Positions 1 to 64,000 of a stretch of DNA of 64,000 bases are shown piece by piece. Position 1 is the first letter of the stretch. Every line of letters begins with the position of its first letter. Origin of the DNA: a virus; the IMG/VR virus record IMGVR_UViG_3300045988_172839, positions 96,001 through 160,000 of that record; one strand, given 5' to 3'. Both the position numbers and the translations under genes were made by a program. The notes under the pieces were generated by a model. That model made no database searches. It was not told where the DNA came from and saw nothing but the letters and a program-made list of their open reading frames with translations.

Positions 1-62
1 AAATCATCTGACTGAGAATTTCCTTTTGGAAACTCAATCAGACCTACTAATTCTTTACTCAT
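1..62 (-). CDS. hypothetical protein, 5' fragment (gene continues past left edge)
   Basis: ATG at 62-60 with GAAGGA RBS upstream, 5 nt after the TAA of the preceding gene; frame MSKELVGLIEFPKGNSQSDD stays open to position 1. Confidence 0.45.
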   Translation of the reverse strand, partial: MSKELVGLIEFPKGNSQSDD

Positions 63-66
63 TCTT

Positions 67-966
67 TTATCCTTCTTCTGCTAATGAAACCTCAAATGCT
101 ACTGGGTCTAAGTCCATTGTAGGTTCTAATTCCTTGTAAGCCAAGTTGACAGTAGTTAAAATACCACCAATCTCTTTTTGAATAGTGAACTCATCACTAG
201 GAAATGCTAAACCTAGCTCAACCAAACGGTTATACATAGACACAATTTGCTCTTTGCACTCTTCAACCGTATTTCCTACAAAGTAAATGTTCTTTGTCTC
301 TGTATTTCTCATCCGAGAACGGTCTTGAACGACTAAATACACAGTAATTCCATTAGTTAGAACCACAGAGCGACCACCTAAATGGTCAGATACCCGTTTG
401 AGAGATACCGTTACAACCTCAGTTTCAATTCGGTATAGAAATTCCTCCGCAATCCAAAAATACTGCAGAACTGCACCTTCCATAATCTCGTCTTGACCTA
501 CATATTCAATCTGAGGGTCTGGGCTTTTATAACCATTGGGAATAAGAATGGCGCTTGCGCAAGCGATCAAGCGATACCCTTTAGGAGCTTTTACCGACTG
601 TAAATTCAACTTAGAATAAGCCAAATGACCTTTCTCACTAAACTCTTTCTTAGTTGAAATAAAAACAAACTCACATTCTTCTAACTCTTTAAATAAATTC
701 TCAGAGCTAAGTCCTTTAATTTTTACAAAGGAAAGCAATTCAGAACCTATCGGACTTTGAGTTAGCTCCAAGTGGTGCAGTCCAAAGACCGTTGGACTCA
801 TAGACTTAATATAAGCCATTGTTTGTTTGAACTCTCTCTCAAATACCTTATCCATAAAAGGAGACTGAGAGAAGTGAGGGGTAACTGAATATACCCCTAC
901 TTCCTCGAATTCAGCACTTACGTTAGGTGTATATGAGAACTGTTCCAAGTCTTCTTCCTCAAACAT
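67..966 (-). CDS. hypothetical protein (299 aa)
   Basis: uninterrupted ORF, ATG preceded by GAGAGG, tightly spaced and co-directional with neighbours; no motif I can name. Confidence 0.7.
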   Translation of the reverse strand: MFEEEDLEQFSYTPNVSAEFEEVGVYSVTPHFSQSPFMDKVFEREFKQTMAYIKSMSPTVFGLHHLELTQSPIGSELLSFVKIKGLSSENLFKELEECEFVFISTKKEFSEKGHLAYSKLNLQSVKAPKGYRLIACASAILIPNGYKSPDPQIEYVGQDEIMEGAVLQYFWIAEEFLYRIETEVVTVSLKRVSDHLGGRSVVLTNGITVYLVVQDRSRMRNTETKNIYFVGNTVEECKEQIVSMYNRLVELGLAFPSDEFTIQKEIGGILTTVNLAYKELEPTMDLDPVAFEVSLAEEG

Positions 967-983
967 ACTACAGACCTCTCAAC

Positions 984-1637
984 TTAACTTTTGGGTTCTA
1001 AAGACATCACCACCACCAAAGCGTTGTTGTCTCTTGTCATCTCAGCTCCGACAAAATGTTGCTTATTTGGGATACCGAGAAGTTCTGCTGCCAAAGGAAG
1101 TCTACGACCACCTAATTCAACAACCAAGTTGTAATCGCTCATTCCTAGAATATTTACAGACAAGTTCGCAAGAGCTTGAAAATCTACTGCAAAAGCTGGA
1201 ATTTTCTCACCACTCAATTTAGTAGCTTGTGGGAGAGAGTTTGTACAGTAAATACCTACCTCAACTTTTGTTCCCAAAGGTTGTTTAGCCAATTTCTCTA
1301 AGAACTTACGAAAAGACTCAGCCGTTTTCTTTCTTTGAGCAATCGCTTTCTCTCTCATAGATTTGTCTTCTGTCAAGAACTCATAGGCTTGAATAGCACG
1401 TGTAAAATCAATCGAAGCAAGAGCCAACTTGTCATTTACAAAGTGATATTGGAAGTAATCTTCATTATCCAAAACACTCTTAAGCGTCTCATCTGTTCCT
1501 TGAACCAACACGTCAGACTCCAAGAAATTACGAGGAATTGGAGACCATGTGATACCAAGTTCTAAATTATTCTGACCGTGCATTGCAGGTAAAGCAAGTG
1601 CCATTTGACCTGTTGCTGATAGTTTGTTGTTAGCCAT
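984..1637 (-). CDS. hypothetical protein (217 aa)
   Basis: ORF with ATG and GTGAGG RBS; no recognisable motif. Confidence 0.7.
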   Translation of the reverse strand: MANNKLSATGQMALALPAMHGQNNLELGITWSPIPRNFLESDVLVQGTDETLKSVLDNEDYFQYHFVNDKLALASIDFTRAIQAYEFLTEDKSMREKAIAQRKKTAESFRKFLEKLAKQPLGTKVEVGIYCTNSLPQATKLSGEKIPAFAVDFQALANLSVNILGMSDYNLVVELGGRRLPLAAELLGIPNKQHFVGAEMTRDNNALVVVMSLEPKS

Positions 1638-1732
1638 AGTTTAACCTCACTTAAACTTAATTTAATTTTCATAACTTATCAAAGTGCATACCTCGATTTT
1701 GGGAGCATACCCTATCAACCGTGGAAAATGAC

Positions 1733-1761
1733 AAAAAGAAAAGGCATCCGAAGTGGATACC
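1733..1761 (-). terminator. intrinsic terminator
   Basis: minus strand GGUAUCC-ACUUC-GGAUGCC hairpin followed by a T-rich run. Confidence 0.6.
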
Positions 1762-1774
1762 GAACACTGTGTGT

Positions 1775-2254
1775 TTATGGATTAACTAAATAAGCACCTA
1801 AATTGTTCAAATCATCAAAAGGGGATTGAAGTTGACCTTTGATAACCTTACGGAAAATAGGAACTCCTTCCGTACCTCGAGTTAATCGCTCAAAACTCTC
1901 TTCAGAAAAACCCCTAAAGTCCTCTACAGAGTCAAAGCCAATGTAATAAATCGACTTAGGGTCAATACCTTTATCTTTTAGGTTTACATCTAAGCGCCTA
2001 GCAAACTTCTGACAGTCTGGGCAAGTTGAAACCCCTACAAAAACATAAAATGTTTCTCCCTTGTCTGCTTTTGAAATGACTTCTTCTACTGTAGAGGGTG
2101 TAAATTGTTCAGTTGTTGACTTGTACTCTCTTACTGCGTTCTCTTGTAGCACTGTTTTAGCTCCCCAAAAGGAAATACCTAAAATGGCGATACCGAAGAA
2201 GAATTGTAACCAAGGTTTTACATCATAAAATTTTGCATTAAATTTCTTAGCCAA
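1775..2254 (-). CDS. membrane-anchored thioredoxin-fold protein (CPDC motif)
   Basis: N-terminal hydrophobic helix WLQFFFGIAILGISFWGA, then FYVFVGVSTCPDCQKF, a thioredoxin-type CxxC; TTG start in track; hairpin terminator follows. Confidence 0.6.
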   Translation of the reverse strand: MAKKFNAKFYDVKPWLQFFFGIAILGISFWGAKTVLQENAVREYKSTTEQFTPSTVEEVISKADKGETFYVFVGVSTCPDCQKFARRLDVNLKDKGIDPKSIYYIGFDSVEDFRGFSEESFERLTRGTEGVPIFRKVIKGQLQSPFDDLNNLGAYLVNP

Positions 2255-2365
2255 ATTAACCTACTTTCTAAATGGCTCTTATTTGCTCTCTGACGAATTT
2301 TAATTGTCGAAGAGATAAAGTATCAAATTTAGAATTAAAATCGAATAGGAGCGAAACTGAGACCT

Positions 2366-2400
2366 CAAAATTGAAAAGTGAGAGGAACGTAACCTCTCAC
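2366..2400 (-). terminator. intrinsic terminator after the PrgA-like gene
   Basis: GTGAGAGG-ttacgtt-CCTCTCAC then TTTTCAATTTT. Confidence 0.7.
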
Positions 2401-2419
2401 TTAAATTTGAAAGACCAAT

Positions 2420-5194
2420 TTAGTTCTCTTTGCGAGATTTGAAGCCTACAAAACCAACAAGCAAACCAAAGATACCGAGAGTAGCTAGGGCGCTAGAAGT
2501 CTCACCTGTGTTTGGAAGTTGACGTTGTTCAACAGTTGAGGTTTGTACAAGAGTTTCACCTTGTTCTGTAGCTGGTGTAGCAGAATACACAGTAGGAGCA
2601 ACATCTGATTGAACAACGAAACCTGATGTTGAAGTTGCAGTTGTTGTAGTTGAAGCTGAGTTTGAACTATTTGCAACAGTTACAGTAGCTTGAGGAACTT
2701 TGTAATCAACCACATGCCCGTTGTTGTCTACAACTGGTACTGGCTTGTAACCAGCTTTTTCAAGTTCTTTACGTTTAGCATCTGCAAGCTCTACTAAGCG
2801 TTTTGTTTCTGCTTCTTCAAACTTCGCTTTGGCAGTTTCGTAAACATTCTTCGCTTCAAGTGCTTTAGCACTTTTAACTTCAAAGTCTGCTTTGGCTTCA
2901 CGTTGTGCTTTTTGTGCAACTAGGAGAGCTTTCTCTGCTTGTTCAAGTTCAACTTTTAGATCCGCCAAACGAGTTTTCGCATTTTTAAGGTCTGCAAGCT
3001 CTTTTTCGGCTTGTTTAACTTTAGCTTGAGCATCTTTGAGTGCTTGTTCAGCTTCAGATACCGCTTTAGATTTAGCTTCTGCTGAAACTTTCATTAATCC
3101 CAACTTAGCTTGCTCAATTTCCAAAGCCTTATTTGCTTGCCCAAGGCTGAACTTAGCGATATTTGCACGACCACGAGCGCTTCTTGCTTCAATTTCTTTT
3201 TGAGCATGTGACACTAGCAAGTTGTTTACCAAGGCATTTGCATTAGCTAAATCAACAACTGCTTTGTCATGACGAGTTTTAGCACGCTCTAAGTAAGTTT
3301 GTGCTTTAGCAAGAGGACTACCTTCTTTTTTCAATGCGTTCAACTTAACAGTTGCACTACGCAAAGTTGAGTTAGCTTTTTCCAAGCCTTTGTCTGCTGC
3401 TTCAATTTGCTCACGGACAGCGCCTACTGCTTTTGCAGTATCTTTCAAACGTTGAACTGCATCAGCTACACGACGTTCAAAAACTTCTTTCTTCAAAGGA
3501 TTCTCAATAGGAGTTGTATCCCAAGTTGAGCCATTTGTAAGTGAGCTACGGACAGAAGTTAGAAAGTGCGTAGTGTAGAAATCGTCCGTTTTGCTCTGAG
3601 CAACCCCACCAAAGTAAGCAGTCTCATTTGGATAGTCAAATTGCAAAATCCCTTGAGTATGCGCATAGTCATTCTTAGTTGAAATCAACTGTACAAAATG
3701 ATTGTACAAGGTTTCTTTCATCTCGCCCAAAGTCTTACGGTAAACACCATCTTCATCATCAAAATCATGTGAAGCAAAGGTAGTCACAGAGTTTTCATAG
3801 TATTGTCCACCACGTGCTTCAACTTCTGAATCAGTAGTAGGCATGTTATACTCTTTGGCAACCTTGTTGATACCCTTAGCATAGTGTCCTGAACCACCTT
3901 TTTTACGGTATTCTTGTCGCATACTATTTGAATAGTTTACTTTCACATACTCGTCTGCAATCTTTTGAGCAAATTCCAATGAAGTTTTAGATAGAACTGC
4001 ATCTGGTAGTCCAAGTTGTTTACGAGCTTGATTTAGCAAGTCAGCTACAAAGTAGTTCAATTCATCACGAATTTCTTTAGGAAGATTGTTGATGTCATAG
4101 CGAGTAGTGTCTTCCAACTCGTTTTTCGTTTGAACATACTTGTTGTTAGCATTTGCAACTTGTGTACGAACAACTCGATTATACAACTCAGTTGTACGTT
4201 TGTTACGTTCCTCAGTAGACAAAGCACTGTTGTCAGCAAGGTTGTAAGCAATCGTATCTTTTACTGCTTGTACAAAGCTAGGGTCAAGAGTAATTTCTGG
4301 AAGATGTGTAGCACGGATTTTACTGTTGTAATCCCCTGCTTTATCATACTCATCATTCGCCTTCGCATAAGCAATCTGAGCATCAGCTTTCGTTTTATTC
4401 AAGTCTTCAATTTCTTTAGTTGAAGTAGCAATCTTAGATTCAGCATCTTTTACAGAATTTTGGTACTCTTGTTCTTTAGGTTTAGCTTCTTCAACACGTT
4501 TTTCGTTTGACTCTACTGAACTTTTAGCATCTTGTTCTTCAAAACGAGCATCAGTTTGAGCTTTACGGGCTTCTGGGAGCTTAGTATCGTTCAAGATAGC
4601 TTCTTTTTCAGCAGCTTCTTTTTCTGCCTTTTCCAAAGCACCTTTCGCTTCATCTACTTCAGCTTGTTTAGTAGCAACTGCTTTTTCTTGCGCAGCTACT
4701 TCGTCAGCAGAAACAATAGTTGCATTTTTAGCAGTGGATACCGCTTTTTCTGCTTGAGTAACTTCACCTTTTGCAGTTTCCACACTTTGTTCTGCTTGTT
4801 TAACTTGCTCTGTTGTAGGCAACTCTTTTTCAGCTTTTTCTACTTTTTCTTGTTTTTCTTTTACAGTAGACTCAGCACCTTTAACAGCATCATCTTTTTG
4901 CGCTACAGTTTCTTTTGCTTTATCTGCATCTTCTTGGGTTTGTTTAGCAGTAGCACCAAGTTCAGCGACTTCTTCCTTAGTAGGAGCTTTCACTTCTACT
5001 GGTTTTGGCGCTTCTTTCTCTACCAAAGCTGGTTCGTTTTTGGCATCTGTTGTAGGAACTTTCGGTTGATTTTGTTCTGTACGCAAACCACCTGCATTGT
5101 CAACAGTAGGATCAAAGATTGTGTCGGCATGTGCAACAGTGGTTGAAATACTTGCAGCGGCTAAAGCAGCAGTAGCGATAATAGATTTTTTCAT
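2420..5194 (-). CDS. LPXTG-anchored coiled-coil surface protein (SEC10/PrgA surface-exclusion-like)
   Basis: signal peptide MKKSIIATAALAAASISTTVAHA; long A/E/K-rich coiled-coil arms around a globular middle; C-terminal LPNTGE + hydrophobic helix + KSRKEN sorting signal. LPXTG call is firm; PrgA-like family assignment rests on architecture only. Confidence 0.6.
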   Translation of the reverse strand: MKKSIIATAALAAASISTTVAHADTIFDPTVDNAGGLRTEQNQPKVPTTDAKNEPALVEKEAPKPVEVKAPTKEEVAELGATAKQTQEDADKAKETVAQKDDAVKGAESTVKEKQEKVEKAEKELPTTEQVKQAEQSVETAKGEVTQAEKAVSTAKNATIVSADEVAAQEKAVATKQAEVDEAKGALEKAEKEAAEKEAILNDTKLPEARKAQTDARFEEQDAKSSVESNEKRVEEAKPKEQEYQNSVKDAESKIATSTKEIEDLNKTKADAQIAYAKANDEYDKAGDYNSKIRATHLPEITLDPSFVQAVKDTIAYNLADNSALSTEERNKRTTELYNRVVRTQVANANNKYVQTKNELEDTTRYDINNLPKEIRDELNYFVADLLNQARKQLGLPDAVLSKTSLEFAQKIADEYVKVNYSNSMRQEYRKKGGSGHYAKGINKVAKEYNMPTTDSEVEARGGQYYENSVTTFASHDFDDEDGVYRKTLGEMKETLYNHFVQLISTKNDYAHTQGILQFDYPNETAYFGGVAQSKTDDFYTTHFLTSVRSSLTNGSTWDTTPIENPLKKEVFERRVADAVQRLKDTAKAVGAVREQIEAADKGLEKANSTLRSATVKLNALKKEGSPLAKAQTYLERAKTRHDKAVVDLANANALVNNLLVSHAQKEIEARSARGRANIAKFSLGQANKALEIEQAKLGLMKVSAEAKSKAVSEAEQALKDAQAKVKQAEKELADLKNAKTRLADLKVELEQAEKALLVAQKAQREAKADFEVKSAKALEAKNVYETAKAKFEEAETKRLVELADAKRKELEKAGYKPVPVVDNNGHVVDYKVPQATVTVANSSNSASTTTTATSTSGFVVQSDVAPTVYSATPATEQGETLVQTSTVEQRQLPNTGETSSALATLGIFGLLVGFVGFKSRKEN

Positions 5195-5229
5195 AGGTAA
5201 ATACCTCTTTCTTTTATTTTGATAAGTAT

Positions 5230-5258
5230 ATTATACCAAAATAATTACAATAAGTCAA
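5230..5258 (-). promoter_or_regulatory. sigma-A-type promoter (proximal, PrgA-like gene)
   Basis: minus strand TTGACT-17 nt-TATAAT. Confidence 0.65.
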
Positions 5259-5315
5259 GTGTTTTATTTCATTAAATTTCACAACGAAACTTAAACTTCT
5301 TATTTTGATAAATCT

Positions 5316-5344
5316 ATTATACCAAAATTAAATTAAAAAGTCAA
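5316..5344 (-). promoter_or_regulatory. sigma-A-type promoter (duplicate copy)
   Basis: TTGACT-17-TATAAT inside a ~50-bp imperfect direct repeat of 5211-5261. Confidence 0.6.
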
Positions 5345-5387
5345 GTAAAAACTATGAAATTATAAAGAACCTATAAAACCCTCAATT

Positions 5388-5416
5388 ATAATAACAGAAT
5401 AATTAAATTTTTGCAA
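5388..5416 (-). promoter_or_regulatory. sigma-A-type promoter (distal)
   Basis: TTGCAA-17-TATTAT. Confidence 0.45.
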
Positions 5417-5423
5417 GTATAAA

Positions 5424-5454
5424 TAAAAAAAAAAGAAAGGGAGTTTTCCCTTTC
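5424..5454 (-). terminator. intrinsic terminator after the antigen I/II gene
   Basis: GAAAGGGA-aaac-TCCCTTTC followed by T10. Confidence 0.8.
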
Positions 5455-5461
5455 TCTTCAT

Positions 5462-8400
5462 TTATCTATCTTCTTTGCGCTTTCTTCCAAGGAAAGACAA
5501 ACCAAGTAAAGCAAGTAAACCATACCCACCTACTGAAAGTGCAGCCGTGTCTCCACCACCTGTATTTGGAAGTTGTGGAGTTTTTGGTGTTGGTTTAGTT
5601 GGTGTTGGTGGAACATCAGTGCGTGTCTTAACAGTATTTGAAGAAACTTCGATACCGTTAACAATGTGTGACACCTTGTTCTCAACCTCACCGGCTTGAA
5701 TACGAGTCATTTCAACAAAGACATCAGCTTGGAACTCAGAGTCTTTCGTGATTGAACGCAAGAACTCTTCTTTTAGACCAATTTCAAGCTGGCCTTTAGC
5801 TTTATCTTCTTTCAACCAAGCGTAAGTAGTTAAGTCATCGCCTGCTTTGAAGTGTTTACCATCAGCAGTTACAAAATCACGTTTTGCAATTACTTTATAC
5901 TTACCATCAAAACGGTCATGAGTTTCTTGGTAGTCATCTACAAACTTGTACTCGAACAAGTCATCCGCACGGTTACTTGGAATAAGTGTTCCTGTAAATG
6001 AATAGTAGAAGATTTGACCTAAAGTAATCTTTTGACCATCTTTAGACTCTTTATCTCCAATAGAAATCACAACATCTTTCTTAGTTTCAAACTTAGGAAT
6101 GTTGTTTACTACTGTTGTAGTCACCTCTGCAACTCCAAAGTCAATTTGATAAGCAGTATTTTCATACTTACCACCAGTTTTACCGAACTGTTCTTTGATT
6201 TTCATTGGATTAATAATGGTAATTGTGTCACCTGTTTGAACATACTTAGCGTAGAACTCTTCAGGATTTTCAGCTTCCCAAACTTGGAAGGCACCTTTAG
6301 GTTTAAATCCACGCTCAATTAAAGCATTACGAACTACTTCTGGTGCTTTTTCAATACTTTCATAAATAGTGTATTTCAAACCTTTCACTTCTTGACCTTT
6401 AGAGTCAGAAAGTTTAATACCATCAGAAAGTACATCTAACACATCTTCTGGATAATCATCAGCAATAAAGAAACCTTGTGCAATACGAGATTTGTCAGCT
6501 TGGATACCCTTGTATTGTGAGTAATCAGCAGTTACATGATAGTAGTTAGTTGATCCTGCAAATACTTGCTTACCATCAATGTTTACTCCAACCTTGTCGA
6601 AATTTGCTTTCTTAGGATTTGGTTTCACTACTTTGTTCACTACTGTTTCTGTTACCATTGCAAGACCAAAATCAAGTTGGTAAGCAGTATTCTTATACTC
6701 AGCTACTTTACCTAACATTTCTTTACGAACTGTCATAGGATTAGTAATTGTAAGAACCTCACCTGTCTTCACATACTTGTCGTAGAACTCAGTTGGGTTT
6801 TCAGCAGTTAAGACTTGAATAGCACCTTTAGGTGTATAACCTGCAGATTTAAGTGACTCTTGAACTCCTTTCGGAGCGTCTGCAAGTGTCTTGTAAACAG
6901 TTGACTTCAAACCAGTTACAAGGTTGCCTTTAGAATCTTTTACAACAATCTCATTCTCATTGACTGAAACTGCTTCTTCTGGGAAATCATCAACAATGTG
7001 GAAACCGTTCGCAATTCTGTTAGCGTCCGCTTCGATTCCTTTATAAGCACTATAATCAGCAGTTAATGTGTAATAGTTGACTGTTCCAGCTACTACTGGT
7101 TTACCATTAATACTTACACCGGCTTTATTCAAGTTCTTCTTGTGTGGGTTTGTTTTAGGTACACTATTTGAAACAGTTTCAGTTTCAGCAACCAAACCAA
7201 AATCAAGTTGATAAGCCGTATTTTGGTACTTAGCTCCCGTTTGATTTAACTTAGCAGAAACCGTCATAGGGTTTTTAACAGTCAACGTTTCCCCTGTTTT
7301 CACATACTTATTGTAATAAGCAACTGGATCAACCGCTTCAAAGACTTGAATAGCACCTTTAGGTTGAATATTTCTCTTAGCAAAGGCTTTTTGAACCTTT
7401 TCAGGAGCATCTGCTAAAGAGTTGTAGATAGTTTGTTTCAAACCTTCTACTTCATTACCTTTAGAATCAAGAACTTTCACATCTTTTTCATTGATAGATA
7501 CCACATCTTCTGGGAAATCATCTGCAATAAAGAAACCATTTTGAATTTTGTCTTCATCTGCTTCAATACTTTTGTATTGGTCATAACGAACAGTCAACTC
7601 ATAATAGTTAGTAGACCCTGCAAGAACTTGTTTACCATTGATGTTAACATGAGCAGCGTTAAAGTTTGCCTTATTAGGTTTAGGAGCTGGCACACTGTTT
7701 ACAACTGTCTCAGTCACTTTAGCAGAACCAAAGTCAAGTTGGTAAGCAGTATTTTCATACTTAGCACCTGTTTGGTTCAAGTGAGCTTTAACTGTCATTG
7801 GTACAGTAAGTGTAAGCACTTCACCTGCACGAACATACTTATTGTAAAACTCAGTACGATTTTCAAATTCAATAACTTGAATAGCACCTTTTGGTTGATA
7901 CCCTTGAAGTTTGAGAGCATCTTGCACCTCTTTAGGTGCATCTGCTACCGATTTATAAACCTTAGAAGTATAACCTTTTACTGCTTGACCTTTAGAGTCA
8001 ACTACCTTAATACCGTTAGTGTCAATATCTACTGCTTCTTCTGGATAATCATCCACAAAGTAGAAACCTTTCGCTACACGGTCTTTTTCAGCTTCAATTC
8101 CTTTATAATCAGAATAATCAGCAGTTAATGTGTAGTAGTTCGTAGAGCCTGCAAGAACTTGTTTACCGTTGATGTCAACACCTTTGGCATTCAAGTTTTT
8201 CTTATGTGGATCTGTTTTAGGTACACGATTTTCTACAATGTCAGCTTGGTAGCCATTACCAAAGTCTACTTGGTAAGCAGTATTTTGATATGATGCACCT
8301 TTACGGTCAAGTGACTGTTTCACCCTCATTGAGTCAACAATCGTTACAGAATTACCTTTAGAAACGTATTTATCAAAGAACTCTTGAGGGTTATCAGCCA

Positions 8401-11400
8401 TGAAGACTTGGAAAGCACCTTTAGGTTTGATACCACTAGTTTCAAGAATGGCTTTGATTTTAGGGTCTTTTACTTCTTCAATAGAGTTAAAGTGGTACTC
8501 AGTGATACCCTTAACTTCTGCACCGTTAGAATCGAATGCGCGAATTTCTCCACGCTCAATATCAAGCGCTTCTTCTGGGTAATCTTCTACAACACCAAAA
8601 CCTTTTTGAATAGCATCAGAACCACCCTTAATACCTTTGTACTTACTGTAGTCCATTGTTACATGGTAGTAATTCACTGAACCTGCAAGAACTTGTTTAC
8701 CATCAATTTTCACACCATCTTTATTGTAGTTTACTTTCACTGGTTTTGTTCCACCAGGTGTTGTAACTTCTACAATATTAGAATAAACTTCGTATTTGTT
8801 ATTCAAGTTCAAATGGAAGTTATTCTTATAAACAGCGTTATCATTTGTAACCTCTCCGTAAACCTTCAAAACTGGTACGTTGTAAGCAGTTGACAGATTT
8901 GCATTTATCTTATCGATACCACTCTTTTTCAGTACCCCTGTTAAACGGTGTGCTGACTCATCATAAGTAATAGTGTAGTCACTATTTTGAGCTTGAGTTT
9001 TAGCAAGGTTTAACTGATACCCTTGTGGTAAATTATCATGAATTTCGTAAACCTCAGTAACTTCGCGGTTTCTTGGAAGTGGTTTAGTTTCTAACTCCCA
9101 AACAACCTCAGACATCTTAGGTACATTGGATTTGTTGATGTTTGCTCCAAGATTGTTCTTAACATACTTCTCAACTTCTGGTGTTGTTTTCAACAAAGCA
9201 TAGCGAACATGAATAGTTCTAGGTGAAATCGGAGTTGGTACTGGTTTCTCCACTGGTTTCGGAGGAGCTGGAGGGAGAGGAACATGAGGTACATCTGGTG
9301 TCTCTGTAGGTAGAGGTTTCAATGGATTCTCTACTGGAGGTACAATAGGAGTTTTATCCTTCTCGTTGTACTTAGGTTCATTTGGTTTCTTCTCAGTAAA
9401 CTCACTTGGTTTAGGTGGCTCTTTAGGGAGAGGAACATGACCCACCTCAGTTGGTCTTTCAACTGGAGGTTTCTCCGGTGTAGGCACTGGTTTATTTAAA
9501 GTGTCTTTCTCTTTCTGTTTAAGCTCTGGAACTTCTGGTGGATTTGGAACCTCTGGTGGAACCAATTTCTTAACAACCGATTTTCCACCCCAAAGTTGGA
9601 AAGCGTACCCTGCTGCATAAAGTTCAAAATCTGTTTGAATCTTACGACCGTAGAACTTATCCTCATAGTCCGTAACTCGACGGTATTCTCTCGCTTGAGC
9701 TTCTGTGTAGGTCTGGGTACCACGAAGACCTTCAGCCAAATAGGTTAACTTATGAACAGCACCTTTACCTACAGTTAAAATTGTACCTTTAGGTGTATCA
9801 AAGAAGTCGTTCACGTCTGTATAATAAGGATCACCAGCTTTCCAACGTTTCAAACCAGTATCATCATCTGAAGTGTGAGTACCATCTGAGTGGATACCCA
9901 TCCAAACCTGTTTCCCTTTATAAGTAGTACGAGCCACTTCTGAACCTGGAGGGTTAATTACTGCACCTGTATCTTCATCAGTATTGTAAGTATGACGAAC
10001 AGCTTGAGTATAGTCCAAGTCTGCATAAATTGTAGTAGTACCTAAATTTAAAGGTCTACCCGTTGCTTCATCATAATAATGAATATCCCACTCATTATTC
10101 AAGTAGTTATATGGGTTAAAACCAATAGGAGAAATCGGGCCTTGACTACCATCTTTATACCACCAAACCCATAAACGAGTGTAAGTATCTTTATTACCTG
10201 GAATATCAAAACTCTTAGAAGGAGTTGTTCTTGACACTAATCGAGCAGAAATCGTTTTACCTGTCGTTGTACGACCTACATTATGCAAAGTGAAGGTCGA
10301 ACCTTGTTTGATACCGGTGATGATTTTTCCACCTAAACGCTCAGTGTTACCATACAAACCTTTTGCAACGTTAGGGTCTTCTTGAAGGTCTTTATCTAAA
10401 GTTAAAGTCGTCTTAGAATTAGCACCTAAAGCACCTTCAACTACTTCTAAACCTTTCTCTGGTGTGAAAACTGCAGTAACATCAGAGTAGTAATCCATAG
10501 AACCACGTTTAGACTCATTCAAAGTACCGTAAAGTGTTACCCCATTCCCTTGAGCTAAAATAGGTTTTTTCTTAACCTCATCAACTTCACGATTATAAGT
10601 TTTTAACTCTTCTTCATAAGTAGCTTTAGCTAACTTATAACGAGTCATAGCTGCATCATACTTATCTTGCTCTGCTTTGTTTTCTTTATCAATCTGAGCG
10701 TTTCGTTTATTTAACTCAGCTAATGCAGACTCATAAGCAGCTTGCGCAGTTGAGTTTGCTTTACGAATAGCTTCATTCTCTTTATTTCGAGCTTCCACTG
10801 CTTTCGTATAAGCATCTTTGTTCGCCTTGTTGGTTTTATCAATCTCAGCGTTCCGAGTATTCGCAACCTCTAAATCTTTACGATATTGCTCCAGCTTTTG
10901 ACGATAAGTAGTCATATCTGCGTCAGATTGAGTTTTACGCTCAGTCCATTTACCTAATTCAGACTCATAAGCTGACTTAGCGGCTGCATTGTCTTTGTCG
11001 ATTTGAGCATTTTTCGCAACTTGATCTGCTACTGCTTTTTCATAGCGAGATTTAGCAGCTTGATTATCTTTCTTGATTTGCTCATTTTCAGACTTAATAG
11101 CTTCTACCTTAGCTAAATGTTGCTCATGTTTTACTTGATTGTTTTTATCAATTTGAGCATTTTTATCATTAGCCGTTTTTAAATCTGTTTGATATTTCGC
11201 TTGAGCATCTTCATAGTCTTTCTTAGCTTTTGCATTTTCTTCTTTAACAATCTTAATTTCTTGGTTACGAGTTGCAACCTCTTCTTTAAAACGGTCAGCT
11301 TCTTTCTTCACAACTTCTGCTTGGTTGTCATAATTTTGCTCAATCTCTTTTTGGCGTTTCTCCAAATCAGAAGAACTTGTTGCAGTACCACCATCTGCTG

Positions 11401-11713
11401 GCGCATCAACAACAACATTCAAACCTGCAGCTTTCGCTTCGGATACCGCATTATCTACCTTGTTACGGTTGACGGTTACATCAAGTGTACCTTCTTTAGC
11501 TTTAGCGCTTTCTTGGCTTTCTAAAGCACTAGGAGTTGGTGCGTTTTGTACTTGTTTGGCATTTGTAGCATTATTTGTTACTTCATCCGCACTTACAGTA
11601 CCACTACTTAAAGCAGTACCCAAAGCTGCAAGACCGAGAATAACACCACAAGCACCATAATGTTTCACTTTACGGATACTTCCGTATGTTTTTGTTTCTG
11701 CACTTCTGCTCAT
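5462..11713 (-). CDS. antigen I/II-family LPXTG adhesin (2083 aa)
   Basis: YSIRK-type signal (YGSIRKVKHYGACGV), Ala-rich repeat region, central variable domain, Pro-rich region (PPEVPNPPEVPELK...), five ~177-aa tandem C-terminal repeats, LPNTGG sorting signal with RKRKEDR tail. Confidence 0.85.
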   Translation of the reverse strand: MSRSAETKTYGSIRKVKHYGACGVILGLAALGTALSSGTVSADEVTNNATNAKQVQNAPTPSALESQESAKAKEGTLDVTVNRNKVDNAVSEAKAAGLNVVVDAPADGGTATSSSDLEKRQKEIEQNYDNQAEVVKKEADRFKEEVATRNQEIKIVKEENAKAKKDYEDAQAKYQTDLKTANDKNAQIDKNNQVKHEQHLAKVEAIKSENEQIKKDNQAAKSRYEKAVADQVAKNAQIDKDNAAAKSAYESELGKWTERKTQSDADMTTYRQKLEQYRKDLEVANTRNAEIDKTNKANKDAYTKAVEARNKENEAIRKANSTAQAAYESALAELNKRNAQIDKENKAEQDKYDAAMTRYKLAKATYEEELKTYNREVDEVKKKPILAQGNGVTLYGTLNESKRGSMDYYSDVTAVFTPEKGLEVVEGALGANSKTTLTLDKDLQEDPNVAKGLYGNTERLGGKIITGIKQGSTFTLHNVGRTTTGKTISARLVSRTTPSKSFDIPGNKDTYTRLWVWWYKDGSQGPISPIGFNPYNYLNNEWDIHYYDEATGRPLNLGTTTIYADLDYTQAVRHTYNTDEDTGAVINPPGSEVARTTYKGKQVWMGIHSDGTHTSDDDTGLKRWKAGDPYYTDVNDFFDTPKGTILTVGKGAVHKLTYLAEGLRGTQTYTEAQAREYRRVTDYEDKFYGRKIQTDFELYAAGYAFQLWGGKSVVKKLVPPEVPNPPEVPELKQKEKDTLNKPVPTPEKPPVERPTEVGHVPLPKEPPKPSEFTEKKPNEPKYNEKDKTPIVPPVENPLKPLPTETPDVPHVPLPPAPPKPVEKPVPTPISPRTIHVRYALLKTTPEVEKYVKNNLGANINKSNVPKMSEVVWELETKPLPRNREVTEVYEIHDNLPQGYQLNLAKTQAQNSDYTITYDESAHRLTGVLKKSGIDKINANLSTAYNVPVLKVYGEVTNDNAVYKNNFHLNLNNKYEVYSNIVEVTTPGGTKPVKVNYNKDGVKIDGKQVLAGSVNYYHVTMDYSKYKGIKGGSDAIQKGFGVVEDYPEEALDIERGEIRAFDSNGAEVKGITEYHFNSIEEVKDPKIKAILETSGIKPKGAFQVFMADNPQEFFDKYVSKGNSVTIVDSMRVKQSLDRKGASYQNTAYQVDFGNGYQADIVENRVPKTDPHKKNLNAKGVDINGKQVLAGSTNYYTLTADYSDYKGIEAEKDRVAKGFYFVDDYPEEAVDIDTNGIKVVDSKGQAVKGYTSKVYKSVADAPKEVQDALKLQGYQPKGAIQVIEFENRTEFYNKYVRAGEVLTLTVPMTVKAHLNQTGAKYENTAYQLDFGSAKVTETVVNSVPAPKPNKANFNAAHVNINGKQVLAGSTNYYELTVRYDQYKSIEADEDKIQNGFFIADDFPEDVVSINEKDVKVLDSKGNEVEGLKQTIYNSLADAPEKVQKAFAKRNIQPKGAIQVFEAVDPVAYYNKYVKTGETLTVKNPMTVSAKLNQTGAKYQNTAYQLDFGLVAETETVSNSVPKTNPHKKNLNKAGVSINGKPVVAGTVNYYTLTADYSAYKGIEADANRIANGFHIVDDFPEEAVSVNENEIVVKDSKGNLVTGLKSTVYKTLADAPKGVQESLKSAGYTPKGAIQVLTAENPTEFYDKYVKTGEVLTITNPMTVRKEMLGKVAEYKNTAYQLDFGLAMVTETVVNKVVKPNPKKANFDKVGVNIDGKQVFAGSTNYYHVTADYSQYKGIQADKSRIAQGFFIADDYPEDVLDVLSDGIKLSDSKGQEVKGLKYTIYESIEKAPEVVRNALIERGFKPKGAFQVWEAENPEEFYAKYVQTGDTITIINPMKIKEQFGKTGGKYENTAYQIDFGVAEVTTTVVNNIPKFETKKDVVISIGDKESKDGQKITLGQIFYYSFTGTLIPSNRADDLFEYKFVDDYQETHDRFDGKYKVIAKRDFVTADGKHFKAGDDLTTYAWLKEDKAKGQLEIGLKEEFLRSITKDSEFQADVFVEMTRIQAGEVENKVSHIVNGIEVSSNTVKTRTDVPPTPTKPTPKTPQLPNTGGGDTAALSVGGYGLLALLGLSFLGRKRKEDR
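6070..8740 (-). repeat. five tandem ~531-bp coding repeats (C-terminal domains of the adhesin)
   Basis: protein units each start N(L/F)N..GV.I(N/D)GKQVLAGS(T/V)NYY..T.DYS.YKGI; the DNA landmark (g)tttaccat(c/t)(a/g)at recurs near 6600, 7130, 7660, 8190, 8720. Confidence 0.8.
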
Positions 11714-11833
11714 GTAAAATTCAAATCCTTTCTTTTACATAAAATAAATTTTGGTAAGTAAACCTTACCAACTAATCATCTAAACAACCTCATTCAAACA
11801 TAAATCGGAAACGAGCTTGTTTCTACTTTGACA

Positions 11834-11862
11834 ATTATAGCACAAGGGTTAATAGTAGTCAA
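11834..11862 (-). promoter_or_regulatory. sigma-A-type promoter of the antigen I/II gene
   Basis: TTGACT-17-(TGc)TATAAT; leader about 110 nt. Confidence 0.65.
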
Positions 11863-11951
11863 GGTTCAAACTCAAAAAACTTAGAAAAAGCCTATATTTT
11901 GCCAATTATTTAATATGCTAAATCTAATAAAAGTTGGGTTAAGTTTAATAA

Positions 11952-12821
11952 CTACAACCCAACTGAGGTTAAATATTCCAAAGTATTTACCCCATTAGTA
12001 TCTTGTGGGTAATACAGATTCAACTGACGTTTCATTAAATTCCACTGATGCGACATATCTAAAACAGTCCAATTTGATAATTCAGATTGTAATAAATTAA
12101 CAAATTTAACAACATCAAAGTCGTAAGGATACCACTCAACCGCTTTGCTATTACTTTTCAAAGTTGTCCCAAAAGGTTGCATTTTAATCTGCTTATCTCT
12201 GTGTAAATAAACCCGCTTTAGAAATAAGGAATTTTCACCTACACCTAAACTAAACCCTTGATCAAACAACAAAGAAGTTCTAAAGCAATTTAAGTCAGAA
12301 TCAAACATTAAACCAAAATTTTGAAAATGTCTATCTGTATTTATGAAGATTGTATCTAATGTCACAAAAGCTGAGAAATATCTATAACTATCGTCGTAAG
12401 AAACTTGACCTTTAGAATACCACCTGAGTATATTTTGTAATTCCAATACTCGGTCTTGAATAGACAAACGCAAGTACTTTTTATCCATCCAATATTGAAA
12501 CAAGACTATTCGCCTATCTTCACTAGGTTTATTCCAATATTGTTGATTTATCTTATTAACTAATTTTGAATCAAAAGCATAAAGATAATCTAATATAATT
12601 TGAAACATAGGTATAAAAGAATATCTAGGTTTATAAGAAGGACTTTTACTGATATTTGGGAAAATATACCGATACGGTACAAAGTCTTTAAAAGATGTAG
12701 ACTCTAAAAATAGAGAAATTAAAAACTCCGATAGAGCTTCACCACCAAACGAATCTACCTTCAGAAAGTACTTTCCATCATAATGTTTAGGTTGATTACC
12801 TTTAGGAGACAATGACATCAC
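11952..12821 (-). CDS. HipA-like kinase domain protein
   Basis: GNQPKHY near the N-terminus and INTDRHFQNFGLMF catalytic-loop-like motif as in HipA_C kinases; start (GTG 12821 or ATG 12818) overlaps the TGA of the upstream ORF. Confidence 0.55.
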   Translation of the reverse strand: MMSLSPKGNQPKHYDGKYFLKVDSFGGEALSEFLISLFLESTSFKDFVPYRYIFPNISKSPSYKPRYSFIPMFQIILDYLYAFDSKLVNKINQQYWNKPSEDRRIVLFQYWMDKKYLRLSIQDRVLELQNILRWYSKGQVSYDDSYRYFSAFVTLDTIFINTDRHFQNFGLMFDSDLNCFRTSLLFDQGFSLGVGENSLFLKRVYLHRDKQIKMQPFGTTLKSNSKAVEWYPYDFDVVKFVNLLQSELSNWTVLDMSHQWNLMKRQLNLYYPQDTNGVNTLEYLTSVGL

Positions 12822-13165
12822 ATAGCACCCCCTGCGCGTAATACATCATAATAGGATTGGAAGCCTTTATTATATGGTTCGTCAAATTCAAGCCAAAAAC
12901 CATCTTCAACATCACAAGCTCTATGCGAAAGCAACTCATCCAATAAGGTAGGGTTTTCTTTCCCAATAATTTGACGTCTTCCCCAATGTTCAGGTATTCT
13001 ACGAGACTCAAACTCCCCAGTGAAACCTCGCTCAGTTAAATCATAAAAAGTAAATCTATTTGCAAGAGGAATATCTAAAACTTCAACTTTCGCAACCGAG
13101 TCATCAGATAAAACCAAGTTTGCAACACTCGTATCATAATGTTTCAGAACTGCGTTTAATACCAT
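12818..13165 (-). CDS. hypothetical protein translationally coupled to the HipA-like gene (115 aa)
   Basis: ATG at 13165 (MVLNAVLKHYD) has an AGGAGG RBS and a TTGACT-17-TAAAAT promoter at 13194-13222; the longer track ORF (to 13282) would run through that promoter. Confidence 0.55.
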   Translation of the reverse strand: MVLNAVLKHYDTSVANLVLSDDSVAKVEVLDIPLANRFTFYDLTERGFTGEFESRRIPEHWGRRQIIGKENPTLLDELLSHRACDVEDGFWLEFDEPYNKGFQSYYDVLRAGGAM

Positions 13166-13193
13166 AGGAAACCTCCTGATTTTATTATGAAAT

Positions 13194-13222
13194 ATTTTAC
13201 CACAAATCAAACAAAAAGTCAA
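13194..13222 (-). promoter_or_regulatory. sigma-A-type promoter of the HipA-like pair
   Basis: TTGACT-17-TAAAAT. Confidence 0.6.
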
Positions 13223-13247
13223 GAGTAGATACCTTTGACTTTTTAGT

Positions 13248-13391
13248 TTATAAGATATGGAAGAGCTGTAGTAAGTAAGCAACGATTACAAAAACTACTA
13301 CAACCGAAAAGATAAAACGTAGGCTTTTCTTAATGGTCTTTAAAATCAATCCAAGAATAAAGCCAATAAGCAATAAGGTAATAAAGTTCAT
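13248..13391 (-). CDS. possible small hydrophobic peptide (47 aa)
   Basis: ATG ORF MNFITLLLIGFILGLILKTIKKSLRFIFSVVVVFVIVAYLLQLFHIL with two hydrophobic helices; fills an otherwise empty gap; below the track size cut-off; weak RBS. Confidence 0.3.
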   Translation of the reverse strand: MNFITLLLIGFILGLILKTIKKSLRFIFSVVVVFVIVAYLLQLFHIL

Positions 13392-13414
13392 AAACTTAAA
13401 CCTATAAACTCAAA

Positions 13415-14371
13415 TTAGTGAAACGCACTAACTAAAGAGTCCCACAAAGACTTAACCCAATCAACTGCCTTCTCAAAAACACCATGCTCTTCCGCAGATT
13501 TTAAGAACTTCCCTACACTCTCAGAAATATTGTCTTTCAAGTCTCCCAACTGATTTAAAACCTCTTTCGAGTCAATCGCAGAAGTAGACTGATACCCTTT
13601 AGCGAATTGAACAAGTTGAGAGACTTGTTCATCTGAGATAATACCATCAAGCTTATTGTCTTTTAGAGCTTTCTTAACAATTAGCTCGACTTTCTTATCG
13701 TCAGCCACTTGACCTTTGTTTTGCTTTTCTTTTGCTAGTTCAGTTTTAATTTGAATTAAAGCGTTATCTAACAATTTACTATCAAAGCCTTTAGCATCTT
13801 TGTTAGCTTCAGCAATCTGAGCAGTTGTTGAAACTTCTTGGTTGGCAATCTCAGTTCGTTTTGCATCTACTTCTTGACCGTTTGCTTCAAGAGCCTTAGA
13901 AACACCAACTAAGGCAGACTCACCTGTTACTTTTACAGGGGCAGACACTTCAATCGCTAAATCTGTTGCTCCTGCAGTTATTGCAGCATTGCGATATTGA
14001 GTCTCAGTTACACGTGTAATATTATCTGGAGTCACAATTTTTACTGTTATACCCTTGCCTTTGTCTTGTTTGGCTACCAAGGTAGAAGAAATCAAAGAAA
14101 CACCGTTAACATCCGACTCGTTCATATACTTACCGTAGTCTTTCTTAGAAACTACTTGGCGCTTCACATTTGCTACATCATTCACATTGAAAGATTTATT
14201 AACCTCTTCAACTTGAGAGTCTGTTAAGCTACCACCGTAAACCAAAGTAGGTTTGCCCCACTTCTCATCAATCATGTCTGTTTGAATGCTAGCGTGTACT
14301 ACTTGCGTTCCCAATCCCAGAGCTAGGATAGATAAAGCGGATACCGAGAGGTATTTGATTTTGTTTTTCAT
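13415..14371 (-). CDS. secreted protein, DUF1002-like
   Basis: signal peptide MKNKIKYLSVSALSILALGLGTQVVHA, then KPTLVYGGSLTDSQVEEVNKSFNV, which resembles the YpuA/DUF1002 family from memory; own promoter at 14428-14456. Confidence 0.5.
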   Translation of the reverse strand: MKNKIKYLSVSALSILALGLGTQVVHASIQTDMIDEKWGKPTLVYGGSLTDSQVEEVNKSFNVNDVANVKRQVVSKKDYGKYMNESDVNGVSLISSTLVAKQDKGKGITVKIVTPDNITRVTETQYRNAAITAGATDLAIEVSAPVKVTGESALVGVSKALEANGQEVDAKRTEIANQEVSTTAQIAEANKDAKGFDSKLLDNALIQIKTELAKEKQNKGQVADDKKVELIVKKALKDNKLDGIISDEQVSQLVQFAKGYQSTSAIDSKEVLNQLGDLKDNISESVGKFLKSAEEHGVFEKAVDWVKSLWDSLVSAFH

Positions 14372-14427
14372 AATAGAAATCCTTTATTTATAACTAATTT
14401 GACTTACTGTTTCGTAAGATTGACTTC

Positions 14428-14456
14428 ATTATAGCACCACTACAAGAAAAATGCAA
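14428..14456 (-). promoter_or_regulatory. sigma-A-type promoter of the DUF1002-like gene
   Basis: TTGCAT-17-(TGc)TATAAT. Confidence 0.6.
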
Positions 14457-14461
14457 GAAGA

Positions 14462-14486
14462 AAACCAAAGCAGTTAACTTTGGTTT
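14462..14486 (-). terminator. hairpin directly after a stop codon
   Basis: AAACCAAAG-7 nt-CTTTGGTTT; weak U tract. Confidence 0.45.
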
Positions 14487-15059
14487 TTATTTTAAATCTT
14501 TAGTAAGGGCTCTTAAACTTGCGTTGTATTCAATTCGAGAAAACCCTAACTGTTTAGCTAACGGATAATAACTTTTCTGAATTAAATCTAGTAAAGCGTC
14601 TTCTGACTCATAATTTCTACCGAACCAAACTAAATCGTTATAAATTTCACCTAACCAACACAACTCTTTAATTGAGGTCAAGTCGTCAAAGAGCCAACCA
14701 CCATTACCATCACCTTCAGCAAATCGTAAATCATAAGACTTATCTTTCAATCGAGAATTGACATTTAGAGTCAGTTTTGCTGTGTTCCGGTAATTCTTAC
14801 TATCTGTTCTAAACTCAGTCTTAGCAGTAGTTCGGAAAAGTTTAAGTTGATACCCCAATGCTCCTGATGGTTTATAGTAGGTTAAAATGTAACCTCTTGC
14901 ATCATAAGAGAAAATAAAGCAATTTTTCTTACTTGGTTTATCCGGGAAAGCTTGCATTAAAACTAAGTAATTCGATTTTGCCACCACAACTAAACGTTTT
15001 AAGAAGTCTGCGAACTTAACTAGGTCTTTTGTTTGTTCATCTAGGTCTTTATAATTCAT
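14487..15059 (-). CDS. small paralog family, group 1 member
   Basis: likely start ATG 15059 (MNYKDLDEQTKDLVKF) with GAGG RBS; N-terminus M.Y.(D/E)L and C-terminal LAKQLGF.. helix shared with 15089, 15640 and 16230 ORFs. Confidence 0.65.
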   Translation of the reverse strand: MNYKDLDEQTKDLVKFADFLKRLVVVAKSNYLVLMQAFPDKPSKKNCFIFSYDARGYILTYYKPSGALGYQLKLFRTTAKTEFRTDSKNYRNTAKLTLNVNSRLKDKSYDLRFAEGDGNGGWLFDDLTSIKELCWLGEIYNDLVWFGRNYESEDALLDLIQKSYYPLAKQLGFSRIEYNASLRALTKDLK

Positions 15060-15088
15060 ACATAAAACCTCACAAAACCTCACAATAG

Positions 15089-15622
15089 TTAATTCTGAAA
15101 GTAACCTAGTTTCTTGTAAAGATAGGTTTGTAAGTCTAGGTCTTTGTTAATTTCATTAGTTGAAATTTTCATATCTTTAGCCAGTTTTAGTGCTTGATCT
15201 ACTAAATCTTCAAATAGAAGGTTACCCATGAGTTCGTAAGCTAGAGGTACAACCTCTTCGTTTGTTTCCAAACCAACACCTTCATACTCATCCTCTGCTA
15301 CCGTTGCAATCTGGAAAACCAAAGAATCACCATATCCTAAATCACGTTTATTAGCTTTATACTCTGCAAAAACTTCATTACCTTGAACCTTAATTAAGAA
15401 AGACTTAGAAATATTAGAACCTTTAGTATATAAACGCAAGTAAAGAGTATCCTCATCTAACCGTTCTTTACTCCAAGAAGTAGAACCTCTATCGTAAGCC
15501 ACTTTACTCAATATTAATGGAATGTCCTGTTCTTTTTGATAACTCAAATGAGTTAATAACCCAATTAAATAACAGAACTTAATTACCTTCTGTTCAACCT
15601 CATTCAATTCTTTGTATTTCAC
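15089..15622 (-). CDS. small paralog family, group 1 member
   Basis: GTG start with GAGGTG RBS; MKYKELNEVEQKVIKF N-terminus and ALKLAKDMKISTNEINKDL C-terminus match neighbours. Confidence 0.65.
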   Translation of the reverse strand: MKYKELNEVEQKVIKFCYLIGLLTHLSYQKEQDIPLILSKVAYDRGSTSWSKERLDEDTLYLRLYTKGSNISKSFLIKVQGNEVFAEYKANKRDLGYGDSLVFQIATVAEDEYEGVGLETNEEVVPLAYELMGNLLFEDLVDQALKLAKDMKISTNEINKDLDLQTYLYKKLGYFQN

Positions 15623-15639
15623 CTTGTTTTCACCTCAAT

Positions 15640-16214
15640 CTATTTAACTTTAGAACTACCTAAACTTCTCAACACCTTTTCGTTGTATTGACCTAAATAA
15701 TAAGCAATCGTTTCAGCTTCACGTGTTATTGAGTCCTTATCAAGACCCAAAGCGTGAGCCAATTTTACAAACAAACTACCAAAACTAGCACCAACCCAAA
15801 AGATGACTCTAAGTTCTTAGAGTCAACTGTTTCAAAAGCTCTCAAATAAGTAATAAGTTTGCTTTCATCCCACTCACCATAGGAACCCAGCTTAGTTAAA
15901 GGGAGTAAAAAGTTGGTTTCATCACTGGATACCCCTCGCTTATAAGTCCAAAAACTAACATCTAAATACTCAAAATTGTCTAAAGATAAACTAACTTTCA
16001 ATTTCGGAAACCCATTGGAGCGAAATAGAATTAAATCATAAAACTCCCCATTCGACTCTCCTGCAAAACCTCCATTGGTGAACGTTGAGATATATTGAAA
16101 ATCTCTTAATTCAGAAAATCGATGAGGTTCTTTTAAACATAAACTTAGCAAATCCATAAAAGCTGCAAAAGACAGAAATACTTTGTCTTCTGTGTTTAAA
16201 TCTGTATAGCTCAT
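15640..16214 (-). pseudogene. small paralog family, group 1 member with a frameshift near the 3' end
   Basis: track ORF 15765..16214 ends in an atypical tail SSFGLVLVLVVCL; the -1 frame continues as FGSLFVKLAHALGLDKDSITREAETIAYYLGQYNEKVLRSLGSSKVK* (stop 15640-15642), which matches the family C-terminus; frames overlap at the run cccaaaa (15795-15801). Confidence 0.55.
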
Positions 16215-16229
16215 ATAATACCCCTCAAA

Positions 16230-16694
16230 CTAAACCCACAACTTGTTTGTATTGCTATAAATCATTGTCAATCTGTTTAAATCTTGAGTTATCTTTTTCT
16301 GAGAAAGACCCAAAGCTGTAGCCAATGAAACTGTTAAGGATACCAACTCTAAGAATAAAGGAGTTTCTAAATTAGCATAAGCAATCAAACTTAGTTCTTC
16401 GTTCAAATCAATCGAATAAAAATCTTCATCATCCGTAATTGTTGCTAAAAGGAGATCCAATGTATCATCTTCATTGCAACTAGATTTACCAAAGAAACGT
16501 AAAAGCCAACTTGTGCGTGTTTGCGCTAAGTAAATACTCTGAACAATATCACTACCTTCTAACTTAACTAAGTCTCGAACCTCAGAGTCACAGTAGTCTA
16601 ATTCCACAAAAGTGTTGTTCTTAGCGGAAAACCTACTACTATGTACAGGTAGCGGAGAATCATCAATAGAACCGTGTACTAAATCAACCAACAA
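16230..16694 (-). CDS. small paralog family, group 1 member (start unclear)
   Basis: C-terminus LATALGLSQKKITQDLNRL matches the family; no in-frame ATG, only TTG; a 20-bp tandem duplication sits at the 5' end. Confidence 0.5.
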   Translation of the reverse strand: MLVDLVHGSIDDSPLPVHSSRFSAKNNTFVELDYCDSEVRDLVKLEGSDIVQSIYLAQTRTSWLLRFFGKSSCNEDDTLDLLLATITDDEDFYSIDLNEELSLIAYANLETPLFLELVSLTVSLATALGLSQKKITQDLNRLTMIYSNTNKLWV

Positions 16695-16727
16695 ACTACA
16701 TAGATAACCAACAAACTACATAGATAA
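16688..16727. repeat. perfect 20-bp tandem duplication
   Basis: ccaacaaactacatagataa occurs twice back to back (16688-16707, 16708-16727) at the 5' end of ORF 16230..16694. Confidence 0.9.
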
Positions 16728-16806
16728 TGAAATTTAATTTGAAGTTGGTTTGGTTCATTTAACTCTTTGAATTTCATTTAGAAACCTCTTAATATTTAAT
16801 AAATTT

Positions 16807-16835
16807 AGTATAACATAAAAAGTTAATTATTACAA
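16807..16835 (-). promoter_or_regulatory. sigma-A-type promoter
   Basis: TTGTAA-17-TATACT. Confidence 0.5.
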
Positions 16836-16844
16836 GTGAAAACT

Positions 16845-16870
16845 AAAAAGCACCCAACCGAAGTTGGATA
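16845..16870 (-). terminator. intrinsic terminator, UUCG loop
   Basis: minus strand AUCCAAC-UUCG-GUUGGGU then GCTTTTT. Confidence 0.65.
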
Positions 16871-16880
16871 CCTTTACCTA

Positions 16881-17312
16881 TTAGCTAAATAACTCTTCCA
16901 AGCAACGAAGAATTTCTTTTCTATCAAACCAATTAGCATAATTTACAAATTGAACTTGCAAGTTCTTTGTGACTTCACTAAAGTTGAAGTAGAAACCTTG
17001 TTCTCTAGTACCACTACGCTCATACTTCCCATAATCATAGTAATCTTCTGAAATTAAGTCAATAGAGAACGTATATGTACAGTCCTTATTTATATAAAAA
17101 GTTACTAAAACGTGTTGTACTGTTCCCAAAGAATCAACAAAAGAATCACGGAAAACAACAGGTTCACCACTCTTGGAAACTGTAACAGTTCTACGCAGTT
17201 GCTTTAAACACTGCAAGACAGAAGATCGTTTGAAAAACTCTTCAAAATAAGTATTTTGGAAGTTTTCTAAGCGTGGTTGACTGTCTGCGAAAAGTTCGTT
17301 TACAATACTCAT
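16881..17312 (-). CDS. hypothetical protein (143 aa)
   Basis: ATG ORF followed by UUCG-loop terminator; no motif. Confidence 0.65.
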   Translation of the reverse strand: MSIVNELFADSQPRLENFQNTYFEEFFKRSSVLQCLKQLRRTVTVSKSGEPVVFRDSFVDSLGTVQHVLVTFYINKDCTYTFSIDLISEDYYDYGKYERSGTREQGFYFNFSEVTKNLQVQFVNYANWFDRKEILRCLEELFS

Positions 17313-17340
17313 ATTTTCACCTCATCAAAAATAAATCAAA

Positions 17341-19155
17341 CTAACCCAATAAATCCGTGAAAGTAGCTACGGATACCGCTTGTTGTGAGAAATCATGTGT
17401 TGCTTCTTCTGCGGAGTCTACAAATTCAGCACCAACAAATTCTGCGAAGTCTTTCAAATTCAAAGCAGTTTGTGACTTACGCTCTACTGCGAGAGTTAAT
17501 TTCTCACTTGCTTGTTCATTTGGCACTCGACCACCTACAGACAAGTTTGTAAGCACTACTGCACCTTCTACATTCGTTGCAAAAACCATTGCTTTATCTG
17601 TTGGAATACTTGCTTGGAACAGAAGAGACCCATCTTCCACTACAGAAGTTGCTTTCTTATCCAAAGATTTAGAAATGTAAATCTTACAAGCATCTGAATC
17701 GAATTGGTTATATGGATTCATACTAAAGGTCAAACCTTGCACACCTTCAATAAGTAACCCTTCTGCTGCCAAACCTTGACGGTTGAGACAAGTCATATCT
17801 CCTGTATAAGTGACACCACTTATATTCTCAGAATAGAAACCAACGTGGCGACCGTCTACGCTTTGAGCGTGTAAGTCCAAATCACCGTCTTGGTTCCAGT
17901 AGATACCGATTTGGTAGTTATCTGAAACTTCGATACGAGTGTACATAGGGTATGAACCAATGAAAGACTTAGCAGTTATTGGAAGTGCAATCGAAATATG
18001 CTCTTCTGGTTGATAGAATTTCAACTCTTTTTCTGCAAAGCGAGACTTGAACTCTTCTCTAATACGTTCTAAGTACAAGGCAACCACATGGTTCGCTAAA
18101 CCACTAATAGGAGTTTGTTTGATAGCTTTTACATAAGTTTTACCGTTACGAATACGATAAACTTGGTAATCACCCTCAACCAAGACAACTAATTCACTCA
18201 AATAGTTGTAGTAGCGAATAAGTTGATAGTTTGTGATACCGCTCAAGTCTTTAGGGAACTCCTTTAAAAGAGTTTTAAAGGTATGGTCTTTACGAGAGAC
18301 TTCAGACAAACGCTTCATAGCGTTTACTTCTCTTTGAAGACCTAATTTACGTAAGGTCAACCACAACTGCTTGTTTGGACGGAAATGATCGGCTAAAGGT
18401 TGGAGACCCTGTTTTGAAACAAAGTCTTTAACCAAAGACACAATCAAGTCTTTCTTATCTTTTGATAAGTATTGAACTTCGTGGCGCAAATAACTGAAAG
18501 TCATAGAGTTCTTGTAGTAGTCAGTTGTACCTAAGAGGATACGAACCAACAAACGAACTAGTAACTCTGGATTTTTAGGAGCGACTTTATAGCGATACCC
18601 AAATTCAATTTGAAGCTCTTTATTGGCTTTCTCAGTAATATCTATACCATAGTGTTCTACCAAATCTGCCAAGATTGAAATGTCGCTTGTAGGTAAAGCC
18701 AAGGGTTGATTTAGAAAGACTCCTAAATCATCTCGAACTTCCATATAAGACTTAATTTGAATAGTTGTTAAATGTGTGTTCAAAGCAGTTTGAAAGGCTT
18801 TTTCCTCAGAATTAGGAATGAAATCTGTGCCGAAAAATTCTTTTAACCCACCATAAGTCATAGCATAATGACAAAGACGGTCAAATACCACTTCCTCCCA
18901 ACTTAAACCTTTACGAACCTCAAAAGTCTCATAAAAGGTAGCGTTGGCGTTTCTCAAATCAACCCCATAGAGCTTAATTAAAGCGTCTGCAGTCTCTTTT
19001 GAAATTGGTTCAAGAGGGTCTACGAGGATACCGTAAGTTAAACACAACTGAGTGTTTTTAAGGTCTCCAATCTCTTTTGTGCTTTCTACAACCTTTAAAT
19101 ATTTTGCTAAAGTTTCAATTTGTGCGTAGTTCATTTCCAACCTACTTCTTTCCAT
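17341..19155 (-). CDS. hypothetical protein (604 aa), C-terminal part with weak TerD-like signature
   Basis: long ORF. GIYWNQDGDLDLHAQSVDGRHVGFYSENISGVTYTGDM loosely resembles the TerD pattern GWD..DLD.SA...F....SGD. The CDS is firm; the function is a weak guess. Confidence 0.45.
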   Translation of the reverse strand: MERSRLEMNYAQIETLAKYLKVVESTKEIGDLKNTQLCLTYGILVDPLEPISKETADALIKLYGVDLRNANATFYETFEVRKGLSWEEVVFDRLCHYAMTYGGLKEFFGTDFIPNSEEKAFQTALNTHLTTIQIKSYMEVRDDLGVFLNQPLALPTSDISILADLVEHYGIDITEKANKELQIEFGYRYKVAPKNPELLVRLLVRILLGTTDYYKNSMTFSYLRHEVQYLSKDKKDLIVSLVKDFVSKQGLQPLADHFRPNKQLWLTLRKLGLQREVNAMKRLSEVSRKDHTFKTLLKEFPKDLSGITNYQLIRYYNYLSELVVLVEGDYQVYRIRNGKTYVKAIKQTPISGLANHVVALYLERIREEFKSRFAEKELKFYQPEEHISIALPITAKSFIGSYPMYTRIEVSDNYQIGIYWNQDGDLDLHAQSVDGRHVGFYSENISGVTYTGDMTCLNRQGLAAEGLLIEGVQGLTFSMNPYNQFDSDACKIYISKSLDKKATSVVEDGSLLFQASIPTDKAMVFATNVEGAVVLTNLSVGGRVPNEQASEKLTLAVERKSQTALNLKDFAEFVGAEFVDSAEEATHDFSQQAVSVATFTDLLG

Positions 19156-19387
19156 TTCTCTTCAAAACGAAAGCCCTAAACCAAGTGATCTAGAGCTAAC
19201 ATGTGCGAACCGTAATAAACCATTCGTAGTAAAGGGCAGTACGTCTTACCAAGTACCACCTACTACGAATATTATATATTTCCTAAGTAAAGGAACGGTT
19301 TTATGCAATCAATTCAATTAGGCGAGGTGTAAATTCATCAGCTTTATGTTTTCGGTAGAGGAACACCTTTATGCCAAATATATTTAT
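19156..19387 (-). promoter_or_regulatory. long (~225 nt) 5' leader with a strong internal hairpin
   Basis: lies between promoter 19388-19416 and ATG 19155; perfect 10-bp stem attcgtagta (19222-19231) / tactacgaat (19261-19270) around a 29-nt loop. Confidence 0.45.
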
Positions 19388-19416
19388 AGTATAGCACAAA
19401 CTTTGATGTTTGTCAA
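19388..19416 (-). promoter_or_regulatory. sigma-A-type promoter of the 604-aa gene
   Basis: TTGACA-17-(TGc)TATACT. Confidence 0.7.
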
Positions 19417-19430
19417 GGGAAAACTATCAT

Positions 19431-19898
19431 TTACTGTACTTTATGATAGTATTGGTCATCACAATCATCTTCATCAATGTAACCACCAAAATAACGAGCC
19501 AACTCGGTTAAAATACTCACCGCAACAGGGTCCATACCTAAGGATAAGGTTGTAATAGGTTGATTGAACTCTGGTAAATCACAGTCTAAATTCGCTTCAA
19601 TTTCCTCTGGCTCTAAAATAAAGCGAGAATTATAGTGATAGAAAATGTTACGAGTAGTACCGTTAACAGCAACATCAATAAAACCATATTCCTTGAAATC
19701 TTCACCGTTGCGGTATAAAATAGGACAAGAGACACCATTTACAGTCGTAGTTTTTGGGTGAGTAGTAGGTTCATCCACCCCGACATTTACATTTAAAACG
19801 GAAAGGTCGCCTATAAATCTACTTACATATTCTAATGCACTTACAATTTCATGCACTGAAACATGACCTAAAAGAGCCGCTTTTGTATCATTTGCCAT
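19431..19898 (-). CDS. hypothetical protein (155 aa)
   Basis: ATG with GAGGT RBS; own promoter 19930-19958. Confidence 0.65.
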   Translation of the reverse strand: MANDTKAALLGHVSVHEIVSALEYVSRFIGDLSVLNVNVGVDEPTTHPKTTTVNGVSCPILYRNGEDFKEYGFIDVAVNGTTRNIFYHYNSRFILEPEEIEANLDCDLPEFNQPITTLSLGMDPVAVSILTELARYFGGYIDEDDCDDQYYHKVQ

Positions 19899-19929
19899 TT
19901 GTTTTTACCTCATGTAATTTGATAGGTTT

Positions 19930-19958
19930 ATTGTAGCAAAAATAAAAAGAAAAGTCAA
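19930..19958 (-). promoter_or_regulatory. sigma-A-type promoter
   Basis: TTGACT-17-(TGc)TACAAT; the -35 lies in the terminator stem. Confidence 0.6.
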
Positions 19959-19973
19959 GAATAAATCTTGACT
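19941..19973 (-). terminator. intrinsic terminator after nrdF
   Basis: AGTCAAGA-tttat-TCTTGACT then TTTCTTTTT; the 3' arm contains the next -35 box. Confidence 0.7.
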
Positions 19974-19980
19974 CTTTTTC

Positions 19981-22900
19981 TTATAAACCAACCATATAAT
20001 CGCTATCTTCCATAGCTTCAACTTGACCGAGAAGATACCCATTCCCAACTTGCGAGAAGAAATCATGGTTGGAAGTACCCGTTGAAATACCATTCATAAT
20101 GATAGGGTTAACATCATCTGCTGAATCTGGGAAGAGTGGATCTTGTCCTAGGTTCATAAGAGCCTTATTGGCATTGTAACGAAGGAAAGTCTTCACTTCT
20201 TCTGTCCAACCAATTTCATCATATAACTCTTCTGTGTACCTCTCCTCATTTTCATACAGAGTGTAGAGCAAGTCGTACATCCACGCTTTTAATTCTTCTT
20301 GTTCTTCCTCAGATAGCTCATTAAAAGCGAGTTGGAACTTATAGCCAATATAAGTACCGTGAACACTATTTCCAGTTATAACTACAGAGCCACTTTGACT
20401 ACGAGTTACCAAATACCCTGAAGGAACTTGGATACCGTAAATCTGCTCACCTTCAAGCTCAGTTCGTGTCACCGCAGCACCATAACTAGTGGAACCATTA
20501 GGTAAAATAGTTAAAGAATAATTAACAAGACCCTCTGCACTAAATGGTGAACGATCTTCAAACTCTCTAATACGAGTTTTATAACCAATTAAACTACACA
20601 AGGCTTGCACATAATCTATACTCTCTTTATTTATAGAGCAATATCTATAAGAGTTATCACTACATTTAGCACCTACCCAATCAAACAGTGTTTCCAAATA
20701 TTGTAAGCACCATTTAAAGTCTACTTCATTCAAAGGGCGTTTAGGTAAAGACTTCAACTTACTCTCTTCGATACCGAATTGGTTAAATTTAGAAATACGG
20801 AGTACAGTTCCATTTCCTTCGGGATAAGAATATTCCTTGTAAGTTATATCTAAAGACTCCAACAAATCTTTCATCTTTGCAATAATCTCTGGTTTACTAC
20901 TGCTCAATACCAGATGTTTACTTAAAGCACTTTCTACTACCGTTCCAAATTTAGACAAACAAATATATAAATCTTCCCATTTAGATAAAGGTTCTACCTT
21001 AGAGTTTGGAGATAAAACCTCAGTAGGATGCAACCAATAAGAGCTACTACCTAAAGTTAAATCCGCTGGCCGAGTAATCAATTTATCACTAGTCAAAGCT
21101 TTACGAATAAGTCTGTGATTAGGTGTACATTTTAAATCAACATAACCAAGTTTAGACTTAAACTGATAAATCTTAGGTGCAAAATCCGTTGAAATCGTAG
21201 AAACTGGTGCAAAATTCGTTCTGCGAGTTTCTTTATCAAACTGCAAGACCAAGTCTTGTGGGCGAATATCGGCTACGGATACCCAACCTTTAGGTGTTAG
21301 CACCTCTTGGTCTTTTGTCATGCACTCATCTCGAATAATAAGCTTAATAATCTCAGCCACATTAGGGAGTTTGTTGTTTCCTAAGTACCATAAAGGTGTA
21401 AAGAAACCAGAGTAGAAAAGGAAAGACTCTAGGAAGACACTTGCTACTTTCTTTTGAAGTGGGGTTCCATTGTCATAAACCTCTTTGATAATCTCTGCTT
21501 TCTTCTGCAAATATGGGTTGTTGGCAGTCCACTCAAAAATTTCTTCAATCTCAGACTTGGTGTTCAATGTGGAGAATATTGAGGAGTAGGACTTGGCGTG
21601 GACACAGTTGCCTGAGATAATAGTTTTTCGACCTGCAGATACCACTAGAAACTGCGAGGGAACTTCAACACCATAGACTTCTTCACCTTCCAGTTTCTCA
21701 AACGATAAACTTTGAAGTTGGACATCACGTTGATTTTCAGATGATAAAATACGAACATAGTAATTATCACTATACTTTTCAGATCTATCATCTATGTTTA
21801 CACCTGAGTTATGAGTATAACCTGCTAAAGTGCTAAGAACTTTAACAAAATTCGCGTTTTCAATTTCTTTTGTATAATAAGAAATATAACCTCTTGAACC
21901 ATCTTCATTATAGTGAACATGAGAGTCCCATAAAGAAAGCTCTTCAATAAATTGCTGTGCTTTCTCTGCATTGAAATCAGAAAAAGAGAACCAATTATTT
22001 AACACTTTAGGTTTTAAGTTCAAAGAACCTAACATTGTAAAAGGTACAAATACATTAAAGTTCCTTTGTGGTTTACATTTACCTGAACCTAGTTTACCGT
22101 TAATTTCCTTATAAGATATACCCGAATCTTCGCATAACTTTAATAATTTTGCTATCTTGGGCTCTTTAGAAAAACTAAACCGAATAGTAAAAGTTTCAGT
22201 TTTTAAACGAGGATCCTTATCTCGATATTGTTGAATCCGTTTAATTTCCCTCTCAGTAATAGACCCATCTGCTTGGAAAGCAATCAATAACTTCTCAAAA
22301 GGAGTTAAAAGGGAAACTGAAGTTTGTGTAACAAAAGGTCTCACTAAAGGTACGCGTCGATAAGCAGTTTTAGGAAGTTTCACAAAATCCTCAGCAGTTA
22401 CAACTCCGTATTTATAAGACTTCCATGCATCTAATGGAGAACCGGATTTTAAAGAAGTCTCTTCAAAAAGCATGCGGTGTCCGGGAGATACCCTTAAATC
22501 TACTGCTGAATTATATATCCGCTCAATATGAGGTGCTTTGTGTTTAGATGTTTTTATAACCTTTTCAAACCTTGTAGTTTCTGTCTTTGGGTCATAAGCC
22601 AAAATAGTATCACCTTCAACAATATCCGCAATCGGAACCCAACCTCTATCAATCGTTAGAAGTTTATGGTCTTTCGTATAGCACTCCATAAACTCAATAT
22701 TGTTTAACACTGCTTCTTCATGCTGTGTACGAACATCTGGTTTAATTGCGGATACCCCGTCAACCGACTGCAACGTATCTAACAAGGTCAACCCACCAAA
22801 GACTTTAACTACTAAATCTCTTTCTTTTTCAGGCAACTTGCGCCAATCATCTAAATCATTAGACAAAGGAATACGAGTATCTAACCAAAATTGTTCAGTT

Positions 22901-23013
22901 AGTTTTTCCCAAGTTGCTTTATCAACTACGTCCTCAATGGCGTTCCAATTTATCGCCTTGTAAAAATCTGGTTCTTGTGTCAAATCCTTCTCACTTTCTA
23001 ATCGTAATCTCAT
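19981..23013 (-). CDS. nrdF: ribonucleotide reductase beta subunit (NrdF/R2) interrupted by two inteins
   Basis: exteins read ...KAINWNAIED..WLDTRIPLSND..GGLTLLDTLQ..NNIEFME | CVHAKSYSSIF...IIRDE | SVHGTYIGYKF...NHDFFSQVGNGY; both di-iron ExxH motifs are present once the inteins are removed; mature length about 332 aa. Confidence 0.85.
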   Translation of the reverse strand: MRLRLESEKDLTQEPDFYKAINWNAIEDVVDKATWEKLTEQFWLDTRIPLSNDLDDWRKLPEKERDLVVKVFGGLTLLDTLQSVDGVSAIKPDVRTQHEEAVLNNIEFMECYTKDHKLLTIDRGWVPIADIVEGDTILAYDPKTETTRFEKVIKTSKHKAPHIERIYNSAVDLRVSPGHRMLFEETSLKSGSPLDAWKSYKYGVVTAEDFVKLPKTAYRRVPLVRPFVTQTSVSLLTPFEKLLIAFQADGSITEREIKRIQQYRDKDPRLKTETFTIRFSFSKEPKIAKLLKLCEDSGISYKEINGKLGSGKCKPQRNFNVFVPFTMLGSLNLKPKVLNNWFSFSDFNAEKAQQFIEELSLWDSHVHYNEDGSRGYISYYTKEIENANFVKVLSTLAGYTHNSGVNIDDRSEKYSDNYYVRILSSENQRDVQLQSLSFEKLEGEEVYGVEVPSQFLVVSAGRKTIISGNCVHAKSYSSIFSTLNTKSEIEEIFEWTANNPYLQKKAEIIKEVYDNGTPLQKKVASVFLESFLFYSGFFTPLWYLGNNKLPNVAEIIKLIIRDECMTKDQEVLTPKGWVSVADIRPQDLVLQFDKETRRTNFAPVSTISTDFAPKIYQFKSKLGYVDLKCTPNHRLIRKALTSDKLITRPADLTLGSSSYWLHPTEVLSPNSKVEPLSKWEDLYICLSKFGTVVESALSKHLVLSSSKPEIIAKMKDLLESLDITYKEYSYPEGNGTVLRISKFNQFGIEESKLKSLPKRPLNEVDFKWCLQYLETLFDWVGAKCSDNSYRYCSINKESIDYVQALCSLIGYKTRIREFEDRSPFSAEGLVNYSLTILPNGSTSYGAAVTRTELEGEQIYGIQVPSGYLVTRSQSGSVVITGNSVHGTYIGYKFQLAFNELSEEEQEELKAWMYDLLYTLYENEERYTEELYDEIGWTEEVKTFLRYNANKALMNLGQDPLFPDSADDVNPIIMNGISTGTSNHDFFSQVGNGYLLGQVEAMEDSDYMVGL
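20368..21324 (-). mobile_element. intein 2 in nrdF (319 aa)
   Basis: starts CMTKDQEVLTPKGWVSVADI, ends ...TRSQSGSVVITGN, followed by the +1 Ser of SVHGTY; its termini resemble those of intein 1. Confidence 0.8.
21607..22683 (-). mobile_element. intein 1 in nrdF (359 aa, LAGLIDADG-type middle)
   Basis: starts CYTKDHKLLTIDRGWVPIADI, contains LLIAFQADGS, ends ...VVSAGRKTIISGN, followed by the +1 Cys of CVHAKSY. Confidence 0.8.
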
Positions 23014-23320
23014 TTGTAAAATCGTTTTGCAAAACTCGGAAATGAACCTCAGTTATTGCACCACTCTGATGAAGATTGTATAGATTAAAATGCACATACC
23101 GTAAAAAGTAGACTTCATCTTTGGTTAAGAATAGGTCATTTAAGTAGTGAAATTCTAACCAATTTAAAGTCTTTTCAATCTCAGCACATCTAAAACTTTT
23201 CAATTTAGTAAGAGGTGTCTTTAATTCTGTATCAAAGGCATATAAAAATGATAAAGCTAAAGACTCACTTGTGATTGGTATAGAGGAAACATCAAAAGAA
23301 ACAATAAGTTGCTTAATCAT
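22991..23320 (-). CDS. hypothetical protein (109 aa)
   Basis: ATG ORF with AAAGGT RBS. Confidence 0.6.
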   Translation of the reverse strand: MIKQLIVSFDVSSIPITSESLALSFLYAFDTELKTPLTKLKSFRCAEIEKTLNWLEFHYLNDLFLTKDEVYFLRYVHFNLYNLHQSGAITEVHFRVLQNDFTNEITIRK

Positions 23321-23325
23321 GCTAA

Positions 23326-24015
23326 CTACCTTTCTAACTCAATTACAAAGTCAGTTGAAGTTGAACCGAACCAACCGTAGACAGTTCTCTTACCTCTAAT
23401 ATCGCCTATTTTACCTATTGAGTCAGAACCATAATAGATAGTAAAGGGTTTAAACGCTTTAAGTGAACCTTTACGGTATTCTTTTGAACCGCTGCGAACC
23501 TCAGTAGTTAAACTATCAAAGTCTGGTCCTTTCCATCTAAGGTCTTCAGATTTTACTAAAACAATGAACGACTTGGTATCACCTAATAGTGGATCAGAAA
23601 GTTCCTTAGTCACACTACTATACGGAAAATCTTCAATCCGTTCATGATAATCTACGAGAACATGTTTATCAAAATTAAGAGTCTGATATAGGGAACTGAG
23701 AGCAATAATACTCATAAAAAGAAATACAAATTTATTCAACTTTACTAAATTGGAACCGAAATTTGAAGTAAATCCTATATACATTAAAACTAAAGCAAGT
23801 AAAACTACCCCTACAAAATAAAATGTAGCGTAAGACCCAAAAAATACATAAGGAACCATCAAAGGTAAAGATACCGCAAGTGTTATTAAACCTAAATAAA
23901 CCCATTTGTTAGAACTCTCTTTAAGTTGAGACCACAAATACTTTAAATCTTTAGGTTTTTCAGCAATTAGAACCGTGTCTACATGTTCAGTTGTTTCAAT
24001 CATTTTATCGCTCAT
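23326..24015 (-). CDS. membrane protein (229 aa)
   Basis: about four hydrophobic helices in residues 35-115 (WVYLGLITLAVSLPLMVPYVFFGSYATFYFVGVVLLALVLMYIGF...), soluble C-terminal half. Confidence 0.65.
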   Translation of the reverse strand: MSDKMIETTEHVDTVLIAEKPKDLKYLWSQLKESSNKWVYLGLITLAVSLPLMVPYVFFGSYATFYFVGVVLLALVLMYIGFTSNFGSNLVKLNKFVFLFMSIIALSSLYQTLNFDKHVLVDYHERIEDFPYSSVTKELSDPLLGDTKSFIVLVKSEDLRWKGPDFDSLTTEVRSGSKEYRKGSLKAFKPFTIYYGSDSIGKIGDIRGKRTVYGWFGSTSTDFVIELER

Positions 24016-24021
24016 CTAAAT

Positions 24022-24468
24022 TCAACCTTTCATCATTTCAAAGAACAAAATGGAGAACTCTAACCGTTGCCACAATGTTTCCAATTCACTCTCACAAGTA
24101 AACACAAATTGCTCTAATTGGCGCTTGCGCTCTTCCTTGATACCCTTGGTGTTTTCTGCTAGTGAAAACCACTTATTCTCCAACTGAGTCAAAATAGACA
24201 ATTCTTTCTCAGTCTTAGAACCTTGGCGAAACTGCTCAGTTGCTTTTAGTTCCAGCAAACGGTTTCTGTAAGACTCGGTTAAGAGTTGCGCTTCTTGAAT
24301 TTGGTTCAAGTAAGACAAAATTGTTTTGTCGGATACTAAAACTTTTGTCTTTAAAGCTACTGGGTGGAATTGCTCTCTTGTATGTAAGTAAGCGAAGACC
24401 TTATAAATGTTTTCTTCACGTTTTCCTGCAGAAAGAGAACCCATCTCTCTTAGTTTGTTTGCCATCAA
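24022..24468 (-). CDS. hypothetical protein (148 aa)
   Basis: ORF overlaps the stop of the upstream gene by 4 nt. Confidence 0.6.
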   Translation of the reverse strand: MMANKLREMGSLSAGKREENIYKVFAYLHTREQFHPVALKTKVLVSDKTILSYLNQIQEAQLLTESYRNRLLELKATEQFRQGSKTEKELSILTQLENKWFSLAENTKGIKEERKRQLEQFVFTCESELETLWQRLEFSILFFEMMKG

Positions 24469-24905
24469 TTCTGAACCTCACTTCTATGTTTCGCACTCCG
24501 AATCATCACAACTAGAGAAAGCAAATAGTTTTCGACTAACTTAGCTTTCATAAAGTAAGCAGTTTCAGCTCTTCTTAGTAACCATAATTCTGCTTTATCC
24601 GAATCAGTGAACTCAAAAACTTCATAGAATCCTTTAATTTTTAGATAAAAGTCTTTGTCAGTATGCAGCAAAGAAACTTCGGCTTCTGGTTTAAAAAGAG
24701 AGCCGTCAAAAGTTGTATGATACCCGAAAGCAGAGAGAACAGTTGTAAATTCGATGTCTTTAAAGTTTCTAAAGTACGTATCTAAATGACCAATCTCACG
24801 TTTTTCTTGCTCTACATTTCGAGGTAAGGTTGCGAACTGATTATCCAATACTCTGCGCCATTTTCGACCTAGAATACTAGGTCTTTTCTTAATTTGTTTT
24901 GTCAT
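24465..24905 (-). CDS. hypothetical protein (146 aa)
   Basis: ATG ORF behind promoter 24943-24971. Confidence 0.65.
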   Translation of the reverse strand: MTKQIKKRPSILGRKWRRVLDNQFATLPRNVEQEKREIGHLDTYFRNFKDIEFTTVLSAFGYHTTFDGSLFKPEAEVSLLHTDKDFYLKIKGFYEVFEFTDSDKAELWLLRRAETAYFMKAKLVENYLLSLVVMIRSAKHRSEVQN

Positions 24906-24942
24906 AGATTGATAGTCTTTCTAAGAAAATTTTTATACTTTC

Positions 24943-24971
24943 ATTTTAACAAAAAATAAAAAGAAAGTCAA
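24943..24971 (-). promoter_or_regulatory. sigma-A-type promoter
   Basis: TTGACT-17-TAAAAT; the -35 lies in the terminator stem. Confidence 0.55.
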
Positions 24972-24986
24972 GGGAAAATGACTTTC
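24951..24986 (-). terminator. intrinsic terminator
   Basis: GAAAGTCA-8 nt-TGACTTTC then TTTTTATTTTTT; the 3' arm contains the next -35 box. Confidence 0.65.
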
Positions 24987-24995
24987 TTTATTAGG

Positions 24996-25727
24996 TTAAA
25001 TGCGAATTTGATAAGAAGTTGCGGCTTGGAAAAACTCAGCAAAACCGTAGTCGGAAAGACAGAACGATACCGAATTGGGTAGCCAAACATCTAAATTAAG
25101 TGGAATCACATAAGTTTCTGCGAATCTACAGAACTTACTGTAAAGACGGTTTGCTTTGAGGACTTGCTCTAAGGTTTGAGTTGGGTCTGCAACCAAAATA
25201 TGATGCGAGTGTTTCAACTCACTTAGAATATTGGTGTATTGATTCAAGTTCAAATCGGGATTATCTATATCGAAAATGTAGTCAGCCTTGTAGTAATCAA
25301 GACGAGTCTTCAACTTAGAAAAGTCATAAATATTCGGTAGGATAAAGTTACTTAAATCTTGTAAATCCTTTTCTCTTGTGGAGTAGAACTTCATGATTGC
25401 TAAGTCCTCCCAGGATAAGACAAGAACAGTTAAGTTTGAATAGTTTAACTCTTTATCAAAGGAAACCTCAGAAATATCTGGAACTACGAAAATCTTTTCG
25501 ACATCATTAGAGAGTTGAAAAGTTTGTAGTTGTTCAACCGTCAAAGGTAAAGAACCAATATAATCAATATCTCTAGTTTCTCTATATCCACCTGAAAGTA
25601 AAGATACCGCAGAGCCACCTGTGACAAAAATTTTAGCAAATTTATCTTGACGTTCTAGTTCTAAATTTAGTTGATTTAACTTCTCTAAAATCTTAGTGTA
25701 AGACAACGTTTGATAAGGTAAAAACAT
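24996..25727 (-). CDS. nucleotidyltransferase-fold protein (AbiEii/MNT-like)
   Basis: FVTGGSAVSLLSGGYRETRDIDYIG fits the GG.A...R.T.DID NTase signature; later WEDLAIMKFYSTREKDLQDL fits the conserved K....R.KD helix of that family. Confidence 0.45.
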   Translation of the reverse strand: MFLPYQTLSYTKILEKLNQLNLELERQDKFAKIFVTGGSAVSLLSGGYRETRDIDYIGSLPLTVEQLQTFQLSNDVEKIFVVPDISEVSFDKELNYSNLTVLVLSWEDLAIMKFYSTREKDLQDLSNFILPNIYDFSKLKTRLDYYKADYIFDIDNPDLNLNQYTNILSELKHSHHILVADPTQTLEQVLKANRLYSKFCRFAETYVIPLNLDVWLPNSVSFCLSDYGFAEFFQAATSYQIRI

Positions 25728-25941
25728 CTTCTTCTCCTAATTCTTGTGCAAAGGTACGAGTAGACCAAACCCTCTTTGGTAAATGAATAGAGCCACTTAA
25801 AACTAATTGACAATTTTCCTCAGACTCAAGCCAATTTAAAGCATCAAGCGTTTCTTTTTGCCTTGGTTTGTCCAACGAAAAGTACAAAACTTCGTGCCTT
25901 AGAATTAGGCGCATTTTTTCGATTAAATCAAGTTTTTCCAT
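25693..25941 (-). CDS. hypothetical protein (82 aa), overlaps the NTase gene start
   Basis: ATG with GAAGGA RBS; 35-nt overlap with the downstream gene. Confidence 0.55.
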   Translation of the reverse strand: MEKLDLIEKMRLILRHEVLYFSLDKPRQKETLDALNWLESEENCQLVLSGSIHLPKRVWSTRTFAQELGEEDVFTLSNVVLH

Positions 25942-25974
25942 ATTAAGACATCCTTCTTAACAAATTAGTGTAAC

Positions 25975-26003
25975 CTAAACAGAAAACAAGCTCAAGGCTT
26001 GTT
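25975..26003 (-). terminator. intrinsic terminator
   Basis: AACAAGC-5 nt-GCTTGTT then TTTCTGTTT. Confidence 0.5.
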
Positions 26004-26014
26004 AAGTATAAATC

Positions 26015-26419
26015 CTAAGCTGGTAATAAATTACGAATAAACCGATTTGAAACACCGCTAACATAAGTTTCGATAGACGTATCAAAATACTGAGCTAGTT
26101 TTTGTAATAAATCTAATGAACTATCCATGTCTAGTACACAAATACACGTTTTAGACAAACCTAATCCCCCACTCTCAGTTACATTTTCTTCCACGGTAGA
26201 GTAAGATAAAGTAAACTCATCGCATAGATACCGAAGTGTGTACTTGTTCGAAGTCACATAGGTAAGGAAAGCAGTACGTGACTCAGATAAGTCACAACTA
26301 TCATAAGAGAAAGACTTGAGAGAACTGGTAACTACTTCAACTCCAAAACTCTTTAAAAGTCGAAATAAATCGGATTCTTCTAATACCCCAACAATAGAAA
26401 TAAGTGAACGAGAAAACAT
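26015..26419 (-). CDS. hypothetical protein
   Basis: likely start ATG 26419 (MFSRSLISIV) with GGAG RBS; the track ORF extends to 26443. Confidence 0.6.
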   Translation of the reverse strand: MFSRSLISIVGVLEESDLFRLLKSFGVEVVTSSLKSFSYDSCDLSESRTAFLTYVTSNKYTLRYLCDEFTLSYSTVEENVTESGGLGLSKTCICVLDMDSSLDLLQKLAQYFDTSIETYVSGVSNRFIRNLLPA

Positions 26420-26559
26420 AATAAAATCTCCAAAAATAACCAAATTAAATTTAAACGCTCTAATTGTCTCCGTATCGCATTTTAAATCTTTGAGGGGTAA
26501 TTATACCTCTTTGATATTTAAGACGAAACTGGAGCAAATTAGGACGGTTTACGGACGAG

Positions 26560-27384
26560 TTAGGACAAATCAGAAGGTGAGGATACCAAATGAGTATATA
26601 CTTCTGATGTGTAAGGTGTTTCAAATTTAAAGGTGTGACCTTCTTTAAACTTCTTAGTCTTGCGAATAGGAGTTAAATCGTAACCTTCTTCATAATCATC
26701 ACAATCACACTCCTGACCCCAATCACGTTTACATCTACACTCAAATTTTCTATCTAATTTGTACCATTTCTCTTTGAACTTAGCTAAAGAGAGAAGATAA
26801 ACTGTTTGAGTCGTAAAACCTGTAGTTTTATCGGTAGACTCAACTGTGCAGTAATGTAGTTCTCTTGGAGTATAAGCAGAAACAAAGGCGAAGAATACAT
26901 TTAAGGCGAAACTATCATCTTCAAGTATATTATACTTAGGAGTACAACTTTTCTCTGCAAAACTTACTAGACTTTCTAAGTCCATAACTGGAATTTCAAC
27001 GAACTCATTGGAGTTTTGGATACCGAAGTCACAGAACTCAATAAGGAAAGTACCCACTTCATCTCTTGTTAAGTAAGAGTAATCTTCAAAATCTATAATC
27101 TCAGTTAAACCGTAGTTAGGAGAACTAGAACGTTGACGCTCTGCTTGAAATTCTTCAAACGTACAGAATCCTTTGTAAAAAGTAGATTTAAAGTCTGATT
27201 TCTCAGTACAGTATAAATCACCAATCTTATAAGTCTTAAAGGTGAAGTGGTTTGCGTACTTCTCTAAAAAGGCAATTAAGGGGTTCTTACCATAACCTGC
27301 GATAAAGAAGTCAATTTTATTCTGTTGAGCATAAAATAAAAGTTCTTGAATGTCTGATTGTTTTACTGTTACTGTATTCACCAC
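26560..27384 (-). CDS. hypothetical protein (274 aa) with C-terminal Cys cluster
   Basis: GTG start directly after the upstream stop; CRCKRDWGQECDCDD cluster. Confidence 0.6.
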   Translation of the reverse strand: MVNTVTVKQSDIQELLFYAQQNKIDFFIAGYGKNPLIAFLEKYANHFTFKTYKIGDLYCTEKSDFKSTFYKGFCTFEEFQAERQRSSSPNYGLTEIIDFEDYSYLTRDEVGTFLIEFCDFGIQNSNEFVEIPVMDLESLVSFAEKSCTPKYNILEDDSFALNVFFAFVSAYTPRELHYCTVESTDKTTGFTTQTVYLLSLAKFKEKWYKLDRKFECRCKRDWGQECDCDDYEEGYDLTPIRKTKKFKEGHTFKFETPYTSEVYTHLVSSPSDLS

Positions 27385-27771
27385 TTATAACCCCCCATTA
27401 CTCCAATCTACAAAACTAGTTACAACTGAACGTAAAACCTCTAAATAATTTACCAAATCTTTCTTAAACTTTAAAGTGTGTTGATTTTTATACTTGAAAA
27501 TGTACCAACGTGTTAAACGTTTTTCTAGGGATACCCTAGAATCAAATAAAATAAGTTTTTCTAGGTTTTCATGATAGTCAGACCACTCAATCTCCAAACC
27601 GGGAAAAACAACAATAGAATCAACTAACGTTTCGAGTCTTGTTAAAGCGGAAGTCATCCTAGACACATCATAGTAAGGATAGTTCCTATTAAAATTATCT
27701 AACGTTACTAAAACATTATATATCGCCCAATTCAATTCTTTTGAATATCTTTTTACTTTGTAATCAATCAT
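27385..27771 (-). CDS. hypothetical protein (128 aa)
   Basis: ATG ORF behind promoter 27800-27828. Confidence 0.65.
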   Translation of the reverse strand: MIDYKVKRYSKELNWAIYNVLVTLDNFNRNYPYYDVSRMTSALTRLETLVDSIVVFPGLEIEWSDYHENLEKLILFDSRVSLEKRLTRWYIFKYKNQHTLKFKKDLVNYLEVLRSVVTSFVDWSNGGL

Positions 27772-27799
27772 ATTGCAACCCTCATTCCTAATTTTCTTT

Positions 27800-27828
27800 A
27801 TTATATCAAAACTAAGTTATTTTGTCAA
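27800..27828 (-). promoter_or_regulatory. sigma-A-type promoter
   Basis: TTGACA-17-TATAAT. Confidence 0.7.
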
Positions 27829-27830
27829 AT

Positions 27831-27852
27831 AAAAAGAGGACTTTATGTCCTC
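27831..27852 (-). terminator. intrinsic terminator
   Basis: GAGGAC-ataaa-GTCCTC then TTTTT, running into the -35 TTGACA. Confidence 0.65.
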
Positions 27853-27858
27853 TAAATT

Positions 27859-28197
27859 TTAACCTTTGGAAAATTGTGCATAAAGATCAGACAACAAATT
27901 TGCTAACTTCACATAGTCTTCATAAGTGGAGACTCTACGATTTGCATGAATGGTTTCAATCAAAGACACTTGTGTTCCTATTAATTCAATGTTAGGTTCA
28001 TTTAAGAACCTGTATAGAACCGAGCGATAAAACGTGTCTACATAAAACTCAATGAAAAGGTCAAGCTCATCAACTAACTTTTGCAACAAAGATACCCAAA
28101 CTTCTGCTTTTCTAAGTTCTACCTTAGATTTAGTATCTAGGTAATTGTTGAAATAGTGCAAAATCTGAAAGATTTCGCTGTCATATCTCTTTTCCAT
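27859..28197 (-). CDS. hypothetical protein (112 aa)
   Basis: ATG ORF, followed by a terminator. Confidence 0.65.
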   Translation of the reverse strand: MEKRYDSEIFQILHYFNNYLDTKSKVELRKAEVWVSLLQKLVDELDLFIEFYVDTFYRSVLYRFLNEPNIELIGTQVSLIETIHANRRVSTYEDYVKLANLLSDLYAQFSKG

Positions 28198-28199
28198 GC

Positions 28200-29111
28200 T
28201 TAATCTCCAATCAACCTTACAAAATTAGAACCCTTCAAGTTCAAGTCGTTGAAGTGTTTGTTTAGTTCCATGAAAGACATAGACTCAAAGTTTTCAAGTT
28301 CTTCTTTGCTTGCTAACCAATAATAGTTAGAGTGCCAAGCAAACTCCTTACTGTAAATAGAGATAAAATCAAGACAATTTAGTGACTCTGCAACTTCAAC
28401 TACAAGCTTATCCAAATCAAAGTTCAAAAAGTCATATAATAAACTGAGTTTGTCCTCAATAAGTTCTTTATCCGTACCGTTTTCAAAGAAGACATATAAG
28501 TTCTTATGTGACCAGTAAGAGTCTTGAACGAGGATACCGCGAGGAATTTTAAGTTCTTTTAGCTTTTCTTCTACTTTTGTATACAAGACTTGTAAAACTT
28601 CCTCAGTGCACTTCTCTTCCAACTGTTTATCTTCTAAGAGTTTCTTGTATTCTTCTTCCGTTTCATAAGGAATATAGTTCCAAGGTGTTTTTACAAAATC
28701 TTTTAGAGAACGCAAAGTTGCATAGTAGTCAGTTAATTCAAAACGCTGACCTTTATCAATGTATTGATTGTACAAAGGAGACCACTCAGCTCGTGAGGGT
28801 TTAAACTTGTCCAGAATGAAAAGACGTTCACCAAAGATAACAGGTAATTTAACAACATCAATTACAGTTTCACCATTAGGACTCTCATACAAAATAACTT
28901 CTTTGTACCACACCCCAAACAAAAACTCTGGGTTTTCCTTGAGTTGGAAGTGCATCATCTCATGAGAGTATTTATTTTTAAACACAAAGTAACCTTTTGG
29001 GTATTCAACATTAAATGGAGTTAAGCCTAATGTCTTTAAATACTTCAAGGTGCTGTCCATCATATTTTTGTTTTCTTTAGTTGCAAGTTTTCGTTTAATT
29101 CGTTTGTTCAT
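28200..29111 (-). CDS. hypothetical protein (303 aa)
   Basis: long ORF, no motif. Confidence 0.65.
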   Translation of the reverse strand: MNKRIKRKLATKENKNMMDSTLKYLKTLGLTPFNVEYPKGYFVFKNKYSHEMMHFQLKENPEFLFGVWYKEVILYESPNGETVIDVVKLPVIFGERLFILDKFKPSRAEWSPLYNQYIDKGQRFELTDYYATLRSLKDFVKTPWNYIPYETEEEYKKLLEDKQLEEKCTEEVLQVLYTKVEEKLKELKIPRGILVQDSYWSHKNLYVFFENGTDKELIEDKLSLLYDFLNFDLDKLVVEVAESLNCLDFISIYSKEFAWHSNYYWLASKEELENFESMSFMELNKHFNDLNLKGSNFVRLIGD

Positions 29112-29121
29112 TTGAATTTAC

Positions 29122-29484
29122 CTATTTTTCTACCACTTTTTCTCTACGTACTGAAACAGTACCTTGAGACGGACTGTCAGATAAGGATACCGTGACTTTG
29201 TAAACAAAACCTGTTCCCTTCTCTCGGAAAAGATCTGCATAATTTTCCATAGCAGCTATAGCATCATCTAAACTAAACCATCGAGCTTTAACTGTAAGAC
29301 CTCCACGGTCATCCACAGTTACAACATTCTCATAATAAACAACTGAAGTCAACGGAAAATCAACTTGAGAACTGTTTTGGCGAACCTTTTCTATCTCTTG
29401 TTCTTTTAAGTAAGCTTCTGCTTCTTCTTTGGTTTTAAAAACCTTTGAACCTACTTTATATTGTTTAATTTCTTCTAGTTTCAT
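29122..29484 (-). CDS. hypothetical protein (120 aa)
   Basis: ATG ORF with AAGGAG RBS. Confidence 0.65.
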   Translation of the reverse strand: MKLEEIKQYKVGSKVFKTKEEAEAYLKEQEIEKVRQNSSQVDFPLTSVVYYENVVTVDDRGGLTVKARWFSLDDAIAAMENYADLFREKGTGFVYKVTVSLSDSPSQGTVSVRREKVVEK

Positions 29485-29500
29485 TTTTAGCTCCTTGAAG

Positions 29501-29812
29501 TTAAATAACTGGATTTGCTGGGAGAGTTTCGAGAACTGGGATACCCTTGGTGCTGAGTAGAATAGTTAAAGCGTCTACTCCTACCTTTGGAATATAGGCT
29601 AGTTCTAAGGTTTCTTTGTTAAATAGATAAACTTTATCTTCTTTTTCCAAATGCGCTTTTTGTATGTGGTAAGCACTCACTTCACTCAAAGAATTGAACT
29701 TAAGGTATTGCACTGTGTAACTATACCCCACCAAATCAAGAACTAAATCCTCTAAGCTTTGAGGTGTTTCAATTACTAAAGTAGGTGCTAATGTGAATTC
29801 TATTGGTTTCAT
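29501..29812 (-). CDS. hypothetical protein (103 aa)
   Basis: ATG ORF. Confidence 0.6.
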   Translation of the reverse strand: MKPIEFTLAPTLVIETPQSLEDLVLDLVGYSYTVQYLKFNSLSEVSAYHIQKAHLEKEDKVYLFNKETLELAYIPKVGVDALTILLSTKGIPVLETLPANPVI

Positions 29813-29814
29813 CT

Positions 29815-30216
29815 TTAGTCCCCTCCGTTTGCACGCTCTTCTGCATTTGTTAAACTTGATCCAATTGTTTGTAGTTCATCTAAAGTTAAAGTTTCAAGCA
29901 AACTAAGTTTTGTTTTAACTAAAATAGTTCTTTTTAGCTTTCTTGTTAAGGCACTTATTTCAGCTTGTTCACGTGTTAAATGTAAGCAATAGTCTTTACT
30001 GTAGGCATCTGCAATCAATCCGTCCTCATAACGATACCGATTTTGGGAGCTTGTCGTTACATAAGTAGTTCCTACTTTTTCAACTACTTCCTCTTTTATT
30101 TTCCCTACGGTATCTACCATGTAAGCTGAAGATGCAGCGTTCTGCTCAATATAAACAGTCTGACCTACTTGAAAGTCTTTCTTTGTGTATTTCGCTTGTT
30201 TTTCTGACATAATCAA
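29815..30216 (-). CDS. hypothetical protein (133 aa)
   Basis: ORF behind promoter 30244-30272. Confidence 0.65.
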   Translation of the reverse strand: MIMSEKQAKYTKKDFQVGQTVYIEQNAASSAYMVDTVGKIKEEVVEKVGTTYVTTSSQNRYRYEDGLIADAYSKDYCLHLTREQAEISALTRKLKRTILVKTKLSLLETLTLDELQTIGSSLTNAEERANGGD

Positions 30217-30243
30217 ACAATCCTCTTCTGATTTATTTTCTTT

Positions 30244-30272
30244 ATTATAACAAAATAAAGTTATTTTGTCAA
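30244..30272 (-). promoter_or_regulatory. sigma-A-type promoter
   Basis: TTGACA-17-TATAAT; near-repeat of the 27800-27840 cassette. Confidence 0.7.
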
Positions 30273-30274
30273 AT

Positions 30275-30297
30275 AAAAAGTAAGATTTGACCTTACT
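30275..30297 (-). terminator. intrinsic terminator
   Basis: AAGTAAG-7 nt-CTTACTT then TTTAT, running into the -35 TTGACA. Confidence 0.55.
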
Positions 30298-30306
30298 TTC
30301 TCTTAC

Positions 30307-30597
30307 TTATTCTAAAGTAGGTACAAGCTCAACATAGAAGTTTCCTTTAAATGAATTACTATCTTCTACTGTGTATTTAAAGTAATTCTTATCTTTTCTA
30401 TTCCAAAAAGCGTTTTGCAAACGCAATAGCAAGTCAAAATGATCTACAGAGTCTACATACTCAGGAAATTGCTGTAATGTAAGGTCTAATAAAACTCTAG
30501 GAACAGAAGAAGTAGAGGATACCACACCTAAAACATCATGAGACCACAAATTCAAATGTAGGTCTGTTAACTTTTCTAAACTAATTACATAAACCAT
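30307..30597 (-). CDS. hypothetical protein (96 aa)
   Basis: ATG ORF, terminator downstream. Confidence 0.6.
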   Translation of the reverse strand: MVYVISLEKLTDLHLNLWSHDVLGVVSSTSSVPRVLLDLTLQQFPEYVDSVDHFDLLLRLQNAFWNRKDKNYFKYTVEDSNSFKGNFYVELVPTLE

Positions 30598-30600
30598 AGC

Positions 30601-31719
30601 TTATCCTTTCTCTACTAAAGCTTTTACAATAGCCGCAATAACTGGTGGGCTTACAGAATTACCTACTTGCTTATACATCTGATTCCTACTTGTACCGCAC
30701 TCTTGGATGTTCTTCACAAACTCAAGTGGATACCCTTGTGCTAGGAAACACTCAACCTCAGTTAATTTCCTTACTCTTAAACCTAAATCATCAGATAACA
30801 TAATTCGAGGAGAATCTTGACGAGCAGTAATCGTAGGAGCTAAACCTTTTACTGAGTGGACTCTACGATATTGCTCTAAGTTTTTATGTACTTCCCTAGG
30901 TAACAACCCTAAACGTAAAATCGAGTTAGTTCTAGGTAAAGTCAAACCAAATTCAAAATCCTTTAAATAAAGCCTATCTTCTGGTTTAGTTATTTGATAA
31001 TGCGTATCGTCTACAAAAGGCTCCACTATATCTTCCAAAACAGATGTAGTATCACTAGGTTTTAAAGAATTAAACATATTAAAACTTGGAAACAGAGGTT
31101 CTGTTAAGTTTGCTAATGTAACAGAACTTAACTCCTTTTTCAACTTGTTAATACGAGAAGACCACTTATCTTCCTCATACAAAGAACTCTCACCTTTATA
31201 GATACCACAAATAAAGGTTCTTTCTCTAATTTGAGGAACACCAAAATCCTTAGAGTTTAAAACTGTAAAGTCTATCACATAATCTAATTCAGCTAAAGAA
31301 TCTAAAATAACTCTGAAAGTCTTACCATTATCATGACTGACTAAGTTCTTTACATTCTCTAAAAGGAAGTATTTTGGTCGCTTTTCTTTTAAGATACATA
31401 AGACATCAAAGAATAACGTACCCCTAGTGTCTTCAAAACCTTTTCGTTGACCTGCAATCGAAAAAGCTTGACAAGGAAAACCATCAACCAATAAGTCATG
31501 GTCTGGTATATCTCTTTCATCAACTTTAGTTATATCTCCAATTAAGACACTACTATCAAAATTTGCACCATAAGATTGTTGTGCAAATTTATCAATTTCT
31601 GAAGCAAAGACAACCTTATGTGGAATATTTGCTAAACGCAACCCCTCTTCAAAACCACCGATACCACTAAATAAGGAAACTACTCTTAATTCACTCAATT
31701 TATATCTCTTCACTAGCAA
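30601..31719 (-). CDS. DNA (cytosine-5) methyltransferase, intact
   Basis: motif I FSGIGGFEEG, motif IV GFPCQAFSIAGQRKG, motif VI ENVKNL, motif VIII QIRERTF, motif X QVGNSVSPPV. Confidence 0.9.
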   Translation of the reverse strand: MLVKRYKLSELRVVSLFSGIGGFEEGLRLANIPHKVVFASEIDKFAQQSYGANFDSSVLIGDITKVDERDIPDHDLLVDGFPCQAFSIAGQRKGFEDTRGTLFFDVLCILKEKRPKYFLLENVKNLVSHDNGKTFRVILDSLAELDYVIDFTVLNSKDFGVPQIRERTFICGIYKGESSLYEEDKWSSRINKLKKELSSVTLANLTEPLFPSFNMFNSLKPSDTTSVLEDIVEPFVDDTHYQITKPEDRLYLKDFEFGLTLPRTNSILRLGLLPREVHKNLEQYRRVHSVKGLAPTITARQDSPRIMLSDDLGLRVRKLTEVECFLAQGYPLEFVKNIQECGTSRNQMYKQVGNSVSPPVIAAIVKALVEKG

Positions 31720-32171
31720 CTAAAGTCATAGGCTAAAAATTTACCAGTCATCAACGGAATGTAAACCGTACCGTTGTAGTTATCGTCAAAACCTGTTTGG
31801 TAGACAAAATAAGATACCGAAGGTGGGTTTTGCTCTACAAAGTTAACCACTGTATCAATCTTGGAAACTATACGGTAGTTTCTACAATTCTCTATAAAAC
31901 CACAAGAATAGTCAGTAAATAAAGCACCTACTAATCGGTTCACATATTCATACAAAACAGAACAATCACTATAAACCTTACTTGAAGTCTTATCTGTTAA
32001 TGTACAAATCATCTTAGGCATAGCAACATCTTCAAAATCCTCCAAACCTACATACAAAAATGTACCACCCAATTCATCTTGGTTTTGGTGTAACTCAGAG
32101 TAGGTACGAACTAAATCCTTAATCTTCTTGGGAAGAATGACTCCCTCTTTTTTCTTCTGTCTTTTGTTCAT
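31713..32171 (-). CDS. hypothetical protein (152 aa)
   Basis: ORF sits between two methyltransferase genes and overlaps both. Confidence 0.55.
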   Translation of the reverse strand: MNKRQKKKEGVILPKKIKDLVRTYSELHQNQDELGGTFLYVGLEDFEDVAMPKMICTLTDKTSSKVYSDCSVLYEYVNRLVGALFTDYSCGFIENCRNYRIVSKIDTVVNFVEQNPPSVSYFVYQTGFDDNYNGTVYIPLMTGKFLAYDFSC

Positions 32172-32943
32172 CTTTTATCTTTACTGCTTTCCGTATTCTT
32201 TCTTTGGCAATTTCAAAATATTGCTCAGTTAATTCCATCCCAATAAAGTTACGATTAGTATTTACGCAAGCTACTCCTGTTGAACCTGAACCCATGCAAT
32301 TATCCAAGACCAAATCTCCCTCATTGGTGTAAGTCCTTAACAACCACTCTAACAAAGCTACAGGTTTCTGAGTAGGATGATAGTTTTCTTTCTGCTGATC
32401 CTTTGCGAAGATCTGAACACTGAGGGGATACCGCTCTGTCGAGTCGTAATCGACTTGACTTTCTCCGTAAGAGTTGTAATTGGAAGCTAAAACTTCTGAT
32501 TTCCCTTGGTGTCTCTCTACAGACTTTTTCCTACTAGACTTACTCGACACCTTACGAGGATGCCCCTTTGTCATCTGAGGGTTATAAGTTGGTAACTTCT
32601 TATAGAAAACCAAAATATTCTCATGCGCCTTCATAGGCATCTTTTTAGCATTTAGAAAACCAGTTGGAGCAGTCTTTTGCCAAATAATTTCATATCTGAG
32701 GTCTTTGAGGTTGGATACACCTAGAACCTTGTCAAATGGAGTTTGTGCGAATAAGAGAATGGCACCATGCTCTTTAATAATGCGGTTGTATTGTTCCCAA
32801 AGGGAATCCAAATCAAGTACGCTATCCCATTTATTCCTTGTTGTTCCGTAGGGTAAGTCACACAAAATTAAATCGATACTTTTGCTTGGGATGTTCTTCA
32901 TCAGCTCTAGGCAATTACCTTGTCTTAAATCAATAGAAACCAT
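32119..32943 (-). CDS. beta-class N6-adenine/N4-cytosine DNA methyltransferase
   Basis: SIDLILCDLPYG (DPPY-type motif IV) lies N-terminal to VLDNCMGSGSTGVA (motif I), the beta-class order. Confidence 0.8.
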   Translation of the reverse strand: MVSIDLRQGNCLELMKNIPSKSIDLILCDLPYGTTRNKWDSVLDLDSLWEQYNRIIKEHGAILLFAQTPFDKVLGVSNLKDLRYEIIWQKTAPTGFLNAKKMPMKAHENILVFYKKLPTYNPQMTKGHPRKVSSKSSRKKSVERHQGKSEVLASNYNSYGESQVDYDSTERYPLSVQIFAKDQQKENYHPTQKPVALLEWLLRTYTNEGDLVLDNCMGSGSTGVACVNTNRNFIGMELTEQYFEIAKERIRKAVKIKDEQKTEEKRGSHSSQED

Positions 32944-32946
32944 AAA

Positions 32947-33282
32947 TTAAACCATACCATTCAAAGAAGCAACTGACTCTGGAGACAAATAGAGTGAAAG
33001 AGGATTGTCAGAACAACTTCTATAGCTACTTTCAAAGTGTAAAGGAGAACCATCATTATACCAGTAACGACCACCCTTATAACCTTCAAACGGTCTTCCA
33101 GAACTTAAATCATCAAGTGCATCTGCTAATGTTGAAATAGGTACATAATCAGAATCCACATCAAAATACAAGGCAGGTTCAGAATAGATACCCCTCCAAG
33201 AACCATAACCCTTCAACGGACGAACCATCAAAGGTAAAGTTGTTAAATATTTGCAATAGTTAATATCCATTTTTAACTCCAA
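32947..33282 (-). CDS. hypothetical protein (111 aa)
   Basis: ATG ORF behind promoter 33305-33333. Confidence 0.6.
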   Translation of the reverse strand: MELKMDINYCKYLTTLPLMVRPLKGYGSWRGIYSEPALYFDVDSDYVPISTLADALDDLSSGRPFEGYKGGRYWYNDGSPLHFESSYRSCSDNPLSLYLSPESVASLNGMV

Positions 33283-33304
33283 ATCTTATATAAAAATTCA
33301 TTTT

Positions 33305-33333
33305 AGTATATCACAAAAACCTTTTAAAGTCAA
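33305..33333 (-). promoter_or_regulatory. sigma-A-type promoter
   Basis: TTGACT-17-(TGa)TATACT. Confidence 0.65.
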
Positions 33334-33337
33334 GGGT

Positions 33338-34039
33338 TTACGCAATAAAATCAACTAACCAGTTTGAACGTAAGTAACTTACAAATTCAAAATCTGCAAT
33401 CAAATCAACATTCTCATAACACACCTTTAGTTTAGCTAAAAACCCGTCTAACTCTTCCAACGTAGGAAACCAAAGGAAACAGTTTAAATCATAATAATTA
33501 AACAATAGATTGACAAACAAAGTTGCAGTTCGCTTATTACAGTCATGGAAATATTGTCTTCGCATGAGAAAAAGATAAAACATTAAAATTTGCTCAATTT
33601 TTACATAACGACTGGTATCATCAGAACTTAGTATTTCTTGTACAAAAGACAATAAATCGTTAAATTCAGCTTGCGCTTCTTTTCGAGATACCGAAGGTGG
33701 TTGATAAGTTGTACCACTTATGTTTACTGGGAAATCCTCAGAACGGAAATGACCTTCTAGTTGAGGTTTGTCAGTAACTCCGTTTGAAATCAATTCATGT
33801 AAGTCCTCAATAGCAGTTATGCTCACATCAGAAGAACTAAAGAGATGTACAAAAACCCACGCTTCATAAAGGTTTAGAAGTTCTTTTCGGGTTTTGTAAC
33901 CAAAAGGAAAGGGCTCAAAATGAGTATTTACACATTGTTGGACTTCTTGCTTTGTTAAAACGTAATCTTCAAAGACAGTTGAATGAGCTACGATGTCCAG
34001 TAAATTATGTCCTAAGTAGTCTTGAAATAGAGTAGTCAT
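33338..34039 (-). CDS. Fic/Doc-like protein with a degenerate active-site motif
   Basis: QYFHDCNKRTATLFVNLL fits the Doc-type F.D.NKRTA core, but Gln occupies the position of the catalytic His; start ATG 34039 (MTTLFQDY) has a GAGGT RBS. Confidence 0.4.
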   Translation of the reverse strand: MTTLFQDYLGHNLLDIVAHSTVFEDYVLTKQEVQQCVNTHFEPFPFGYKTRKELLNLYEAWVFVHLFSSSDVSITAIEDLHELISNGVTDKPQLEGHFRSEDFPVNISGTTYQPPSVSRKEAQAEFNDLLSFVQEILSSDDTSRYVKIEQILMFYLFLMRRQYFHDCNKRTATLFVNLLFNYYDLNCFLWFPTLEELDGFLAKLKVCYENVDLIADFEFVSYLRSNWLVDFIA

Positions 34040-34049
34040 ACTGTTTACC

Positions 34050-34508
34050 TCAATCTTCTTTGTAATCAAAAGTCAAAAACACGTCACCAAAGTAAGTGTG
34101 GGAAATCTTTAACCTTAAAGGGGAAACTACGCTTAATACATCGTTAAACTCCACTAAATATCGTGCTGCTAACATATTCATTCTTTTTCTGAGAGTACCC
34201 TCTCTGGGAAAATATTCTGAGAAAATAACGGAAATTGGGAACCAAGAAGGATACCCAATGAAGGTTGTGGAAAGTTTTAGCTGACCTTCATAGTCAACAA
34301 CCAAGTACAATATTTGATATTTGTGTCCGTATCGAACATAACGAAAACTTTGCATAAGACTTGTATCCGTCAAATGTGCAGTTAATTCAAACGGACTTTG
34401 GTACTGTGCTAAAACTTCTCTCAAAAGTGCTACATTTTTAGGGCATTCCCACAATTTCGAAACGAACGCTAAATCGCGTTCTTCTTTTGTTTTGAACAAT
34501 TTAAACAT
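34050..34508 (-). CDS. hypothetical protein (152 aa)
   Basis: ATG ORF behind promoter 34542-34570. Confidence 0.65.
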   Translation of the reverse strand: MFKLFKTKEERDLAFVSKLWECPKNVALLREVLAQYQSPFELTAHLTDTSLMQSFRYVRYGHKYQILYLVVDYEGQLKLSTTFIGYPSWFPISVIFSEYFPREGTLRKRMNMLAARYLVEFNDVLSVVSPLRLKISHTYFGDVFLTFDYKED

Positions 34509-34541
34509 CTGAAACTACTTCCTTAATTTCTTCATTTTTTT

Positions 34542-34570
34542 ATTATACCAAAATAAATAAAATTTGTCAA
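34542..34570 (-). promoter_or_regulatory. sigma-A-type promoter
   Basis: TTGACA-17-TATAAT. Confidence 0.7.
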
Positions 34571-34573
34571 TAT

Positions 34574-34593
34574 AAAAAGAGGTTTATACCTCT
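34574..34593 (-). terminator. intrinsic terminator
   Basis: AGAGGT-ataa-ACCTCT then TTTTTATAT, running into the -35 box. Confidence 0.6.
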
Positions 34594-34608
34594 TTTCTTA
34601 ACTATAGT

Positions 34609-34869
34609 TTACCCTTCTGGATTACCTGTGAATTTATAATAATACATAGAAGCTCCCGATAGATTAGTTTTGTAATTAAACTTGAGATACCCTTGCTTAA
34701 TCCACTTCTCAGCTTTAGCTTTCGCTAATTTTGGAGAAATCTTTTGCCAACCACTTTGATATTGTTGACTTGTCAACAAGTAACAGGCACCGTTAAATAA
34801 AACGTTATCACTTTCTGTAATCGTGTATGTTCTGCGCCCGATTTTTAACTCAAAAGGTTCAAATTTCAT
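34609..34869 (-). CDS. hypothetical protein (86 aa)
   Basis: likely start ATG 34869 (MKFEPFELK) with AAAGGTGG RBS. Confidence 0.55.
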   Translation of the reverse strand: MKFEPFELKIGRRTYTITESDNVLFNGACYLLTSQQYQSGWQKISPKLAKAKAEKWIKQGYLKFNYKTNLSGASMYYYKFTGNPEG

Positions 34870-34888
34870 AAACCATACCACCTTTCTC

Positions 34889-35617
34889 TTACTTTAAACC
34901 AACAACTTTCTTCGCTAGTTTATCGACTGTTTGGTTAATCTTCAAACCACGATGACCGCGCACCCAAATAAAGTCAATTTCCTCAATGCCACTTTCTTTT
35001 GCTTTTTGTAACAAGTAAGCGTGGTATTTCCCAACTGGTTTCTTCAAAGAGGTTCCCCAACAAGCCTGTTCGTTGACCTTGACAGTTTTAGGCGCAGCCC
35101 ACCTAAAGATACCCTCATAGTCGCAAACCACAGTTATCTTACTAAGTTGGCGCTTAATCGCATCTTCAATCGCTAAACCAAACCCACAAACTTCACCTGC
35201 TACATTTCTTGAAGTAGCGAAATTAGGTTTATTATTTGCGATGGCTTGAGCGTCTAACAAAACTCCATTTTCATAGCAAGCAAACGCTCCACCATAAGTT
35301 TGAGTTTGTGTATTGAAAGAACCGTCAATCGAGTACAGAATACCATCGATACCCCAAAGAAGTGGGTCAGAATCTTCTGCCATTTTGATAGTTCCTTTAA
35401 TTCCATTATCTGAGACATAAGGAACAATTTCAGAGGTTTTCTTCATGGACAAGATTGGTTCCTCACCTCTCAAATAAGCTTCAGCTTGTTCTCTTGTAGG
35501 AAAACTCTTGAACTCAATACCTTTTGTTCCTTTTACTACGTTTTCACAATCAGACCAATTTTCAAAGATTTGATTGGTGTTTCGGACTGCGTAATATTTC
35601 TTTTTCTTTTGTGTCAC
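34889..35617 (-). CDS. rnhA: ribonuclease H1 with N-terminal hybrid-binding domain
   Basis: KYYAVRNTNQIFENWSDCENVVKGTKGIEFKSFPTREQAEAYL is an HBD-type N-terminus; C-terminal VRGHRGLKINQTVDKLAKK is the RNase H H..G...N..aD.LA motif. Confidence 0.75.
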   Translation of the reverse strand: MTQKKKKYYAVRNTNQIFENWSDCENVVKGTKGIEFKSFPTREQAEAYLRGEEPILSMKKTSEIVPYVSDNGIKGTIKMAEDSDPLLWGIDGILYSIDGSFNTQTQTYGGAFACYENGVLLDAQAIANNKPNFATSRNVAGEVCGFGLAIEDAIKRQLSKITVVCDYEGIFRWAAPKTVKVNEQACWGTSLKKPVGKYHAYLLQKAKESGIEEIDFIWVRGHRGLKINQTVDKLAKKVVGLK

Positions 35618-35940
35618 TTACTATCTCTCCTAGAAACTAACCAATGGACTCCAAGTATAGAAAATACAACTAAGCTATAAAAGTAGTCAAACACCACAAT
35701 TTTAAGGTTTGAGACCTCAAATTGTAAAAGCGCAAAATCTATTACAATCAAAATAAGACATAATATACACAAAAACCAAAAAGCAAAACTTAAAAAAGGT
35801 CGATGTTTATTATAGGTTGAAAATCTACCAAGTCTAAGATACCGCTGACTTGCTGCGATTAAACTATATAACCAAATACAAGTCAGAAAACTGGATAAAA
35901 CAAAATAAAACATAACTAATACCTTTAATCTAAACCCCAA
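35614..35940 (-). CDS. small multi-pass membrane protein (108 aa)
   Basis: three hydrophobic helices. Confidence 0.55.
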   Translation of the reverse strand: MGFRLKVLVMFYFVLSSFLTCIWLYSLIAASQRYLRLGRFSTYNKHRPFLSFAFWFLCILCLILIVIDFALLQFEVSNLKIVVFDYFYSLVVFSILGVHWLVSRRDSK

Positions 35941-36257
35941 TGTCCTCTAACGTATCTCCAAATAACACAGAAAATTAAAGTAGATATAAGTGCGTAAATG
36001 TAACCAACTACATCAAACCATTTAGAGGATAAAGACGAAATCACACCTAACCCGATAATTAATCCAACCCCTACTTCCATTGTGAAATCTGAAATTGCAT
36101 TCAAGTCACTGTCTTTCAATTTAATACTACTACGAAGTGAGGGAACAAAGAGAGGAACCCAAAAATATAGCACGTGGAAAATCCAAAGACTAGCAAAACC
36201 AATGAGTAATCCTAAGTTAAAAATGTTATTTAGCTCTGGGTTGAAATTCATAATCAA
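35925..36257 (-). CDS. small multi-pass membrane protein (110 aa)
   Basis: three or four hydrophobic helices. Confidence 0.55.
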   Translation of the reverse strand: MIMNFNPELNNIFNLGLLIGFASLWIFHVLYFWVPLFVPSLRSSIKLKDSDLNAISDFTMEVGVGLIIGLGVISSLSSKWFDVVGYIYALISTLIFCVIWRYVRGHWGLD

Positions 36258-36266
36258 ATCCTTTCT

Positions 36267-36503
36267 CTAAATCAACTCAATAGAGAGAACTACAAAATTT
36301 GGTTGTAGACCTTCAAAATCTCGAAGAATATATGTTACTTTAACATAAACAGAACGTCCTGTGTAAGAACCCTCCGTATATTCCATCAACTTTAAAATAT
36401 CTCCAACTTGAAAGTTTCTATCGTTGTAACGCACCTCGAAAGATTTTTCTTTAGTGACTACTTTCTCAAAGTAGTTAGGAGCAATTTTTAACTCATGTAC
36501 CAT
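36267..36503 (-). CDS. DUF3850 / ASCH-like domain protein
   Basis: HELKIAPNYFEKVVTKEKSFEVRYNDRNFQVGDILKLMEY...YTGRS matches the DUF3850 pattern as I recall it. Confidence 0.6.
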   Translation of the reverse strand: MVHELKIAPNYFEKVVTKEKSFEVRYNDRNFQVGDILKLMEYTEGSYTGRSVYVKVTYILRDFEGLQPNFVVLSIELI

Positions 36504-36523
36504 GCCTGAAATACCTACCTTTC

Positions 36524-36859
36524 TTATATAAAGAAATAAGCTGCTTTACCTATTGTTTTCTTAAGTGTGTTAAAACCATAAGTCCTGTAACTCCTAGACC
36601 ACATTTCAGCAATATCAAGCAAAATCAACAATGCGGATACCCAAATATGGAAATTGGAAAGTTCAGTTAAAGACTGAAACTCAAAGAAAACGACAAAATA
36701 AAACAAAGCTAACAGTGACTTTAAGGTAAACCGAACTTTGCTAAAATAACAAAAGTAACTTTTAGTGTCTGGCCAAAGTGCAAAAGTAAAGCACACAAGA
36801 TAAAAGAAAGCGACAACTGTTAGGTGGATTGCTCTTAGTAATAAAAACCAAGTAAGCAT
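36524..36859 (-). CDS. small multi-pass membrane protein
   Basis: likely start ATG 36859 (MLTWFLLL) with AGGGAG RBS; three or four hydrophobic helices. Confidence 0.55.
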   Translation of the reverse strand: MLTWFLLLRAIHLTVVAFFYLVCFTFALWPDTKSYFCYFSKVRFTLKSLLALFYFVVFFEFQSLTELSNFHIWVSALLILLDIAEMWSRSYRTYGFNTLKKTIGKAAYFFI

Positions 36860-36872
36860 TAAATCTCCCTTT

Positions 36873-37214
36873 CTAAAACTTAACAGACTCTTTAAATTCC
36901 TTTGGAAAAACCTTAGAAACATATAAATTAAAGAGGTTCATAAAATCAATTTCAACATTACCGTAAAAGTCTCTTCGAGTATCATCACCAAATAGTATGT
37001 ATAAGAAAGCAACGCAAAACATACTAGAACAGTAAATTAGTAAAAGTACCAACCCAAGCATTAAAAAGTTATAGGTAAATGAAACCTCTATAAATAAAGA
37101 GCTTGATTTAACTAAGAGAGTTAAAATAAAGTAAGAAAGTAAAGCACCCAAAAAGGAACCTACTAAAGAAGTCTTGAAAGCGTTAAACCTATGTTTTAAA
37201 TATTCTCTGGACAA
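36873..37214 (-). CDS. small multi-pass membrane protein
   Basis: probable TTG start at 37214 with GGAG RBS, one nt after the upstream TAA; hydrophobic helices. Confidence 0.45.
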   Translation of the reverse strand: MSREYLKHRFNAFKTSLVGSFLGALLSYFILTLLVKSSSLFIEVSFTYNFLMLGLVLLLIYCSSMFCVAFLYILFGDDTRRDFYGNVEIDFMNLFNLYVSKVFPKEFKESVKF

Positions 37215-37215
37215 T

Positions 37216-37419
37216 TTAATTACTCCAATCGTAAGGTTCAGCCGTATCAAATTCTGCAACCAACTGAGGATACCCCATCTCTGTTTTTATAGCTCCGTTT
37301 ACAAGCCCAAACAAGTTTAGACGACCATCTTCTGAATCATCAAATCCTGAAATCTTTACTTCCACAGAACTTGTTGGTGGAAATTGCGACAAGTACGCAA
37401 TCAATTCTGAAACAGTCAT
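37216..37419 (-). CDS. hypothetical protein (67 aa)
   Basis: ATG ORF overlapping the upstream stop by 1 nt. Confidence 0.55.
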   Translation of the reverse strand: MTVSELIAYLSQFPPTSSVEVKISGFDDSEDGRLNLFGLVNGAIKTEMGYPQLVAEFDTAEPYDWSN

Positions 37420-37856
37420 TATACTTCACCCTCCTGTTTAATCAACAACTCCAAATACTTGTCAATAATCTCAACACACTCTTTGAAAATACGCTCATTA
37501 TCTAAACTCATTGTCAATGTTTGAGCTGTTCTCAAAACACCTAATTGTTCTTCTGACAAATCTGAAAAGTTCTCTTTGTTTACTTCAGGTGCTAACTCTA
37601 AATACTCAGAAGCGCTTAATTTAGGAGCGCAGAGAGCAAGGTACTTATAAGAGGCTTTGGCTTTTCTCAACCAAATACGAGCTTTTTCTAAGTCTTGGAT
37701 ACCACCTTTATGCTTGTAACGAATCACATATTCTGTAACTGTAGCAATCATATGAGGAAAGCAAGAATACAAAGAAAAATCCCAAGACTCAATTTTATTT
37801 TGTGTATAGCGAGAAGGGTTTACCAACTCTTCATTTTCAACATACTTCTTAGTCAT
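37419..37856 (-). CDS. DUF3310 domain protein (phage-associated family)
   Basis: NPSRYTQNKIESWDF...VTEYVIRYKHKGGIQDLEKARIWLRK fits the DUF3310 pattern HY..g.iE..d....KY..R...K....DL.KA. Confidence 0.6.
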   Translation of the reverse strand: MTKKYVENEELVNPSRYTQNKIESWDFSLYSCFPHMIATVTEYVIRYKHKGGIQDLEKARIWLRKAKASYKYLALCAPKLSASEYLELAPEVNKENFSDLSEEQLGVLRTAQTLTMSLDNERIFKECVEIIDKYLELLIKQEGEV

Positions 37857-37887
37857 AGTGTCTAAACCACCTATCTAAATTTAATTT

Positions 37888-37916
37888 ATTATAGCACAAA
37901 ACTCCTTGAAAGTCAA
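37888..37916 (-). promoter_or_regulatory. sigma-A-type promoter
   Basis: TTGACT-17-(TGc)TATAAT; the -35 sits at the top of hairpin 37899-37923. Confidence 0.6.
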
Positions 37917-37923
37917 GGAGTTT
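37899..37923 (-). terminator. hairpin overlapping a promoter
   Basis: AAACTCCTTGA-ctt-TCAAGGAGTTT, an 11-bp stem followed by TTG. Confidence 0.5.
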
Positions 37924-37929
37924 GCTGAT

Positions 37930-38193
37930 TTAGTAATAAAAATCACCATAACGTTCTTTGTAAGGATCAGACCAAGAAATAACTCTAGCTTTTGCAATTT
38001 GAGACTCGAAGTTCAAGGAAAGTAACCATTCACCTGACGGATACGCAAAGTACATAGGGGAATCTTTATCAACGACTACAACTTGACAACCATAGCGTTC
38101 ACTGTAACCAAATTGGAGGACTTCTTGAGTGGAATATTGAATTTCTCCACCTTTTGTTTTATATTTTATCTCAATGTAGGAACCGACTATCAT
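37930..38193 (-). CDS. hypothetical protein (87 aa)
   Basis: ATG ORF directly downstream of the DHFR gene. Confidence 0.6.
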   Translation of the reverse strand: MIVGSYIEIKYKTKGGEIQYSTQEVLQFGYSERYGCQVVVVDKDSPMYFAYPSGEWLLSLNFESQIAKARVISWSDPYKERYGDFYY

Positions 38194-38195
38194 AA

Positions 38196-38696
38196 CTATA
38201 CCCTTTCATAGTGTTCAACCACAAAATCAAACTCATTTTGATTATCTTTCTCATAAACCGTGCTAGAAATTAAAGAAAAATTAGAAAAGTCAAAGTCTTT
38301 AGGGAAATAAGTACCCCCATCTACTTCAGCTTGAACTTGTGTAATAACCAACTCATCTACATAAGGTTCAAATAGTTTATAAACTTGACTGCCACCTACG
38401 ATATATAGGGTCTTATCTTGATTTTTATACCAATCCAAAACTTCTTCTATACGTGTTACAATAGTTGCACCGTATACTTGGTAGTCCGATTGTGTAGTCA
38501 AAATCAAAATTTCTCTGTTAGGGAGAAGTCTTTTGTTCATACCCCCAAATGTGACTCGTCCCATTAAAATAGCTTGATTTAGTGTTGTCTCTTTAAAATG
38601 CTTAAGATCTTTTGGTAAGTACCAAGGCAAGTGATTATCTTTACCGATGATACCGCTTTTGTCTTGCGCCCAAATTGCTACGAGTTTCTTGTTCAT
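38196..38696 (-). CDS. folA: dihydrofolate reductase
   Basis: LVAIWAQDKSGIIGKDNHLPWYLPKDLKHFKETTLNQAILMGRVTF and LYIVGGSQVYKLF are classic DHFR motifs; 166 aa. Confidence 0.9.
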   Translation of the reverse strand: MNKKLVAIWAQDKSGIIGKDNHLPWYLPKDLKHFKETTLNQAILMGRVTFGGMNKRLLPNREILILTTQSDYQVYGATIVTRIEEVLDWYKNQDKTLYIVGGSQVYKLFEPYVDELVITQVQAEVDGGTYFPKDFDFSNFSLISSTVYEKDNQNEFDFVVEHYERV

Positions 38697-38724
38697 CTTT
38701 TCCTTTCCAAATAAAACCTTCTAA

Positions 38725-38822
38725 AACACCCTCTGTTCCAGTTTAAATTCAAACTTTATAAGTTATCGAATTTAGATTTAAAATCGAAACTGGGGCAATC
38801 TGAGCGGTTTTAGAGGGGTGTT
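38725..38822 (-). promoter_or_regulatory. ~98-nt nested hairpin upstream of the DHFR gene, containing a weak promoter-like sequence
   Basis: outer stem 38725-38734 / 38812-38822 (aacaccctct / agaggggtgtt), inner stem 38738-38744 / 38787-38793 (ccagttt / aaactgg); on the minus strand it is followed by TTTT; interior carries TTCGAT-17-TAACTT. Confidence 0.4.
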
Positions 38823-38827
38823 TTCTA

Positions 38828-39292
38828 TTATCGTTTATTTGCCAAATGAAAATCAATCAAATCATTTAGAGAGGTAAATAATGTTTCTTCATAAATATAA
38901 TACTCAGCAAGCGTTTCATGGTTTAATTGCTCATAAAGATAGTCTAGGAAACCTGTTGCAGCTACATCGTTGTCTGTATAAGCTTGAGAAATAGTAAATT
39001 TGTCGATACCGTAGATAAAGAGGTTACGCTCCGACATACGTTCATCTACTTTTATACTTTCACGTCTTAGAAAGACTAGTTTCACTGCAAATTCTCTATC
39101 GGTGTAATCATCTGTGGGTAACATGTGTCCAATATTGTTTGAGAAGTAATAAACTTGTGTATCTTCATTAACCCCACCACTAGCAACTTTTAGTAAAGTT
39201 AAACCCTCATTCAAAATACTATTGGCAACCAACTCTGTCACTGCTTGGGATACAACAAAATTATTTACATTAGTTCTATTAGTCTCTAACAT
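38828..39292 (-). CDS. hypothetical protein
   Basis: likely start ATG 39292 (MLETNRTN) with GAGGTGG RBS; promoter 39322-39350. Confidence 0.6.
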   Translation of the reverse strand: MLETNRTNVNNFVVSQAVTELVANSILNEGLTLLKVASGGVNEDTQVYYFSNNIGHMLPTDDYTDREFAVKLVFLRRESIKVDERMSERNLFIYGIDKFTISQAYTDNDVAATGFLDYLYEQLNHETLAEYYIYEETLFTSLNDLIDFHLANKR

Positions 39293-39321
39293 ATATTCCA
39301 CCTCAAAATTTTCTTGTATTT

Positions 39322-39350
39322 AGTATAGCAAAAGAAACTTTATTTGTCAA
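39322..39350 (-). promoter_or_regulatory. sigma-A-type promoter
   Basis: TTGACA-17-(TGc)TATACT. Confidence 0.7.
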
Positions 39351-39370
39351 GTAAGCATAGAACATAAAAA

Positions 39371-39400
39371 TCAAAAGAACCCCAACCGAAGTTGAAGTTC
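39371..39400 (-). terminator. intrinsic terminator, UUCG loop
   Basis: GAACUUCAAC-UUCG-GUUGGGGUUC then TTTTGATTTT. Confidence 0.75.
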
Positions 39401-39415
39401 TCTAGCAAGAAAAAC

Positions 39416-39625
39416 CTATCTAAGTTCTCTCACTTCAAGCGCCAAATTCCGATTCCAATCGAAAATTCTCTGTGCTTGTCCTTCTGCGCTTGACTTCATC
39501 TTCCAAAAGCGAATAGAATGCAAATCACGTGTGAACTCAATGTCATAACTTTTAGTCTTACGATTGAAAGCTACATAAGACACATATAGATCGTTACTTG
39601 GATTATATAAAGCAAAATTTCGCAT
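39416..39625 (-). CDS. hypothetical protein (69 aa)
   Basis: ATG ORF followed by UUCG-loop terminator. Confidence 0.55.
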   Translation of the reverse strand: MRNFALYNPSNDLYVSYVAFNRKTKSYDIEFTRDLHSIRFWKMKSSAEGQAQRIFDWNRNLALEVRELR

Positions 39626-39645
39626 GGGGATACACTCCTAAGTTT

Positions 39646-39924
39646 CTAATTTGTATCAAAACGAAGAACGTGGTTTTCGTAAGTTTGAAGCTCTAAATGG
39701 TCATTGTAATTATCTTTCAAGACATAACCATCTAATTTAACCGCTCTATCCAAGAACTCTTTCAATTCAGACTTCTTCTTCACATAGATTGTGTATCTAG
39801 GAGAAATGGCAAATCCTACTCCCATTTGCCCTGTAATTGCGAACTTACGACCATCTTCCAAAATCACAAATTGGACAAAATCATAACCATAAGTGGTTTC
39901 AAAACGAAATTGAATGTTGTTCAT
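39646..39924 (-). CDS. hypothetical protein, paralog of 39945..40208
   Basis: shares DFVQFVILEDGRKFAITG / HYVQAVILPDGRKLVITG with its neighbour. Confidence 0.65.
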   Translation of the reverse strand: MNNIQFRFETTYGYDFVQFVILEDGRKFAITGQMGVGFAISPRYTIYVKKKSELKEFLDRAVKLDGYVLKDNYNDHLELQTYENHVLRFDTN

Positions 39925-39944
39925 GTTTTACCTACTTTCTTTGT

Positions 39945-40208
39945 TTAATCCCAAGGCATTGTTTGGTCAATAGCTTTCAATTCCTCATAAAATTGAGAGC
40001 CATTTACTTCCTGATACCCCCAAGTAGTTAGGTCTTTAACAACCCATGACAAATCTGACTTCTTCGCTACTGTAATCTCAGAAAAAGCTGAAATTGGCGC
40101 GCCTGCTCCATAAGAAGTACCTGTAATCACTAACTTACGACCGTCTGGGAGAATGACTGCTTGTACATAATGATCTTTGTATTTTAATCTAATTCCTCTT
40201 GTTGTCAT
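39945..40208 (-). CDS. hypothetical protein, paralog of 39646..39924
   Basis: see the partner entry. Confidence 0.65.
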   Translation of the reverse strand: MTTRGIRLKYKDHYVQAVILPDGRKLVITGTSYGAGAPISAFSEITVAKKSDLSWVVKDLTTWGYQEVNGSQFYEELKAIDQTMPWD

Positions 40209-40227
40209 TTGTTTTCCTACTTTCTAT

Positions 40228-40653
40228 CTAATCTTCCCAATAAACAAAACTTCTCAAATTGAGATACAACGCATCTCTAAAAGCTACTACGCGACTTTGA
40301 CTTGAGATACCAAGAATTAAATCTACCAAACTCGTTTTGACTCCACTCAAAGGTATATCTACTTTTCGGTTTGTTTTAGTCTTATCTACATAGTATAAAT
40401 GTACCCAAGGGGCATCTTCTTTGATATAAACTTGAATAGTGAAGGGTTGAAGAGCTTGATTATCTAATGTAACCAAATCCATGTACAGAGCGTTTTCGCT
40501 CTGTGAAGTGCGATATGTTAAACCTAAACGAGAAGATCCTTTTACAAGTCTTCGAATATCAACAGGTAGACCGTGTTTCGCCATAGACTGACAAACCGTA
40601 AACAATTCTTCTAAGAGAGCTTGTCTCTCTTTATTTTTAAACAAAGTTTCCAT
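40228..40653 (-). CDS. small paralog family, group 2 (loose member)
   Basis: start ATG 40653 (METLFKNKERQALLEELF) with AAAGGTG RBS; N-terminal K.(R/Q)..L..L helix and C-terminal VVAFRDALYLNL helix as in groups 3 and 4. Confidence 0.55.
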   Translation of the reverse strand: METLFKNKERQALLEELFTVCQSMAKHGLPVDIRRLVKGSSRLGLTYRTSQSENALYMDLVTLDNQALQPFTIQVYIKEDAPWVHLYYVDKTKTNRKVDIPLSGVKTSLVDLILGISSQSRVVAFRDALYLNLRSFVYWED

Positions 40654-40665
40654 ACTTAACACCTT

Positions 40666-41121
40666 TCAACAATAATCTTGAATAGCTGTCAAACCTAACC
40701 AATACGCTAAAACTAGGTCTTTCTTACGAATATAAGGTAACAACTGTTTAGTGAACATAGTTGGACTCATTTGTAAATCATCCCAATCACAACGAAGACT
40801 GAAAGACTTACCAAACCAAATTTCTCCAGTTTCTTTAAACGGACGACTTGTAAGCTCTACAACTTGTCTGCTACCACCAAATTTATCAACTTTGATATTG
40901 TGGTAGTCAACCCCAACTGTATCTTGCAAGGTAAAAGAAATCGTCCCCTCAGAGCAACCTACCCAAATCAAATATTCACCTCTGGAGGGGGAGGAGATAC
41001 CAGTAGGGAATTTACCCATAGGATAAGTAGATTGACCCTCTAAATACTTCAAGAAGAAATTTAGTTTCTCTACTACCAACTCTTCGAGTTGGTCTCTTTT
41101 TAGTCCTTTGTATTTACTCAA
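40666..41121 (-). CDS. small paralog family, group 2 (loose member)
   Basis: MSKYKGLKRDQLEELVVEKL N-terminus, LVLAYWLGLTAI C-terminus. Confidence 0.5.
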   Translation of the reverse strand: MSKYKGLKRDQLEELVVEKLNFFLKYLEGQSTYPMGKFPTGISSPSRGEYLIWVGCSEGTISFTLQDTVGVDYHNIKVDKFGGSRQVVELTSRPFKETGEIWFGKSFSLRCDWDDLQMSPTMFTKQLLPYIRKKDLVLAYWLGLTAIQDYC

Positions 41122-41584
41122 ATCTTATCTCCTCAACTACATCAAAACCGAAACCCGAAGAACGAACACCTAAATTTAAGCACTCAACTTGTTTAAGGGT
41201 TGCTACATTTTCAACTAGAGAAGTTAAAATATGGTTTAAATCATAATCAAGTAAGTTGGGGAGGTAATACTCATTTGAAACACGCTTTCGTTTTCCTGTT
41301 TTAGTATTACATGACACACTTTCAAACGTACCTCTATCCAATTCCTTGTCGAAATAAATCAGTATTTCATGAATCAAGTCGGTATCTAAGTTTGTCTCAA
41401 TCGTGTTTTTCAAGAGTCTTAGTCGAAATACAGAATCTTTTAGTAGAATTTGAGTTTTATACCTGACTGAGACTTGGGATACCGAACTCATAGGTTTAAT
41501 TTCAGCACCACTTACAAGTAACTTAAACCCCTGATATAAATAGTACCAAAATTCTGTTGTCTGCTTGTTAGTTAATCTATTCAT
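41114..41584 (-). CDS. hypothetical protein (156 aa)
   Basis: ATG ORF in the same array; family membership uncertain. Confidence 0.55.
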   Translation of the reverse strand: MNRLTNKQTTEFWYYLYQGFKLLVSGAEIKPMSSVSQVSVRYKTQILLKDSVFRLRLLKNTIETNLDTDLIHEILIYFDKELDRGTFESVSCNTKTGKRKRVSNEYYLPNLLDYDLNHILTSLVENVATLKQVECLNLGVRSSGFGFDVVEEIRFE

Positions 41585-41616
41585 TGCACTTAAACCTCAA
41601 CTATATCTTTCTTAGT

Positions 41617-42087
41617 TCAATCCTTATCGTAATCTTTAAAATCAAACCCATACATTTTGTCGATTACATCTCTCTTAGTTTTAAAATTTCTGTAATAGCA
41701 CGTAATTCTCTTACCTCTATTAGTTACATTGATAAACCTATATTTACTTAAGTCCAATGTATCTAAGTATGACAACAAATGGTCTAAGTAGTTCTCAATA
41801 AACCATACAAAGTCTTGCTTACTTGCCTTAATGTTGACAATCAAATATCCCTCATAAATATCGTGGTATTGATTATCCGCAGAATGGTTAGACAAGCGAA
41901 CTTGGTAGTAATCATAGTTCTTATAGGCACTGTCTAAATGACTAGAGATAGACCAACCGTGCTGAGAAAGTTCATCAAAAGCTTGACTCAACTCATCCAT
42001 AGCTTGTTCGTATTCCCTACGTTGAGTATCACTTCTATTAAAACTACGTTTTCTATAAGCGTTATATCTGCTTTTTCCATAAGCCAT
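41617..42087 (-). CDS. hypothetical protein
   Basis: start ATG 42087 (MAYGKSRYNAYRKR) with GGAGG RBS; basic N-terminus. Confidence 0.55.
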   Translation of the reverse strand: MAYGKSRYNAYRKRSFNRSDTQRREYEQAMDELSQAFDELSQHGWSISSHLDSAYKNYDYYQVRLSNHSADNQYHDIYEGYLIVNIKASKQDFVWFIENYLDHLLSYLDTLDLSKYRFINVTNRGKRITCYYRNFKTKRDVIDKMYGFDFKDYDKD

Positions 42088-42108
42088 ATTTACCTCCAAA
42101 ATTTAAAC

Positions 42109-42522
42109 TTAATCTTCCAAAGCACTCAAGAAACAAGCTACTTGAAAATCCGTAGAAATCGACTCTACCAAAATCTCAAAACCACGTGTAAATTGTGGAG
42201 TTCCTTTTGCTGCATATTGGACAATATGCTCCAAAGTTTTAGCTGGTAACTCACTTTCTGGTCTATAAAGACTACCTGAGAAGAAAACATCTAAGTCTGA
42301 AGATACCGAAATGTGTAAATCATGAACTCGTTTACCTGATTTCTTATTTTCCAACGAAAGGTAAACTAAGTCTTTTGCAAGTTCTACATAAACTAAGTAT
42401 CTATCAGAAACCTCGATTGTTTCTCCGCTAACTTCATCTGCTAAACCAATAACCTTATCAAAGGTTTTCTCCAAGGTTTGTTGGAGTTGTTGTCTTTTAG
42501 TGTTGCTCATCTTCTTGCTCAC
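42109..42522 (-). CDS. small paralog family, group 2 (loose member)
   Basis: TKRQQLQQTLEKTFDKV N-terminus, QVACFLSALED C-terminus. Confidence 0.5.
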   Translation of the reverse strand: MSKKMSNTKRQQLQQTLEKTFDKVIGLADEVSGETIEVSDRYLVYVELAKDLVYLSLENKKSGKRVHDLHISVSSDLDVFFSGSLYRPESELPAKTLEHIVQYAAKGTPQFTRGFEILVESISTDFQVACFLSALED

Positions 42523-43489
42523 TTTCTAAAGCTATTTTAATCTGCTCCGCAATCCTTGATACCACCGGTACCGCAACGCTATTCCCCACTTGTTTGTACA
42601 AGTGACTATTTGCCATTTTCTCTGGGAACTTATACGAACGAGGGAACCCTTGAGTGTTAAAGCACTCTCTTGGAGTCATTTTCCGAATATCACCACCAAA
42701 GGTACGAATAATAGGTACAATGTTACCACCCATACCCATTCCTGCCATCAGAGTAGGTACTACTCCACTCTTATTTTCACGGACATATTGACCTCTTCTG
42801 TACTCATAAATTGAATTACTAGAAGTAATCTCAGAGTCTAATAAAGGATAGTAGTGCTTATCTTCACGGTAATAAAAGACCTCATCTACTGGGTTTTCAA
42901 AGTCAATTACATCATGAATCCTAACTGTTAAAGATATTTCTTCTGGGAAAACAAATCTATCGGAAACTTCTTTATCTCTGAAACCGACTATGTAAATACG
43001 TTCTCTACCCTGAGGGATATTGCCATACTTAGCTGCGTTTAAAACTTTATAATGAACATAGTAACCTAAGTCCTCCAAAGTCTGCAAAATCACTTTAAAT
43101 GTATTTCCTTTATTGTGACTAACTAGGTTCTTTACATTTTCTAAGAAAATTACTTTAGGTTCCTTTTCTTCAATAATGCGAGCTAACTCAAAGAATAAAT
43201 TTCCTCTACCTTTCTCATCATGGAAACCTTGTTAATACCCCGTTATGGAGAACGCTTGGCAAGGAAAACCACCCATAATAACATCAACATTTGGAATATC
43301 TGAGGCTGAAACTTCTTTAATGTCTCTACCATCCAACTGAACATGAGGAAAGTTTAAAGCAAAAGTTTCTCTCGCTTTTTCATCAAATTCATTTGCGTAG
43401 ATTGTTTTAAACCCTTGTTCTTCAAACCCTAAATCAATACCTCCTACTCCTGCAAAGAAGGAAGCACACGTTAATTCTAAACTGCTCAA
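42497..43489 (-). pseudogene. DNA (cytosine-5) methyltransferase interrupted by one in-frame TAA
   Basis: FFAGVGGIDLGF (motif I), GGFPCQAFSITGY, then TAA (43232-43234), then in the same frame QGFHDEKGRGNLFFELARIIEEKEPKVIFLENVKNL...PQGRERIYIVGF...YKQVGNSVAVPV. The stop sits where the intact paralog has R/K (SIAGQRKGFED). Confidence 0.8.
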
Positions 43490-43503
43490 AATTTACCCCT
43501 AAT

Positions 43504-43908
43504 CTAATTTGTGTAAGCCAACAAAACCTTTAACCCTTTGATAAAGGCATCAACAAAGGCTACTGTAGGTATATTCTCTATGTAGTTGCGAATGATGGAT
43601 AACGAGAGGTTGTCATATCTTTCGTAAGGTATCCTATTAGAAATCTCTGTTTTAGGGTAACTATTGCTTGTAATGTACCAACCATTTAATCGCTCTACCT
43701 TGTAATCGTAAGCATTGAATGAAATACTATGTGATTTCTGTCCCATACGAACTACAATTCCTAAGTAAGTCCAAGGCGTATCTTGAACCTCAAAATAAGT
43801 ATTATCCGAAACTTTGAACAAACCATACACTTTAGCACCTGTGCTATGTAGCTGATGTAGCCGATACAGTAACTCTGCTAATAAATCTTTCTTTTCACCA
43901 ACAACCAT
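43504..43908 (-). CDS. small paralog family, group 3 member
   Basis: EKKDLLAELLYRLHQL N-terminus, VAFVDAFIKGLKVLL C-terminus. Confidence 0.6.
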   Translation of the reverse strand: MVVGEKKDLLAELLYRLHQLHSTGAKVYGLFKVSDNTYFEVQDTPWTYLGIVVRMGQKSHSISFNAYDYKVERLNGWYITSNSYPKTEISNRIPYERYDNLSLSIIRNYIENIPTVAFVDAFIKGLKVLLAYTN

Positions 43909-43949
43909 TCATCTGACCTCTAAAACTTCAAATTTAACTGATCTTGTAA

Positions 43950-44372
43950 CTACCACTTAACCATATCATTTGTCAAAACAACTAAATCTAAAGAAGTACA
44001 CAAGTTTGTAAGGCGTTCTTTAGATGTAATTGAGTTCACAATCGCATCTAACTCAGAACCACCCAAAATCAAACTATTTTTATTTACAAAGATAGTAAAC
44101 ATAGTAGAAGTATCTATTTTATTGTTAAGATGAGACCAACCACTCACGCTATATACATCCCCATAGTCATCCACAGAGAAGTAATAAGCAAGGTTATCTT
44201 TACAATAAAGCCCAACATAAAACCCTTTAAGATGAGTTTTATAAGAAAGTGTATATTTTCTATTGTTTAAAGGTCTTTGCGTGTCCTCATAAGATACAAA
44301 TTTGGACACTTCTTCTAGTATGTTCTCAACTGATCTTTTAAGACGTTTCACTTCTTTATCTGTAAACTTCAT
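43950..44372 (-). CDS. small paralog family, group 3 member (close paralog of 44873..45310)
   Basis: RPLNNRKYTLSY / LPLNNQKYTYSY and SITSKERLTNLCTSL / SISSKERFINLYTAL. Confidence 0.7.
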   Translation of the reverse strand: MKFTDKEVKRLKRSVENILEEVSKFVSYEDTQRPLNNRKYTLSYKTHLKGFYVGLYCKDNLAYYFSVDDYGDVYSVSGWSHLNNKIDTSTMFTIFVNKNSLILGGSELDAIVNSITSKERLTNLCTSLDLVVLTNDMVKW

Positions 44373-44387
44373 ATTTTAACCTCTCTC

Positions 44388-44864
44388 TCAATCTAAAACC
44401 ATATCAAATTTAAACCCATAAAACTTAGTCAGTATAACAGAAATTAAAACATCTAGTTCCATTTCAAACTGTTGTGATAAAGGTATTGAAACCTTCTCTT
44501 CAATCGAAATTGGAAGTTCATCACAAGAAAGATACCCTCTCATGGTTTTATAGGGAACCAACTCAAACCCTTGAGTCTGACATTTGAAGAATTGAATAAC
44601 TCGAACTGAAGTTAGTTTCTTCTCAGTAAACTTAATTTCCACATGAAAGTTCTCCGTAGTTTTAACAACTATTTGGGTCTTCCCTACAAAATTTACCTCA
44701 GTCACATTTAGAAAAGGTACTAAACGCAAAAGAAGTTCTTCTGTCAGAGTCCACTCTCCTCTTTGTATAGAATAAGCAATAAAAGAGTCTCTGTTGAAAA
44801 TATAAGGGTTGTAGGGAAAAGTAACCCCATCTGACACAACTAATAAACCATCTTTTGAATACAT
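44388..44864 (-). CDS. hypothetical protein
   Basis: likely start ATG 44864 (MYSKDGLLVV) with GAGG RBS; not obviously part of the family. Confidence 0.55.
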   Translation of the reverse strand: MYSKDGLLVVSDGVTFPYNPYIFNRDSFIAYSIQRGEWTLTEELLLRLVPFLNVTEVNFVGKTQIVVKTTENFHVEIKFTEKKLTSVRVIQFFKCQTQGFELVPYKTMRGYLSCDELPISIEEKVSIPLSQQFEMELDVLISVILTKFYGFKFDMVLD

Positions 44865-44872
44865 CTTAAACC

Positions 44873-45310
44873 TCAGTCTTTCCACTCAAGAAAGGTATTG
44901 TTTTGAGAAACTAAACATAAAGCAGTATACAAGTTTATAAAACGCTCTTTAGAGGAAATAGAATCAATGATAAGGTCTAAATCTCCCCACGTGATACACT
45001 TATCTGATAAGTCTATAAATAATGTAAATGCGTTTGAGTTATCTGGTTTACCTTTAAAGTAAGACCAACCTCTCATCACATAAGCGTCAGAATCAGAATC
45101 TAGCTCAATGTAAAAATAATAAGCATCTCTACCCTCACAAAATAAACTAACATAAAGTCTGTTTACATCTTGAATATAAGAGTAAGTATATTTCTGATTA
45201 TTTAAAGGAAGTTTCCCATCTTTATGATGTGTAAGTTTAGGTAAGTCTTCCAGTAAACCGTTAATTACTGTCCCAAAGCGACATAGCTCTTCAGATGTTA
45301 AATTCATCAA
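44873..45310 (-). CDS. small paralog family, group 3 member (close paralog of 43950..44372)
   Basis: see 43950..44372. Confidence 0.7.
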   Translation of the reverse strand: MMNLTSEELCRFGTVINGLLEDLPKLTHHKDGKLPLNNQKYTYSYIQDVNRLYVSLFCEGRDAYYFYIELDSDSDAYVMRGWSYFKGKPDNSNAFTLFIDLSDKCITWGDLDLIIDSISSKERFINLYTALCLVSQNNTFLEWKD

Positions 45311-45720
45311 TCTACCTCCATCATTAACTCTTTCAAAGCATTTAAAAGTACACGTGCCATCTCATCAGAACTTATAAACTCAATTAAATCTTCGAACTTA
45401 CTCAAATTCTTTGTTTTAAACTCTTCATAGTTTAACTTAAATCGAACCTCTTGATACTCACCATCTTTTGTGTAACCTTTACGGATGCTTCGGCAATAGA
45501 CATAATCGTCTTCAAGGTCGAAATTTAAAACATGCTCTCTACCTACATTATAAGTATACAAAGTAAGCTCAATTTCAGAACCCTCTCTCAGAAAGCGAAA
45601 CTCATAAATAAGTGAAGTGTCAAAAACTACCCCATATTCATAAGGTTCTCTATCCCACTCTTTACGCAGAAAATTTACTAAATAATCATTTAATGCTTGT
45701 CTATTTTTCGTTAAAGTCAT
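45307..45720 (-). CDS. small paralog family, group 3 member
   Basis: start ATG 45720 (MTLTKNRQALNDYLVNFL) with GAGGT RBS; C-terminus ARVLLNALKELM. Confidence 0.6.
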   Translation of the reverse strand: MTLTKNRQALNDYLVNFLRKEWDREPYEYGVVFDTSLIYEFRFLREGSEIELTLYTYNVGREHVLNFDLEDDYVYCRSIRKGYTKDGEYQEVRFKLNYEEFKTKNLSKFEDLIEFISSDEMARVLLNALKELMMEVD

Positions 45721-45722
45721 CT

Positions 45723-46232
45723 CTATACCTCGCAAAAATCATGAATATTTGTAAACAATTTAGGTAAACCTTTATAAAAAGCATCAAGCACCTCAGATTT
45801 CTGAATAGCACTCAATAAAACCATCAATTCAGAGTGTTTAACTTCAGTAACACTAATTTGCTTAGCTAAATGATTTTGAGGTCTTCCTCTATAACAAGGA
45901 ACACTCAAACCTGAAAAACTAGGAGAAAAACCAATGCCTGTACCATTTACCTGCGTACTTGAAGATACCACTTCTTCACTTAAAGTTAAACGATGTACTA
46001 AAGTATTAGTGCCTTTCCGATAAACATCAAAGTTTAAATCAACTAATAATGTATTCTCCAAAGGCATAAACATATTTGAAAATTCTACATTGTATAAAAA
46101 ATTACCTTCAGCACTAAACTGAATATCATATCCCATAAATGTATCAAAATGCTTATCTAACTGTTTATATAACTTATCTAATGCCTGTAAGCAAAAATCT
46201 AACTTTTCTACTCTTGAAACTCGAACACCCAT
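45723..46232 (-). CDS. small paralog family, group 3 member
   Basis: PCYRGRPQNH and VLDAFYKGLPKLF match 46740 (PFFRGKPKEW, VLNAFYLGLPEIL) and 47705 (LPYSRGKALD). Confidence 0.7.
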   Translation of the reverse strand: MGVRVSRVEKLDFCLQALDKLYKQLDKHFDTFMGYDIQFSAEGNFLYNVEFSNMFMPLENTLLVDLNFDVYRKGTNTLVHRLTLSEEVVSSSTQVNGTGIGFSPSFSGLSVPCYRGRPQNHLAKQISVTEVKHSELMVLLSAIQKSEVLDAFYKGLPKLFTNIHDFCEV

Positions 46233-46270
46233 AATGTCAACCTCATTTATTTAATCAACTAACTAAACAG

Positions 46271-46702
46271 TTACATAAACTTCATGTACTGCAAACCTTC
46301 TAAGTAAGCTAAAACCTGCTCATCAGTTAAAGAGTTAACTACTTCTACAATATCAGAACGACTAAACTCTTTCGTATAGTTTATGGATGTAACATCTACA
46401 ACACTAGAACTTCTCCCACCTACATCATACTTAAATGCTTTAAAACTATACAACAAATCCCCAGCTTCAATCATTTGTAAACCAATAATTAAACTACAAT
46501 GTTGTTTCCAACGTTTACGCGTGTATAGAGTAAAAGAAATAGATAAATTTGTATAATTCTCAGTGATACCCCACCCAAAAGTTAAACGATCATTTACCTC
46601 AACCATAGGAGGAACTTCCGGAAACACAGTCGATTGAATGTGTAAACCTCTAATCATATTATCCAAAACTTCTACTAATTGTGTTCTATCTTTATAAGAC
46701 AT
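46271..46702 (-). CDS. small paralog family, group 3 member
   Basis: YKDRTQLVEVLDNMIRGL N-terminus, VLAYLEGLQYM C-terminus. Confidence 0.6.
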   Translation of the reverse strand: MSYKDRTQLVEVLDNMIRGLHIQSTVFPEVPPMVEVNDRLTFGWGITENYTNLSISFTLYTRKRWKQHCSLIIGLQMIEAGDLLYSFKAFKYDVGGRSSSVVDVTSINYTKEFSRSDIVEVVNSLTDEQVLAYLEGLQYMKFM

Positions 46703-46739
46703 ATTTTAAACCTCATTTACTTAAATCGTGACCTTTATC

Positions 46740-47237
46740 TTATTCAAACCTTAAATCAGGAAGTTTCTTAACTTTATTCAAAATCTCTGGTAAACCTAAA
46801 TAAAACGCGTTTAAAACTGCATTAGATTGGATACCCTCGGCAATGAGTCTAGGTGCAAACAAAGCCAAAGTATCACTAGACATAGAACCAACTCTTTCCC
46901 ACTCTTTAGGTTTTCCTCTGAAGAAAGGACTACTATAACCAAAATAAGTATCTGAGTTAGCTGAAGGTTCAATAGCTAACCAAATGCGATGTTGTATAAG
47001 GTAAGAAGATTTACTCACAACTTCAATACTAACCTCCCCTGCATCATTATTACCTTTATTTGGTTCAGTAAGTGTAACTTTTAAGAAATGAGTAGAATTT
47101 ACATCCAATGCCAGATCATACTGTGGAGAGCCGATGTAGTTTCGTTTAAATTCCTTATTTCTAAGTTTTATAACATAAACTGCTAATTGCTCTAAACTTT
47201 TAATACAAACCTCTTGCTTTTCTTGTTTTGTTACCAT
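46740..47237 (-). CDS. small paralog family, group 3 member
   Basis: see 45723..46232. Confidence 0.7.
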   Translation of the reverse strand: MVTKQEKQEVCIKSLEQLAVYVIKLRNKEFKRNYIGSPQYDLALDVNSTHFLKVTLTEPNKGNNDAGEVSIEVVSKSSYLIQHRIWLAIEPSANSDTYFGYSSPFFRGKPKEWERVGSMSSDTLALFAPRLIAEGIQSNAVLNAFYLGLPEILNKVKKLPDLRFE

Positions 47238-47257
47238 AAGTTAAACCTCTTATCTCT

Positions 47258-47701
47258 TTACGGATTGCGCAACGGAATCTTGTTTAAAGCTATTTTGAAA
47301 GCTTTTGCATGTGATTTAGGCATAGATTCTACAAGTTTCTGTACTTCTTCCTCAGATATCTCAGATTCATAAACCTTAACATACGATTTATCGTGGTCAA
47401 ATTCCCCAAATCGTGTAAATGGAAAAGTACCATAATCGAAAGTACAACCCATGTTGTAATTTAAACCTACAAACAACTTTCTAACTGGTTGTTTAGTTGT
47501 TTGAGAAAGCAAGGTCACATGCAAAGAAACGTTACTGTTTTGATGGTTCAGACTGTAAGCCACATGAAACCCACCTGAGACATCAAAGCCAATTAACCCA
47601 TTTATGTCAGTATAGGTACTAGGACTAAGTTCATAACCAACTTGTCTTAGTAGTAAGACCAACTCCTTTTGGTCTTTTGTTAAAATTGTCAACTCAAACA
47701 C
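47258..47701 (-). CDS. small paralog family, group 3 member
   Basis: TKDQKELVLLLRQV N-terminus, AKAFKIALNKI C-terminus; start is GTG 47701 or TTG 47692. Confidence 0.6.
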   Translation of the reverse strand: MFELTILTKDQKELVLLLRQVGYELSPSTYTDINGLIGFDVSGGFHVAYSLNHQNSNVSLHVTLLSQTTKQPVRKLFVGLNYNMGCTFDYGTFPFTRFGEFDHDKSYVKVYESEISEEEVQKLVESMPKSHAKAFKIALNKIPLRNP

Positions 47702-47704
47702 CTC

Positions 47705-48184
47705 TCAATCACTAAACATCTTATTGTATTCAATTAAACCACAAGCTCTTTCTAAGCACGCAACTAATGGAGTAAGCAAATTATCTCTTTTATAGCTTGT
47801 CAGAACCATCTGACGAATATATGTCTCAAATGGAAATTGTGTTGTGAAACTAACTTTCAAATCATCCAAAGCCTTACCTCTACTATAAGGCAAGCTTGTA
47901 AAAGCACAATAATCAATCGGATTGTTTGAAGTCTCTGGTATATAAGCAACTTCAAAACGATGTAAAGTCGCTCCCAGTGAAGTTAAAAGACTGATACCGA
48001 AAGTTATTGAGGTTTGAGTGCTACTAAACTCTATCAAACCTTTATAGTTTTCATACTCTTTTAACTCAAACAAAATTTCAAAAGGTTTTCTATCCTGAAA
48101 ACTTAAAGTGAGTTGGTTATGTATAAGTTGCAGTCTATTTACTATTCTGTCTAGTTTTTCTTCTTTGGATTGTCTTTTAATCAA
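47705..48184 (-). CDS. small paralog family, group 3 member
   Basis: TTG start with GAGG RBS; SKEEKLDRIVNRLQLI N-terminus, LPYSRGKALDD core. Confidence 0.6.
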   Translation of the reverse strand: MIKRQSKEEKLDRIVNRLQLIHNQLTLSFQDRKPFEILFELKEYENYKGLIEFSSTQTSITFGISLLTSLGATLHRFEVAYIPETSNNPIDYCAFTSLPYSRGKALDDLKVSFTTQFPFETYIRQMVLTSYKRDNLLTPLVACLERACGLIEYNKMFSD

Positions 48185-48194
48185 ACTATAAACC

Positions 48195-48647
48195 TCACAT
48201 TTCCTTCAAACTTGGGTACAACAAGTAAAGATACCCCAAAAGTGCTTTCCCTAAGTAATCATATTTCATAAACTCTAACAGACCAACCAAATCTTCAAGT
48301 CTGCCATTTGGAGAAACCTCAAAATGATTAACCTCAGTAATCTCACCTTTTGAATCGTAATGATGCACTTCTACAAAAACAACATAAGGTTCAGTCGGTT
48401 CAGTTAAAACATCTAAGTAATTTGTAACAACCAACTGGAAAGTCATCCGTTTACTTCGATTGTAAAAACGTAAATGGAGATTTGGGTTGCGTCTTGTAAT
48501 ATCGTTATAAATCGAACCGATAATCTTACCATCACTTGTCATAGGCATTTTTGGTAAGTGTTTATTCAACACTTTACTACTCAAAAAATCTTGAATCAAA
48601 GTATCTAAACCTAAACGCAAATGGCAAAACTCTTTGTCTGATAACAT
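48195..48647 (-). CDS. small paralog family, group 3 member
   Basis: likely start ATG 48647 (MLSDKEFCHLRLGLDTLI); C-terminus GKALLGYLYLLY. Confidence 0.55.
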   Translation of the reverse strand: MLSDKEFCHLRLGLDTLIQDFLSSKVLNKHLPKMPMTSDGKIIGSIYNDITRRNPNLHLRFYNRSKRMTFQLVVTNYLDVLTEPTEPYVVFVEVHHYDSKGEITEVNHFEVSPNGRLEDLVGLLEFMKYDYLGKALLGYLYLLYPSLKEM

Positions 48648-48813
48648 CTTTACTACCCCACTAAATTTCAAGCTACAACAAGCAATCAAAACTTCAATTT
48701 AATTCAAATCTTATAAATCAAGTTTACTACAAAAATTGAAAAATTGCAAGGATTTCACATAAGAAATTTTGATTAATTTGACAAGAATAAAAACAAAACA
48801 AAGCAATATAAAA

Positions 48814-48837
48814 GAGCAGTATAAAATTATACCACTC
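48814..48837 (-). terminator. intrinsic terminator ending the FEN/methyltransferase operon
   Basis: GAGTGGTATA-attt-TATACTGCTC then TTTTATATT. Confidence 0.55.
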
Positions 48838-48859
48838 CATTATGTGTAAGTTCAAAATC

Positions 48860-49327
48860 TCAATCTTCTAAGTCTAAATCTTTGTCTTCTGGACCAAGAA
48901 TACCGTAAGAAAGTAGAGCTTGCATGTGGTTCTGTACAAAATCTCGAACTTGAGGATGTTCTCTCTCTATTTCTTCAAATTCTTGGAACTGTAAGCTTGT
49001 AAGCACTCTCTCCGTTACAATACGCATGAAATTGAAAAACAATTCCTTTGTGATTTCATCTTTTGATAGACCAAAAAATTCAAGAGACTTGTCTTTATCA
49101 AATAAACCGATACCTTGTTTCAATAGAAGTTCAAAAATTGGATATAAATTCTCCCTAGGAATAGCAACAAAAGAAGTAGCAGACAAAGTATCATCTTCTG
49201 TTCCAAACAAAGAAAGTTCAACCACACCTTCTAAAGTATCTTTCTTTTTCAAAATGCTTTGGTTGAACTTCATAAGGTTCTTCAACACCTTATCTCGAAC
49301 AGTATGTCCAATTTCCATTCTTTCCAT
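48860..49327 (-). CDS. acidic protein family member (155 aa)
   Basis: EREHPQVRDFVQNHMQALLSY matches IQEHPELVDFLDSHMSSMVY of 58332..58838; acidic tail. Confidence 0.65.
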   Translation of the reverse strand: MERMEIGHTVRDKVLKNLMKFNQSILKKKDTLEGVVELSLFGTEDDTLSATSFVAIPRENLYPIFELLLKQGIGLFDKDKSLEFFGLSKDEITKELFFNFMRIVTERVLTSLQFQEFEEIEREHPQVRDFVQNHMQALLSYGILGPEDKDLDLED

Positions 49328-49855
49328 CTATCTGTCTTCACTTTCTATTTCTTCCTGATGAGCTACTTGGATTTCTGGTAAAACTTGTGGATACCCTACA
49401 ACTTCTCCTATTCTTAAATTCGCAACTGCTTCGTGACCTTCTACCAATGCTTGTTTCTTTTGGTACTGCTTAATCTTCATAGCAGTTCTATAACATGTAC
49501 CGAAATAAAGCTCTACATAATCTAACAAGGACACATAAACCATGCGAACACACTCATCATCCTTACCACAAGAAACAGTCGAGTTCCTAAAAATAGACAT
49601 AGACTGCTGAAAACCTACTGGTAAGACAACACCATCTTCTATCTCTGGGTAAACTACCTCAAAAAGTAAATCAACTAAGTACGTTTTATTACCTTTAGTA
49701 TCTCTATCAACCACTTTCCAAAGTAACTTATGTTCAACTAAATAATCAAAAGTTTCTAATAGAGAGTGTCGATTAAACTGTCCCTTCTTAGACTTAAACT
49801 CTTCCACACTTAACGACCCGTTCGCTAAGTTTTTAAATTCAGTTAAAACAGTCAC
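49328..49855 (-). CDS. hypothetical protein (175 aa)
   Basis: ATG ORF abutting its neighbours. Confidence 0.6.
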   Translation of the reverse strand: MTVLTEFKNLANGSLSVEEFKSKKGQFNRHSLLETFDYLVEHKLLWKVVDRDTKGNKTYLVDLLFEVVYPEIEDGVVLPVGFQQSMSIFRNSTVSCGKDDECVRMVYVSLLDYVELYFGTCYRTAMKIKQYQKKQALVEGHEAVANLRIGEVVGYPQVLPEIQVAHQEEIESEDR

Positions 49856-49888
49856 ACCAACACCTACCTTTACTACTTTCTGTTAACT

Positions 49889-52114
49889 TTAATCTTCTAA
49901 AGATTCATAAATTCGTTTAAATAAGACTTCCAAACAAGGAACTGCAATCGAGTTACCTGCTTGTTTGTATAACTGCAAATCTGATAAACCTGTCTCTTTT
50001 GCTTTTTGGTAGTCTTCGTAAGAGAACCCCATAAACTTCCAACACTCGCCGGGAGTCAGATACCGCATAGAATAAAAACCACTTAAAGGTTTCTGCTCTT
50101 CTGTCTGATTATCAGACAACATCAAAGCCAAATTGAACAATCCTTGAGGTTTGTTTACAATTTTCTCAGACAACCATAATACGTTTGGGTCTTTTGCAAG
50201 TTCTTCTCGTGTTGAAGAAAGACCACGCTCATATTCTACAAATGGACGAGCTAGAGGGTCACTTGCATCTGAAGGGTACAACTTAGACGGAACTTCACAA
50301 CCTACACCCTCTACAACTGTTTTAGGGTACTTATAGTCAGAAGCCAACATGCAGCTTACTTTCCCTGTCGGAAAAAGGCACTGAGTTCGCATTCCAATCG
50401 ACTCTTTAATGGTTGAAAGGTCTATGTCTTCTAAACCTTGTTCTTTCAATTTGTCGATTTTGTAATCAACTGGAACGTTAAAACGACCGAGGTAATGCAC
50501 GATACCCTTATCTCTTAACTCATAAGTAAAGCGGTCAATGTTATACTGCTTGTGCCACTTCTTTGTATCTAATTCACTACCTAACAAGGGAACCATAGTT
50601 GAACCATTATCAAATCCATTTGGAAAACGATACGGTTTATGTTTCCCTAAAATAGAGACTACGAAAATACGCTCTCTATTTTGAGGGAGTCCAAAGTCTT
50701 TTGCATTAAGGACTCCATAGTAGTTTGTATAACCTAAACCTCTCAAAAAGGAGAGCCAAGAGTGAAACCCATCTCGAAACTTAGCACTGTTTAGAGCCTT
50801 TACATTTTCTAATAACAAAACCTTTGGTTTCTTACCCTCAATCAATCGCTGACACTCCCATAAAAGAGAAGACGAAGTTCCTGAACCCTTTTCAAATCCA
50901 CGTTGTTTTCCTGCAGAACTTAAATCCGTACAGTTGTGTACAATACAGTTCTAAACAGTAAATGAATGATTATCTTTGACACTAATATCATAAACACTAG
51001 CTTTGTATGGAGTGTAACTAGCCGACTCTACGGATACCCAAACATAATCATCCTCAAAAATCATAGAGTTTGATTTAGTTTCCAAGTCACTAAACTCGAT
51101 ACGATAGTGTTCGTTGATAGACTCGCTAATTGTAAACGGTACTTTGTAAGCTTTCAACACTAACTGACTTATACCGTAGAACAATTCTTTACCTGTAACA
51201 AATAAAGTAGAGGTAAAATCTACGGTTTGTCCTGAGACCCTCTGGTAGCCCCATAGAAGCGCTCGAATTTGTTGTAAGGGTAAATCTACCCACTGAGATT
51301 GAAAATGCAATCTGTGCCGTTTTAAGGCGCTCTCACGCAAATAATTTACAAGAGCGCAATTTCGGATACGGAACTCAAGCTGTGAGTTACCTAGTTCTAA
51401 ACTTGAAGTATCAAACAACCCCTCAGTTAAGTCTCTTAATAAGTGATAATGTTTATTATCTACTTTCAAAATCAATTCTTCGCCCTTTACCATGAAAGGA
51501 TAAACAAGTAAGACACCTAATAAGCGCCAAAAATCTAAGTTCTCAAAATGGCTCTCTAGTGATGGATACCCTTGTGGGAGTTTAGACTCTGAGTTAATTG
51601 GAAACCCTAAGTAATCTGAGGTACTTAGCTCCCTCGCTTCTTTCCATTGTGGAGAGTTTAAACCCTCTTCAGATTTACTACGCACATAAAAGGGATGGTT
51701 TTCTGTGGTTGAAATATCTCTCGTAAGTTCTGAACTTACTGAAAATAAAGGCTTTAAACCTTGGTTATAAAAAGCAGTAACCTCTTTATATTCACCTGTG
51801 TGAGTTAAAACCGAGTCACCTACAACCACATTCTTAATAGGAACGTAACCTTTGTCTTTTACAAAGACTAAAGAATCTCCTGTGAAACAAGGGAAAGAGT
51901 AAGTAAACAAATCAAAATCTGGTAAATCCTCTGGCCACAACTTTGAAATGTCTCCAAAGTTAGGAGTTTCCCCATGAATAGCTTCATAAGCCTGATGGGC
52001 GAATTTGTCAATTTCGGATACACCGACTACTTCGTAATCAACACTTAAATTTCTCAGAGCCATGTGTTGAGAACCAACTCCTGCAAAGGCTTCGAACACT
52101 TTTAAATGTACCAT
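49889..52114 (-). pseudogene. DNA (cytosine-5) methyltransferase with an intein at the catalytic Cys and an in-frame TAG inside the intein
   Basis: N-extein MVHLKVFEAFAGVGSQ (motif I)...FTYSFP; intein CFTGDSLVFV...SVKDNHSFTV-TAG-NCIVHN; C-extein CTDLSSAGKQRGFEKGSGTSSSLLWE...LLLENVKAL...PQNRERIFVV...YKQAGNSIAVP. The two track ORFs 50951..52174 and 49889..50845 are in the same frame. Confidence 0.8.
50933..51889 (-). mobile_element. intein (318 codons plus one TAG) in the C5 methyltransferase
   Basis: Cys codon 51887-51889 starts CFTGDSLVFVKDKGYVPIKNV; the HN dipeptide ends at 50933-50935; +1 Cys codon at 50930-50932; TAG at 50951-50953. Confidence 0.75.
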
Positions 52115-52118
52115 ATTG

Positions 52119-52337
52119 TTAGCTAATCTCCTTTGTGAACATACCGCGAACTCCATCAAATCGACTGCCGACATTAGGGTATACTGCTACCAAGATTGTG
52201 TTTTCCTTCAATTCATCACTCGGAAACCCTTTATCTTGTAATCTGTTATAAGTACCAAAGGACACTCGATCTACTACCGTAAAGTCGAAACCTTTCTCTT
52301 CACCCTCCATTGGAGAGAAAATTAGTGTATATTTCAA
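52119..52337 (-). CDS. hypothetical protein (72 aa)
   Basis: ATG ORF; its last codons carry the AAGGAG RBS for the methyltransferase start at 52114. Confidence 0.55.
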   Translation of the reverse strand: MKYTLIFSPMEGEEKGFDFTVVDRVSFGTYNRLQDKGFPSDELKENTILVAVYPNVGSRFDGVRGMFTKEIS

Positions 52338-52351
52338 TTTCCACTCCTTTC

Positions 52352-53614
52352 TTAAATATGGATTTGGAACTTGAGAGCTTCAACAGTTAGTAAAGCTAAG
52401 TCCAACGGTGGAATGATATAATCAGCACCATATTCTAAAGGTTCTAACAGTCGATAAGGTTTTCTTCGGAGTTTTGGTTCGCGCATATTCAAGAAAGCTC
52501 CATTTAAGTTCATAGCTCTATATCTATCCTTAAACTGCTGACCTTCTTCCTCAGTTAAACCATGTTTCATCAAAACTGAAACCATTTGTTCAACCTTTTC
52601 AGTTGGTTCTTCAATCTTCACAAACCAATCTTTTGCTATAAACAAAGGAGAGAGACCTTCAGTTGAAAAAGGAACTTCGGCTAGACTAGGTAGAGTGTAT
52701 CTGTCAACTTGGCGCTTATACGGAAGTGTTGGATACCGCTTGCCTGTTGGCTTGTGTTCATAGAAGACTTCACAAGGTTCGTATCGAAACTCTTTGAAAT
52801 CCTCTTCCTCTGCGACTTTCTGTAATAAGTCAACCAAGCGTTTTGGTTTTCGATAGAACCCTTTCATACAAGGAATTGTATCAGAACTATCCCCACGGAT
52901 AATCTTAGTTGCTAACAAAGTGTTATAGTCTGCAAACCCACCTAACTTCTTAACAGAAGACTTACGCTCTAACATACGTTTATAAGTGCGAGGAGTAATT
53001 TGCTCGTAGTTGTTGAGTTCGGGATACCCTTGCTCTGAGTAAGTTTGAGTTGCTGGGTACATATAAACAGACACTTGTTCATCAACCAAAGGAATCATAT
53101 CCAAATCACCTGTCAACACACAAATTGGGTTATTTGGGTACTGAATTTTAGCAACTCTCACCGCTTCTGCAATCAAATCATCTGCTTCGTAATTGTCTTT
53201 CTTCAAAACACAAACACCAATTTTCTTCAGCAAAGTTAAACACAACTCTGCTGAGTTCCACCAATCTGGTGCTAACTTCGGACGACCTGATTTATAAGTT
53301 CCACCTTTACCCTCACGTTTCAATAAATCTTTCATATACTCTTTGCGAGACCAAATCTTAGAGTCAGCACAAACCACCATAGGGTTATATCCTGCTCCTG
53401 AAAGTCTGTTCGCAAAGAACTTCAACATTGCAGACAATACCGTAGTATCTACTACAACTGTTTCTGTATAAACAGACCCCATAGAGTCTAATCTCTCAAC
53501 TTCTACCTCCGCAGACAAAGTGACACCTTTGGCACGCATTCCTTGGAAATACTTATGGACTAAGTGGTTGAAATCCACCACCCATACGATTTTGGACATA
53601 TCTAAGTTATTCAT
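52352..53614 (-). CDS. 5'-3' exonuclease / flap endonuclease (PIN-like plus H3TH)
   Basis: VWVVDFNHLVHKYF, NYEADDLIAEAV, LTGDLDMIPLV and IIRGDSSDTIPCMKGF match conserved FEN / Pol I 5'-exonuclease blocks. Confidence 0.7.
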   Translation of the reverse strand: MNNLDMSKIVWVVDFNHLVHKYFQGMRAKGVTLSAEVEVERLDSMGSVYTETVVVDTTVLSAMLKFFANRLSGAGYNPMVVCADSKIWSRKEYMKDLLKREGKGGTYKSGRPKLAPDWWNSAELCLTLLKKIGVCVLKKDNYEADDLIAEAVRVAKIQYPNNPICVLTGDLDMIPLVDEQVSVYMYPATQTYSEQGYPELNNYEQITPRTYKRMLERKSSVKKLGGFADYNTLLATKIIRGDSSDTIPCMKGFYRKPKRLVDLLQKVAEEEDFKEFRYEPCEVFYEHKPTGKRYPTLPYKRQVDRYTLPSLAEVPFSTEGLSPLFIAKDWFVKIEEPTEKVEQMVSVLMKHGLTEEEGQQFKDRYRAMNLNGAFLNMREPKLRRKPYRLLEPLEYGADYIIPPLDLALLTVEALKFQIHI

Positions 53615-53677
53615 CTTATTTTTCTTTCTAACTAATCGTTTTCTAAACTACCGGTTGTTTTCCGTTCAATAGTGTAT

Positions 53678-53706
53678 ATTATATCATAAAAATCGAGAAT
53701 TTTCAA
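53678..53706 (-). promoter_or_regulatory. sigma-A-type promoter of the FEN/methyltransferase operon
   Basis: TTGAAA-17-(TGa)TATAAT. Confidence 0.6.
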
Positions 53707-53719
53707 GTCGGATACCACT

Positions 53720-53743
53720 AAAAGAAAAGGAGCAACCGCTCCT
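53720..53743 (-). terminator. intrinsic terminator
   Basis: AGGAGC-ggtt-GCTCCT then TTTCTTTT. Confidence 0.65.
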
Positions 53744-53751
53744 TATGTAAT

Positions 53752-54213
53752 CTAATCTTTCAAATCCAATAAGTTAGTCGCAACTCCTACATAGTAAGAA
53801 AACTCAGAAAGTAAACCAACCGTTTCAAACCCTTTAAACAAACCTTGAATCATTGAATCCACTGCTTGCTCTGGGAAGTTGTTTGCTAACTTCAAGTAAT
53901 CGTCAAAGGTAGCGTTTGGGGTGTTCAAGTCGAGCGTGTCGCGGGCGATACCCCTAAAGTAATTCTCTACAGAAATGTAACAATGACCTTGAGGTTGGTA
54001 TTGCATGAGAATACTTGCGAAAGCACAATCACTGCCTTTGCGCCACAAGTGGAAAGTTAGTTCATCTGGGCGGATATAAAGGTTAAACTTATCATTCACA
54101 TCTCTCTTGAATGGTCGAGAAGTGTTGTAGTTCTCAACCCAATTAGAGTAAACCTTCTCTGTTGCCATAATGACAATCGCTAGTTGTGTTCTGTTGTCTA
54201 GTGTTTGGAACAT
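53752..54213 (-). CDS. small paralog family, group 4 member
   Basis: CYISVENYFRG and FSYYVGVA match LYISMEYYRRG and FSYYLGVA of 54289..54759. Confidence 0.7.
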   Translation of the reverse strand: MFQTLDNRTQLAIVIMATEKVYSNWVENYNTSRPFKRDVNDKFNLYIRPDELTFHLWRKGSDCAFASILMQYQPQGHCYISVENYFRGIARDTLDLNTPNATFDDYLKLANNFPEQAVDSMIQGLFKGFETVGLLSEFSYYVGVATNLLDLKD

Positions 54214-54288
54214 AAAATGTCACACCTCTTTCTATTTCTTAATTCTTCAAATCAAATAAAACAGTAAGAACCAATCATATCAAATAAA

Positions 54289-54759
54289 TTATCGTTTTAA
54301 TTCGTACAACTCATAAGCTACACCTAAATAATACGAGAAGTCAGGATAGTAACCAAGTTGCTCAAAGCAAGAGTATACTGCTTTAATGGTCTTGGGAAGT
54401 GTGTCTTCTTGGAAGTCTTTAACAAAAGCTAAATAAGTTGTAACATCAACCTTATTAAACGTAGTTTCAAACAATCTCAAAGTTGAACCTCTTCGATAAT
54501 ATTCCATAGAAATATATAAATCATTACCTTCTGCAAACTTAGAAGTTACTAGGAAATTGCTATAAAGCAAATCGCTATTTCTACGACAAATATCAAGGTT
54601 AAAGGATTGATTATCTAACCGAAGTTGCACATTAGAAGAACTAACATTTAACGGTTCGTTCAAATTACCATAATCATAAAGACGTTTGTAAAGTGCAGCA
54701 GAAGCCATTAAGATTAAAGCAAATTGCTCTTTCGAACTTAAAGAGTTAAAACCGGACAT
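54289..54759 (-). CDS. small paralog family, group 4 member
   Basis: start ATG 54759 (MSGFNSLSSKEQFALILMA) with AAGGAAGGGG RBS. Confidence 0.7.
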   Translation of the reverse strand: MSGFNSLSSKEQFALILMASAALYKRLYDYGNLNEPLNVSSSNVQLRLDNQSFNLDICRRNSDLLYSNFLVTSKFAEGNDLYISMEYYRRGSTLRLFETTFNKVDVTTYLAFVKDFQEDTLPKTIKAVYSCFEQLGYYPDFSYYLGVAYELYELKR

Positions 54760-54773
54760 AGGATACCCCTTCC

Positions 54774-55676
54774 TTATTTTACATAACCAAGGCTTGCGTA
54801 TGCAGACCAAAGACCTACTTTTGTAATCAAGGACTCAAACTCAGTAACGAACCCTAACGTATACTCACATGAAATTAAACCTGAAAGACGGTCTGCGTCC
54901 TCATAGAACAAACCTACTTCAGTAAATGAATCTAAATTCCCATTTTGATTTGAAAGTCTGTAAAGATAGTGATCTCGATCATCTGTTGGTACAATCGTAA
55001 ACGTAAAGTAAGCTTTATTATCAATTAAGACAGAATAAGAAAGACCGGCTTTGTTGATAGTCAATAAGGAAGTTGGGGTTGTTTCTGCATAACTTTGTTC
55101 ATCCAACATAGAATGTAATAAGAGAGTCTTATAAAAATCAGAAATGCGAAGGAATGTAGTTCTTAGTTCTTTTCTTACATCTACCTTTGTTGCGTGTTTT
55201 CGCTTTGCTAACTGTTTAGCAGTAGGCATATACTGAACTGAAGTAGATAAGAAATGATTAAAGTTTTGAGACCATGTATTATCAGCATTGAAAATGTCAA
55301 GAATACCACTCACAAAGGGAGCTAAATATTCTGAAGGAAGTTCTGCTGCTAAACGCTCGAAATCGCTATGCGCATTGAAGATACCGCGTGTTACATTTTC
55401 AAACTGAGGGTTATTTCTAACGTAAGGAGTCACTGCAAAGCTGAGTTTACGGTCTTTGTTAAATGTAAAACTAAACGTGAACCATGTCAAATAATTTTGT
55501 CTTAGTACATTTACAAAGCAACCATGGTTATCAATGTTTACTATCACTTTGTTGTTATCAAATTCAGCCGTAGCTGGTCCGTTTAGTTCTCGTCTAAGTT
55601 TCTCCCATGTATCAACCAAAGCAGTTGCTACTAATGCAAAACGTTGTTCTTTTGTATAGGGTTTCAAATCAATCAT
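54774..55676 (-). CDS. small paralog family, group 4, apparent two-domain (fused) member
   Basis: 300 aa, twice the family size; first half starts TKEQRFALVATALVDTWEKL and contains FAVTPYVRNNPQF; the second half repeats the layout. Confidence 0.55.
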   Translation of the reverse strand: MIDLKPYTKEQRFALVATALVDTWEKLRRELNGPATAEFDNNKVIVNIDNHGCFVNVLRQNYLTWFTFSFTFNKDRKLSFAVTPYVRNNPQFENVTRGIFNAHSDFERLAAELPSEYLAPFVSGILDIFNADNTWSQNFNHFLSTSVQYMPTAKQLAKRKHATKVDVRKELRTTFLRISDFYKTLLLHSMLDEQSYAETTPTSLLTINKAGLSYSVLIDNKAYFTFTIVPTDDRDHYLYRLSNQNGNLDSFTEVGLFYEDADRLSGLISCEYTLGFVTEFESLITKVGLWSAYASLGYVK

Positions 55677-56170
55677 TTTAGACCTCCATTAAAATCTGTC
55701 CAATGTACAACTTGATTAAATTCTTTGTTCAAACGATTTAATTCATCTTGTAAAATCAGTTGCAACTCAAATAAAGATTCATAGAAACTTAACCGTTGTG
55801 AGTTACTGATTGGATAGTAAAACTGTCGAACAAATTCATGCCATTCAGAGTTGTACTCTTTAAGTAAAGACTCTTTAAACTCAAACTCTACCTTACCATT
55901 ACGATAAGAACGAAATGCAGCGGAGAAAATTAAATCTGAGGATACCCCATTGATTACTTTGGATTGTCTAGTAATAGCAAGAGTTGTACTTGGTAAACCG
56001 GTAGTTCGATAAGTTACTAAAGTGAACTCTTTAAAGTTTATAGTATAAGCAAAACTAGAACTCTCTGAACTAAACTCAAAGTTTTGAAAAGGGAGTAAGT
56101 CAATCCAAGTGTTTACGACTAGGTTTAGTATTTGATACAAGTCAATCGGCTCAAGTTGTTTAGTTGCCAT
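55673..56170 (-). CDS. small paralog family, group 4 member
   Basis: DLYQILNLVVNTWIDLL N-terminus, AAFRSYRNGKVEFEF core. Confidence 0.6.
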   Translation of the reverse strand: MATKQLEPIDLYQILNLVVNTWIDLLPFQNFEFSSESSSFAYTINFKEFTLVTYRTTGLPSTTLAITRQSKVINGVSSDLIFSAAFRSYRNGKVEFEFKESLLKEYNSEWHEFVRQFYYPISNSQRLSFYESLFELQLILQDELNRLNKEFNQVVHWTDFNGGLK

Positions 56171-56639
56171 GTGAAATACCCTCTCTAAACTCTACTTCTC
56201 TATCCAACTGTGTAAGAACATCTCTTAAAGTCATTTCTAGTGCAAAACGTTGAGACTCGTTTAACTGAGCAACAATTTCTGAAACATAAGGGTACCACAT
56301 ATAAGAGTCTGTACCTAAACTATCTCTCCAAAACTCAAACTGCACCTTATCTCGATTGAAAAAGCGCACACCTGACTTAATTTCATAATCAGCAACACCA
56401 TTAACCCAAAAATCATAAGGAGGGCAATTCCCATCCAATCGAATTGAAATACTTAGGTTTAGGTGTCCATTCCCCCTAAAAGTAGTTACAACTAATGAGG
56501 AATTGTTTGCATGAATATCATAAGAAGGAGAATTAAATCTAACGATGAACTGTGGAAATCTACGACCCTCCAACCAACGGTATAGAACCTTTTGAAATAA
56601 ACTATTTAATTTAACTACTTCTACTTCTGATTGAACCAT
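56160..56639 (-). CDS. small paralog family, group 4 member
   Basis: LNSLFQKVLYRWLEG N-terminus, FFNRDKVQFEFW core (compare YRNGKVEFEF in its neighbour). Confidence 0.6.
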   Translation of the reverse strand: MVQSEVEVVKLNSLFQKVLYRWLEGRRFPQFIVRFNSPSYDIHANNSSLVVTTFRGNGHLNLSISIRLDGNCPPYDFWVNGVADYEIKSGVRFFNRDKVQFEFWRDSLGTDSYMWYPYVSEIVAQLNESQRFALEMTLRDVLTQLDREVEFREGISHGN

Positions 56640-56643
56640 CTAA

Positions 56644-57120
56644 TTAACCTCCAATCCAACCGTTGAGAACCGCAAAGCGGTGTTGATAACCCTGAAACTG
56701 TGACTCTAAACCAATCAACGTAAAGAAGAAAGGTAAAGAGCGTAGAATAGAAACATACGCAGGTTGCGGAACAACATCTAGTAAGACTTTAAAATCTTCT
56801 ACCGAGAAAGCAACTCCTTCGAGTGCTTTTGTATCCACTAACTTACCATGAGAGTAGTTTTGAACCATCAAATTCAACTCTAAACCATTGTCTGCGACTG
56901 TAAAATACAAAGACACAAATGGTCGTCCTAACTGTCTTAAGACGGTGTAACTAAAGGTATTTGAAGTACAGAACCATTCTACTCCGTCTTGTTTTAAACC
57001 GTCAGCGCTAATGCTTTGTAAGTACCTAGAGTTATCAAACCAAACTTGAAAGGCAGAGCGCATTGCTAATAAAACTTGTACATTCTCTGGTAATTCGTTG
57101 ACATATTGTGCCATCATAAC
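56644..57120 (-). CDS. small paralog family, group 4 member
   Basis: start ATG 57120 (MMAQYVNELPENVQVLLAMRSAFQVWF) with GAAGGAG RBS; promoter 57157-57185. Confidence 0.6.
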   Translation of the reverse strand, partial: VMMAQYVNELPENVQVLLAMRSAFQVWFDNSRYLQSISADGLKQDGVEWFCTSNTFSYTVLRQLGRPFVSLYFTVADNGLELNLMVQNYSHGKLVDTKALEGVAFSVEDFKVLLDVVPQPAYVSILRSLPFFFTLIGLESQFQGYQHRFAVLNGWIGG

Positions 57121-57156
57121 TTTCTTCTCCTTCAATCTCAAAATCTTGTTAAAAAT

Positions 57157-57185
57157 AGTATAACAAATGGAGAGAATGTTTGCAA
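57157..57185 (-). promoter_or_regulatory. sigma-A-type promoter of paralog group 4
   Basis: TTGCAA-17-TATACT. Confidence 0.6.
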
Positions 57186-57205
57186 GTAAATAAGATGGAA
57201 AATAA

Positions 57206-57234
57206 GAAAAAGTTCCAATCTAAAGGTTGGAACT
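57206..57234 (-). terminator. intrinsic terminator
   Basis: AGTTCCAA-8 nt-TTGGAACT then TTTTTC. Confidence 0.65.
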
Positions 57235-57343
57235 ATGAATTAGAGGATACCGCTAGGTAAAGAAAAAGAAAGCACATTAGACTATTACGCGCTTTCTCTT
57301 CTGAATTATGGGGTGTACAAGCTGTTGCAAGTACATGGGTAAG

Positions 57344-57538
57344 TCAGTCTTTTTCAACTGTAATGGTAAATTTCCTACCATTCATGTCTAAAGGCAAGAC
57401 TGCGCCCTCTTTGTTTTTATCGCTCACTAAATCTAAAAGAATTTCTAAGACTTGTTTCCCTAGTAAGAGTTGAGTTTCCAAAACGTTTGAATCTGTGTTG
57501 TTCATAGGCTTACGCGTCTTCTTCTTCGTCTTTTCCAC
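57344..57538 (-). CDS. hypothetical small protein (53-64 aa)
   Basis: track start is GTG 57538; ATG 57505 (MNNTDSNVLE) lies 5 nt after the upstream TAA and is more likely. Confidence 0.45.
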   Translation of the reverse strand: MEKTKKKTRKPMNNTDSNVLETQLLLGKQVLEILLDLVSDKNKEGAVLPLDMNGRKFTITVEKD

Positions 57539-57950
57539 CTAGCAAACGCTCTGCACTTGCAAAGTGAAGGTCAAGCAAGTTACGGACATCTTCGTTGTCC
57601 TCAACCAAGGTAAGCATGCTTTCATCATCTTTTGGTAGTTTCTCAACGATTTGACCGATATAAGTCATAACTGTGTTCTTAACGAGGTCATCTGCGTTCA
57701 AACCAAGTTTTTCGAAAGTTTCTTTAGTTCCAAGGATACGGGTAATGGCAGTTACCATTGTGTCGAGTGTTACATAAACTGAGTCACTACGAACGTGAGA
57801 CTCACGGATTGAACTAAAACCTACCTTATCGTCTTGCTCAAAAGTTGCAAGAGACACGAAAGACATAGGAGCTAATGTTTCTTCCCCTCGGTCTTCCCAA
57901 AACTGTAGGTGTTCTTTTAAATCCATAGCTGGGCTAGTTTTTGTTGTCAT
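57510..57950 (-). CDS. acidic protein family member (146 aa)
   Basis: same layout as 58332 and 48860 (..LKEHLQFW.., ..FEKLGLNADDL.., acidic tail); promoter 57985-58013 and AAAGGAG RBS. Confidence 0.6.
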   Translation of the reverse strand: MTTKTSPAMDLKEHLQFWEDRGEETLAPMSFVSLATFEQDDKVGFSSIRESHVRSDSVYVTLDTMVTAITRILGTKETFEKLGLNADDLVKNTVMTYIGQIVEKLPKDDESMLTLVEDNEDVRNLLDLHFASAERLLGGKDEEEDA

Positions 57951-57984
57951 AAAGTTCTAACTCCTTTAATTTTAAGTATAATTC

Positions 57985-58013
57985 ATTATAACACAACTAA
58001 GTCTTAAAGTCAA
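57985..58013 (-). promoter_or_regulatory. sigma-A-type promoter
   Basis: TTGACT-17-TATAAT. Confidence 0.65.
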
Positions 58014-58015
58014 CA

Positions 58016-58038
58016 GAAAAAGACCACCGAAGTGGACT
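58016..58038 (-). terminator. intrinsic terminator, UUCG loop
   Basis: CCAC-UUCG-GUGG core with extra flanking pairs, then TCTTTTTC. Confidence 0.5.
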
Positions 58039-58150
58039 TTTCATAGCCGTTTAATAGTGTGTCCGTTTGATATTCGGTTCGTTTTGTTCTTTGGTCTAGC
58101 AAGGCACCACCCAAGCATCCTTGACCAAAAGAAATTCATAACCTAACTTC
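58016..58150 (-). ncRNA. candidate small RNA 2 (promoter-to-terminator unit, ~135 nt)
   Basis: TTGACA-17-TATACT promoter at 58157-58185 and UUCG-loop terminator at 58016-58038; the only ORF is a 33-codon one with a poor RBS. Confidence 0.3.
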
Positions 58151-58156
58151 TCTAAT

Positions 58157-58185
58157 AGTATAGCACAAAAGCTTTGATTTGTCAA
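58157..58185 (-). promoter_or_regulatory. sigma-A-type promoter (candidate sRNA 2)
   Basis: TTGACA-17-(TGc)TATACT. Confidence 0.65.
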
Positions 58186-58210
58186 CAAAAAAAGAGGGGA
58201 ACTACCCCTC
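58186..58210 (-). terminator. intrinsic terminator
   Basis: GAGGGG-tagtt-CCCCTC then T7, running into the next -35 TTGACA. Confidence 0.75.
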
Positions 58211-58290
58211 TTCCCCATATTATTACGGATCGTTTAACAATTTACAAGACCGTTCCCTTTTATAGTTAATCACCCCTAGTTCTTAACTAC
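58186..58290 (-). ncRNA. candidate small RNA 1 (promoter-to-terminator unit, ~105 nt)
   Basis: TTGACA-17-TATACT promoter at 58297-58325 and GAGGGG/CCCCTC hairpin plus T7 run at 58186-58210; no ORF. Confidence 0.3.
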
Positions 58291-58296
58291 ATCATT

Positions 58297-58325
58297 AGTA
58301 TAGCACAAAAACTAAATTTTGTCAA
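58297..58325 (-). promoter_or_regulatory. sigma-A-type promoter (candidate sRNA 1)
   Basis: TTGACA-17-(TGc)TATACT. Confidence 0.65.
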
Positions 58326-58331
58326 GAATGT

Positions 58332-58838
58332 TTATACTTCTGCACCTTCAATATAAACCATAGAAGACATGTGACTATCTAAAAAATCCACTAATTCTGG
58401 GTGTTCTTGTATCAAATCATCTAAATCATCAGTAGTTTCTAGTTCAGAGTGAACATCAAGACCCAAAGATGACTCAATGCGAAAAGCCAAAAATTGTACA
58501 ACCTCATAAGCTAAAGCAACTTTATCGATACCAAACTGGTCTAAACGGTTCTCACTATCCATTGCAGTTAAGGTGGTTTCAACTGCACTCAATAACAGTG
58601 AATAATACTGATGGTTAGAGCAAGTCAACATAACCTCACCGTGAGAGTCTTCTTCATCTGTACCTTCAACAGACGCAACAGTTAGAACACCAGAGATAGG
58701 TTTCTCTTCTTTCAAGAGACCATGTGTAAACGCTAAATGGTCTTTCAACATTTGCTGAGTTTGCTCTTTTGTTAAAACGTTAAAGGTAGGTGTAGAATCA
58801 ACTTCCCCAATTTGAGAAATTTGTGATTTTGTGGACAT
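58332..58838 (-). CDS. acidic protein family member (168 aa)
   Basis: see 48860..49327; promoter 58873-58901 and AAAGGAG RBS. Confidence 0.65.
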   Translation of the reverse strand: MSTKSQISQIGEVDSTPTFNVLTKEQTQQMLKDHLAFTHGLLKEEKPISGVLTVASVEGTDEEDSHGEVMLTCSNHQYYSLLLSAVETTLTAMDSENRLDQFGIDKVALAYEVVQFLAFRIESSLGLDVHSELETTDDLDDLIQEHPELVDFLDSHMSSMVYIEGAEV

Positions 58839-58872
58839 GGATTATCTCCTTTAGTCTAAATTTTATGTATTT

Positions 58873-58901
58873 ATTTTATCATAAAATAAATAAAAAGTCA
58901 A
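58873..58901 (-). promoter_or_regulatory. sigma-A-type promoter
   Basis: TTGACT-17-TAAAAT. Confidence 0.6.
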
Positions 58902-58903
58902 AC

Positions 58904-58924
58904 GAAAAACGCACTAAAGTGCGT
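58904..58924 (-). terminator. intrinsic terminator
   Basis: ACGCAC-ttta-GTGCGT then TTTTCGTTTGAC, running into the -35 box. Confidence 0.6.
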
Positions 58925-59077
58925 TCCGTCAGCATTTAAAAGGAATTTCTAAATAAAAACCAAAAAATGAAAATTACCAATAAGCTAATTAAAGCCCCTT
59001 TTGTGTGGTCTTGCAAAGAAGACCACCAACGTTTGAAAAATCGAATCATCTTAAGGATACCCAACCTTTCTAACTAC

Positions 59078-59506
59078 TTAATTCCAACCGCTATCAGATT
59101 GAAACCAATCTTCATCTACTTCAACTTCGCTCACTGCGAGTTTTTCCTCTTGTTCTTCTCTCTTTAAATACTCCGACCTACGAACCCACAAGAAGTAACA
59201 GAAACCACAAATGAGTGCAAAGCAAATCAAAGTTAAGACCCACAAGAGAATTTCATTACTAGTGTAGCGGAACCAAAATTGCATAATGGTTCCTAACAAG
59301 ACCAAAATGAGCTTATAAAGAGTGAATAGCAAAGCCAAGGATACCGCTAGACCAATTAGACCAAAGACAAATAACCTAGTCTTTCTATGTCTCTTAAAAT
59401 AAGACACCAAACGCTTTAAAAAAGATTCTTTAGGTTGTTTGGTTTGGTGAGTATTTGATACCGAAAGAGAAGTTGGTTTAGAGGTTTTCTGTTTACGTTT
59501 AAACAT
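59078..59506 (-). CDS. membrane protein (142 aa)
   Basis: basic N-terminus, then helices LFVFGLIGLAVSLALLFTLYKLILVLLGTIM and ILLWVLTLICFALICGFCYFLWV. Confidence 0.6.
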   Translation of the reverse strand: MFKRKQKTSKPTSLSVSNTHQTKQPKESFLKRLVSYFKRHRKTRLFVFGLIGLAVSLALLFTLYKLILVLLGTIMQFWFRYTSNEILLWVLTLICFALICGFCYFLWVRRSEYLKREEQEEKLAVSEVEVDEDWFQSDSGWN

Positions 59507-59509
59507 CTG

Positions 59510-61372
59510 TTAATCCTCCAACTCAGCTTTCTTACGAGCTTCAAGCTCTTCTTTCGCCAAACGCTCAAGGGCTTTTTGGTCTGCTTGGGCTTTATTTTCT
59601 ACAAGTTTCTTCGTATTGCGCTCCATCTTACGTCCATACTGGTCGTAAATTTCATCCCCTAAAGCATTGATATAAACTGCTTCAAACTTGTGGTTAAAGG
59701 TCTTGCCCCACATCAAGTTCAAAGTCTTAGTTTCCTTAGTATTAAACCAATCGACCATCTCTGCAGTTCCACGTGCAGCAATTTTAGCACGTTCTTGGAG
59801 ACCATACATGTTGCCCGTTCTGTTAATTAAGTTTTGTTCTGGGTCGGCTAACGTAAACTCAGAATCAACCTCAATTTCTTTATCAGACAAGTTTTCTACT
59901 TGGAAGTGAACAGTACCTAAAACCAAATCAGAAACATTGGTAAAGCCTTTGTTCTTATCGTTAAAGGTTTGAACATCTTTAATAGCTTCATCACCCACTA
60001 ACACCTTAGTTACAGTTACTCGAACATCTTGGTAATTACCTGACGTGTCTTGCATTTTTGTAACAAACGGTGTGCCTAAAGTGACTGGATCATCATACTT
60101 TCCTGAACCGATATGAACATTGGTACTTTTCGCATCGCTTTCTTTACTTGCAATGTAAGTGGATCCGACCCACCCATAGGAAACAACTTTATCGAGGTTT
60201 TTCTCACCATTAGCATAAGTGTAAGGACTAGGCTCAACTTTTTTCAGCTCAAGCCATGAAGATACCGCACTATCGTAAGTTGGATTGTCTAACTTATCGA
60301 AAGTATTAGGGTTTTCAACATTTACTTGCTCTGTAGTACCCTTATCTGTTTTCTTGGTTTGTTTTACTTCACGTGCTTTCAAACCAAGGTAAGGGCGCAA
60401 GTTGTTGATATAAGTTGATAACTCTCTCTCTCTGGCAGACCACTCAGAATGAGCCTTACTTTCACTCTTTTCTCCGTAGCTATCCTCAGTTACACCCACA
60501 AAGAAATCTTGTGAAGTGTGCAATTTCTCAGCACTAAAGACTTCTTTATCAAGTGTAGTTGTGAACTCAGCAGTGAGCTTGTTGTCTGAGGATACCGCTC
60601 CTGCAACTTCAGTTGTTTTGTAAGGTTTTGGAATATCAGAACCTTGCATATATGAAGCTACATAAGCGTTTTTGTACTCTAACATATCTGCTAAATTTTG
60701 TGCGATATACTTAGCGTAAGCGTCTACTAAATCGTCTTTGTAAGTATAAGAGTCTTTCTTTAAGTCTTTTGTTAAAGCCTTGATTTTATCATGGTCTACA
60801 TGTTTTACAACCCAACCGACATATTCCCAGTTGGGAGACTTAATCGTAGCGTCAGAACCGTTTAATTCAACGGTTACTGCTTTAGAGACTGCACCTACAA
60901 AGTCAGTGCGTGAGGTGTTGGTGCTTACATAGGTCAAATTCAAATCCCATAAGGAAACACCGTTTGTCTCAGAAGTATCTGAAATCTCAGCCAAAGAAAA
61001 CTGTGATACACCACTTGAAATCTTATCTTGCAAATCCTTCAAAGCATCTTCTTTTGCTTTCTTTTCAATCGCTACCTTTTGGTTATGCTTATATACCAAA
61101 GTCGAACCCGCACCAATGATACCGAGAGTTGCTAGAACACCTAATGTTATCCACAACTTTTTATAGGACTTCTTAGGGGGTTCTTGTTGAGGGTTTTTAA
61201 AAGGTAAACCTCCACCTTGGTTAAAGTTAGAATTAAACCCACCACCTTGGAAACCGCCCTGAGAGGGTTGTTGACCTCCAAAACCACCTTGGGAGTTAGA
61301 ACCAAAGGAGCCGTTCCCTTTAGAGTTCGAACTAGAAGAACCCGAACCAAATAAATCTACTTGATCACTCAT
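59510..61372 (-). CDS. single-pass membrane protein with G/S/Q/N-rich N-terminus and large extracytoplasmic domain (620 aa)
   Basis: low-complexity GSGSSSSNSKGNGSFGSNSQGGFGGQQ, TM helix LWITLGVLATLGIIGAGSTLVY, about 520 aa outside; no family call. Confidence 0.6.
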   Translation of the reverse strand: MSDQVDLFGSGSSSSNSKGNGSFGSNSQGGFGGQQPSQGGFQGGGFNSNFNQGGGLPFKNPQQEPPKKSYKKLWITLGVLATLGIIGAGSTLVYKHNQKVAIEKKAKEDALKDLQDKISSGVSQFSLAEISDTSETNGVSLWDLNLTYVSTNTSRTDFVGAVSKAVTVELNGSDATIKSPNWEYVGWVVKHVDHDKIKALTKDLKKDSYTYKDDLVDAYAKYIAQNLADMLEYKNAYVASYMQGSDIPKPYKTTEVAGAVSSDNKLTAEFTTTLDKEVFSAEKLHTSQDFFVGVTEDSYGEKSESKAHSEWSARERELSTYINNLRPYLGLKAREVKQTKKTDKGTTEQVNVENPNTFDKLDNPTYDSAVSSWLELKKVEPSPYTYANGEKNLDKVVSYGWVGSTYIASKESDAKSTNVHIGSGKYDDPVTLGTPFVTKMQDTSGNYQDVRVTVTKVLVGDEAIKDVQTFNDKNKGFTNVSDLVLGTVHFQVENLSDKEIEVDSEFTLADPEQNLINRTGNMYGLQERAKIAARGTAEMVDWFNTKETKTLNLMWGKTFNHKFEAVYINALGDEIYDQYGRKMERNTKKLVENKAQADQKALERLAKEELEARKKAELED

Positions 61373-61390
61373 ACACTATCACCTCACTTT

Positions 61391-62200
61391 CTAATATCCA
61401 AATGCGTCCATTAGAGCTGATGTATTTACTAGAGGGTCAATTTGAGACTCAGTTGAAGAAACCTCTTCTGAATTAGTAGATACAGCTTGCGTAGGTTCTT
61501 CTACTAATTCAGTTAGTTTCTCATCTTTTTCTACAACCTCATTTTGAGGCTCTGTCGCGCCCTCTGGTGCATTTTCTTGCTCTTGGGGTGTACTTGTATT
61601 CTCAATCGTCTCAACTGCAACTAATGGCTCTGTGGGAGCTTCTGATATAGGTTGTTCAACACCTAAATTATTAGACTTAGTAGATAGAATTTCATGAACC
61701 ATACTTGCTACCAAATCTTTTAAATCCATAGGATTTACAGTTTGACCAACCTCAGAAAGTGTTGATACCCATTGAGGTGTATGTTCTCCCTCACTAGTGT
61801 TATTTGTAGTTGAACCTTTCTCAACTAGTTCCAAACCTAAATCATCTAGCAAATCTAACAAAGCCGATTTAACATCAACCAAAGGCATATCAAGACCACC
61901 AAAGTGCTTAATTTCAGCACTTCGAAGAGTGGATACCCAATCTGCAAAAGGTTCTTCAATCTTTAAGGCTAACCACTTCTCATACAAATTTGCTTGAATG
62001 GTAGACTGCTGCAAGTCATTATAAGCCACAGACTGGTCAGACAAACCAAGCAAGAACTGAGTGGTGGAGACCCTATCTTGAAGCAAAGCATTTAACAACA
62101 ACGAAATATAACTACTTAATTTCTTCTCTGTACGGAGGACTCCAACCAAGTTTGATTGTTCCTCAGTTACACGTACAGACAACGTTTCTCTCAAACTCAA
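61391..62200 (-). CDS. ribbon-helix-helix-like N-terminus, acidic C-terminal tail
   Basis: probable TTG start at 62200 overlapping the upstream TGA (ATTTGA), with AGAGGAGGTG RBS; LSVRVTEEQSNLVGVLRTEKKLSSYISLLLNALL fits the RHH (CopG/ParG-like) beta-alpha-alpha pattern. Confidence 0.45.
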   Translation of the reverse strand: MSLRETLSVRVTEEQSNLVGVLRTEKKLSSYISLLLNALLQDRVSTTQFLLGLSDQSVAYNDLQQSTIQANLYEKWLALKIEEPFADWVSTLRSAEIKHFGGLDMPLVDVKSALLDLLDDLGLELVEKGSTTNNTSEGEHTPQWVSTLSEVGQTVNPMDLKDLVASMVHEILSTKSNNLGVEQPISEAPTEPLVAVETIENTSTPQEQENAPEGATEPQNEVVEKDEKLTELVEEPTQAVSTNSEEVSSTESQIDPLVNTSALMDAFGY

Positions 62201-63591
62201 ATCGACACCTCCTCTACAAAACCTTCGTGTTGTCGAACCACACGTGACCAAGAACGCTCACTCAATGGACTACCTGAACGCAAGACCTTTGCTTGTTTAT
62301 CCAAACGACTTAGAAACTCAAAGACACCTCGGTTTGTTTCCAAACCCAAGTACAAAACAACTGGACGATTTAGACGAGCTAAATCATCAAACTTACGTTC
62401 CCAATCCACTTCTGACAAAACATTTACTGGAAGTAATGCGTTTGGAGAAGTCAACAAGTCAAGACCGTCAGCTACTCTCAGTTTAATCTCATCATAAGGA
62501 GAATAAAGAGAACGAATGTTTTGCTCTCCTAACAACCACTTAGCCACACGGTTGCGCTTAGTGATACGAACTAAAGTATCCATAATACTCTCTGGAGACA
62601 AGTCAATCACAAGAGTGTCTTTCATGTTTACTAACAGGTATTGGTAAGACGGAACTAAATCTAAACTGGAAGCCGTCACATAAATTTCTACATTCCTTGG
62701 AACACTCAAAGGAGTTGTTGGAACAACTGCACTCTCTTTAAGTTTCGCTTTCAAGTCCTCATTTGCAACCTCTAACTTAGCAAACTCTATCTTCTTGTTA
62801 TCAAAATCAGTCTCAACTAACTGCAAAGTCTCTTTAGTACGATTATGTGAGTTACGCTCATTTTCAAGTTCTGCTTTAGTTAAATCCAAGTCCTCTTTCA
62901 AATTTTGAAGTTGCTCTGAGGATACCCCTAAACCTTGATTTGTGTTAGCAGTTTTCAAATCTCTACGCAAGCGCTCATTATCCGCCCGCAAGAATTGAAC
63001 CTCATCTTCAAGAGTGAGACCAAACCCATCATCTACTGGTAAAGGAGTCTCTTCTTGAATTGGTTCAACCAAAGGGGTTTCTTCTACTTGTGTAAAACCA
63101 CTAGAAGGTTCAACTGTTTCCATTTTGGAAACAACTGGAGTTGCCCCATATTGTGGGGTTAGTGGGGATACCGCTTGAGAATGTGGAGAGTAAGTTGTGT
63201 TCTCCTTATTTAGTTGAGCGTTTTGTGTTGGTGGAGTTGGAGTTGGAGGAGGTGCGACCTCCTCTTTCTTAGGTGGAGCCGTTAAAGACTCCCCTAATTC
63301 GCTCTCCAGCAACAATATCAATTCATCCGCAGTTGTAATCACGTGCGCTCTGTCTGGTCCCACCGTGTCGCGCACTGTAGCATTTGCATCTAATTTAACC
63401 TTTTCATCAGCAGTTAATAAGAACCCTGCCGTGCTAATTTTCTTAGCGTGACTTCTTGCTGATAAAGGTTGAAACTTTGAACCTCCTGAAACAAATCGAA
63501 TATCCGTTCTATGCGCTCTGAGAAGTAAATTCTCAACCTCTGAAATAATCGACTTGCTCAGTTCAAAGTAGTAATAGTCAAAATCTGACAT
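62197..63591 (-). CDS. hypothetical protein (464 aa) with Pro-rich linker and coiled coil
   Basis: ATG with GAGGT RBS; PPKKEEVAPPPTPTPPTQ linker; coiled-coil segment RLRRDLKTA...KAKLKES. Confidence 0.6.
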   Translation of the reverse strand: MSDFDYYYFELSKSIISEVENLLLRAHRTDIRFVSGGSKFQPLSARSHAKKISTAGFLLTADEKVKLDANATVRDTVGPDRAHVITTADELILLLESELGESLTAPPKKEEVAPPPTPTPPTQNAQLNKENTTYSPHSQAVSPLTPQYGATPVVSKMETVEPSSGFTQVEETPLVEPIQEETPLPVDDGFGLTLEDEVQFLRADNERLRRDLKTANTNQGLGVSSEQLQNLKEDLDLTKAELENERNSHNRTKETLQLVETDFDNKKIEFAKLEVANEDLKAKLKESAVVPTTPLSVPRNVEIYVTASSLDLVPSYQYLLVNMKDTLVIDLSPESIMDTLVRITKRNRVAKWLLGEQNIRSLYSPYDEIKLRVADGLDLLTSPNALLPVNVLSEVDWERKFDDLARLNRPVVLYLGLETNRGVFEFLSRLDKQAKVLRSGSPLSERSWSRVVRQHEGFVEEVSI

Positions 63592-63627
63592 GTTTCTACC
63601 TCATCAAATTCTATTTACCCTATTTTA

Positions 63628-64000
63628 TTAAGCTTTTTGAGTCTTTTGTGCCAATGAAAAGGCAGTCATCAATCCTAAAATGTTCAAGTAACGTGGGCTT
63701 GTAAGGTCAAACGGGATACCCTCAATCTCTGGTTCTTCAAGGTATTGCAAGTCTACTAAGTCCAATGTTGGGAGTTCGAGTTGCAATTCAGACAAGAGCG
63801 CTTCAGAAATAGTGACTGTTGAACCGTTTGGAACAACACCACCTCCTACAAGTAAAAGACGGTCAAATGAAGAAACCTCTACTTCTGCTCCTCGCAAGTA
63901 AGTAAATACTTCTTGTGCAATATCGGATGCTACCGAATAAATCGCTTGTTCGACATCTTCTCGAACTTTGTGAGTTGTTGAACCATAGCGTACTTCACAC
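63628..64000 (-). CDS. actin-like ATPase (ParM/Alp-type), C-terminal part; gene continues past right edge
   Basis: the frame is open from the window edge: ..VREDVEQAIYSVASDIAQEVFTYLRGAEVEVSSFDRLLLVGGGVVPNG...SPRYLNILGLM, resembling the C-terminal ...d.i.l.GGGa... and ..aNa.G. blocks of ParM-like proteins; the track start (63897) is an internal TTG. Confidence 0.45.
   Translation of the reverse strand, partial: CEVRYGSTTHKVREDVEQAIYSVASDIAQEVFTYLRGAEVEVSSFDRLLLVGGGVVPNGSTVTISEALLSELQLELPTLDLVDLQYLEEPEIEGIPFDLTSPRYLNILGLMTAFSLAQKTQKA

Follow-up and report, generated by a model that had tools for sequence, protein, structure and literature searches.

A strand-locked, evenly spaced GGTATC/GATACC motif in a giant plasmid-like element, tentatively read as a signal for the priming of DNA synthesis

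What reads a hexamer that one strand of a DNA carries more than a hundred times and the other strand hardly at all? The question is raised by the 64,000-nt stretch analyzed here as a whole (the window), which is part of a giant plasmid-like element of at least 239 kb from mouth bacteria that is distantly related to pXO16 of Bacillus thuringiensis. An exact count on the + strand gave 112 copies of GATACC, forming an array over positions 1..64000, and 5 of GGTATC. The preliminary description had reported about 110 and 3: the former figure was close and its eight example positions were correct, while the latter comprised three true positions (33614..33619, 41381..41386, and 43628..43633, all +) but missed two more (23575..23580 and 30109..30114, likewise +). 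As it had also stated, the genes lie on the − strand (90 of 90 credible ORFs, with a coding share of 93%), and on that coding strand the array has the consensus W-D-S-GGTATC-(C), a density of 1.75 copies per kb, and a strand ratio of 22:1. When the flanking 17 kb of contig was counted too, the ratio came to 148:5 over 81 kb, uniform per 10 kb and with the same density in both flanks. We found no earlier description of a motif of the GGTATC/GATACC type in the literature that could be searched.

One-strand genes and a strong G/C skew inflate the asymmetry of many words, and the pattern might accordingly be compositional, a codon-pair effect, or an artefact of assembly. GATACC, however, was the most strand-asymmetric hexamer of the window and the one with the highest z-score in an order-3 Markov model (19.4; 112 copies versus 21.6 expected). 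Inside ORFs, the coding strand carried 107 copies of GGTATC, versus 23.1 ± 4.5 (maximum 46) when synonymous codons were shuffled and 11.6 ± 3.5 when the order of the codons was, and those copies occupied all three codon phases (41/27/39), as had been noticed by eye. None of the 18 one-mismatch variants was enriched in the window, so that the specificity for GGTATC is exact. The flanks likewise bore out the first impression of a frequent 5′ G (47 of 112 copies) and of a 3′ base that is C or G in 91 copies and T in 3; the second 3′ base, moreover, is nearly never G, and the third is A or T in 93. These results support selection on the nucleic acid rather than on codons or peptides, which is what the preliminary description had supposed.

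Nor does the host impose the enrichment, because GGTATC stood at expectation in oral Streptococcus, whose chromosomal coding strand was counted over 1.24 Mb (466 versus 442, or 0.38 per kb, with a strand ratio of 2.2:1). Among plasmids, GGGGTA—the corresponding word of pXO16—occurred in a co-resident B. thuringiensis plasmid 7 times per 50 kb versus 6.2 expected, and in pXO16 about 94 times, while a similarly skewed one-orientation plasmid was without any strand-locked word. Since the pattern also recurs in many independent assemblies and in the finished pXO16 records, we consider the artefact reading refuted by the shuffle, Markov, mismatch, host, and plasmid controls, the chance that it holds being negligible. 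The same host count excludes GGTATC as the Chi of the host. A Chi-like word of the element itself, which would attenuate or redirect an element-encoded helicase-nuclease and thereby guard linear or broken intermediates of replication or transfer and aid recombinational repair, is a different proposal: like Chi, the motif is polar and lies on the strand that is rich in G and presumed to be the leading one; short Chi sequences can be frequent in Firmicutes (that of B. subtilis is the 5-mer AGCGG); exonucleases and helicases of the UvrD-like and SNF2 types are encoded in the family to which the element belongs; and a unidirectional or sigma-type replication would expose a single kind of DNA end. 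The reverse orientation, in addition, is not depleted in the window (5 copies versus 6.8–7.2 in the shuffles), as would suit a Chi. However, neither the pXO16 annotation nor the loci examined showed a protein of the AddAB or RecBCD type, and the even spacing, deficit of short gaps, and strand lock of 96–99% go, to our knowledge, beyond the described properties of Chi, so that we regard this proposal as rather unlikely.

The family in question is best explained as one of giant (about 170–440 kb), one-orientation, plasmid-like elements of Firmicutes, of which pXO16 is the sole member found fully sequenced and studied. We fetched the relatives of the window's element with a 620-aa marker protein (59510..61372, −), 33–44% identical to WP_000841051 of pXO16 and part of a syntenic ParM-linked block that includes a 464-aa protein (62197..63591, −; pXO16 homologue at 311076-312827); the marker has a predicted membrane anchor and is therefore unlikely to read the motif. 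Of the earlier framing as virion or plasmid DNA, then, the plasmid side stood, in the form of a pXO16-like giant element, and the phage side did not, as no phage relative of the element was found. In pXO16 the word GGGGTA (extended, WGGGGTAK) occurs in a ratio of 658:5, evenly around the whole 350-kb circle and with no depletion of the reverse orientation (5 versus 4.8 expected). Strand-locked words with a GGGTA core (GGGGTA, GGGTAT, GGTATC) recur in some 60 further metagenomic relatives, with ratios such as 53:2, 31:1, and 56:1 (loci L100, L101, and L102), 50:0 for GGGTAT (L096), and 36:0 for GGGTATC (L013), and in most of another 57 loci the top hexamer has a GGGTA core; the GGTA core is thus conserved family-wide, and the scan of the wider replicon and its relatives, like the Markov, shuffle, and host comparisons that had been proposed along with it, turned out in favor of a genuine signal. 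At 69–74% nucleotide identity the conservation of sites was 0.38–0.58, about twice that of background hexamers (0.17–0.22), whereas in relatives at 54% identity the sites were fully turned over with the density maintained. Individual sites are accordingly under purifying selection with long-term turnover, and that turnover at constant density indicates selection on density.

The spacing of the copies, on whose evenness the preliminary description was silent, averages 570 bp in the window, with a widest gap of 1973 bp. Its coefficient of variation (CV) was 0.56, versus 0.99 ± 0.09 for random placement—none of 5000 simulations fell below 0.70—and gaps shorter than 200 bp numbered 7 versus the 33 expected; in pXO16 the CV was 0.71 and the widest gap, at 2071 bp, smaller than in every one of 5000 simulations. 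The spacing is regular in base pairs regardless of gene boundaries and, in both the window and pXO16, amounts to an even coverage at the scale of Okazaki fragments. As a site of 6–7 nt would arise by chance in DNA of 36% GC only about once per 3–5 kb, selection has placed one copy about every 0.5 kb, with gaps of at most some 2 kb, mostly via synonymous changes. An instance is offered by nrdF (19981..23013, −), encoding a class Ib ribonucleotide-reductase beta subunit with two inteins inside, whose exteins are about 85–90% identical to the NrdF of S. sanguinis, as read from the printed alignment. Two of its 7 copies are in the exteins, and that at 20034-20039 arises from the synonymous codons GGG-TAT-CTT for Gly-Tyr-Leu, which none of 80 host genes uses there; the acquired gene thus gained a motif site through synonymous change. 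Copies also fall, as had been claimed, within an adhesin gene, both NrdF inteins, and the methylase intein, the inteins being placed by Pfam and PDB alignment and the overlap with the methylase intein by arithmetic on the motif positions.

A motif that is element-specific, enriched, strand-locked, and evenly spaced leads us to favor, tentatively and at less than even chances, a signal distributed along the DNA that primes its discontinuous synthesis. Of the mechanisms originally listed, a primase or replisome site fits best, and the Chi-like, translocase-orienting, transcript-level, and nicking or modification readings are less likely. GGTATC/GATACC would then be the form taken in this lineage by a polar DNA signal that is common to the family and read by an element-encoded protein, not a host one, for which the likeliest candidate is the family replisome, with its DnaB-like helicase and split DnaG-type primase; the motif would mark the start sites of RNA primers on the discontinuously copied strand, that is, on the lagging-strand template when the element replicates vegetatively in one direction and perhaps, in conjugation, also on the single strand that the recipient takes up. 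In that case, new pieces of DNA would begin at the motif, started by replication machinery of the element's own. The absence of depletion in the reverse orientation would be accounted for, because sites on the other template would simply go unused. Priming on the transferred strand matters in this system, since pXO16 transfers single-stranded DNA and its mobilization of other plasmids needs a correctly oriented single-strand origin (PMC6199540).

Family genes provide candidate components of that machinery. Besides the DnaB-like helicase they encode a split primase of the DnaG type, made up of a stand-alone DnaG zinc ribbon (CHC2) and a separate Toprim protein that matches the catalytic regions of phage primases. 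Of the 57 long helicase loci (≥12 kb), 47 have zinc-ribbon homologues; a PolA-type polymerase, ligase, and gyrase are also present. The window itself contributes an RNase H1 (34889..35617, −), an enzyme of RNA-primer removal, and a FEN-type 5′-3′ exonuclease with a homologue in pXO16 (52352..53614, −), an enzyme of lagging-strand processing. Against the priming reading, the S-GGTATC dialect occurs in none of the 57 helicase loci, the helicase and primase being known from other lineages of the family. A B. velezensis plasmid of 216 kb, a distant relative with adjacent DnaB and CHC2 proteins and a large polymerase, yielded no strand-locked word, so that those genes are not sufficient for the motif. 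The zinc-binding domain sets the template specificity of primases (PMC5204125); in the family, the residue known to tune this specificity is not constant (G, V, A, K, R, or T), and its changes do not follow those of the motif.

Our choice of the primase as the reader, of the strand it uses, and of the direction in which the element replicates is inferred. The C-rich form of the motif (5′-TACCCC-3′; 5′-GATACC[C/G]-3′) fits the pyrimidine rule for the first two template bases and the known 5′-(Y)CCC-3′ class, although we know of no characterized primase site as long as 6–7 nt. The C-rich strand, the one that suits the rules of bacterial DnaG, could serve as the lagging-strand template in two cases only: with replication running head-on to transcription, or with conjugation transferring that same strand; and the GC skew may be a product of the 100% co-oriented transcription.

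Because motif and transcription are co-oriented in all the loci examined, the genes' sense strand carrying the motif in each, transcription cannot be separated from replication, and GGUAUC or GGGGUA might instead act in the mRNA, affecting its processing, its stability, or its contact with ribosomes; or the motif might be a DNA element of the non-template strand that an elongation factor or RNA polymerase reads on its way along the long co-directional gene arrays. Five copies in the window are intergenic, and two of them, much as first described, are in the stems of terminator-like hairpins: the one at 1743..1761 (−; −12.4 kcal/mol, z −3.7), whose 5′ arm is the motif at 1756-1761 and whose 3′ arm pairs through G·U and therefore lacks the reverse motif, and that at 16847..16874 (−; −16.8 kcal/mol, z −3.7), with the motif at 16867-16872 in the 5′ arm and G·U pairs in the 3′ arm, each of the two being followed by a U-run. 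In pXO16, the density outside ORFs is twice that inside, and about 90–100 of the 658 copies (some 15%) lie 3–8 nt upstream of start codons as Shine-Dalgarno variants, so that for some of these copies a transcript-level role exists. GGTATC, by contrast, is not Shine-Dalgarno-like, has no positional tie to start or stop codons in the window, is evenly distributed along ORFs, and is missing from 23 of them, all short; moreover, the regularity in base pairs ignores gene boundaries. Three intergenic copies read GGTATCC on the coding strand (53711..53716, 57246..57251, and 59056..59061, all +), the first only 3 nt past the U-tract of a terminator hairpin, a position at odds with a signal in the transcript. 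As we know of no mechanism that requires an RNA hexamer every 0.5 kb, a general explanation at this level seems unlikely, if a little less so than the Chi-like one.

Two other proposals are improbable, and to a like degree. Given the at least five C5 and one N6/N4 methyltransferases of the window and the HNH and GIY-YIG nucleases of pXO16, the motif might be the target of a non-palindromic methyltransferase or of an element-encoded nickase that leaves a T5-like interrupted strand, the nicks of some phages being limited to one strand. Neither kind of target, however, requires enrichment or even spacing, and T5-style nicking is disfavored by the frequency of about one site per 0.57 kb: nicks so placed would break up one strand of a low-copy replicon that is stably maintained, and the nick sites described in phages range from a few to about a dozen in each genome. 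Alternatively, the motif might orient a double-stranded-DNA translocase of segregation or transfer, in the manner of KOPS or SRS, and pXO16 does encode an ATPase with an FtsK/SpoIIIE domain. In that protein, however, Pfam detected no gamma (KOPS-reading) domain; the density of the motif is 20–40 times that of KOPS (1 per 0.5 kb versus 1 per 12–22 kb) and the non-permissive orientation is undepleted, both of which disfavor such a motor; and on the pXO16 circle, with one orientation throughout, there is no point of convergence for a motor to head for. Furthermore, the DNA that pXO16 transfers is single-stranded (PMC6199540).

Among known systems, pXO16, a conjugative plasmid of B. thuringiensis sv. 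israelensis, has in common with the window the ParM-linked block, LPXTG surface proteins, a DUF1002 protein, the 5′-3′ exonuclease, and strings of small ORFs; its genes likewise keep to one orientation, and its polar motif has the GGTA core and an equal density. It differs in the host genus, in that the few shared proteins are only 26–44% identical, in the dialect (WGGGGTAK versus SGGTATC(C)), and in the copies that double as ribosome-binding sites. Chi, as read by RecBCD or AddAB, is similarly a polar word of the presumed leading strand whose reverse is tolerated, though the family motif is not the host's word and no enzyme of that type was found in the family. KOPS and SRS are short, skewed, over-represented words of the G-rich leading strand that drift with their reader (GGGNAGGG, GAGNAGGG, GAAGAAG), with a skew of 0.79–0.91 and a frequency of 1 per 12–22 kb (PMC3384302); they converge at dif, whereas the family motif, with a skew of 0.96–0.99, does not converge in pXO16. 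The replisome of phage T7, like that proposed for the family, is encoded by a mobile element, consists of a PolA-type polymerase, a DnaB-family helicase, and a zinc-ribbon primase (gp4), and needs a defined template word (5′-GGGTC/TGGTC/GTGTC-3′ in T7); the family differs in having the zinc ribbon and the Toprim of its primase on two proteins. In T7, 5′-GGGTC-3′ templates pppACCC, its 3′ C remaining uncopied; by analogy, 5′-GGGTA-3′ would give rise to that primer too, its last base likewise left uncopied. Taken as a positive control, however, the T7 genome gave no such footprint, a point against the priming reading: its pentamers showed no strand lock and no clear enrichment (GGGTC 39:55, TGGTC 79:62, GTGTC 43:42). 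The DnaG of C. difficile, finally, recognizes a chromosomal 3-nt word of modest bias (5′-CCC/CTA-3′; PMC5204125), as compared with a family motif that is 6–7 nt and exact, 96–99% strand-locked, 5–10-fold enriched, evenly spaced, private to the plasmid family, and known from sequence alone; yet both would be template words of discontinuous synthesis with a replication-linked strand bias—that of the C. difficile initiation trinucleotides mirrors the GC skew (PMC5204125)—and the experimentally preferred 5′-(Y)CCC-3′ is contained in the C-rich form of the family motif.

By exact count, the plus strand of the window carries 112 copies of GATACC and five of GGTATC, the latter in the opposite orientation at 23575, 30109, 33614, 41381, and 43628; the preliminary description had given about 110 and three, of which figures the first was borne out, while only three of the five reverse copies had been seen. 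GATACC is at once the most strand-asymmetric hexamer of the window and, under an order-3 Markov model, its most over-represented one (112 copies against 21.6 expected, z 19.4), and none of its 18 one-mismatch variants is enriched. All 90 credible ORFs, which cover 93% of the window, lie on the minus strand, as had been stated for the genes, and the coding strand therefore bears GGTATC. Within those ORFs we found 107 copies, compared with 23.1±4.5 when the synonymous codons were shuffled gene by gene (maximum 46 in 300 shuffles) and with 11.6±3.5 when the order of the codons was shuffled; the codon-preserving shuffles that had been proposed as a check thus failed to reproduce the count. The copies are distributed among the three codon phases as 41/27/39, with five more being intergenic, in agreement with the earlier claim of occurrence in every phase and between genes, and they are spread uniformly along the ORFs without relation to start or stop codons; the claim that the motif lies inside all three inteins likewise held, at normal density. 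With its informative flanks the coding-strand consensus reads W-D-S-GGTATC-(C), and the five copies between genes are GGTATCC without exception.

The copies are also evenly spaced: the coefficient of variation (CV) of the spacing was 0.56, compared with 0.99±0.09 for random placement, where none of 5000 simulations fell below 0.70, and with 0.91–1.43 for control hexamers of similar abundance. Gaps shorter than 200 bp numbered 7 against 33 expected, and gaps longer than 1.5 kb numbered 1 against 8. The favoured orientation was enriched 5- to 10-fold and the reverse one was at expectation (5 copies versus 6.8–7.2), so that the asymmetry is due wholly to enrichment on one strand. An avoidance of type III restriction-site orientation, of the T7/EcoP15I kind, was consequently rejected, since that explanation needs one orientation to be lost without enrichment of the other and we observed enrichment without loss. 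That the motif is a nicking or modification site we hold to be very improbable, inasmuch as such a function accounts for neither the enrichment nor the spacing; in particular, single-strand interruptions of the T5 type appear implausible, since 112 sites in 64 kb would be too dense. In two terminator hairpins, at 1743–1761 and 16847–16874, the motif forms the 5' arm and the 3' arm pairs with it through G.U (GGAUGCC, GUUGGGUGC), so that the coding strand does not acquire the reverse-complement GAUACC; there are but two such hairpins, and, the reverse orientation being undepleted overall, this avoidance may be a matter of chance.

The window corresponds to approximately 106–170 kb of a human oral metagenome contig of 238,733 bp, and the element was also assembled independently at JGI, with 238,470 bp; that two assemblies end at those lengths suggests that both are complete genomes. 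When segments of the window were compared by megablast with collections of phages and plasmids, no nucleotide match appeared, and at the protein level the only annotated relative was pXO16 (the 350-kb plasmids of B. thuringiensis), with no phage relative. The gene content of the window includes LPXTG adhesins, one of them of the antigen I/II family; a class Ib NrdF with two inteins, one having a LAGLIDADG domain (19981–23013), whose exteins are some 85–90% identical to the S. sanguinis NrdF (PDB 4n83), as estimated from the printed alignment; a C5 methyltransferase with the third intein (50951–52174); and a DHFR, an RNase H1, and a 5'-3' exonuclease of the FEN type. From this content, including the proximity of the NrdF exteins to those of S. 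sanguinis, a streptococcal host is likely. The methyltransferase genes comprise at least five C5 and one N6/N4 enzymes, among them those at 30601–31719, 42497–43093, 49889–50845, 50951–52174, and 32119–32943. Palindromic sites of restriction type are avoided in the window—GATC was counted 41 times where 157 copies are expected, and GAGCTC 0, CAATTG 1, GATATC 1, TCTAGA 1, AGTACT 2, and GAATTC 2 times against 9–22 expected for each—which avoidance, along with the methyltransferases, looks like an anti-restriction strategy.

The window shares with pXO16 a syntenic block in which a ParM-like gene precedes three conserved genes, their order being the same in both, and further an exonuclease, a DUF1002 protein, and one more protein. 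By this core synteny, the single gene orientation, and a polar motif with a GGTA core, the window's element can be classed as a giant element of the pXO16 type from oral bacteria. We do not apply to it the label of Inocle, a kind of giant extrachromosomal element of oral Streptococcus, though some relation to Inocles may exist: set against the published description alone (293–395 kb, about 313 ORFs, a GC content near 32% or, in one taxon, 24%, an InoC marker gene, and an ORF orientation that switches at origin and terminus; PMC12340149), the size of the element and the GC content (35.9%) and ORF density (90 per 64 kb) of the window fit poorly. Adjoining the ParM-like partition gene is that of the family's marker, a 620-aa protein (59510–61372), which has a Gly/Ser/Phe-rich disordered N-terminus and then a long hydrophobic helix at about residues 89–124; the AlphaFold model of this protein is poor (pLDDT 51.5) with a helix resembling a membrane anchor, and the protein is probably membrane-anchored. 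In both elements, ORFs of about 135–175 aa with no Pfam match stand back to back over long stretches (window, around 40200–50000; pXO16, 1–22900); they may be paralogous families. The pXO16 literature mentions many paralogues. The CDS annotated in pXO16 as a potassium transporter TrkH (NC_018516.1, 295021–296208) is homologous to the exonuclease at 52352–53614 of the window (35% identity, E 1e-50) and, judging by that alignment, is probably misannotated.

pXO16 is conjugative and transfers single-stranded DNA, and in its matings the mobilised plasmids depend on a correctly oriented single-strand origin (PMC6199540); all its CDSs have one orientation, according to both that source and the annotation. 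Its own word, with the consensus (A/T)GGGGTA(G/T), is present as GGGGTA in 658 copies on the coding strand and in 5 on the other, and the motif-bearing single-stranded sequence given for it is AGGGGTAG. Each 10 kb of the whole circle holds 13–26 copies; the largest gap, of 2071 bp, was smaller than in all of 5000 simulations, and the spacing CV was 0.71. Within ORFs, 494 copies were counted versus 114±9 after synonymous shuffling, and the reverse copies were again as expected (5 versus 4.8). Neither the polarity of the motif nor the sign of the GC skew switches anywhere on the circle. A KOPS-like signal is therefore hardly to be expected, since that single polarity round the entire circle, the density of the word, the lack of counter-selection against the reverse orientation in the window as in pXO16, and the missing gamma domain in the FtsK/SpoIIIE-domain protein of pXO16 all argue against such a role.

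In pXO16 (NC_018516.1; loci L004–L010), some 90–100 of the 658 copies lie as AGGGGTA at 3–8 nt upstream of start codons, so that about 15% of the copies, serving roughly a fifth of the genes, are variants of the Shine-Dalgarno sequence; the density of the word is 3.5 per kb outside ORFs versus 1.6 within. These variants, together with the co-orientation of motif and genes everywhere examined, speak in favour of a role at the level of the transcript or coupled to transcription, whereas the GGTATC of the window has no such relation to the genes, its placement there being unlike that of a Shine-Dalgarno sequence, for which the window uses GAGGT. On balance we consider such a role unlikely.

As a host control we used 80 chromosomal loci of oral Streptococcus (1.49 Mb in total, 1.24 Mb coding) gathered with the S. 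sanguinis NrdF, whose sequence was taken from the PDB alignment; a scan of genome collections with the adhesin C-terminus gave no relatives. The coding strands of those loci contain 0.376 GGTATC per kb (466 observed versus 442 expected) at a strand ratio of 2.2:1; for the window the two figures are 1.75 per kb and 22:1. The host chromosomes, on which the preliminary description had wished to see the enrichment checked, thus lack it. In the Streptococcus-derived nrdF exteins a conserved Gly-Tyr-Leu is encoded GGG-TAT-CTT, a combination found in none of the 80 host genes, 63 of which have no GGTATC at all. In the first 50 kb of pBTHD789-2, which has the same host as pXO16 and genes in one orientation, GGGGTA occurs 7 times versus 6.2 expected, compared with about 94 times per 50 kb in pXO16. 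Finally, a B. velezensis plasmid of 216 kb has no strand-locked enriched word despite a strong G skew and near-unidirectional genes, and this plasmid possesses its own DnaB-like helicase, an adjacent CHC2 protein, and a large polymerase. From these controls for host, same-host plasmid, and architecture, we conclude that the motif is neither a by-product of codon usage or skew nor imposed by the host, so that an artefactual origin is refuted.

Relatives fetched by means of the 620-aa protein, itself a homologue of the pXO16 WP_000841051, at identities of 94–47% retain GGTATC or GGGTAT(C), with strand counts of 40:1 (L002), 29:5 (L011), 44:1 (L012), and 44:0 (L013), and of 36:0 for GGGTAT in L014. 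A second set, fetched with the pXO16-type DnaB-like helicase, gave GGGGTA at 53:2, 31:1, and 56:1 (L100–L102); a locus with mixed words (L096: GGGGTA 39:0, GGGTAT 50:0, GGTATC 36:3); and other dialects such as GGGTATC plus GGGTACT (L153, L154) and GGGTATT (L146, 38:0). Scanning public metagenomes by helicase alignment, we obtained 78 loci, on contigs of up to 360 kb. The 57 loci of at least 12 kb are coding essentially on one strand, and in most of them the top hexamer is a word with a GGGTA core, typically at 30–60:0–3. The dialects thus slide along a shared core, from GGGGTA through GGGTAT to GGTATC, with the union GGGGTATC and an invariant GGTA, and the word persists between elements with only about 30% identity in their helicases. 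A switch of polarity was found neither in pXO16, nor in 81 kb of the window's element, nor in the 57 family loci. Reversed genes, by which the polarity of the replicon might be parted from the sense of the mRNA, proved to be nearly all spurious ORFs, the single plausible one containing no copy of the motif.

The family occurs in human oral and gut metagenomes, in other sources, and in Bacillus; in metagenomes linked to humans it is prevalent, some clusters of its helicase and marker protein having hundreds of member sequences. Its contigs (L104–L181) fall into size classes, a very prevalent helicase type being on contigs that cluster tightly at 170–180 kb and another on 213–248 kb; the marker of the window's type sits on contigs of 238–281 kb. 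Helicase/primase loci on contigs of 238.2, 238.5, and 238.7 kb, close to the length of the window's element, were rejected as belonging to its lineage since the dialects differ: in the extended window CGGTATC has about 4–9 copies per 10 kb, versus 1–2 per 21 kb in those loci, in which GGGGTA is about four times denser.

Between relatives at 74% nucleotide identity, a fraction of 0.44–0.58 of the motif positions is conserved versus 0.22 for arbitrary hexamers, and at 69% identity 0.38 versus 0.17; at 54% identity the positional conservation is gone and the density is maintained or higher. This turnover at a kept density, along with the even spacing, points to selection for coverage—that is, for never being far from a site—and not for particular regulatory positions.

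As for possible readers of such a signal, the replication genes of pXO16 resemble those of phages and specify a family-A polymerase bearing a 3'-5' exonuclease domain, a DnaB-like helicase (WP_001162832), a stand-alone CHC2 zinc ribbon of DnaG type (190 aa, WP_000365721), a separate Toprim protein that matches the catalytic part of phage primases (261 aa, WP_000389279), a gyrase, an NAD-dependent ligase, UvrD-like and SNF2 helicases, and an FtsK/SpoIIIE-domain ATPase whose Pfam match is limited to the ATPase domain with no detectable gamma domain. The RNase H1 and the FEN-type exonuclease of the window add to this replication set. The gene order gyrB-gyrA-helicase...zinc ribbon recurs in metagenomic loci, and 47 of the 57 long helicase loci have a homologue of the zinc ribbon. 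The conserved gene next after that ribbon was rejected as the missing catalytic domain of the primase, as it has only a weak RuvC-like match, and a profile search of that gene against PDB sequences gave nothing. In the 81 kb searched of the approximately 239 kb of the window's own lineage we found no zinc ribbon, Toprim protein, or DnaB-like helicase, and none of the 57 helicase loci uses the S-GGTATC dialect of the window. A Chi-like signal for a nuclease encoded by the element would agree with the polarity and with the tolerance of reverse copies, but no gene of AddAB/RecBCD type was seen in the pXO16 annotation, and the streptococcal counts argue against the Chi of the host; we deem this reading rather unlikely.

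The possibility that we favour, if tentatively, is that the motif is a priming signal for the element's own primase and helicase. That reading fits the selection at the DNA level, the restriction of the word to the family, a core that is conserved while the flanks drift, a spacing of coverage type in which gaps do not go much beyond 2 kb, the tolerated reverse orientation, and the near-universal zinc ribbon, which bears the specificity. In known systems, template specificity is set by the zinc-binding domain of the primase, and the initiation trinucleotides of C. difficile are strand-biased (PMC5204125). The C-rich form of the word, 5'-TACCCC-3' or 5'-GATACC(C/G)-3', obeys the rule of bacterial DnaG that the first two template bases be pyrimidines and includes the 5'-(Y)CCC-3' that is known to be preferred; on the coding strand the word holds GTA and resembles only the G-T-N sites of T7. 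As either strand can be made to fit, this agreement is weak evidence. Should replication run in the direction of transcription, the lagging-strand template would be the coding strand; should it be the C-rich strand that is read, complementary-strand synthesis on the conjugatively transferred strand may be the relevant process. The GC skew is confounded as a sign of the direction of replication, the genes being 100% co-oriented.

Three observations count against priming. As a positive control, the known primase sites of T7 leave no footprint in the T7 genome; the B. velezensis plasmid has the genes without the motif; and the His/Lys specificity position of the zinc ribbon shows no correlation with the dialect. 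The most strand-asymmetric pentamers of T7 (L098, NC_001604) are GCTGG, TGGTG, TGCTG, and CTGGT, at about 110:25 each, which are fragments of the E. coli Chi octamer GCTGGTGG, and its primase sites are without strand lock. In the B. velezensis plasmid (L103, NZ_CP076292.1, 13221–54573) a CHC2 zinc-finger gene directly follows the DnaB-like helicase, and genes of CBASS type (SAVED, DncV-like) are also carried.

A fuller proposal, to which we grant somewhat less likelihood, is that this widespread giant Firmicute plasmid-like family uses a private priming code of 6–7 nt belonging to its split primase and helicase. Those enzymes would start Okazaki-type fragments only at the strand-locked word, and complementary-strand synthesis after conjugative entry might also begin there; the element would have written the word, at intervals of about 500 bp, into its genes, with the dialect drifting from GGGGTA to GGGTAT and then to GGTATC. 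On that proposal we would have the first case of a replicon with coding sequence visibly moulded, over the whole genome, by what its own primase recognises, and the element would gain a built-in means of telling its own DNA from that of the host. The readings weighed here take up the greater part of our expectation but not the whole, the remainder being left to mechanisms that we have not thought of.

Whatever its reader, the word is a simple sequence signature by which a largely uncharacterised family of giant elements can be spotted in metagenomes, as well as a handle on the still poorly understood replication and transfer of plasmids of 200–400 kb such as pXO16. Were the priming reading true, the template specificity of an enzyme could reshape synonymous codon choice throughout a replicon. 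As pXO16 is cultured and conjugative, and its Bacillus host cultivable, the idea is open to bench test now.

The full-text literature, searched for the four words, for a motif or strand feature of pXO16, and for polar motifs of megaplasmids, a scope outside which the 2015 pXO16 sequence paper (PubMed 25770691) lies, held no description of the feature, which is absent also from the Inocle paper (PMC12340149) and the pXO16 review (PMC6199540). In kind, the motif belongs with the known polar skewed words; as far as we have checked, it is new in degree, through a strand lock of 96–99%, a density of one copy per 0.5 kb, even spacing, restriction to one family of mobile elements, and the existence of dialects. 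KOPS and SRS are read by a gamma domain, are counter-selected in the non-permissive orientation, and converge on dif or the terminus, traits that the word in the window and in pXO16, by the results above, does not show. Chi, KOPS, and the primase trinucleotides are chromosomal, modestly skewed, and read by the host, whereas here a mobile family has a word of its own, under a near-absolute strand lock.

Follow-up and report, generated by a model that had tools for sequence, protein, structure and literature searches.

The locus described here raises the question of how two related inteins came to occupy equivalent positions in one gene, and whether an intact enzyme could still be produced from it. 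The gene, nrdF, encodes the beta subunit of a class Ib ribonucleotide reductase (RNR) and lies in a 64-kb stretch of viral DNA, referred to below as the window. An explanation should account for the placement of both inserts at metal-ligand motifs of the R2 fold, for the unusual Gly-Asn ends of both inteins, and for the position of nrdF outside the usual operon.

The nrdF precursor and its predicted spliced product

The gene is open over 1010 codons, and its anatomy is given in Table 1. A preliminary description had placed two inteins in it, with boundaries exactly as found here. When residues 111-469 and 564-882 are removed in silico a complete NrdF of 332 aa remains, which spans the whole of the Pfam model Ribonuc_red_sm (positions 1-281 of 281; E = 6e-94). 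It is 86% identical to NrdF of Streptococcus sanguinis (PDB 4N83, E = 1e-185); the Pfam match of the unspliced ORF is split into three pieces. By both matches, removal of the inserts restores a complete host protein, as is required of inteins. The first ~15 residues of the N-extein overhang the S. sanguinis protein, so the true start of the gene may lie further downstream.

Table 1. Features of the intein-containing nrdF gene (positions in the window)
Feature	Position	Strand	Remarks
nrdF precursor ORF	19981..23013	(-)	1010 aa + stop; class Ib RNR beta subunit with two inteins
N-extein, aa 1-110	22684..23013	(-)	C-terminal NNIEFME
Asp ligand in LLDTLQ, N-extein	22768-22785	(-)	
Intein 1, 359 aa, aa 111-469	21607-22683	(-)	ExxH motif 1
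Intein 1 LAGLIDADG motif 1, LLIAFQADGS	22261..22290	(-)	catalytic Asp retained
Intein 1 LAGLIDADG motif 2, FIEELSLWDSH	21919..21951	(-)	catalytic Asp retained
Middle extein, aa 470-563	21325..21606	(-)	starts CVHAKSY (His ligand + radical Tyr); C-terminal LIIRDE
Intein 2, 319 aa, aa 564-882	20368-21324	(-)	ExxH motif 2
Intein 2 degenerate LAGLIDADG helix 1, LYICLSKFGT	20941..20970	(-)	Phe in place of catalytic Asp
Intein 2 degenerate LAGLIDADG helix 2, YLETLFDWVGA	20668..20700	(-)	Val in place of catalytic Asp
C-extein, aa 883-1010 + stop	19981..20367	(-)	starts SVHGTY (His ligand); C-terminal tail EAMEDSDYMVGL

After splicing in silico the ligand set of a class Ib beta subunit (D, E-x-x-H, E, E-x-x-H) is complete together with the radical Tyr, as expected for a ferritin-like R2 fold. 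The Glu ligand between the two E-x-x-H motifs is found in FLESF of the middle extein, and the sole change near the ligands is a Ser to Cys replacement adjoining the first ligand Glu. The junctions of the spliced protein are predicted to read NNIEFMECVHAK and LIIRDESVHGTY. Alignment with the R2F protein of C. ammoniagenes equates the two junction glutamates with E108 and E202 and the histidines with H111 and H205, which we take to be the published metal ligands of that enzyme; both inserts therefore fall between a ligand Glu and the next xxH. This alignment and the junctions agree with the earlier proposal that each intein is inserted between the Glu and the xVH of the two pseudo-symmetric ExxH motifs. 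These had been called iron-ligand motifs; they do bind metal, but since class Ib NrdF uses Mn or Fe the assignment to iron is too strict. Judged by its sequence, the gene is an intact, Streptococcus-type class Ib beta-subunit gene. Chance is ruled out as an explanation for its anatomy, for the junctions and for the homology between the two inteins.

The remark that nrdF stands without nrdE or nrdI beside it was upheld by a Pfam scan and tblastn searches of the 64-kb window. None of the Pfam families of NrdE, NrdI and NrdH was found in window ORFs of at least 90 aa, tblastn with phage NrdE and NrdH gave nothing (best E 0.46 and 0.88), and the fetched flanks of related elements contained no nrdE, nrdI or nrdH. 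An nrdHIEF-type operon is thus missing from the window and from these flanks. We infer that the spliced NrdF would have to pair with NrdE and NrdI of the host.

Predicted splicing and mobility of the Gly-Asn inteins

Word-indexed homologue searches with the two inteins returned 19 and 3 matches, missed the window's own protein and wrongly implied that such inteins are rare. This was overturned by an exhaustive profile search, which recovered 2,521 family representatives at E <= 1e-3. The family profile also matches the AceL NrdHF intein (PDB 6ZGQ, E = 5e-14). Its members combine HINT and LAGLIDADG domains, end in (Ser/Thr)-Gly-Asn and, among sequenced genomes, are mostly phage-borne. The penultimate position (G:6) is Gly in 193 of the 195 members examined (~99%), followed by a terminal Asn, and the block-B His-Arg pair is invariant in an alignment of 10 family sequences. 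The window inteins belong to this AceL-NrdHF-like family by their (S/T)-G-N ends, block-B His-Arg, block-F Y-x-x-x-V-P-(S/G) motif and profile match. R2 proteins account for 107 of the ~190 proteins examined, and contain 49 inteins at site 1 (the first ExxH motif) and 48 at site 2; two or three inteins of the family are present in at least 10 of them, and at least six of these have both ExxH motifs filled. In diverse R2 proteins, members of the family are found time and again at either ExxH motif.

The residues needed for class 1 splicing (a Cys or Ser nucleophile, block B (T/S)xxH, a terminal Asn and Cys, Ser or Thr at +1) are present in both window inteins. Intein 1 has the junctions NNIEFME/C...ISGN/CVHAKSY, with Cys1 = C111, S176 and H179 in block B (VSPGHRM, His179 followed by Arg180), N469 as terminal Asn and C470 at +1. 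The corresponding residues of intein 2 (LIIRDE/C...ITGN/SVHGTY) are C564, T630 and H633 in CTPNHRL (His633, Arg634), N882 and S883. Block F reads VYGVEVPS in intein 1 and IYGIQVPS in intein 2, with Gly at F:4 in both. The ends ISGN and ITGN confirm the Gly-Asn termini reported before; the penultimate His, which is common in inteins but not defining, is replaced by Gly in both.

These observations suggest a splicing route. Translation would give the 1010-aa precursor, in which neither E-x-x-H motif is contiguous, so that the dimetal-tyrosyl cofactor could not form. Each intein would then excise itself by the class 1 pathway, which would be required in view of the combination of Cys1 and F:4 Gly. 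Cys1 would form the thioester, and the +1 residue (Cys at site 1, Ser at site 2) would accept the N-extein. Cyclization of the terminal Asn would be assisted by the block-B arginine, Arg180 of intein 1 and Arg634 of intein 2, which would stand in for the usual penultimate His. The two reactions would restore E-C-V-H and E-S-V-H in the 332-aa NrdF. Both inteins are predicted to be splicing-competent by sequence and analogy, the latter with the reservation that F:4 is Gly here and Cys in AceL and most of the family.

The best precedent is the AceL NrdHF intein, which ends in Gly145-Asn146 and splices within minutes without a penultimate His; Arg69, at block B position 11, makes up for the missing residue, and the G145H replacement abolishes activity (Hoffmann et al. 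2020, PMC7891396). This element (NrdHF-1-1) resides, like the window inteins, in a class Ib RNR beta subunit, and its insertion point corresponds to site 2 of intein 2 (flanks D-2, E-1, M+2, H+3). It shares with the window inteins the Gly-Asn end, preceded by Thr in AceL and Ser or Thr in the window, and the VP(G/S) kink motif of block F. Its block B, SPNHRM, can be compared with SPGHRM of intein 1, both including the compensating Arg, and like the window inteins it lacks the C2:13 and C1:6 histidines. However, AceL is a naturally split mini-intein of 146 aa with a separate GIY-YIG endonuclease gene and a class 3 mechanism (Ala1, F:4 Cys), whereas the window inteins are contiguous, contain an internal LAGLIDADG-fold domain and have Cys1 with F:4 Gly. 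The class 3 pattern (no N-terminal nucleophile, F:4 Cys, a WCT or MCT triplet) does fit the relatives P0042, P0080 and gp74 of phage Darwin; for the window inteins class 3 membership was rejected, both having Cys1 and F:4 Gly. The idea that a Gly-Asn end marks a degenerate intein was likewise rejected, in view of the family-wide occurrence of this end and the AceL biochemistry.

The two inteins differ in their endonuclease domains. In intein 1 the motifs FQADGS and LWDSH fall in the conserved Asp columns of the family; because both catalytic aspartates are retained, it can probably still move by homing. Its HINT fold is expected from homology. Intein 2 was modelled with AF2 (pLDDT 89.6) as a HINT domain with a LAGLIDADG fold. 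A Foldseek search with this model found endonuclease-bearing inteins (E = 1e-17 to 1e-10) and, over the middle domain, I-DmoI, and its superposition on 6ZGQ gave a target TM-score of 0.73; the HINT fold is thus recognized against solved inteins as well as 6ZGQ. The LAGLIDADG fold is there, but the catalytic positions are taken by Phe (LSKFG) and Val (FDWVG). With both catalytic aspartates lost, intein 2 can probably no longer move and is carried along as a passenger that still needs to splice. Its middle domain has a dN/dS near 0.19 although the catalytic Asp residues are missing, a value to be read with the saturation of dS in that domain. Endonuclease activity at this locus is, like splicing, a prediction from sequence.

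Comparison with other systems places the pair in context. The inteins PI-SceI, PI-PfuI, TliVMA and PhoVMA share the two-domain HINT and LAGLIDADG architecture, but are only 10-13% identical and have canonical His-Asn ends, and unlike them intein 2 has lost both catalytic acidic residues. The best match of intein 1 among sequenced phages (30% identity, E = 5e-31) is Corynebacterium phage Darwin gp74 (NC_042086), annotated as 'ribonucleotide reductase + intein'. In this NrdF the intein occupies the site of intein 1 (NISFME/...ISGN/CVHARSY) and likewise has Cys at +1, a Gly-Asn end and intact LAGLIDADG motifs. It differs in having Ala1 and F:4 Cys, which looks like class 3, and in being the single intein, with site 2 empty; unlike in the window, a gene for the RNR large subunit lies close upstream of nrdF.

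Relationship between the two inteins

The two inteins align over their full length with 27% identity (E = 8e-24), so the resemblance noted in the preliminary description is confirmed. The shared end motifs to which it pointed are real as well, but occur throughout the family of ~2,500 representatives and do not indicate a private relationship. From the resemblance it had been proposed that an intein was duplicated into the symmetry-related site of the same gene, a view that is not supported by the similarity ranks and the same-site clustering. At 87 bits intein 2 is number 81 of 196 among the matches of intein 1, and intein 1 is number 61 among the matches of intein 2 (~196), in a sample that consists of the top 150 matches to the intein-2 profile and is therefore biased; among representatives from other sites and proteins, no fewer than 60 to 80 are closer to each intein than its partner is. 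In a neighbour-joining (NJ) tree of the same sample, of which the deep nodes are poorly supported, the clade that contains intein 1 consists of NrdF site-1 inteins only (bootstrap 96), and intein 2 clusters with other NrdF site-2 inteins. The close relatives of intein 1 are all inserted at FME/CVHAKSY in NrdF, and those of intein 2 at RDE/SVHG. For 82 of the 97 R2 inteins sampled the nearest neighbour is at the same site, where chance predicts 23 +/- 5.

By these sequence comparisons each intein belongs to a site-specific lineage of its own within a single large family. We suggest that two such lineages, an NrdF site-1 lineage (intein 1) and an NrdF site-2 lineage (intein 2), colonized nrdF, and that both most likely arrived independently by homing and not by copying within the gene. 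A Streptococcus-type nrdF on a large oral element, colonized independently by two lineages whose members would each excise themselves, is the account that we consider probable.

The strongest competing account moves the connection back in time. In this scenario a single NrdF-resident ancestor jumped between the ExxH sites by way of a shared DNA core, after which the two lineages diverged and were later reunited in this gene. The target sites indeed share 11 of 13 nt (GAG/TGTGTCCACG and GAG/AGTGTTCACG), and several features are characteristic of NrdF inteins at either site. B:7 is Ser in 15/15 site-1 and 8/9 site-2 inteins and mostly Thr in the rest of the family, and F:4 is Gly in 13/14 and 6/8, respectively, and mostly Cys elsewhere. 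The NJ tree unites all NrdF inteins in a clade of 26 members, but its bootstrap is only 20%, and some non-NrdF site-2 inteins have both residues, so that a similar signal might arise by convergence or from a common host composition. Nine R2 inteins have their nearest neighbour at the other site, and in its N-terminal block intein 1 is nearest, outside its own orthologues, to the intein 2 lineage. The two inteins of P0050 are reciprocal best matches and those of P0044 rank 7 and 8, although the P0050 inteins are mini-inteins that may be drawn together by length effects. An ancient switch between the two nrdF sites is plausible on this weak evidence, and we rate its chances at somewhat less than even.

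A recent duplication, in which ectopic homing into the symmetry-related ExxH site left two direct copies, would explain the full-length homology, the common core and the N-terminal block of intein 1 (to which, after its own orthologues, the intein 2 lineage is nearest, at rank 11 of 200), but is not supported by sequence and is scarcely credible in view of the mere 27% identity, the similarity ranks that largely refute it, the same-site clustering and the family-wide nature of the end motifs.

Condition of the gene and significance

The host element, of ~238 kb, comes from human oral metagenomes and by sequence is without a close sequenced relative; by megablast no phage genome matched the nrdF gene, and no plasmid matched the 24 kb of the window used as query. 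Seven contigs, drawn from two or more independent data sources, encode the identical NrdF precursor. In a second intact allele with two inteins, P0041, the exteins are 93-97% identical, intein 1 76% and intein 2 59%. Comparison with a relative gave dN/dS values of 0.20 for intein 1, 0.28 for intein 2 and 0.037 for the extein, showing purifying selection on both inteins and exteins. The dS values form a mosaic, with 0.09 in the middle extein and 0.73-1.25 in the inteins, while C-extein dS against L007 is saturated and unusable; a mosaic of this kind is what exchange of inteins through recombination or homing should leave behind.

Related elements are less well preserved. In L007-L009 nrdF has lost ~95 N-terminal codons and has a TGA in LII(stop)DE, and in L006 the N-terminal part and intein 1 are gone. 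Since the gene has decayed in several related elements, nrdF may be dispensable. Sites without an intein also occur, site 1 in L003 (TTTATGGAACAAGTCCATGC) and site 2 in L005 (AGAGATGAAAGTGTCCATGG). Free-standing ORFs similar to intein 2 in L003 and L010 are preceded by ME, which could be a relic of the site-1 FME or a coincidental start codon.

The decay in relatives raises the possibility that the gene in the window is itself dead or dying, a pseudogene in the making in which at least one intein no longer splices, for example on account of Gly at both the penultimate and F:4 positions. The absence of nrdE and nrdI nearby, the lost catalytic residues of the intein 2 endonuclease and the much faster divergence of inteins than exteins would fit. 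We nevertheless regard this as unlikely: the ORF is open over its full length and identical on all seven contigs, the dN/dS values are low, Cys1, the block-B His-Arg, the terminal Asn and the +1 nucleophile are intact in both inteins, every metal ligand and the radical Tyr are retained, and AceL, a Gly-Asn intein of the same family, splices efficiently. More doubtful still is a role as conditional splicing switch that ties NrdF maturation to redox or metal conditions, for example via Cys1 and Cys+1 at site 1. Redox-sensitive inteins are known from other proteins, Cys1 occurs together with Cys+1 in 15/15 inteins at NrdF site 1, and the position of the inserts at cofactor ligands is circumstantially suggestive. 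However, insertion at conserved catalytic motifs is a general rule of homing elements for which no adaptive reason is needed, and empty sites are tolerated by related elements; we consider such a switch very improbable.

Several homing elements in one RNR system are found in the RIR1 alleles of Pyrococcus and Trichodesmium and in bnrdE/bnrdF of SPbeta, which have introns and an intein. These examples come from the alpha subunit or are introns of nrdF, whereas the window has two related inteins at the pseudo-symmetric metal motifs of the beta subunit. The group I intron of B. cereus nrdF, inserted near nt 579, may fall close to site 2. RNR genes are hot spots in which several homing elements accumulate at conserved catalytic motifs (PMC3653736, PMC4760082). 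Taken alone, an RNR gene colonized by inteins is expected biology, and the present pair is a tidy new example from a widespread intein family, already known, for which both ExxH spots are habitual targets. Its value lies in being a clean, intact case of one intein family that is found systematically at both symmetry-related R2 metal motifs, often at both at once, a pattern of which no description was found in the literature searched.

The locus offers a test bed for cleavage of a paralogous site by a LAGLIDADG intein endonuclease, for Asn cyclization by Gly-Asn inteins with F:4 Gly, and for the question whether the orphan nrdF of a giant, Streptococcus-associated element of the mouth yields active enzyme together with NrdE and NrdI of the host. 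A practical warning is that a Gly-Asn terminus should not be equated with a defective intein. More tentatively, the pseudo-twofold duplication of R2 may have provided two paralogous homing sites, with the core GAR-NGT-GTY-CAY-G, between which inteins jumped more than once, also within nrdF; the case for this falls a little short of the case against. If true, repeated jumps would explain why related inteins recur at both metal sites of one gene, and the symmetry of a protein fold would in that case have guided how a selfish element spreads.

The predicted spliced product of nrdF

The boundaries recovered from the junction peptides are exactly those of the preliminary description, whose observation of two inteins in nrdF proved accurate. 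Unspliced, the reading frame aligns with Pfam Ribonuc_red_sm in three separate pieces only; in silico excision of both inteins leaves 332 residues that match this family end to end (E 6e-94) and are 86% identical to NrdF of Streptococcus sanguinis (PDB 4N83; E 1e-185). Alignment with R2F of Corynebacterium ammoniagenes maps window NrdF residues to D77, E108, H111, E168, E202 and H205, the ligand set of that structure. The alignment therefore places intein 1 between the Glu and the xVH of the first ExxH motif (site 1) and intein 2 equivalently in the second (site 2). In the ferritin-like fold an internal pseudo-twofold relates the two ExxH helices, and the earlier proposal that inteins split both pseudo-symmetric motifs between Glu and xVH is borne out by the R2F alignment. 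Spliced NrdF retains every metal ligand and the radical Tyr, and the sole change predicted for the mature protein is that Cys replaces the Ser following the first ligand Glu.

The annotated start (23013) overlaps the upstream ORF by 23 nt and gives about 15 extra residues compared to S. sanguinis NrdF. This extension is also conserved in related NrdF sequences (L003 and P0041) and may be real.

Coordinates of features in the window and on related contigs (^, insertion point)
Feature	Sequence	Position	Strand	Residues	Remark
nrdF ORF	window	19981-23013	(-)		1010 open codons
Intein 1	window	21607-22683	(-)	111-469	junction peptides located in ORF
Intein 2	window	20368-21324	(-)	564-882	junction peptides located in ORF
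ORF upstream of nrdF	window	22991-23320			109 aa
ORF syntenic with free-standing intein-2-lineage ORFs	window	23326-24015
C5 cytosine DNA methylase with intein	window	49889-52174	(-)		insert at catalytic motif IV (..TYSFP^C...)
In-frame stop in methylase intein	window	50951-50953			7 codons ahead of intein end
LPXTG AgI/II adhesin	window	5462-11713
LPXTG AgI/II adhesin	window	2420-5194
Decaying nrdF	L007-L009	about 8001-10799
nrdF without N-terminal half and intein 1	L006	1-2217
nrdF with empty site 1	L003	7312-9321
Free-standing intein-2-lineage ORF	L003	6001-7011
Free-standing intein-2-lineage ORF	L010	644-1570

Both inteins have an N-terminal Cys, a block B of the form (S/T)xxH-R and, as had been described, a Gly-Asn end; the +1 residue is Cys at site 1 and Ser at site 2. 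Pairwise alignment by BLASTP, earlier proposed as a check, shows that they are homologous over their full length (27% identity, E 8e-24). Pfam gave weak LAGLIDADG_3 and Hint matches. The AlphaFold2 model of intein 2 (input alignment of 16 sequences, mean pLDDT 89.6) resembles the endonuclease-bearing inteins TliVMA, PhoVMA, PI-PfuI and PI-SceI (E 1e-17 to 1e-10); in the same model the middle domain corresponds to I-DmoI and the splicing domain to the AceL NrdHF intein (target TM-score 0.73). In intein 1 both LAGLIDADG helices still end in an acidic residue (FQADGS, LWDSH). The endonuclease of intein 2 is probably inactive, because Phe and Val replace these acidic residues (LSKFGT, FDWVGA), as they do in its closest relatives.

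An intein family at both metal motifs

The family profile matches the AceL NrdHF-1-1 intein (PDB 6ZGQ; E 5e-14), whose host gene encodes a class Ib RNR beta subunit and lies on a phage-like contig from a metagenome. Its extein flanks are D-2, E-1, M+2 and H+3 (PMC7891396), corresponding to the second ExxH site, as for intein 2. It ends in Gly145-Asn146, is devoid of the C2:13 and C1:6 histidines and splices in high yield within minutes; the G145H mutation abolishes activity, and Arg69, adjoining the block-B His, partly compensates through a hydrogen bond to the scissile carbonyl (PMC7891396). This His-Arg pair is retained in intein 1 (H179-R180) and intein 2 (H633-R634) and is invariant across a 10-sequence family alignment. 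Gly is the penultimate residue in 193 of 195 family members examined and Asn the last one, which makes Gly-Asn a family signature, not an anomaly of the window nrdF; the concern raised over these ends falls away, since the AceL intein splices with the same ending.

When a profile of the intein 2 lineage was searched exhaustively, it matched 2,521 cluster representatives (E<=1e-3), and the best 150 of these matches were examined together with earlier hits, giving about 190 proteins with 209 complete inteins. R2 proteins account for 107 of the proteins, and their inteins lie overwhelmingly at the metal motifs (49 at the first ExxH, 48 at the second), as E^xxH or Ex^xH. At least 10 R2 proteins hold two or three family inteins, and in at least six, e.g. 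P0041, P0042, P0044, P0045, P0049 and P0050, both ExxH motifs are filled. That one intein family targets both symmetric metal motifs of R2 is a real pattern. Further hosts are nicotinamide phosphoribosyltransferase (RPD^SGD), helicases, DNA polymerase A and ThyX. In some metagenomic R2 proteins (P0046, P0054) two family inteins are only two extein residues apart (..GE^intein^SE^intein^[SC]RHSEAY), and P0046 holds one more, at its second ExxH motif.

The close relatives of intein 1 are all in NrdF at FME^C..GN^CVHAKSY, and slightly remoter ones in RuvB-like ATPases. Its best match among sequenced phages is gp74 of Corynebacterium phage Darwin, annotated as 'ribonucleotide reductase + intein', an NrdF in which a family member occupies the same site (FME^AFSGD...ISGN^CVHARSY). 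With the AceL intein at site 2, there is so a precedent for each site; a literature search found no paper on double occupancy of the two R2 ExxH motifs. Family members also occur in R2 genes of Pectobacterium, Tenacibaculum, Vibrio and Pseudanabaena phages, and a 2025 preprint lists RNR beta as an intein host in actinobacteriophages. Among NrdF-resident inteins, Ala1 members (P0042, P0080, Darwin gp74) retain Cys at F:4 and Cys1 members have Gly there, a pattern suggestive of switches from one mechanism to the other, class 1 and class 3, inside one lineage.

Descent of the two inteins

The preliminary description suggested that one intein had copied itself into the symmetry-related site. The window pair scores 87 bits when all inteins are compared with each other by BLASTP; intein 2 ranks 81 of 196 among the matches of intein 1, and intein 1 ranks 61 among those of intein 2. 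The best non-orthologous matches are NrdF inteins of the same site for both, namely P0043 for intein 2 (142 bits) and P0026 and P0134 for intein 1. In a bootstrapped NJ tree intein 1 falls inside a ten-member NrdF site-1 clade (bootstrap 96); intein 2 and its orthologues form a group of their own (bootstrap 100), which then weakly joins a second NrdF site-2 lineage, seen in L003 and P0043 (bootstrap 22). The nearest neighbour is at the same site for 82 of 97 sampled R2 inteins (chance expectation 23 +/- 5) and at the other ExxH site for nine. The mutual ranks, tree groups and neighbours thus give no support to recent copying within the gene.

A deep link between the NrdF site-1 and site-2 inteins is possible from their sequences. 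NrdF-resident inteins of both sites form a single 26-member NJ clade with a bootstrap of only 20%, and have Ser at B:7 and Gly at F:4 in common, where the family majority has Thr and Cys. When only the first 45 residues are compared, the intein 2 lineage is the closest non-orthologous group to intein 1 (rank 11 of 200). The two target sites agree in 11 of 13 nt at the insertion point and immediately 3' of it; on the 5' side they show no DNA similarity. In other R2 proteins, the P0050 inteins are reciprocal best hits and those of P0044 have mutual ranks of 7 and 8.

Alleles and genomic setting

An identical protein is found on seven contigs of about 238 kb each from human oral metagenomes of at least two sources. 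P0041 is a second allele with both inteins, also intact; its exteins are 93-97% identical to those of the window, its inteins only 76% (intein 1) and 59% (intein 2). Compared with the relative L007, intein 1 has a dN/dS of 0.20 and intein 2 one of 0.28; for the exteins, compared with L003, it is 0.037. dS is strongly mosaic: the middle extein stands at 0.09, the N-terminal part of intein 1 at 0.22, and values >1 occur in the remainder of intein 1 and in intein 2, a pattern expected of recombinational exchange of intein segments. Several sister elements show nrdF in decay: in L007-L009 about 95 N-terminal codons are gone and a TGA lies between LII and DE, and L006 lacks the 5' part and intein 1. 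In L003 site 1 is empty, and the ligand Glu is followed by Gln (FME^QVHAKSY) in place of Ser or Cys, so that an intein there would have no +1 nucleophile; site 2 of L003 is occupied by a different, more canonical intein lineage with intact LAGLIDADG motifs. Since intact, truncated and empty-site states coexist, the locus is in flux, as a homing cycle predicts, and the window nrdF is one of the intact states.

The free-standing ORFs (MEC MTKAQ...VVITGG) are 47-51% identical to intein 2 and have lost the terminal Asn. In these related elements they replace the larger part of a gene that lies two genes upstream of nrdF, and in L010 site 2 of the neighbouring nrdF is empty. They may be escaped or decaying inteins or free-standing endonuclease-like genes.

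All window genes lie on one strand at about 35% GC and include a 2083-aa AgI/II-type LPXTG adhesin, several orphan DNA methylases, DHFR, RNase H and a 5'-3' exonuclease. The methylase intein differs from those of nrdF, has a canonical His-Asn end (CFTGDSLV...NCIVHN^CTDLSSAGK) and contains one in-frame stop, which could reflect a pseudogene, read-through or a sequencing error. NrdE, NrdI and NrdH families were not detected in window ORFs of at least 90 aa, and tblastn with NrdE and NrdH of Enterococcus phage MDA2 gave no match in the window or fetched relatives. The nrdF gene is therefore an orphan within the 64 kb covered, out of about 238 kb, and in the flanks of related elements; the family scan and NrdE tblastn extend to the whole window the earlier remark that nrdE and nrdI are not adjacent. 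The element comes from human oral metagenomes; the contigs considered are L001/L002 (238 kb) and L004/L005 (about 468 kb), and relatives carry sortase, SecA, SecY, SecG and DnaG. In its oral origin, size, Streptococcus-like NrdF and LPXTG and sortase genes it resembles 'Inocle' elements, which are giant, extrachromosomal and associated with oral Streptococcus (PMC12340149).

The window nrdF, an RNR gene that homing inteins have colonised, is of an ordinary kind and attractively configured. The broader and modestly interesting pattern is that one family aims at both symmetric metal motifs of R2.

Follow-up and report, generated by a model that had tools for sequence, protein, structure and literature searches.

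About 34 small ORFs were considered in the 64,000-nt window (the whole stretch of DNA analysed here), and 20 of them form a single superfamily, which comprises 21 domains and occupies ~9.6 kb, about 15% of the window. The best overall explanation, which we put forward tentatively, is that its members are diversified, non-enzymatic anti-defence or establishment binders, carried by an element that is most likely of the Inocle type.

Delineation of the superfamily

Four arrays of back-to-back ORFs had been described in an earlier note on this DNA, and they are present on the minus strand at 14487-16694, 40228-42522, 43504-48689, and 53752-57141 (arrays 1 to 4), with products of 134-198 aa and with every quoted motif pair found in the translations. 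The note assigned ~24 members and about 15 kb to one superfamily; all-against-all profile comparison supports a single superfamily but reduces it to the 20 genes given above, leaving out the remaining ORFs. Using hhalign, 19 window genes fall into one component at E<=1e-4, with co-linear alignments of >100 columns in most of the 55 passing pairs, while none of 561 pairs passed in a null made of reversed profiles with identical depth and composition. The 20th gene, 43504, enters the component at E<=1e-3 only. The interval 40228-48689 accounts for 13 members and 53752-57141 for six; the remaining one belongs to array 1. The paralog pairs proposed earlier are statistically real by BLASTP, with E=4e-30 for 43950/44873, 2e-16 for 53752/54289, 5e-9 for 55673/56160, and 5e-7 for 45723/46740; to the last pair, 47705 is tied by hhalign, and deeper profiles bring this link to E=1e-37 to 1e-39.

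Pairwise identity between subfamilies is just 12-24% and most links depend on profiles, as would be expected if unrelated small ORFs were merely alike in composition or secondary-structure periodicity, or were non-functional. Such an artefact is very improbable given the 55 real pairs against none in the reversed-profile controls, the same predicted topology in independent models, and dN/dS values far below 1 for all members. For the 19-20 genes that are linked it is as good as refuted, and it may still apply to ORFs 44388 and 48195 and to the trio of array 1 described below.

All members are encoded on the minus strand. In array 2, the hub of the profile network is 40228..40662 (hhalign E=9e-14 against 42109, 5e-6 against 45307, and 8e-6 against 46271) and a second hub is 42109..42522 (E=1e-9 against 46271, 6e-8 against 45723), which retrieves 40666, 41114, and 45307 when used to seed an iterative HMM. 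The other two genes of this array, 40666..41121 and 41114..41584, match 42109 with E=1e-41 and 7e-37, the former also matching 46271 (5e-5). Array 3 contains the probable member 43504..43908 (E=3e-4 against both 40228, over 116 columns, and 42109), the close paralogs 43950..44372 and 44873..45310 (E=4e-6 over 122 columns and 7e-6 over 124 columns against 45723), and 45307..45735, our structural reference (E=1e-37 against 42109). It continues with 45723..46232, which bridges to array 4 (E=4.5e-7 over 126 columns against 53752, 7e-7 against 54289) and also matches 46271 (1e-11), followed by 46271..46702 (E=1e-12 against 46740, 2e-58 against 47258), 46740..47237 (5e-6 against 53752), the variably present 47258..47701 (2.5e-12 against 45723), and 47705..48184 (1e-39 against 46740). 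In array 4, 56644..57141 is the first gene (E=3e-34 against 53752) and is followed by 56160..56639 (7e-6 against 53752), 55673..56170 (1e-5 against 53752, 119 columns), the two-domain gene 54774..55676, the variably present 54289..54810, and 53752..54213. The part of array 1 that belongs to the superfamily is 15765..16214 alone, contrary to the inclusion of the whole array in the earlier scheme; it matches 55673 and 56160 (E=2e-5 and 3e-5) and the array 4 profile with E=1e-25, a value obtained with 15765 itself included in that profile.

The other array 1 genes, 14487, 15089, and 16230, constitute a separate paralog family on the minus strand (14487..16694, with 15765 interleaved), joined by iterative HMM and, for 15089/16230, by BLASTP (E=3e-6); at E=0.015-0.03 against the superfamily profile they are not linked to it. 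Two minus-strand ORFs of array 3 also stand outside the family, with no match in Pfam, PHROG, or PDB: 44388..44885 (hhalign E=0.58 against the global family profile), whose dN/dS of 0.13 indicates a real gene, and 48195..48689, which opens the transcription unit of array 3 (E=0.55; dN/dS 0.11). An acidic paralog trio, 48860..49327 (minus strand), 57510-57950, and 58332-58838, is connected by BLASTP and HMM, carries net charges of -11, -16, and -24, and has no superfamily link.

The superfamily genes form tight, co-oriented, operon-like runs with GAGG ribosome-binding sites on most of them. Consensus scans alone place a candidate sigma-70-like promoter (TTGAAC-18-TATAAT with extended TG; 48826..48855, minus strand) in a 170-bp gap preceding arrays 3 and 2, and a terminator-like hairpin with a 13 bp stem and T run (39374..39403, minus strand) at the end of the unit starting near 48855. 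By the same scans, a promoter-like site precedes array 4 (57157..57185, minus strand) and a terminator-like hairpin closes its unit (53727-53744).

Predicted fold and residue conservation

The AlphaFold2 model of 45307 has a pLDDT of 90.6 and a pTM of 0.86, and consists of a helix (residues 10-27), six strands (32-102), and further helices at 103-107, 112-119, and 124-140. The model of 54774 (pLDDT 87) contains two modules, each made of a helix, six strands, and helices, so that the topology of a helix, a six-strand antiparallel meander, and C-terminal helices is seen three times. The superfamily, whose proteins are about 135-170 aa long, is thus predicted to adopt a two-layer fold in which a six-stranded antiparallel beta-meander is preceded by an N-terminal helix and followed by two or three C-terminal ones, in agreement with the layout anticipated from the sequences. 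The suspected fusion of two domains in 54774..55676 is genuine: its second domain matches the 53752 family (E=2.6e-6, 117 columns), and the natural fusion keeps a length of 300-301 aa across the clade, with orthologs at 66-99% identity.

Only core hydrophobic residues, H68, and Y88 are conserved across paralogs, a pattern that is not an enzyme signature. The pI of members ranges from 4.6 to 8.7 without bias, and no signal or processing motifs were found in the proteins. Structural matches of the models are non-significant (TM 0.2-0.6), and those in BFVD are weak and fall on uncharacterised proteins that come mostly from jumbo phages (N1M2, pTD1, GAP32, RaK2). Proteins of the p32/gC1qR/MAM33 type share the order of N-terminal helix, consecutive antiparallel strands, and C-terminal helices, a likeness at the level of architecture only. 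One model places them near the top of its PDB matches (6szw, probability 0.54) and the other only at rank 20 (1yqf, probability 0.28), but TM-scores are just 0.17-0.29 with E>=0.03, and these proteins have seven strands instead of six and an acidic bias that the superfamily lacks.

Distribution in databases

Searches of Pfam, PHROG, NCBIfam, and PDB returned no relatives of the superfamily. An exhaustive profile search of 1.84 billion proteins matched 35 cluster representatives, 34 of which have a window member as their best match. All database homologs reside on metagenome contigs of up to 293 kb, as do the 54 orthologs of 46740 (54-98% identity, all metagenomic), and none was found in bacterial genomes or GTDB scans. 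In these searches the superfamily is confined to this element lineage.

Orphan immunity islands typically consist of tandem genes for alpha+beta proteins that are 140-170 aa long and have diverged from one another. The arrays resemble them in form, and the oral habitat is rich in contact-dependent antagonism, so the genes might be an acquired bank of immunity proteins protecting the element's host against interbacterial toxins (e.g. T7SS LXG toxins). We regard this as the least probable of the functional readings: searches for Imm, SUKH, and DUF600 matched no Pfam immunity family, the window has no toxin genes, and the family is confined to the element lineage rather than placed beside toxins in bacterial genomes. 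The immunity-protein reading of the earlier note is accordingly not retained.

An AcrIIA5 homolog and partnerless methyltransferases

The interval 40228-48689 holds 18 ORFs, which besides the 13 superfamily members and ORFs 44388 and 48195 include an AcrIIA5 anti-CRISPR homolog and two methyltransferase fragments. The description of these arrays as having no recognisable function thus fits the family but not these neighbours. The AcrIIA5 homolog (41617..42099, minus strand) was rejected as a superfamily member (hhalign E=0.11 against the family) and matches PDB 6lkf_A over its full length with E=8.8e-53, as well as phrog_14794 (E=1e-61). It is 69-71% nucleotide-identical to Streptococcus phage acrIIA5 genes, and its coding sequence probably begins at the ATG at 42087 (MAYGKS...). 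Compared with AcrIIA5 of S. thermophilus phages (PDB 6LKF), all 140 residues are aligned, including the basic N-terminal segment, while the window protein has a 14-residue C-terminal extension and is encoded on a giant element rather than in a siphophage of roughly 40 kb. The gene is a precise one-ORF cassette between members 42109 and 41114, missing from the related loci L001, L004, L006, L007, L014, L016, and L019.

Four DNA methyltransferase genes share the co-oriented block with the arrays and the AcrIIA5 gene, with no recognisable partner restriction enzyme. The C5 cytosine methyltransferase at 42497..43489 (minus strand) is split into ORFs 43232-43489 and 42497-43093, both matching Pfam DNA_methylase, by one nonsense substitution, CAG->TAG, as seen by comparison with the uninterrupted 330-aa allele of L009; this in-frame TAG accounts for the disrupted gene that had been taken for a frameshifted member, and no member is frameshifted. 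A second C5 enzyme bears an intein (49889..52174, minus strand; Pfam DNA_methylase, Intein_splicing, Hint) and appears as two ORFs here, as one ORF of 741-761 aa in L009, L010, and L012, and as an intein-free allele in L001. The others are a C5 methyltransferase at 30601-31719 (Pfam DNA_methylase, E=5e-84) and an N6/N4 methyltransferase at 32119-32943 (phrog_67, N6_N4_Mtase), both on the minus strand.

In conjugative elements, orphan methyltransferases and anti-CRISPR genes clustered with uncharacterised genes mark anti-defence islands, and those of plasmid leading regions likewise combine these functions with small co-oriented genes and vary by cassette among relatives (Samuel and Burstein 2024, PMC11541004). 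In contrast to these islands, whose uncharacterised genes belong to unrelated families, those of the window are mostly of one fold in 20 copies, the element reaches 230-293 kb, and neither an oriT or relaxase nor a Frpo-like ssDNA promoter was found. With oriT and relaxase not located and no Frpo-like hairpin preceding the arrays (z=-0.2 and -0.9), a leading-region position is not established.

Selection and variation between relatives

For every superfamily member, comparison of orthologs gives a dN/dS of 0.07-0.33 (0.07 for 53752), indicative of purifying selection and showing no arms-race signature at the whole-gene level. These values are ~3x those of the neighbouring exonuclease and methylase (0.05-0.06) but clearly indicate constraint, so the proposed fast evolution of the family is only partly borne out. 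Each paralog is maintained as a conserved ortholog across related elements, and relatives differ by cassette, through single-gene presence or absence, allele replacement, and changes in subfamily copy number. The 41114 allele of L001 has 62% identity while its neighbours have 91-93%; 47258 is missing from L001, L004, and L007, and segment 54213-54774 (the 54289 region) from L001, L003, and L007; three 40228-like copies occur in L001, L006, and L016.

The host element

The contigs are circularly permuted, come from oral metagenomes, and are absent from GTDB genomes. The host element is thus probably circular, and would be a replicon of roughly 230-293 kb from oral streptococci with no cultured representative. 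Its genes encode LPXTG adhesins, an exonuclease, a pol III clamp loader, a UvrD/RecD-like helicase, an actin-like partition protein, and TnpB. An Inocle-type giant plasmid is more likely than a jumbo phage. Inocles (Kiguchi et al. 2025, PMC12340149) are likewise circular, hundreds of kb in size, and derived from human oral metagenomes, with replichore-like co-orientation, constant GC skew, mostly unknown genes, IS/TnpB elements, LPXTG surface proteins, an exonuclease, a pol III subunit, a RecD-like helicase, about 89% within-group identity, and no isolate genomes. On the other hand, the roughly 105 kb examined did not reveal the defining genes InoC (PF13814), VirB4, and VirD4, the GC content is about 36% in the window against 32% in Inocles (24% in delta), and IMG/VR lists the contigs as viral. 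The Inocle paper describes neither this gene family nor an anti-CRISPR or methyltransferase (PMC12340149).

The large-phage frame of the earlier note is made doubtful by this resemblance and by the lack of any virion gene in about 105 kb around the arrays. Comparable viral systems are the multigene families of large DNA viruses and large-phage host-takeover modules, e.g. SPO1 gp37-60 and jumbo-phage paralog arrays. The window genes are similarly small, tandem, co-oriented, lineage-specific, functionally unassigned, and endowed with strong ribosome-binding sites, and their weak structural echoes lie mostly in jumbo-phage proteins; unlike such modules, they have no sequence relation to any PHROG and no virion genes in their vicinity. 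Most SPO1 takeover genes bear no relation to one another, whereas the window genes are of a single fold.

With their terminal helices, the small alpha-beta-alpha modules may be likened to secretion-chaperone-like architectures, and proteins delivered with DNA include T4 internal proteins, paralogous inner-body proteins of jumbo phages, and T4SS-translocated establishment proteins. By analogy, the superfamily might be transfer- or particle-associated, as chaperone-like adaptors or delivered cargo, an idea that also draws on the BFVD matches and the viral classification. It is improbable, although slightly less so than an immunity bank, since neither virion nor T4SS genes were found in about 105 kb around the arrays, the proteins lack signal and processing motifs, and none of the structural matches is significant.

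Proposed function

The anti-defence role is suggested by the neighbourhood and the evolutionary pattern. The analogy with anti-defence arrays drawn earlier gains weight from the AcrIIA5 cassette lying between members and from the four partnerless methyltransferases in the same block. Further genes of the block specify DHFR, RNR, and RNase H, which belong to nucleotide metabolism and mean that the block is not purely an anti-defence island, as well as Fic, a ProQ-like protein, and adhesins. This content would suit host-modulating or maintenance adaptors unrelated to immunity, acting on host transcription, replication, envelope, or stress physiology and aiding persistence of a giant replicon, with AcrIIA5 and the methylases nearby simply because the region is a general accessory or early one. 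Such housekeeping-like roles agree with the purifying selection and the stability of the orthologs, and also with the stress-tolerance and cell-wall functions proposed for Inocles (PMC12340149). We consider these adaptors unlikely, if the strongest competitor, as 20 surface-diversified copies with cassette turnover in close relatives are more typical of conflict genes, and the Acr cassette sits inside the array itself.

Under the preferred anti-defence reading, the superfamily would be a diversified non-enzymatic binding scaffold, co-expressed with AcrIIA5 and the methylases upon establishment in a new Streptococcus cell. Every paralog would have a host protein of its own to bind and neutralise, the targets being most probably components of defence systems against mobile genetic elements. 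The superfamily is thus a strong candidate for a new counter-defence toolkit.

Gene arrays in the window

All gene-like ORFs of at least 80 aa in the window lie on the minus strand; the GC content is 33-41% and the GC skew is negative throughout. Four runs of small ORFs, referred to as arrays 1 to 4, are present where the earlier note had placed them (14487-16694, 40228-42522, 43504-48689, and 53752-57141), and all the motif pairs that it had quoted were found in the translations. With ORFs named by their start coordinate, BLASTP within the window recovered its paralog pairs 43950/44873 (E=4e-30), 53752/54289 (E=2e-16), 55673/56160 (E=5e-9), and 45723/46740 (E=5e-7), together with the pair 15089/16230 (E=3e-6) and two families that had gone unremarked, 48860/58332 and 39646/39945. 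The latter two ORFs (39646-39924 and 39945-40208, minus strand) are tandem paralogs of about 90 aa with 52% identity over 44 residues; they sit just downstream of array 2, and three to four copies are found in the related loci L012 and L013. A few kilobases downstream of array 2 lies a gene for a Fic/DOC-family protein (33338-34069, minus strand; E=6e-6), which may act as a toxin or as an AMPylating effector.

Profile comparisons link 20 genes in one superfamily

With a shallow first pool of sequences, BLAST and iterative HMMs gave pairs and triplets only, and the superfamily links emerged only once divergent loci were added. The pool of ORFs from 104 related loci and database homologs provided one profile per window ORF, and all 34 small window ORFs were compared pairwise using hhalign. 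As a null, every profile was run against reversed versions of the other profiles, leaving depth and composition unchanged. With the final profiles, 55 real pairs reached E<=1e-4, against 0 of 561 reversed pairs. The pairs passing this threshold connect 19 genes into a single component: 15765 in array 1; 40228, 40666, 41114, 42109, 43950, 44873, 45307, 45723, 46271, 46740, 47258, and 47705 in arrays 2 and 3; and 53752, 54289, 54774, 55673, 56160, and 56644 in array 4. Alignments that join different arrays are co-linear and span nearly the full length, as for 45723 and 53752 (E=4.5e-7, 126 columns), and 43950 is connected to 45723 at E=4e-6 over 122 columns. Relaxing the threshold to E<=1e-3 adds 43504, with an alignment of 116 columns. 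The suggestion that the arrays form one superfamily thus stands for the 19 linked genes plus 43504, and is not supported for the unlinked ORFs. We hold the statements on homology and fold for this superfamily with very high confidence.

Even with a global family profile, no link was detected for 44388, 48195, 49328, 38828, and 16881, or for the acidic trio 48860/57510/58332, and the AcrIIA5 ORF and 39646/39945 likewise fell outside. The same is true of 14487-15083, 15089-15622, and 16230-16694 (minus strand), a family of its own that is interleaved with the superfamily member 15765 and resembles it only over about 28 residues at the N-terminus (M.Y.DL...).

GAGG-type ribosome-binding sites precede most superfamily members, and promoter-like and terminator-like sites, which are consensus matches only, occupy the few larger gaps. 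Together, these features suggest two transcription units, running from about 48855 to 39374 and from about 57185 to 53727.

Predicted fold of the superfamily

The AlphaFold2 model of 45307 (45307-45735, minus strand) has a pLDDT of 90.6 and a pTM of 0.86. It comprises a helix (residues 10-27), six consecutive antiparallel strands (over residues 32-102), and a C-terminal part with three helices (103-107, 112-119, and 124-140). In the model of 54774 (pLDDT 87), computed from an alignment of array 4 sequences only, the same order of elements occurs twice in tandem. Independent evidence of homology comes from the second half of this protein, which matches the 53752 family at E=2.6e-6, and the length of the fusion is 300-301 aa throughout the clade. 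Both the helix/beta/helix layout and the two-domain fusion that had been read from the sequence are therefore correct.

With Foldseek, neither model had a neighbour in the PDB at E<=1e-3, and the 45307 model had no significant characterised neighbour in BFVD, where the matches are weak and involve uncharacterised proteins, mostly of jumbo phages. The p32/MAM33 fold was also considered and gave no significant superposition (best E=0.035, TM 0.29; 1yqf E=0.42). Among PDB sequences, none matched the family profile, nor 48195, 44388, or 58332.

Distribution and evolution

Compared with Pfam, PHROGs, and NCBIfam, the array proteins matched nothing besides AcrIIA5 and methylase fragments. In a collection of 5.8 billion proteins, every match came from metagenome contigs, the longest of which measures 293 kb. 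When 1.84 billion representatives were searched exhaustively by profile, only 35 proteins were retrieved, the best match of which was a window member in all cases except one spurious protein. Two scans of GTDB genomes were empty, and no near-identical phage record was found in public collections. A single ortholog had NCBI as its listed source, and its entry gave no accession. Judging from these sequence searches, the superfamily is restricted to one lineage. The likeness to immunity-protein arrays proposed earlier (SUKH, DUF600/YezG, Imm) is not supported by any Pfam or NCBIfam match, and a bank of immunity proteins is at odds with a profile search that finds only the element lineage and with a window in which no toxin domain was found.

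Relatives of the window show 80-90% DNA identity to it. Single genes are present or absent among them (for example AcrIIA5, 47258, and 54289), the copy number of subfamilies differs, and alleles are replaced: 41114 is 62% identical in the related locus L001, with neighbours at 91-93%. The dN/dS ratio is 0.07-0.33 for all members (median about 0.17), indicating purifying selection, and 0.05-0.06 for the exonuclease and the intact methylase. The description of the family as fast-evolving, if taken to mean strong positive selection, has to be abandoned in view of these ratios. The only residues common to the paralogs are core hydrophobics, one His, and one Tyr, and the pI ranges from 4.6 to 8.7.

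A database protein of 192 aa (P0150) consists of a C5 methylase C-terminus fused to a 42109-like member. In the window, the C5 methylase and 42109 overlap by 26 nt (42497-42522), so that a small frame change could merge both genes. IS605-type TnpB (Cas12f1-like TNB) genes are found in related loci (L014:4047-4883, L019:4345-5586, and L020:16060-17301), with insertion points that vary among relatives, within or beside the arrays; in L019, TnpB breaks up the intein-containing methylase region.

An AcrIIA5 homolog and methyltransferases among the arrays

The ORF at 41617-42099 matches AcrIIA5 (PDB 6lkf_A) with a phmmer E-value of 8.8e-53, residues 5-146 of the query aligning on 1-140 of the chain, as well as phrog_14794 (E=1e-61), and is 69-71% identical at the DNA level to acrIIA5 genes of Streptococcus phages. 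On these matches, it is identified as a homolog, over its full length, of AcrIIA5, an anti-CRISPR protein. In the alignment, its basic N-terminal segment (MAYGKSRYN.YRKRSFNRS..QRREY) is near-identical to that of 6LKF; an NMR study of AcrIIA5 reportedly found a basic, disordered N-terminal segment to be essential for Cas9 inhibition. The homolog points independently to a Streptococcus host with a type II-A Cas9. It behaves as a precise one-ORF cassette, and in the related locus L007, which lacks it, the same spacer and ribosome-binding site run from the 42109 ortholog straight into the 41114 ortholog.

One C5 cytosine methyltransferase gene is split into the ORFs 43232-43489 and 42497-43093. 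A single CAG->TAG change separates them, as seen by comparison with the related locus L009, where the 330-aa allele is intact. This is the sole disrupted gene of the range, broken by a TAG and not by a frameshift, so the frameshifted family member of the earlier note does not exist; nor is the range as a whole devoid of recognisable function, given the AcrIIA5 match of 41617 and the methyltransferase at 42497/43232. The co-oriented block also contains, on the minus strand, DNA methyltransferase genes of the C5 type at 30601 and of the N6/N4 type at 32119, and a C5 methyltransferase with an intein (Intein_splicing, Hint) at 49889-52174, in two ORFs (50951 and 49889; 407 and 318 aa). The latter is a single ORF of 741-761 aa in three related loci (L009, L010, and L012); the L001 allele is intein-free and misses window positions 50932-51888. 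The methyltransferases of the block have no recognisable partner restriction enzyme. Other genes of the block encode DHFR, RNase H, Fic, a 5'-3' exonuclease, and two LPXTG adhesins. In this the region agrees with leading-region anti-defence islands of conjugative elements: AcrIIA5 and four methyltransferase genes cluster on one strand, here the minus strand.

The block further includes the gene for a ribonucleotide reductase small subunit (19981-23013, minus strand), whose length of 1010 aa is due to Hint and LAGLIDADG intein insertion(s). The arrays are flanked by the trio of acidic paralogs (48860-49327, 57510-57950, and 58332-58838, minus strand), with net charges of -11, -16, and -24; these could be DNA mimics, and no match was found in Pfam for any of the three, in PHROGs for 48860, or among PDB sequences for 58332.

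Nature of the host element

Identical or near-identical contigs of 230-250 kb originate from human oral metagenomes, oral contigs overall spanning 230-293 kb, and comparison of the contigs shows a circularly permuted gene order at consistent spacing. None of the GTDB representative genomes contains the element. The flanks encode a UvrD/RecD-like helicase, a pol III clamp loader, a RecJ-like DHH protein, HU, primase, TnpB, an actin-like partition protein, and another methylase, with domains including DNA_pol3_delta2 and UvrD/AAA_19 (helicase); within the window, 8 of 52 further proteins have a Pfam domain. Upstream of the window (L020:804-2024, L045, and L059), an MreB/actin-like partition protein is found with replication genes, and from their predicted products these upstream genes are a self-contained replication and segregation set.

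Inocles have been described as circular plasmid-like elements of 245-395 kb in oral Streptococcus (S. salivarius), which are lost in culture. IS elements and genes of unknown function abound in them, and their products include LPXTG proteins, a RecD-like helicase, pol III, and an exonuclease (PMC12340149). The present element is likewise probably circular, oral, hundreds of kilobases long, and absent from isolate genomes, with LPXTG proteins, an exonuclease, a pol III subunit, a RecD-like helicase, IS elements, and mostly unknown genes. It differs in that its contigs are listed as viral in IMG/VR and that the GC content of the window is about 36% compared to the 32% reported for Inocles. The defining InoC, VirB4, and VirD4 were not found in the part read here, and sortase, PBP, and gyrase were not seen. 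InoC is described as a single-copy marker of about 454 aa with an N-terminal PF13814 replication-relaxation domain (PMC12340149). PF13814 was not detected in the window and about 40 kb of flanks, and the 464-aa ORF at 62197-63591 has no significant Pfam match; VirB4 and VirD4 were not detected in the roughly 105 kb examined, which is less than half of the element.

As to a phage, Pfam and PHROGs revealed no capsid, portal, terminase, or tail genes in the window and about 40 kb of flanks, where T4SS genes were not found either. Two large LPXTG-anchored surface proteins are encoded at 5462-11713 and 2420-5194 (minus strand), one of them a 2083-aa antigen I/II-type adhesin with six AgI_II_C2 repeats. 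Cargo of this sort is rarely seen in phages; it is characteristic of conjugative or Inocle-like elements of streptococci. Taken together, we regard an Inocle-type element as fairly probable and a jumbo phage as rather unlikely.

About 18 kb past the high-coordinate end of the window, a 1.2-kb ORF-poor gap (L059:8090-9268, IMGVR_UViG_3300008403_000001) contains several short tandem repeats, including a perfect (AGGTCTG)x6.6 as well as (AGAAAAC)x9. In at least six IMG/VR contigs, the break falls within about 1.3-1.8 kb of the gene next to this gap, which could be an iteron-like or hypervariable region.

Proposed function and significance

The superfamily genes form operon-like arrays that are physically interleaved with the anti-CRISPR and the methylases, surfaces are diversified between paralogs, and turnover between relatives proceeds cassette by cassette. 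In anti-defence islands, uncharacterised genes adjoining Acrs and orphan methyltransferases are enriched for anti-defence functions (PMC11541004), and it is from this enrichment that we infer an anti-defence role. We tentatively propose that the superfamily may provide a non-enzymatic binding scaffold, each paralog neutralising a different host factor, most likely a defence component, and that expression of its members would coincide with that of AcrIIA5 and the methylases at establishment. The reading of the block as a leading region is weakened by the lack of Frpo-like ssDNA hairpins, the folds of 48685-48865 and 57135-57515 not exceeding shuffled sequences in stability (z=-0.22 and -0.86), and by the fact that oriT and a relaxase were not located in the sequence examined. 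In a more speculative extension of the binding-scaffold proposal, which we consider doubtful, the scaffold would be a modular inhibitor repertoire, antibody- or ankyrin-like, that radiated inside Inocle-type elements so that a distinct Streptococcus defence or exclusion system is disabled by each member. The arrays would then serve as landing pads at which anti-defence cassettes of foreign origin, acrIIA5 among them, are exchanged.

Regions of this kind, accessory or anti-defence islands carried by mobile elements, are already known. What is new is an undescribed fold family without any relative that has been characterised, the expansion of this family, with 20 copies in a single bacterial element, and its likely location on recently found, almost unannotated giant oral elements. 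A single-fold family of 20 copies is uncommon in bacterial mobile elements and recalls the multigene families of giant eukaryotic viruses. New inhibitors of bacterial immunity are sought mainly in anti-defence islands, and 20 related proteins whose fold is predicted with confidence, with a genuine anti-CRISPR as their anchor, make an easily testable set. Inocles are reported in about 74% of people and are almost entirely unannotated, and the paper describing them mentions no such family, anti-CRISPR, or methyltransferases (PMC12340149). If the element is an Inocle, this would be the first described anti-defence module and the largest gene family of Inocles. If the inhibitor-scaffold reading is true, one previously unseen fold would have given rise to a battery of new anti-defence activities, which would help explain how an element of 250-400 kb persists in most human mouths.
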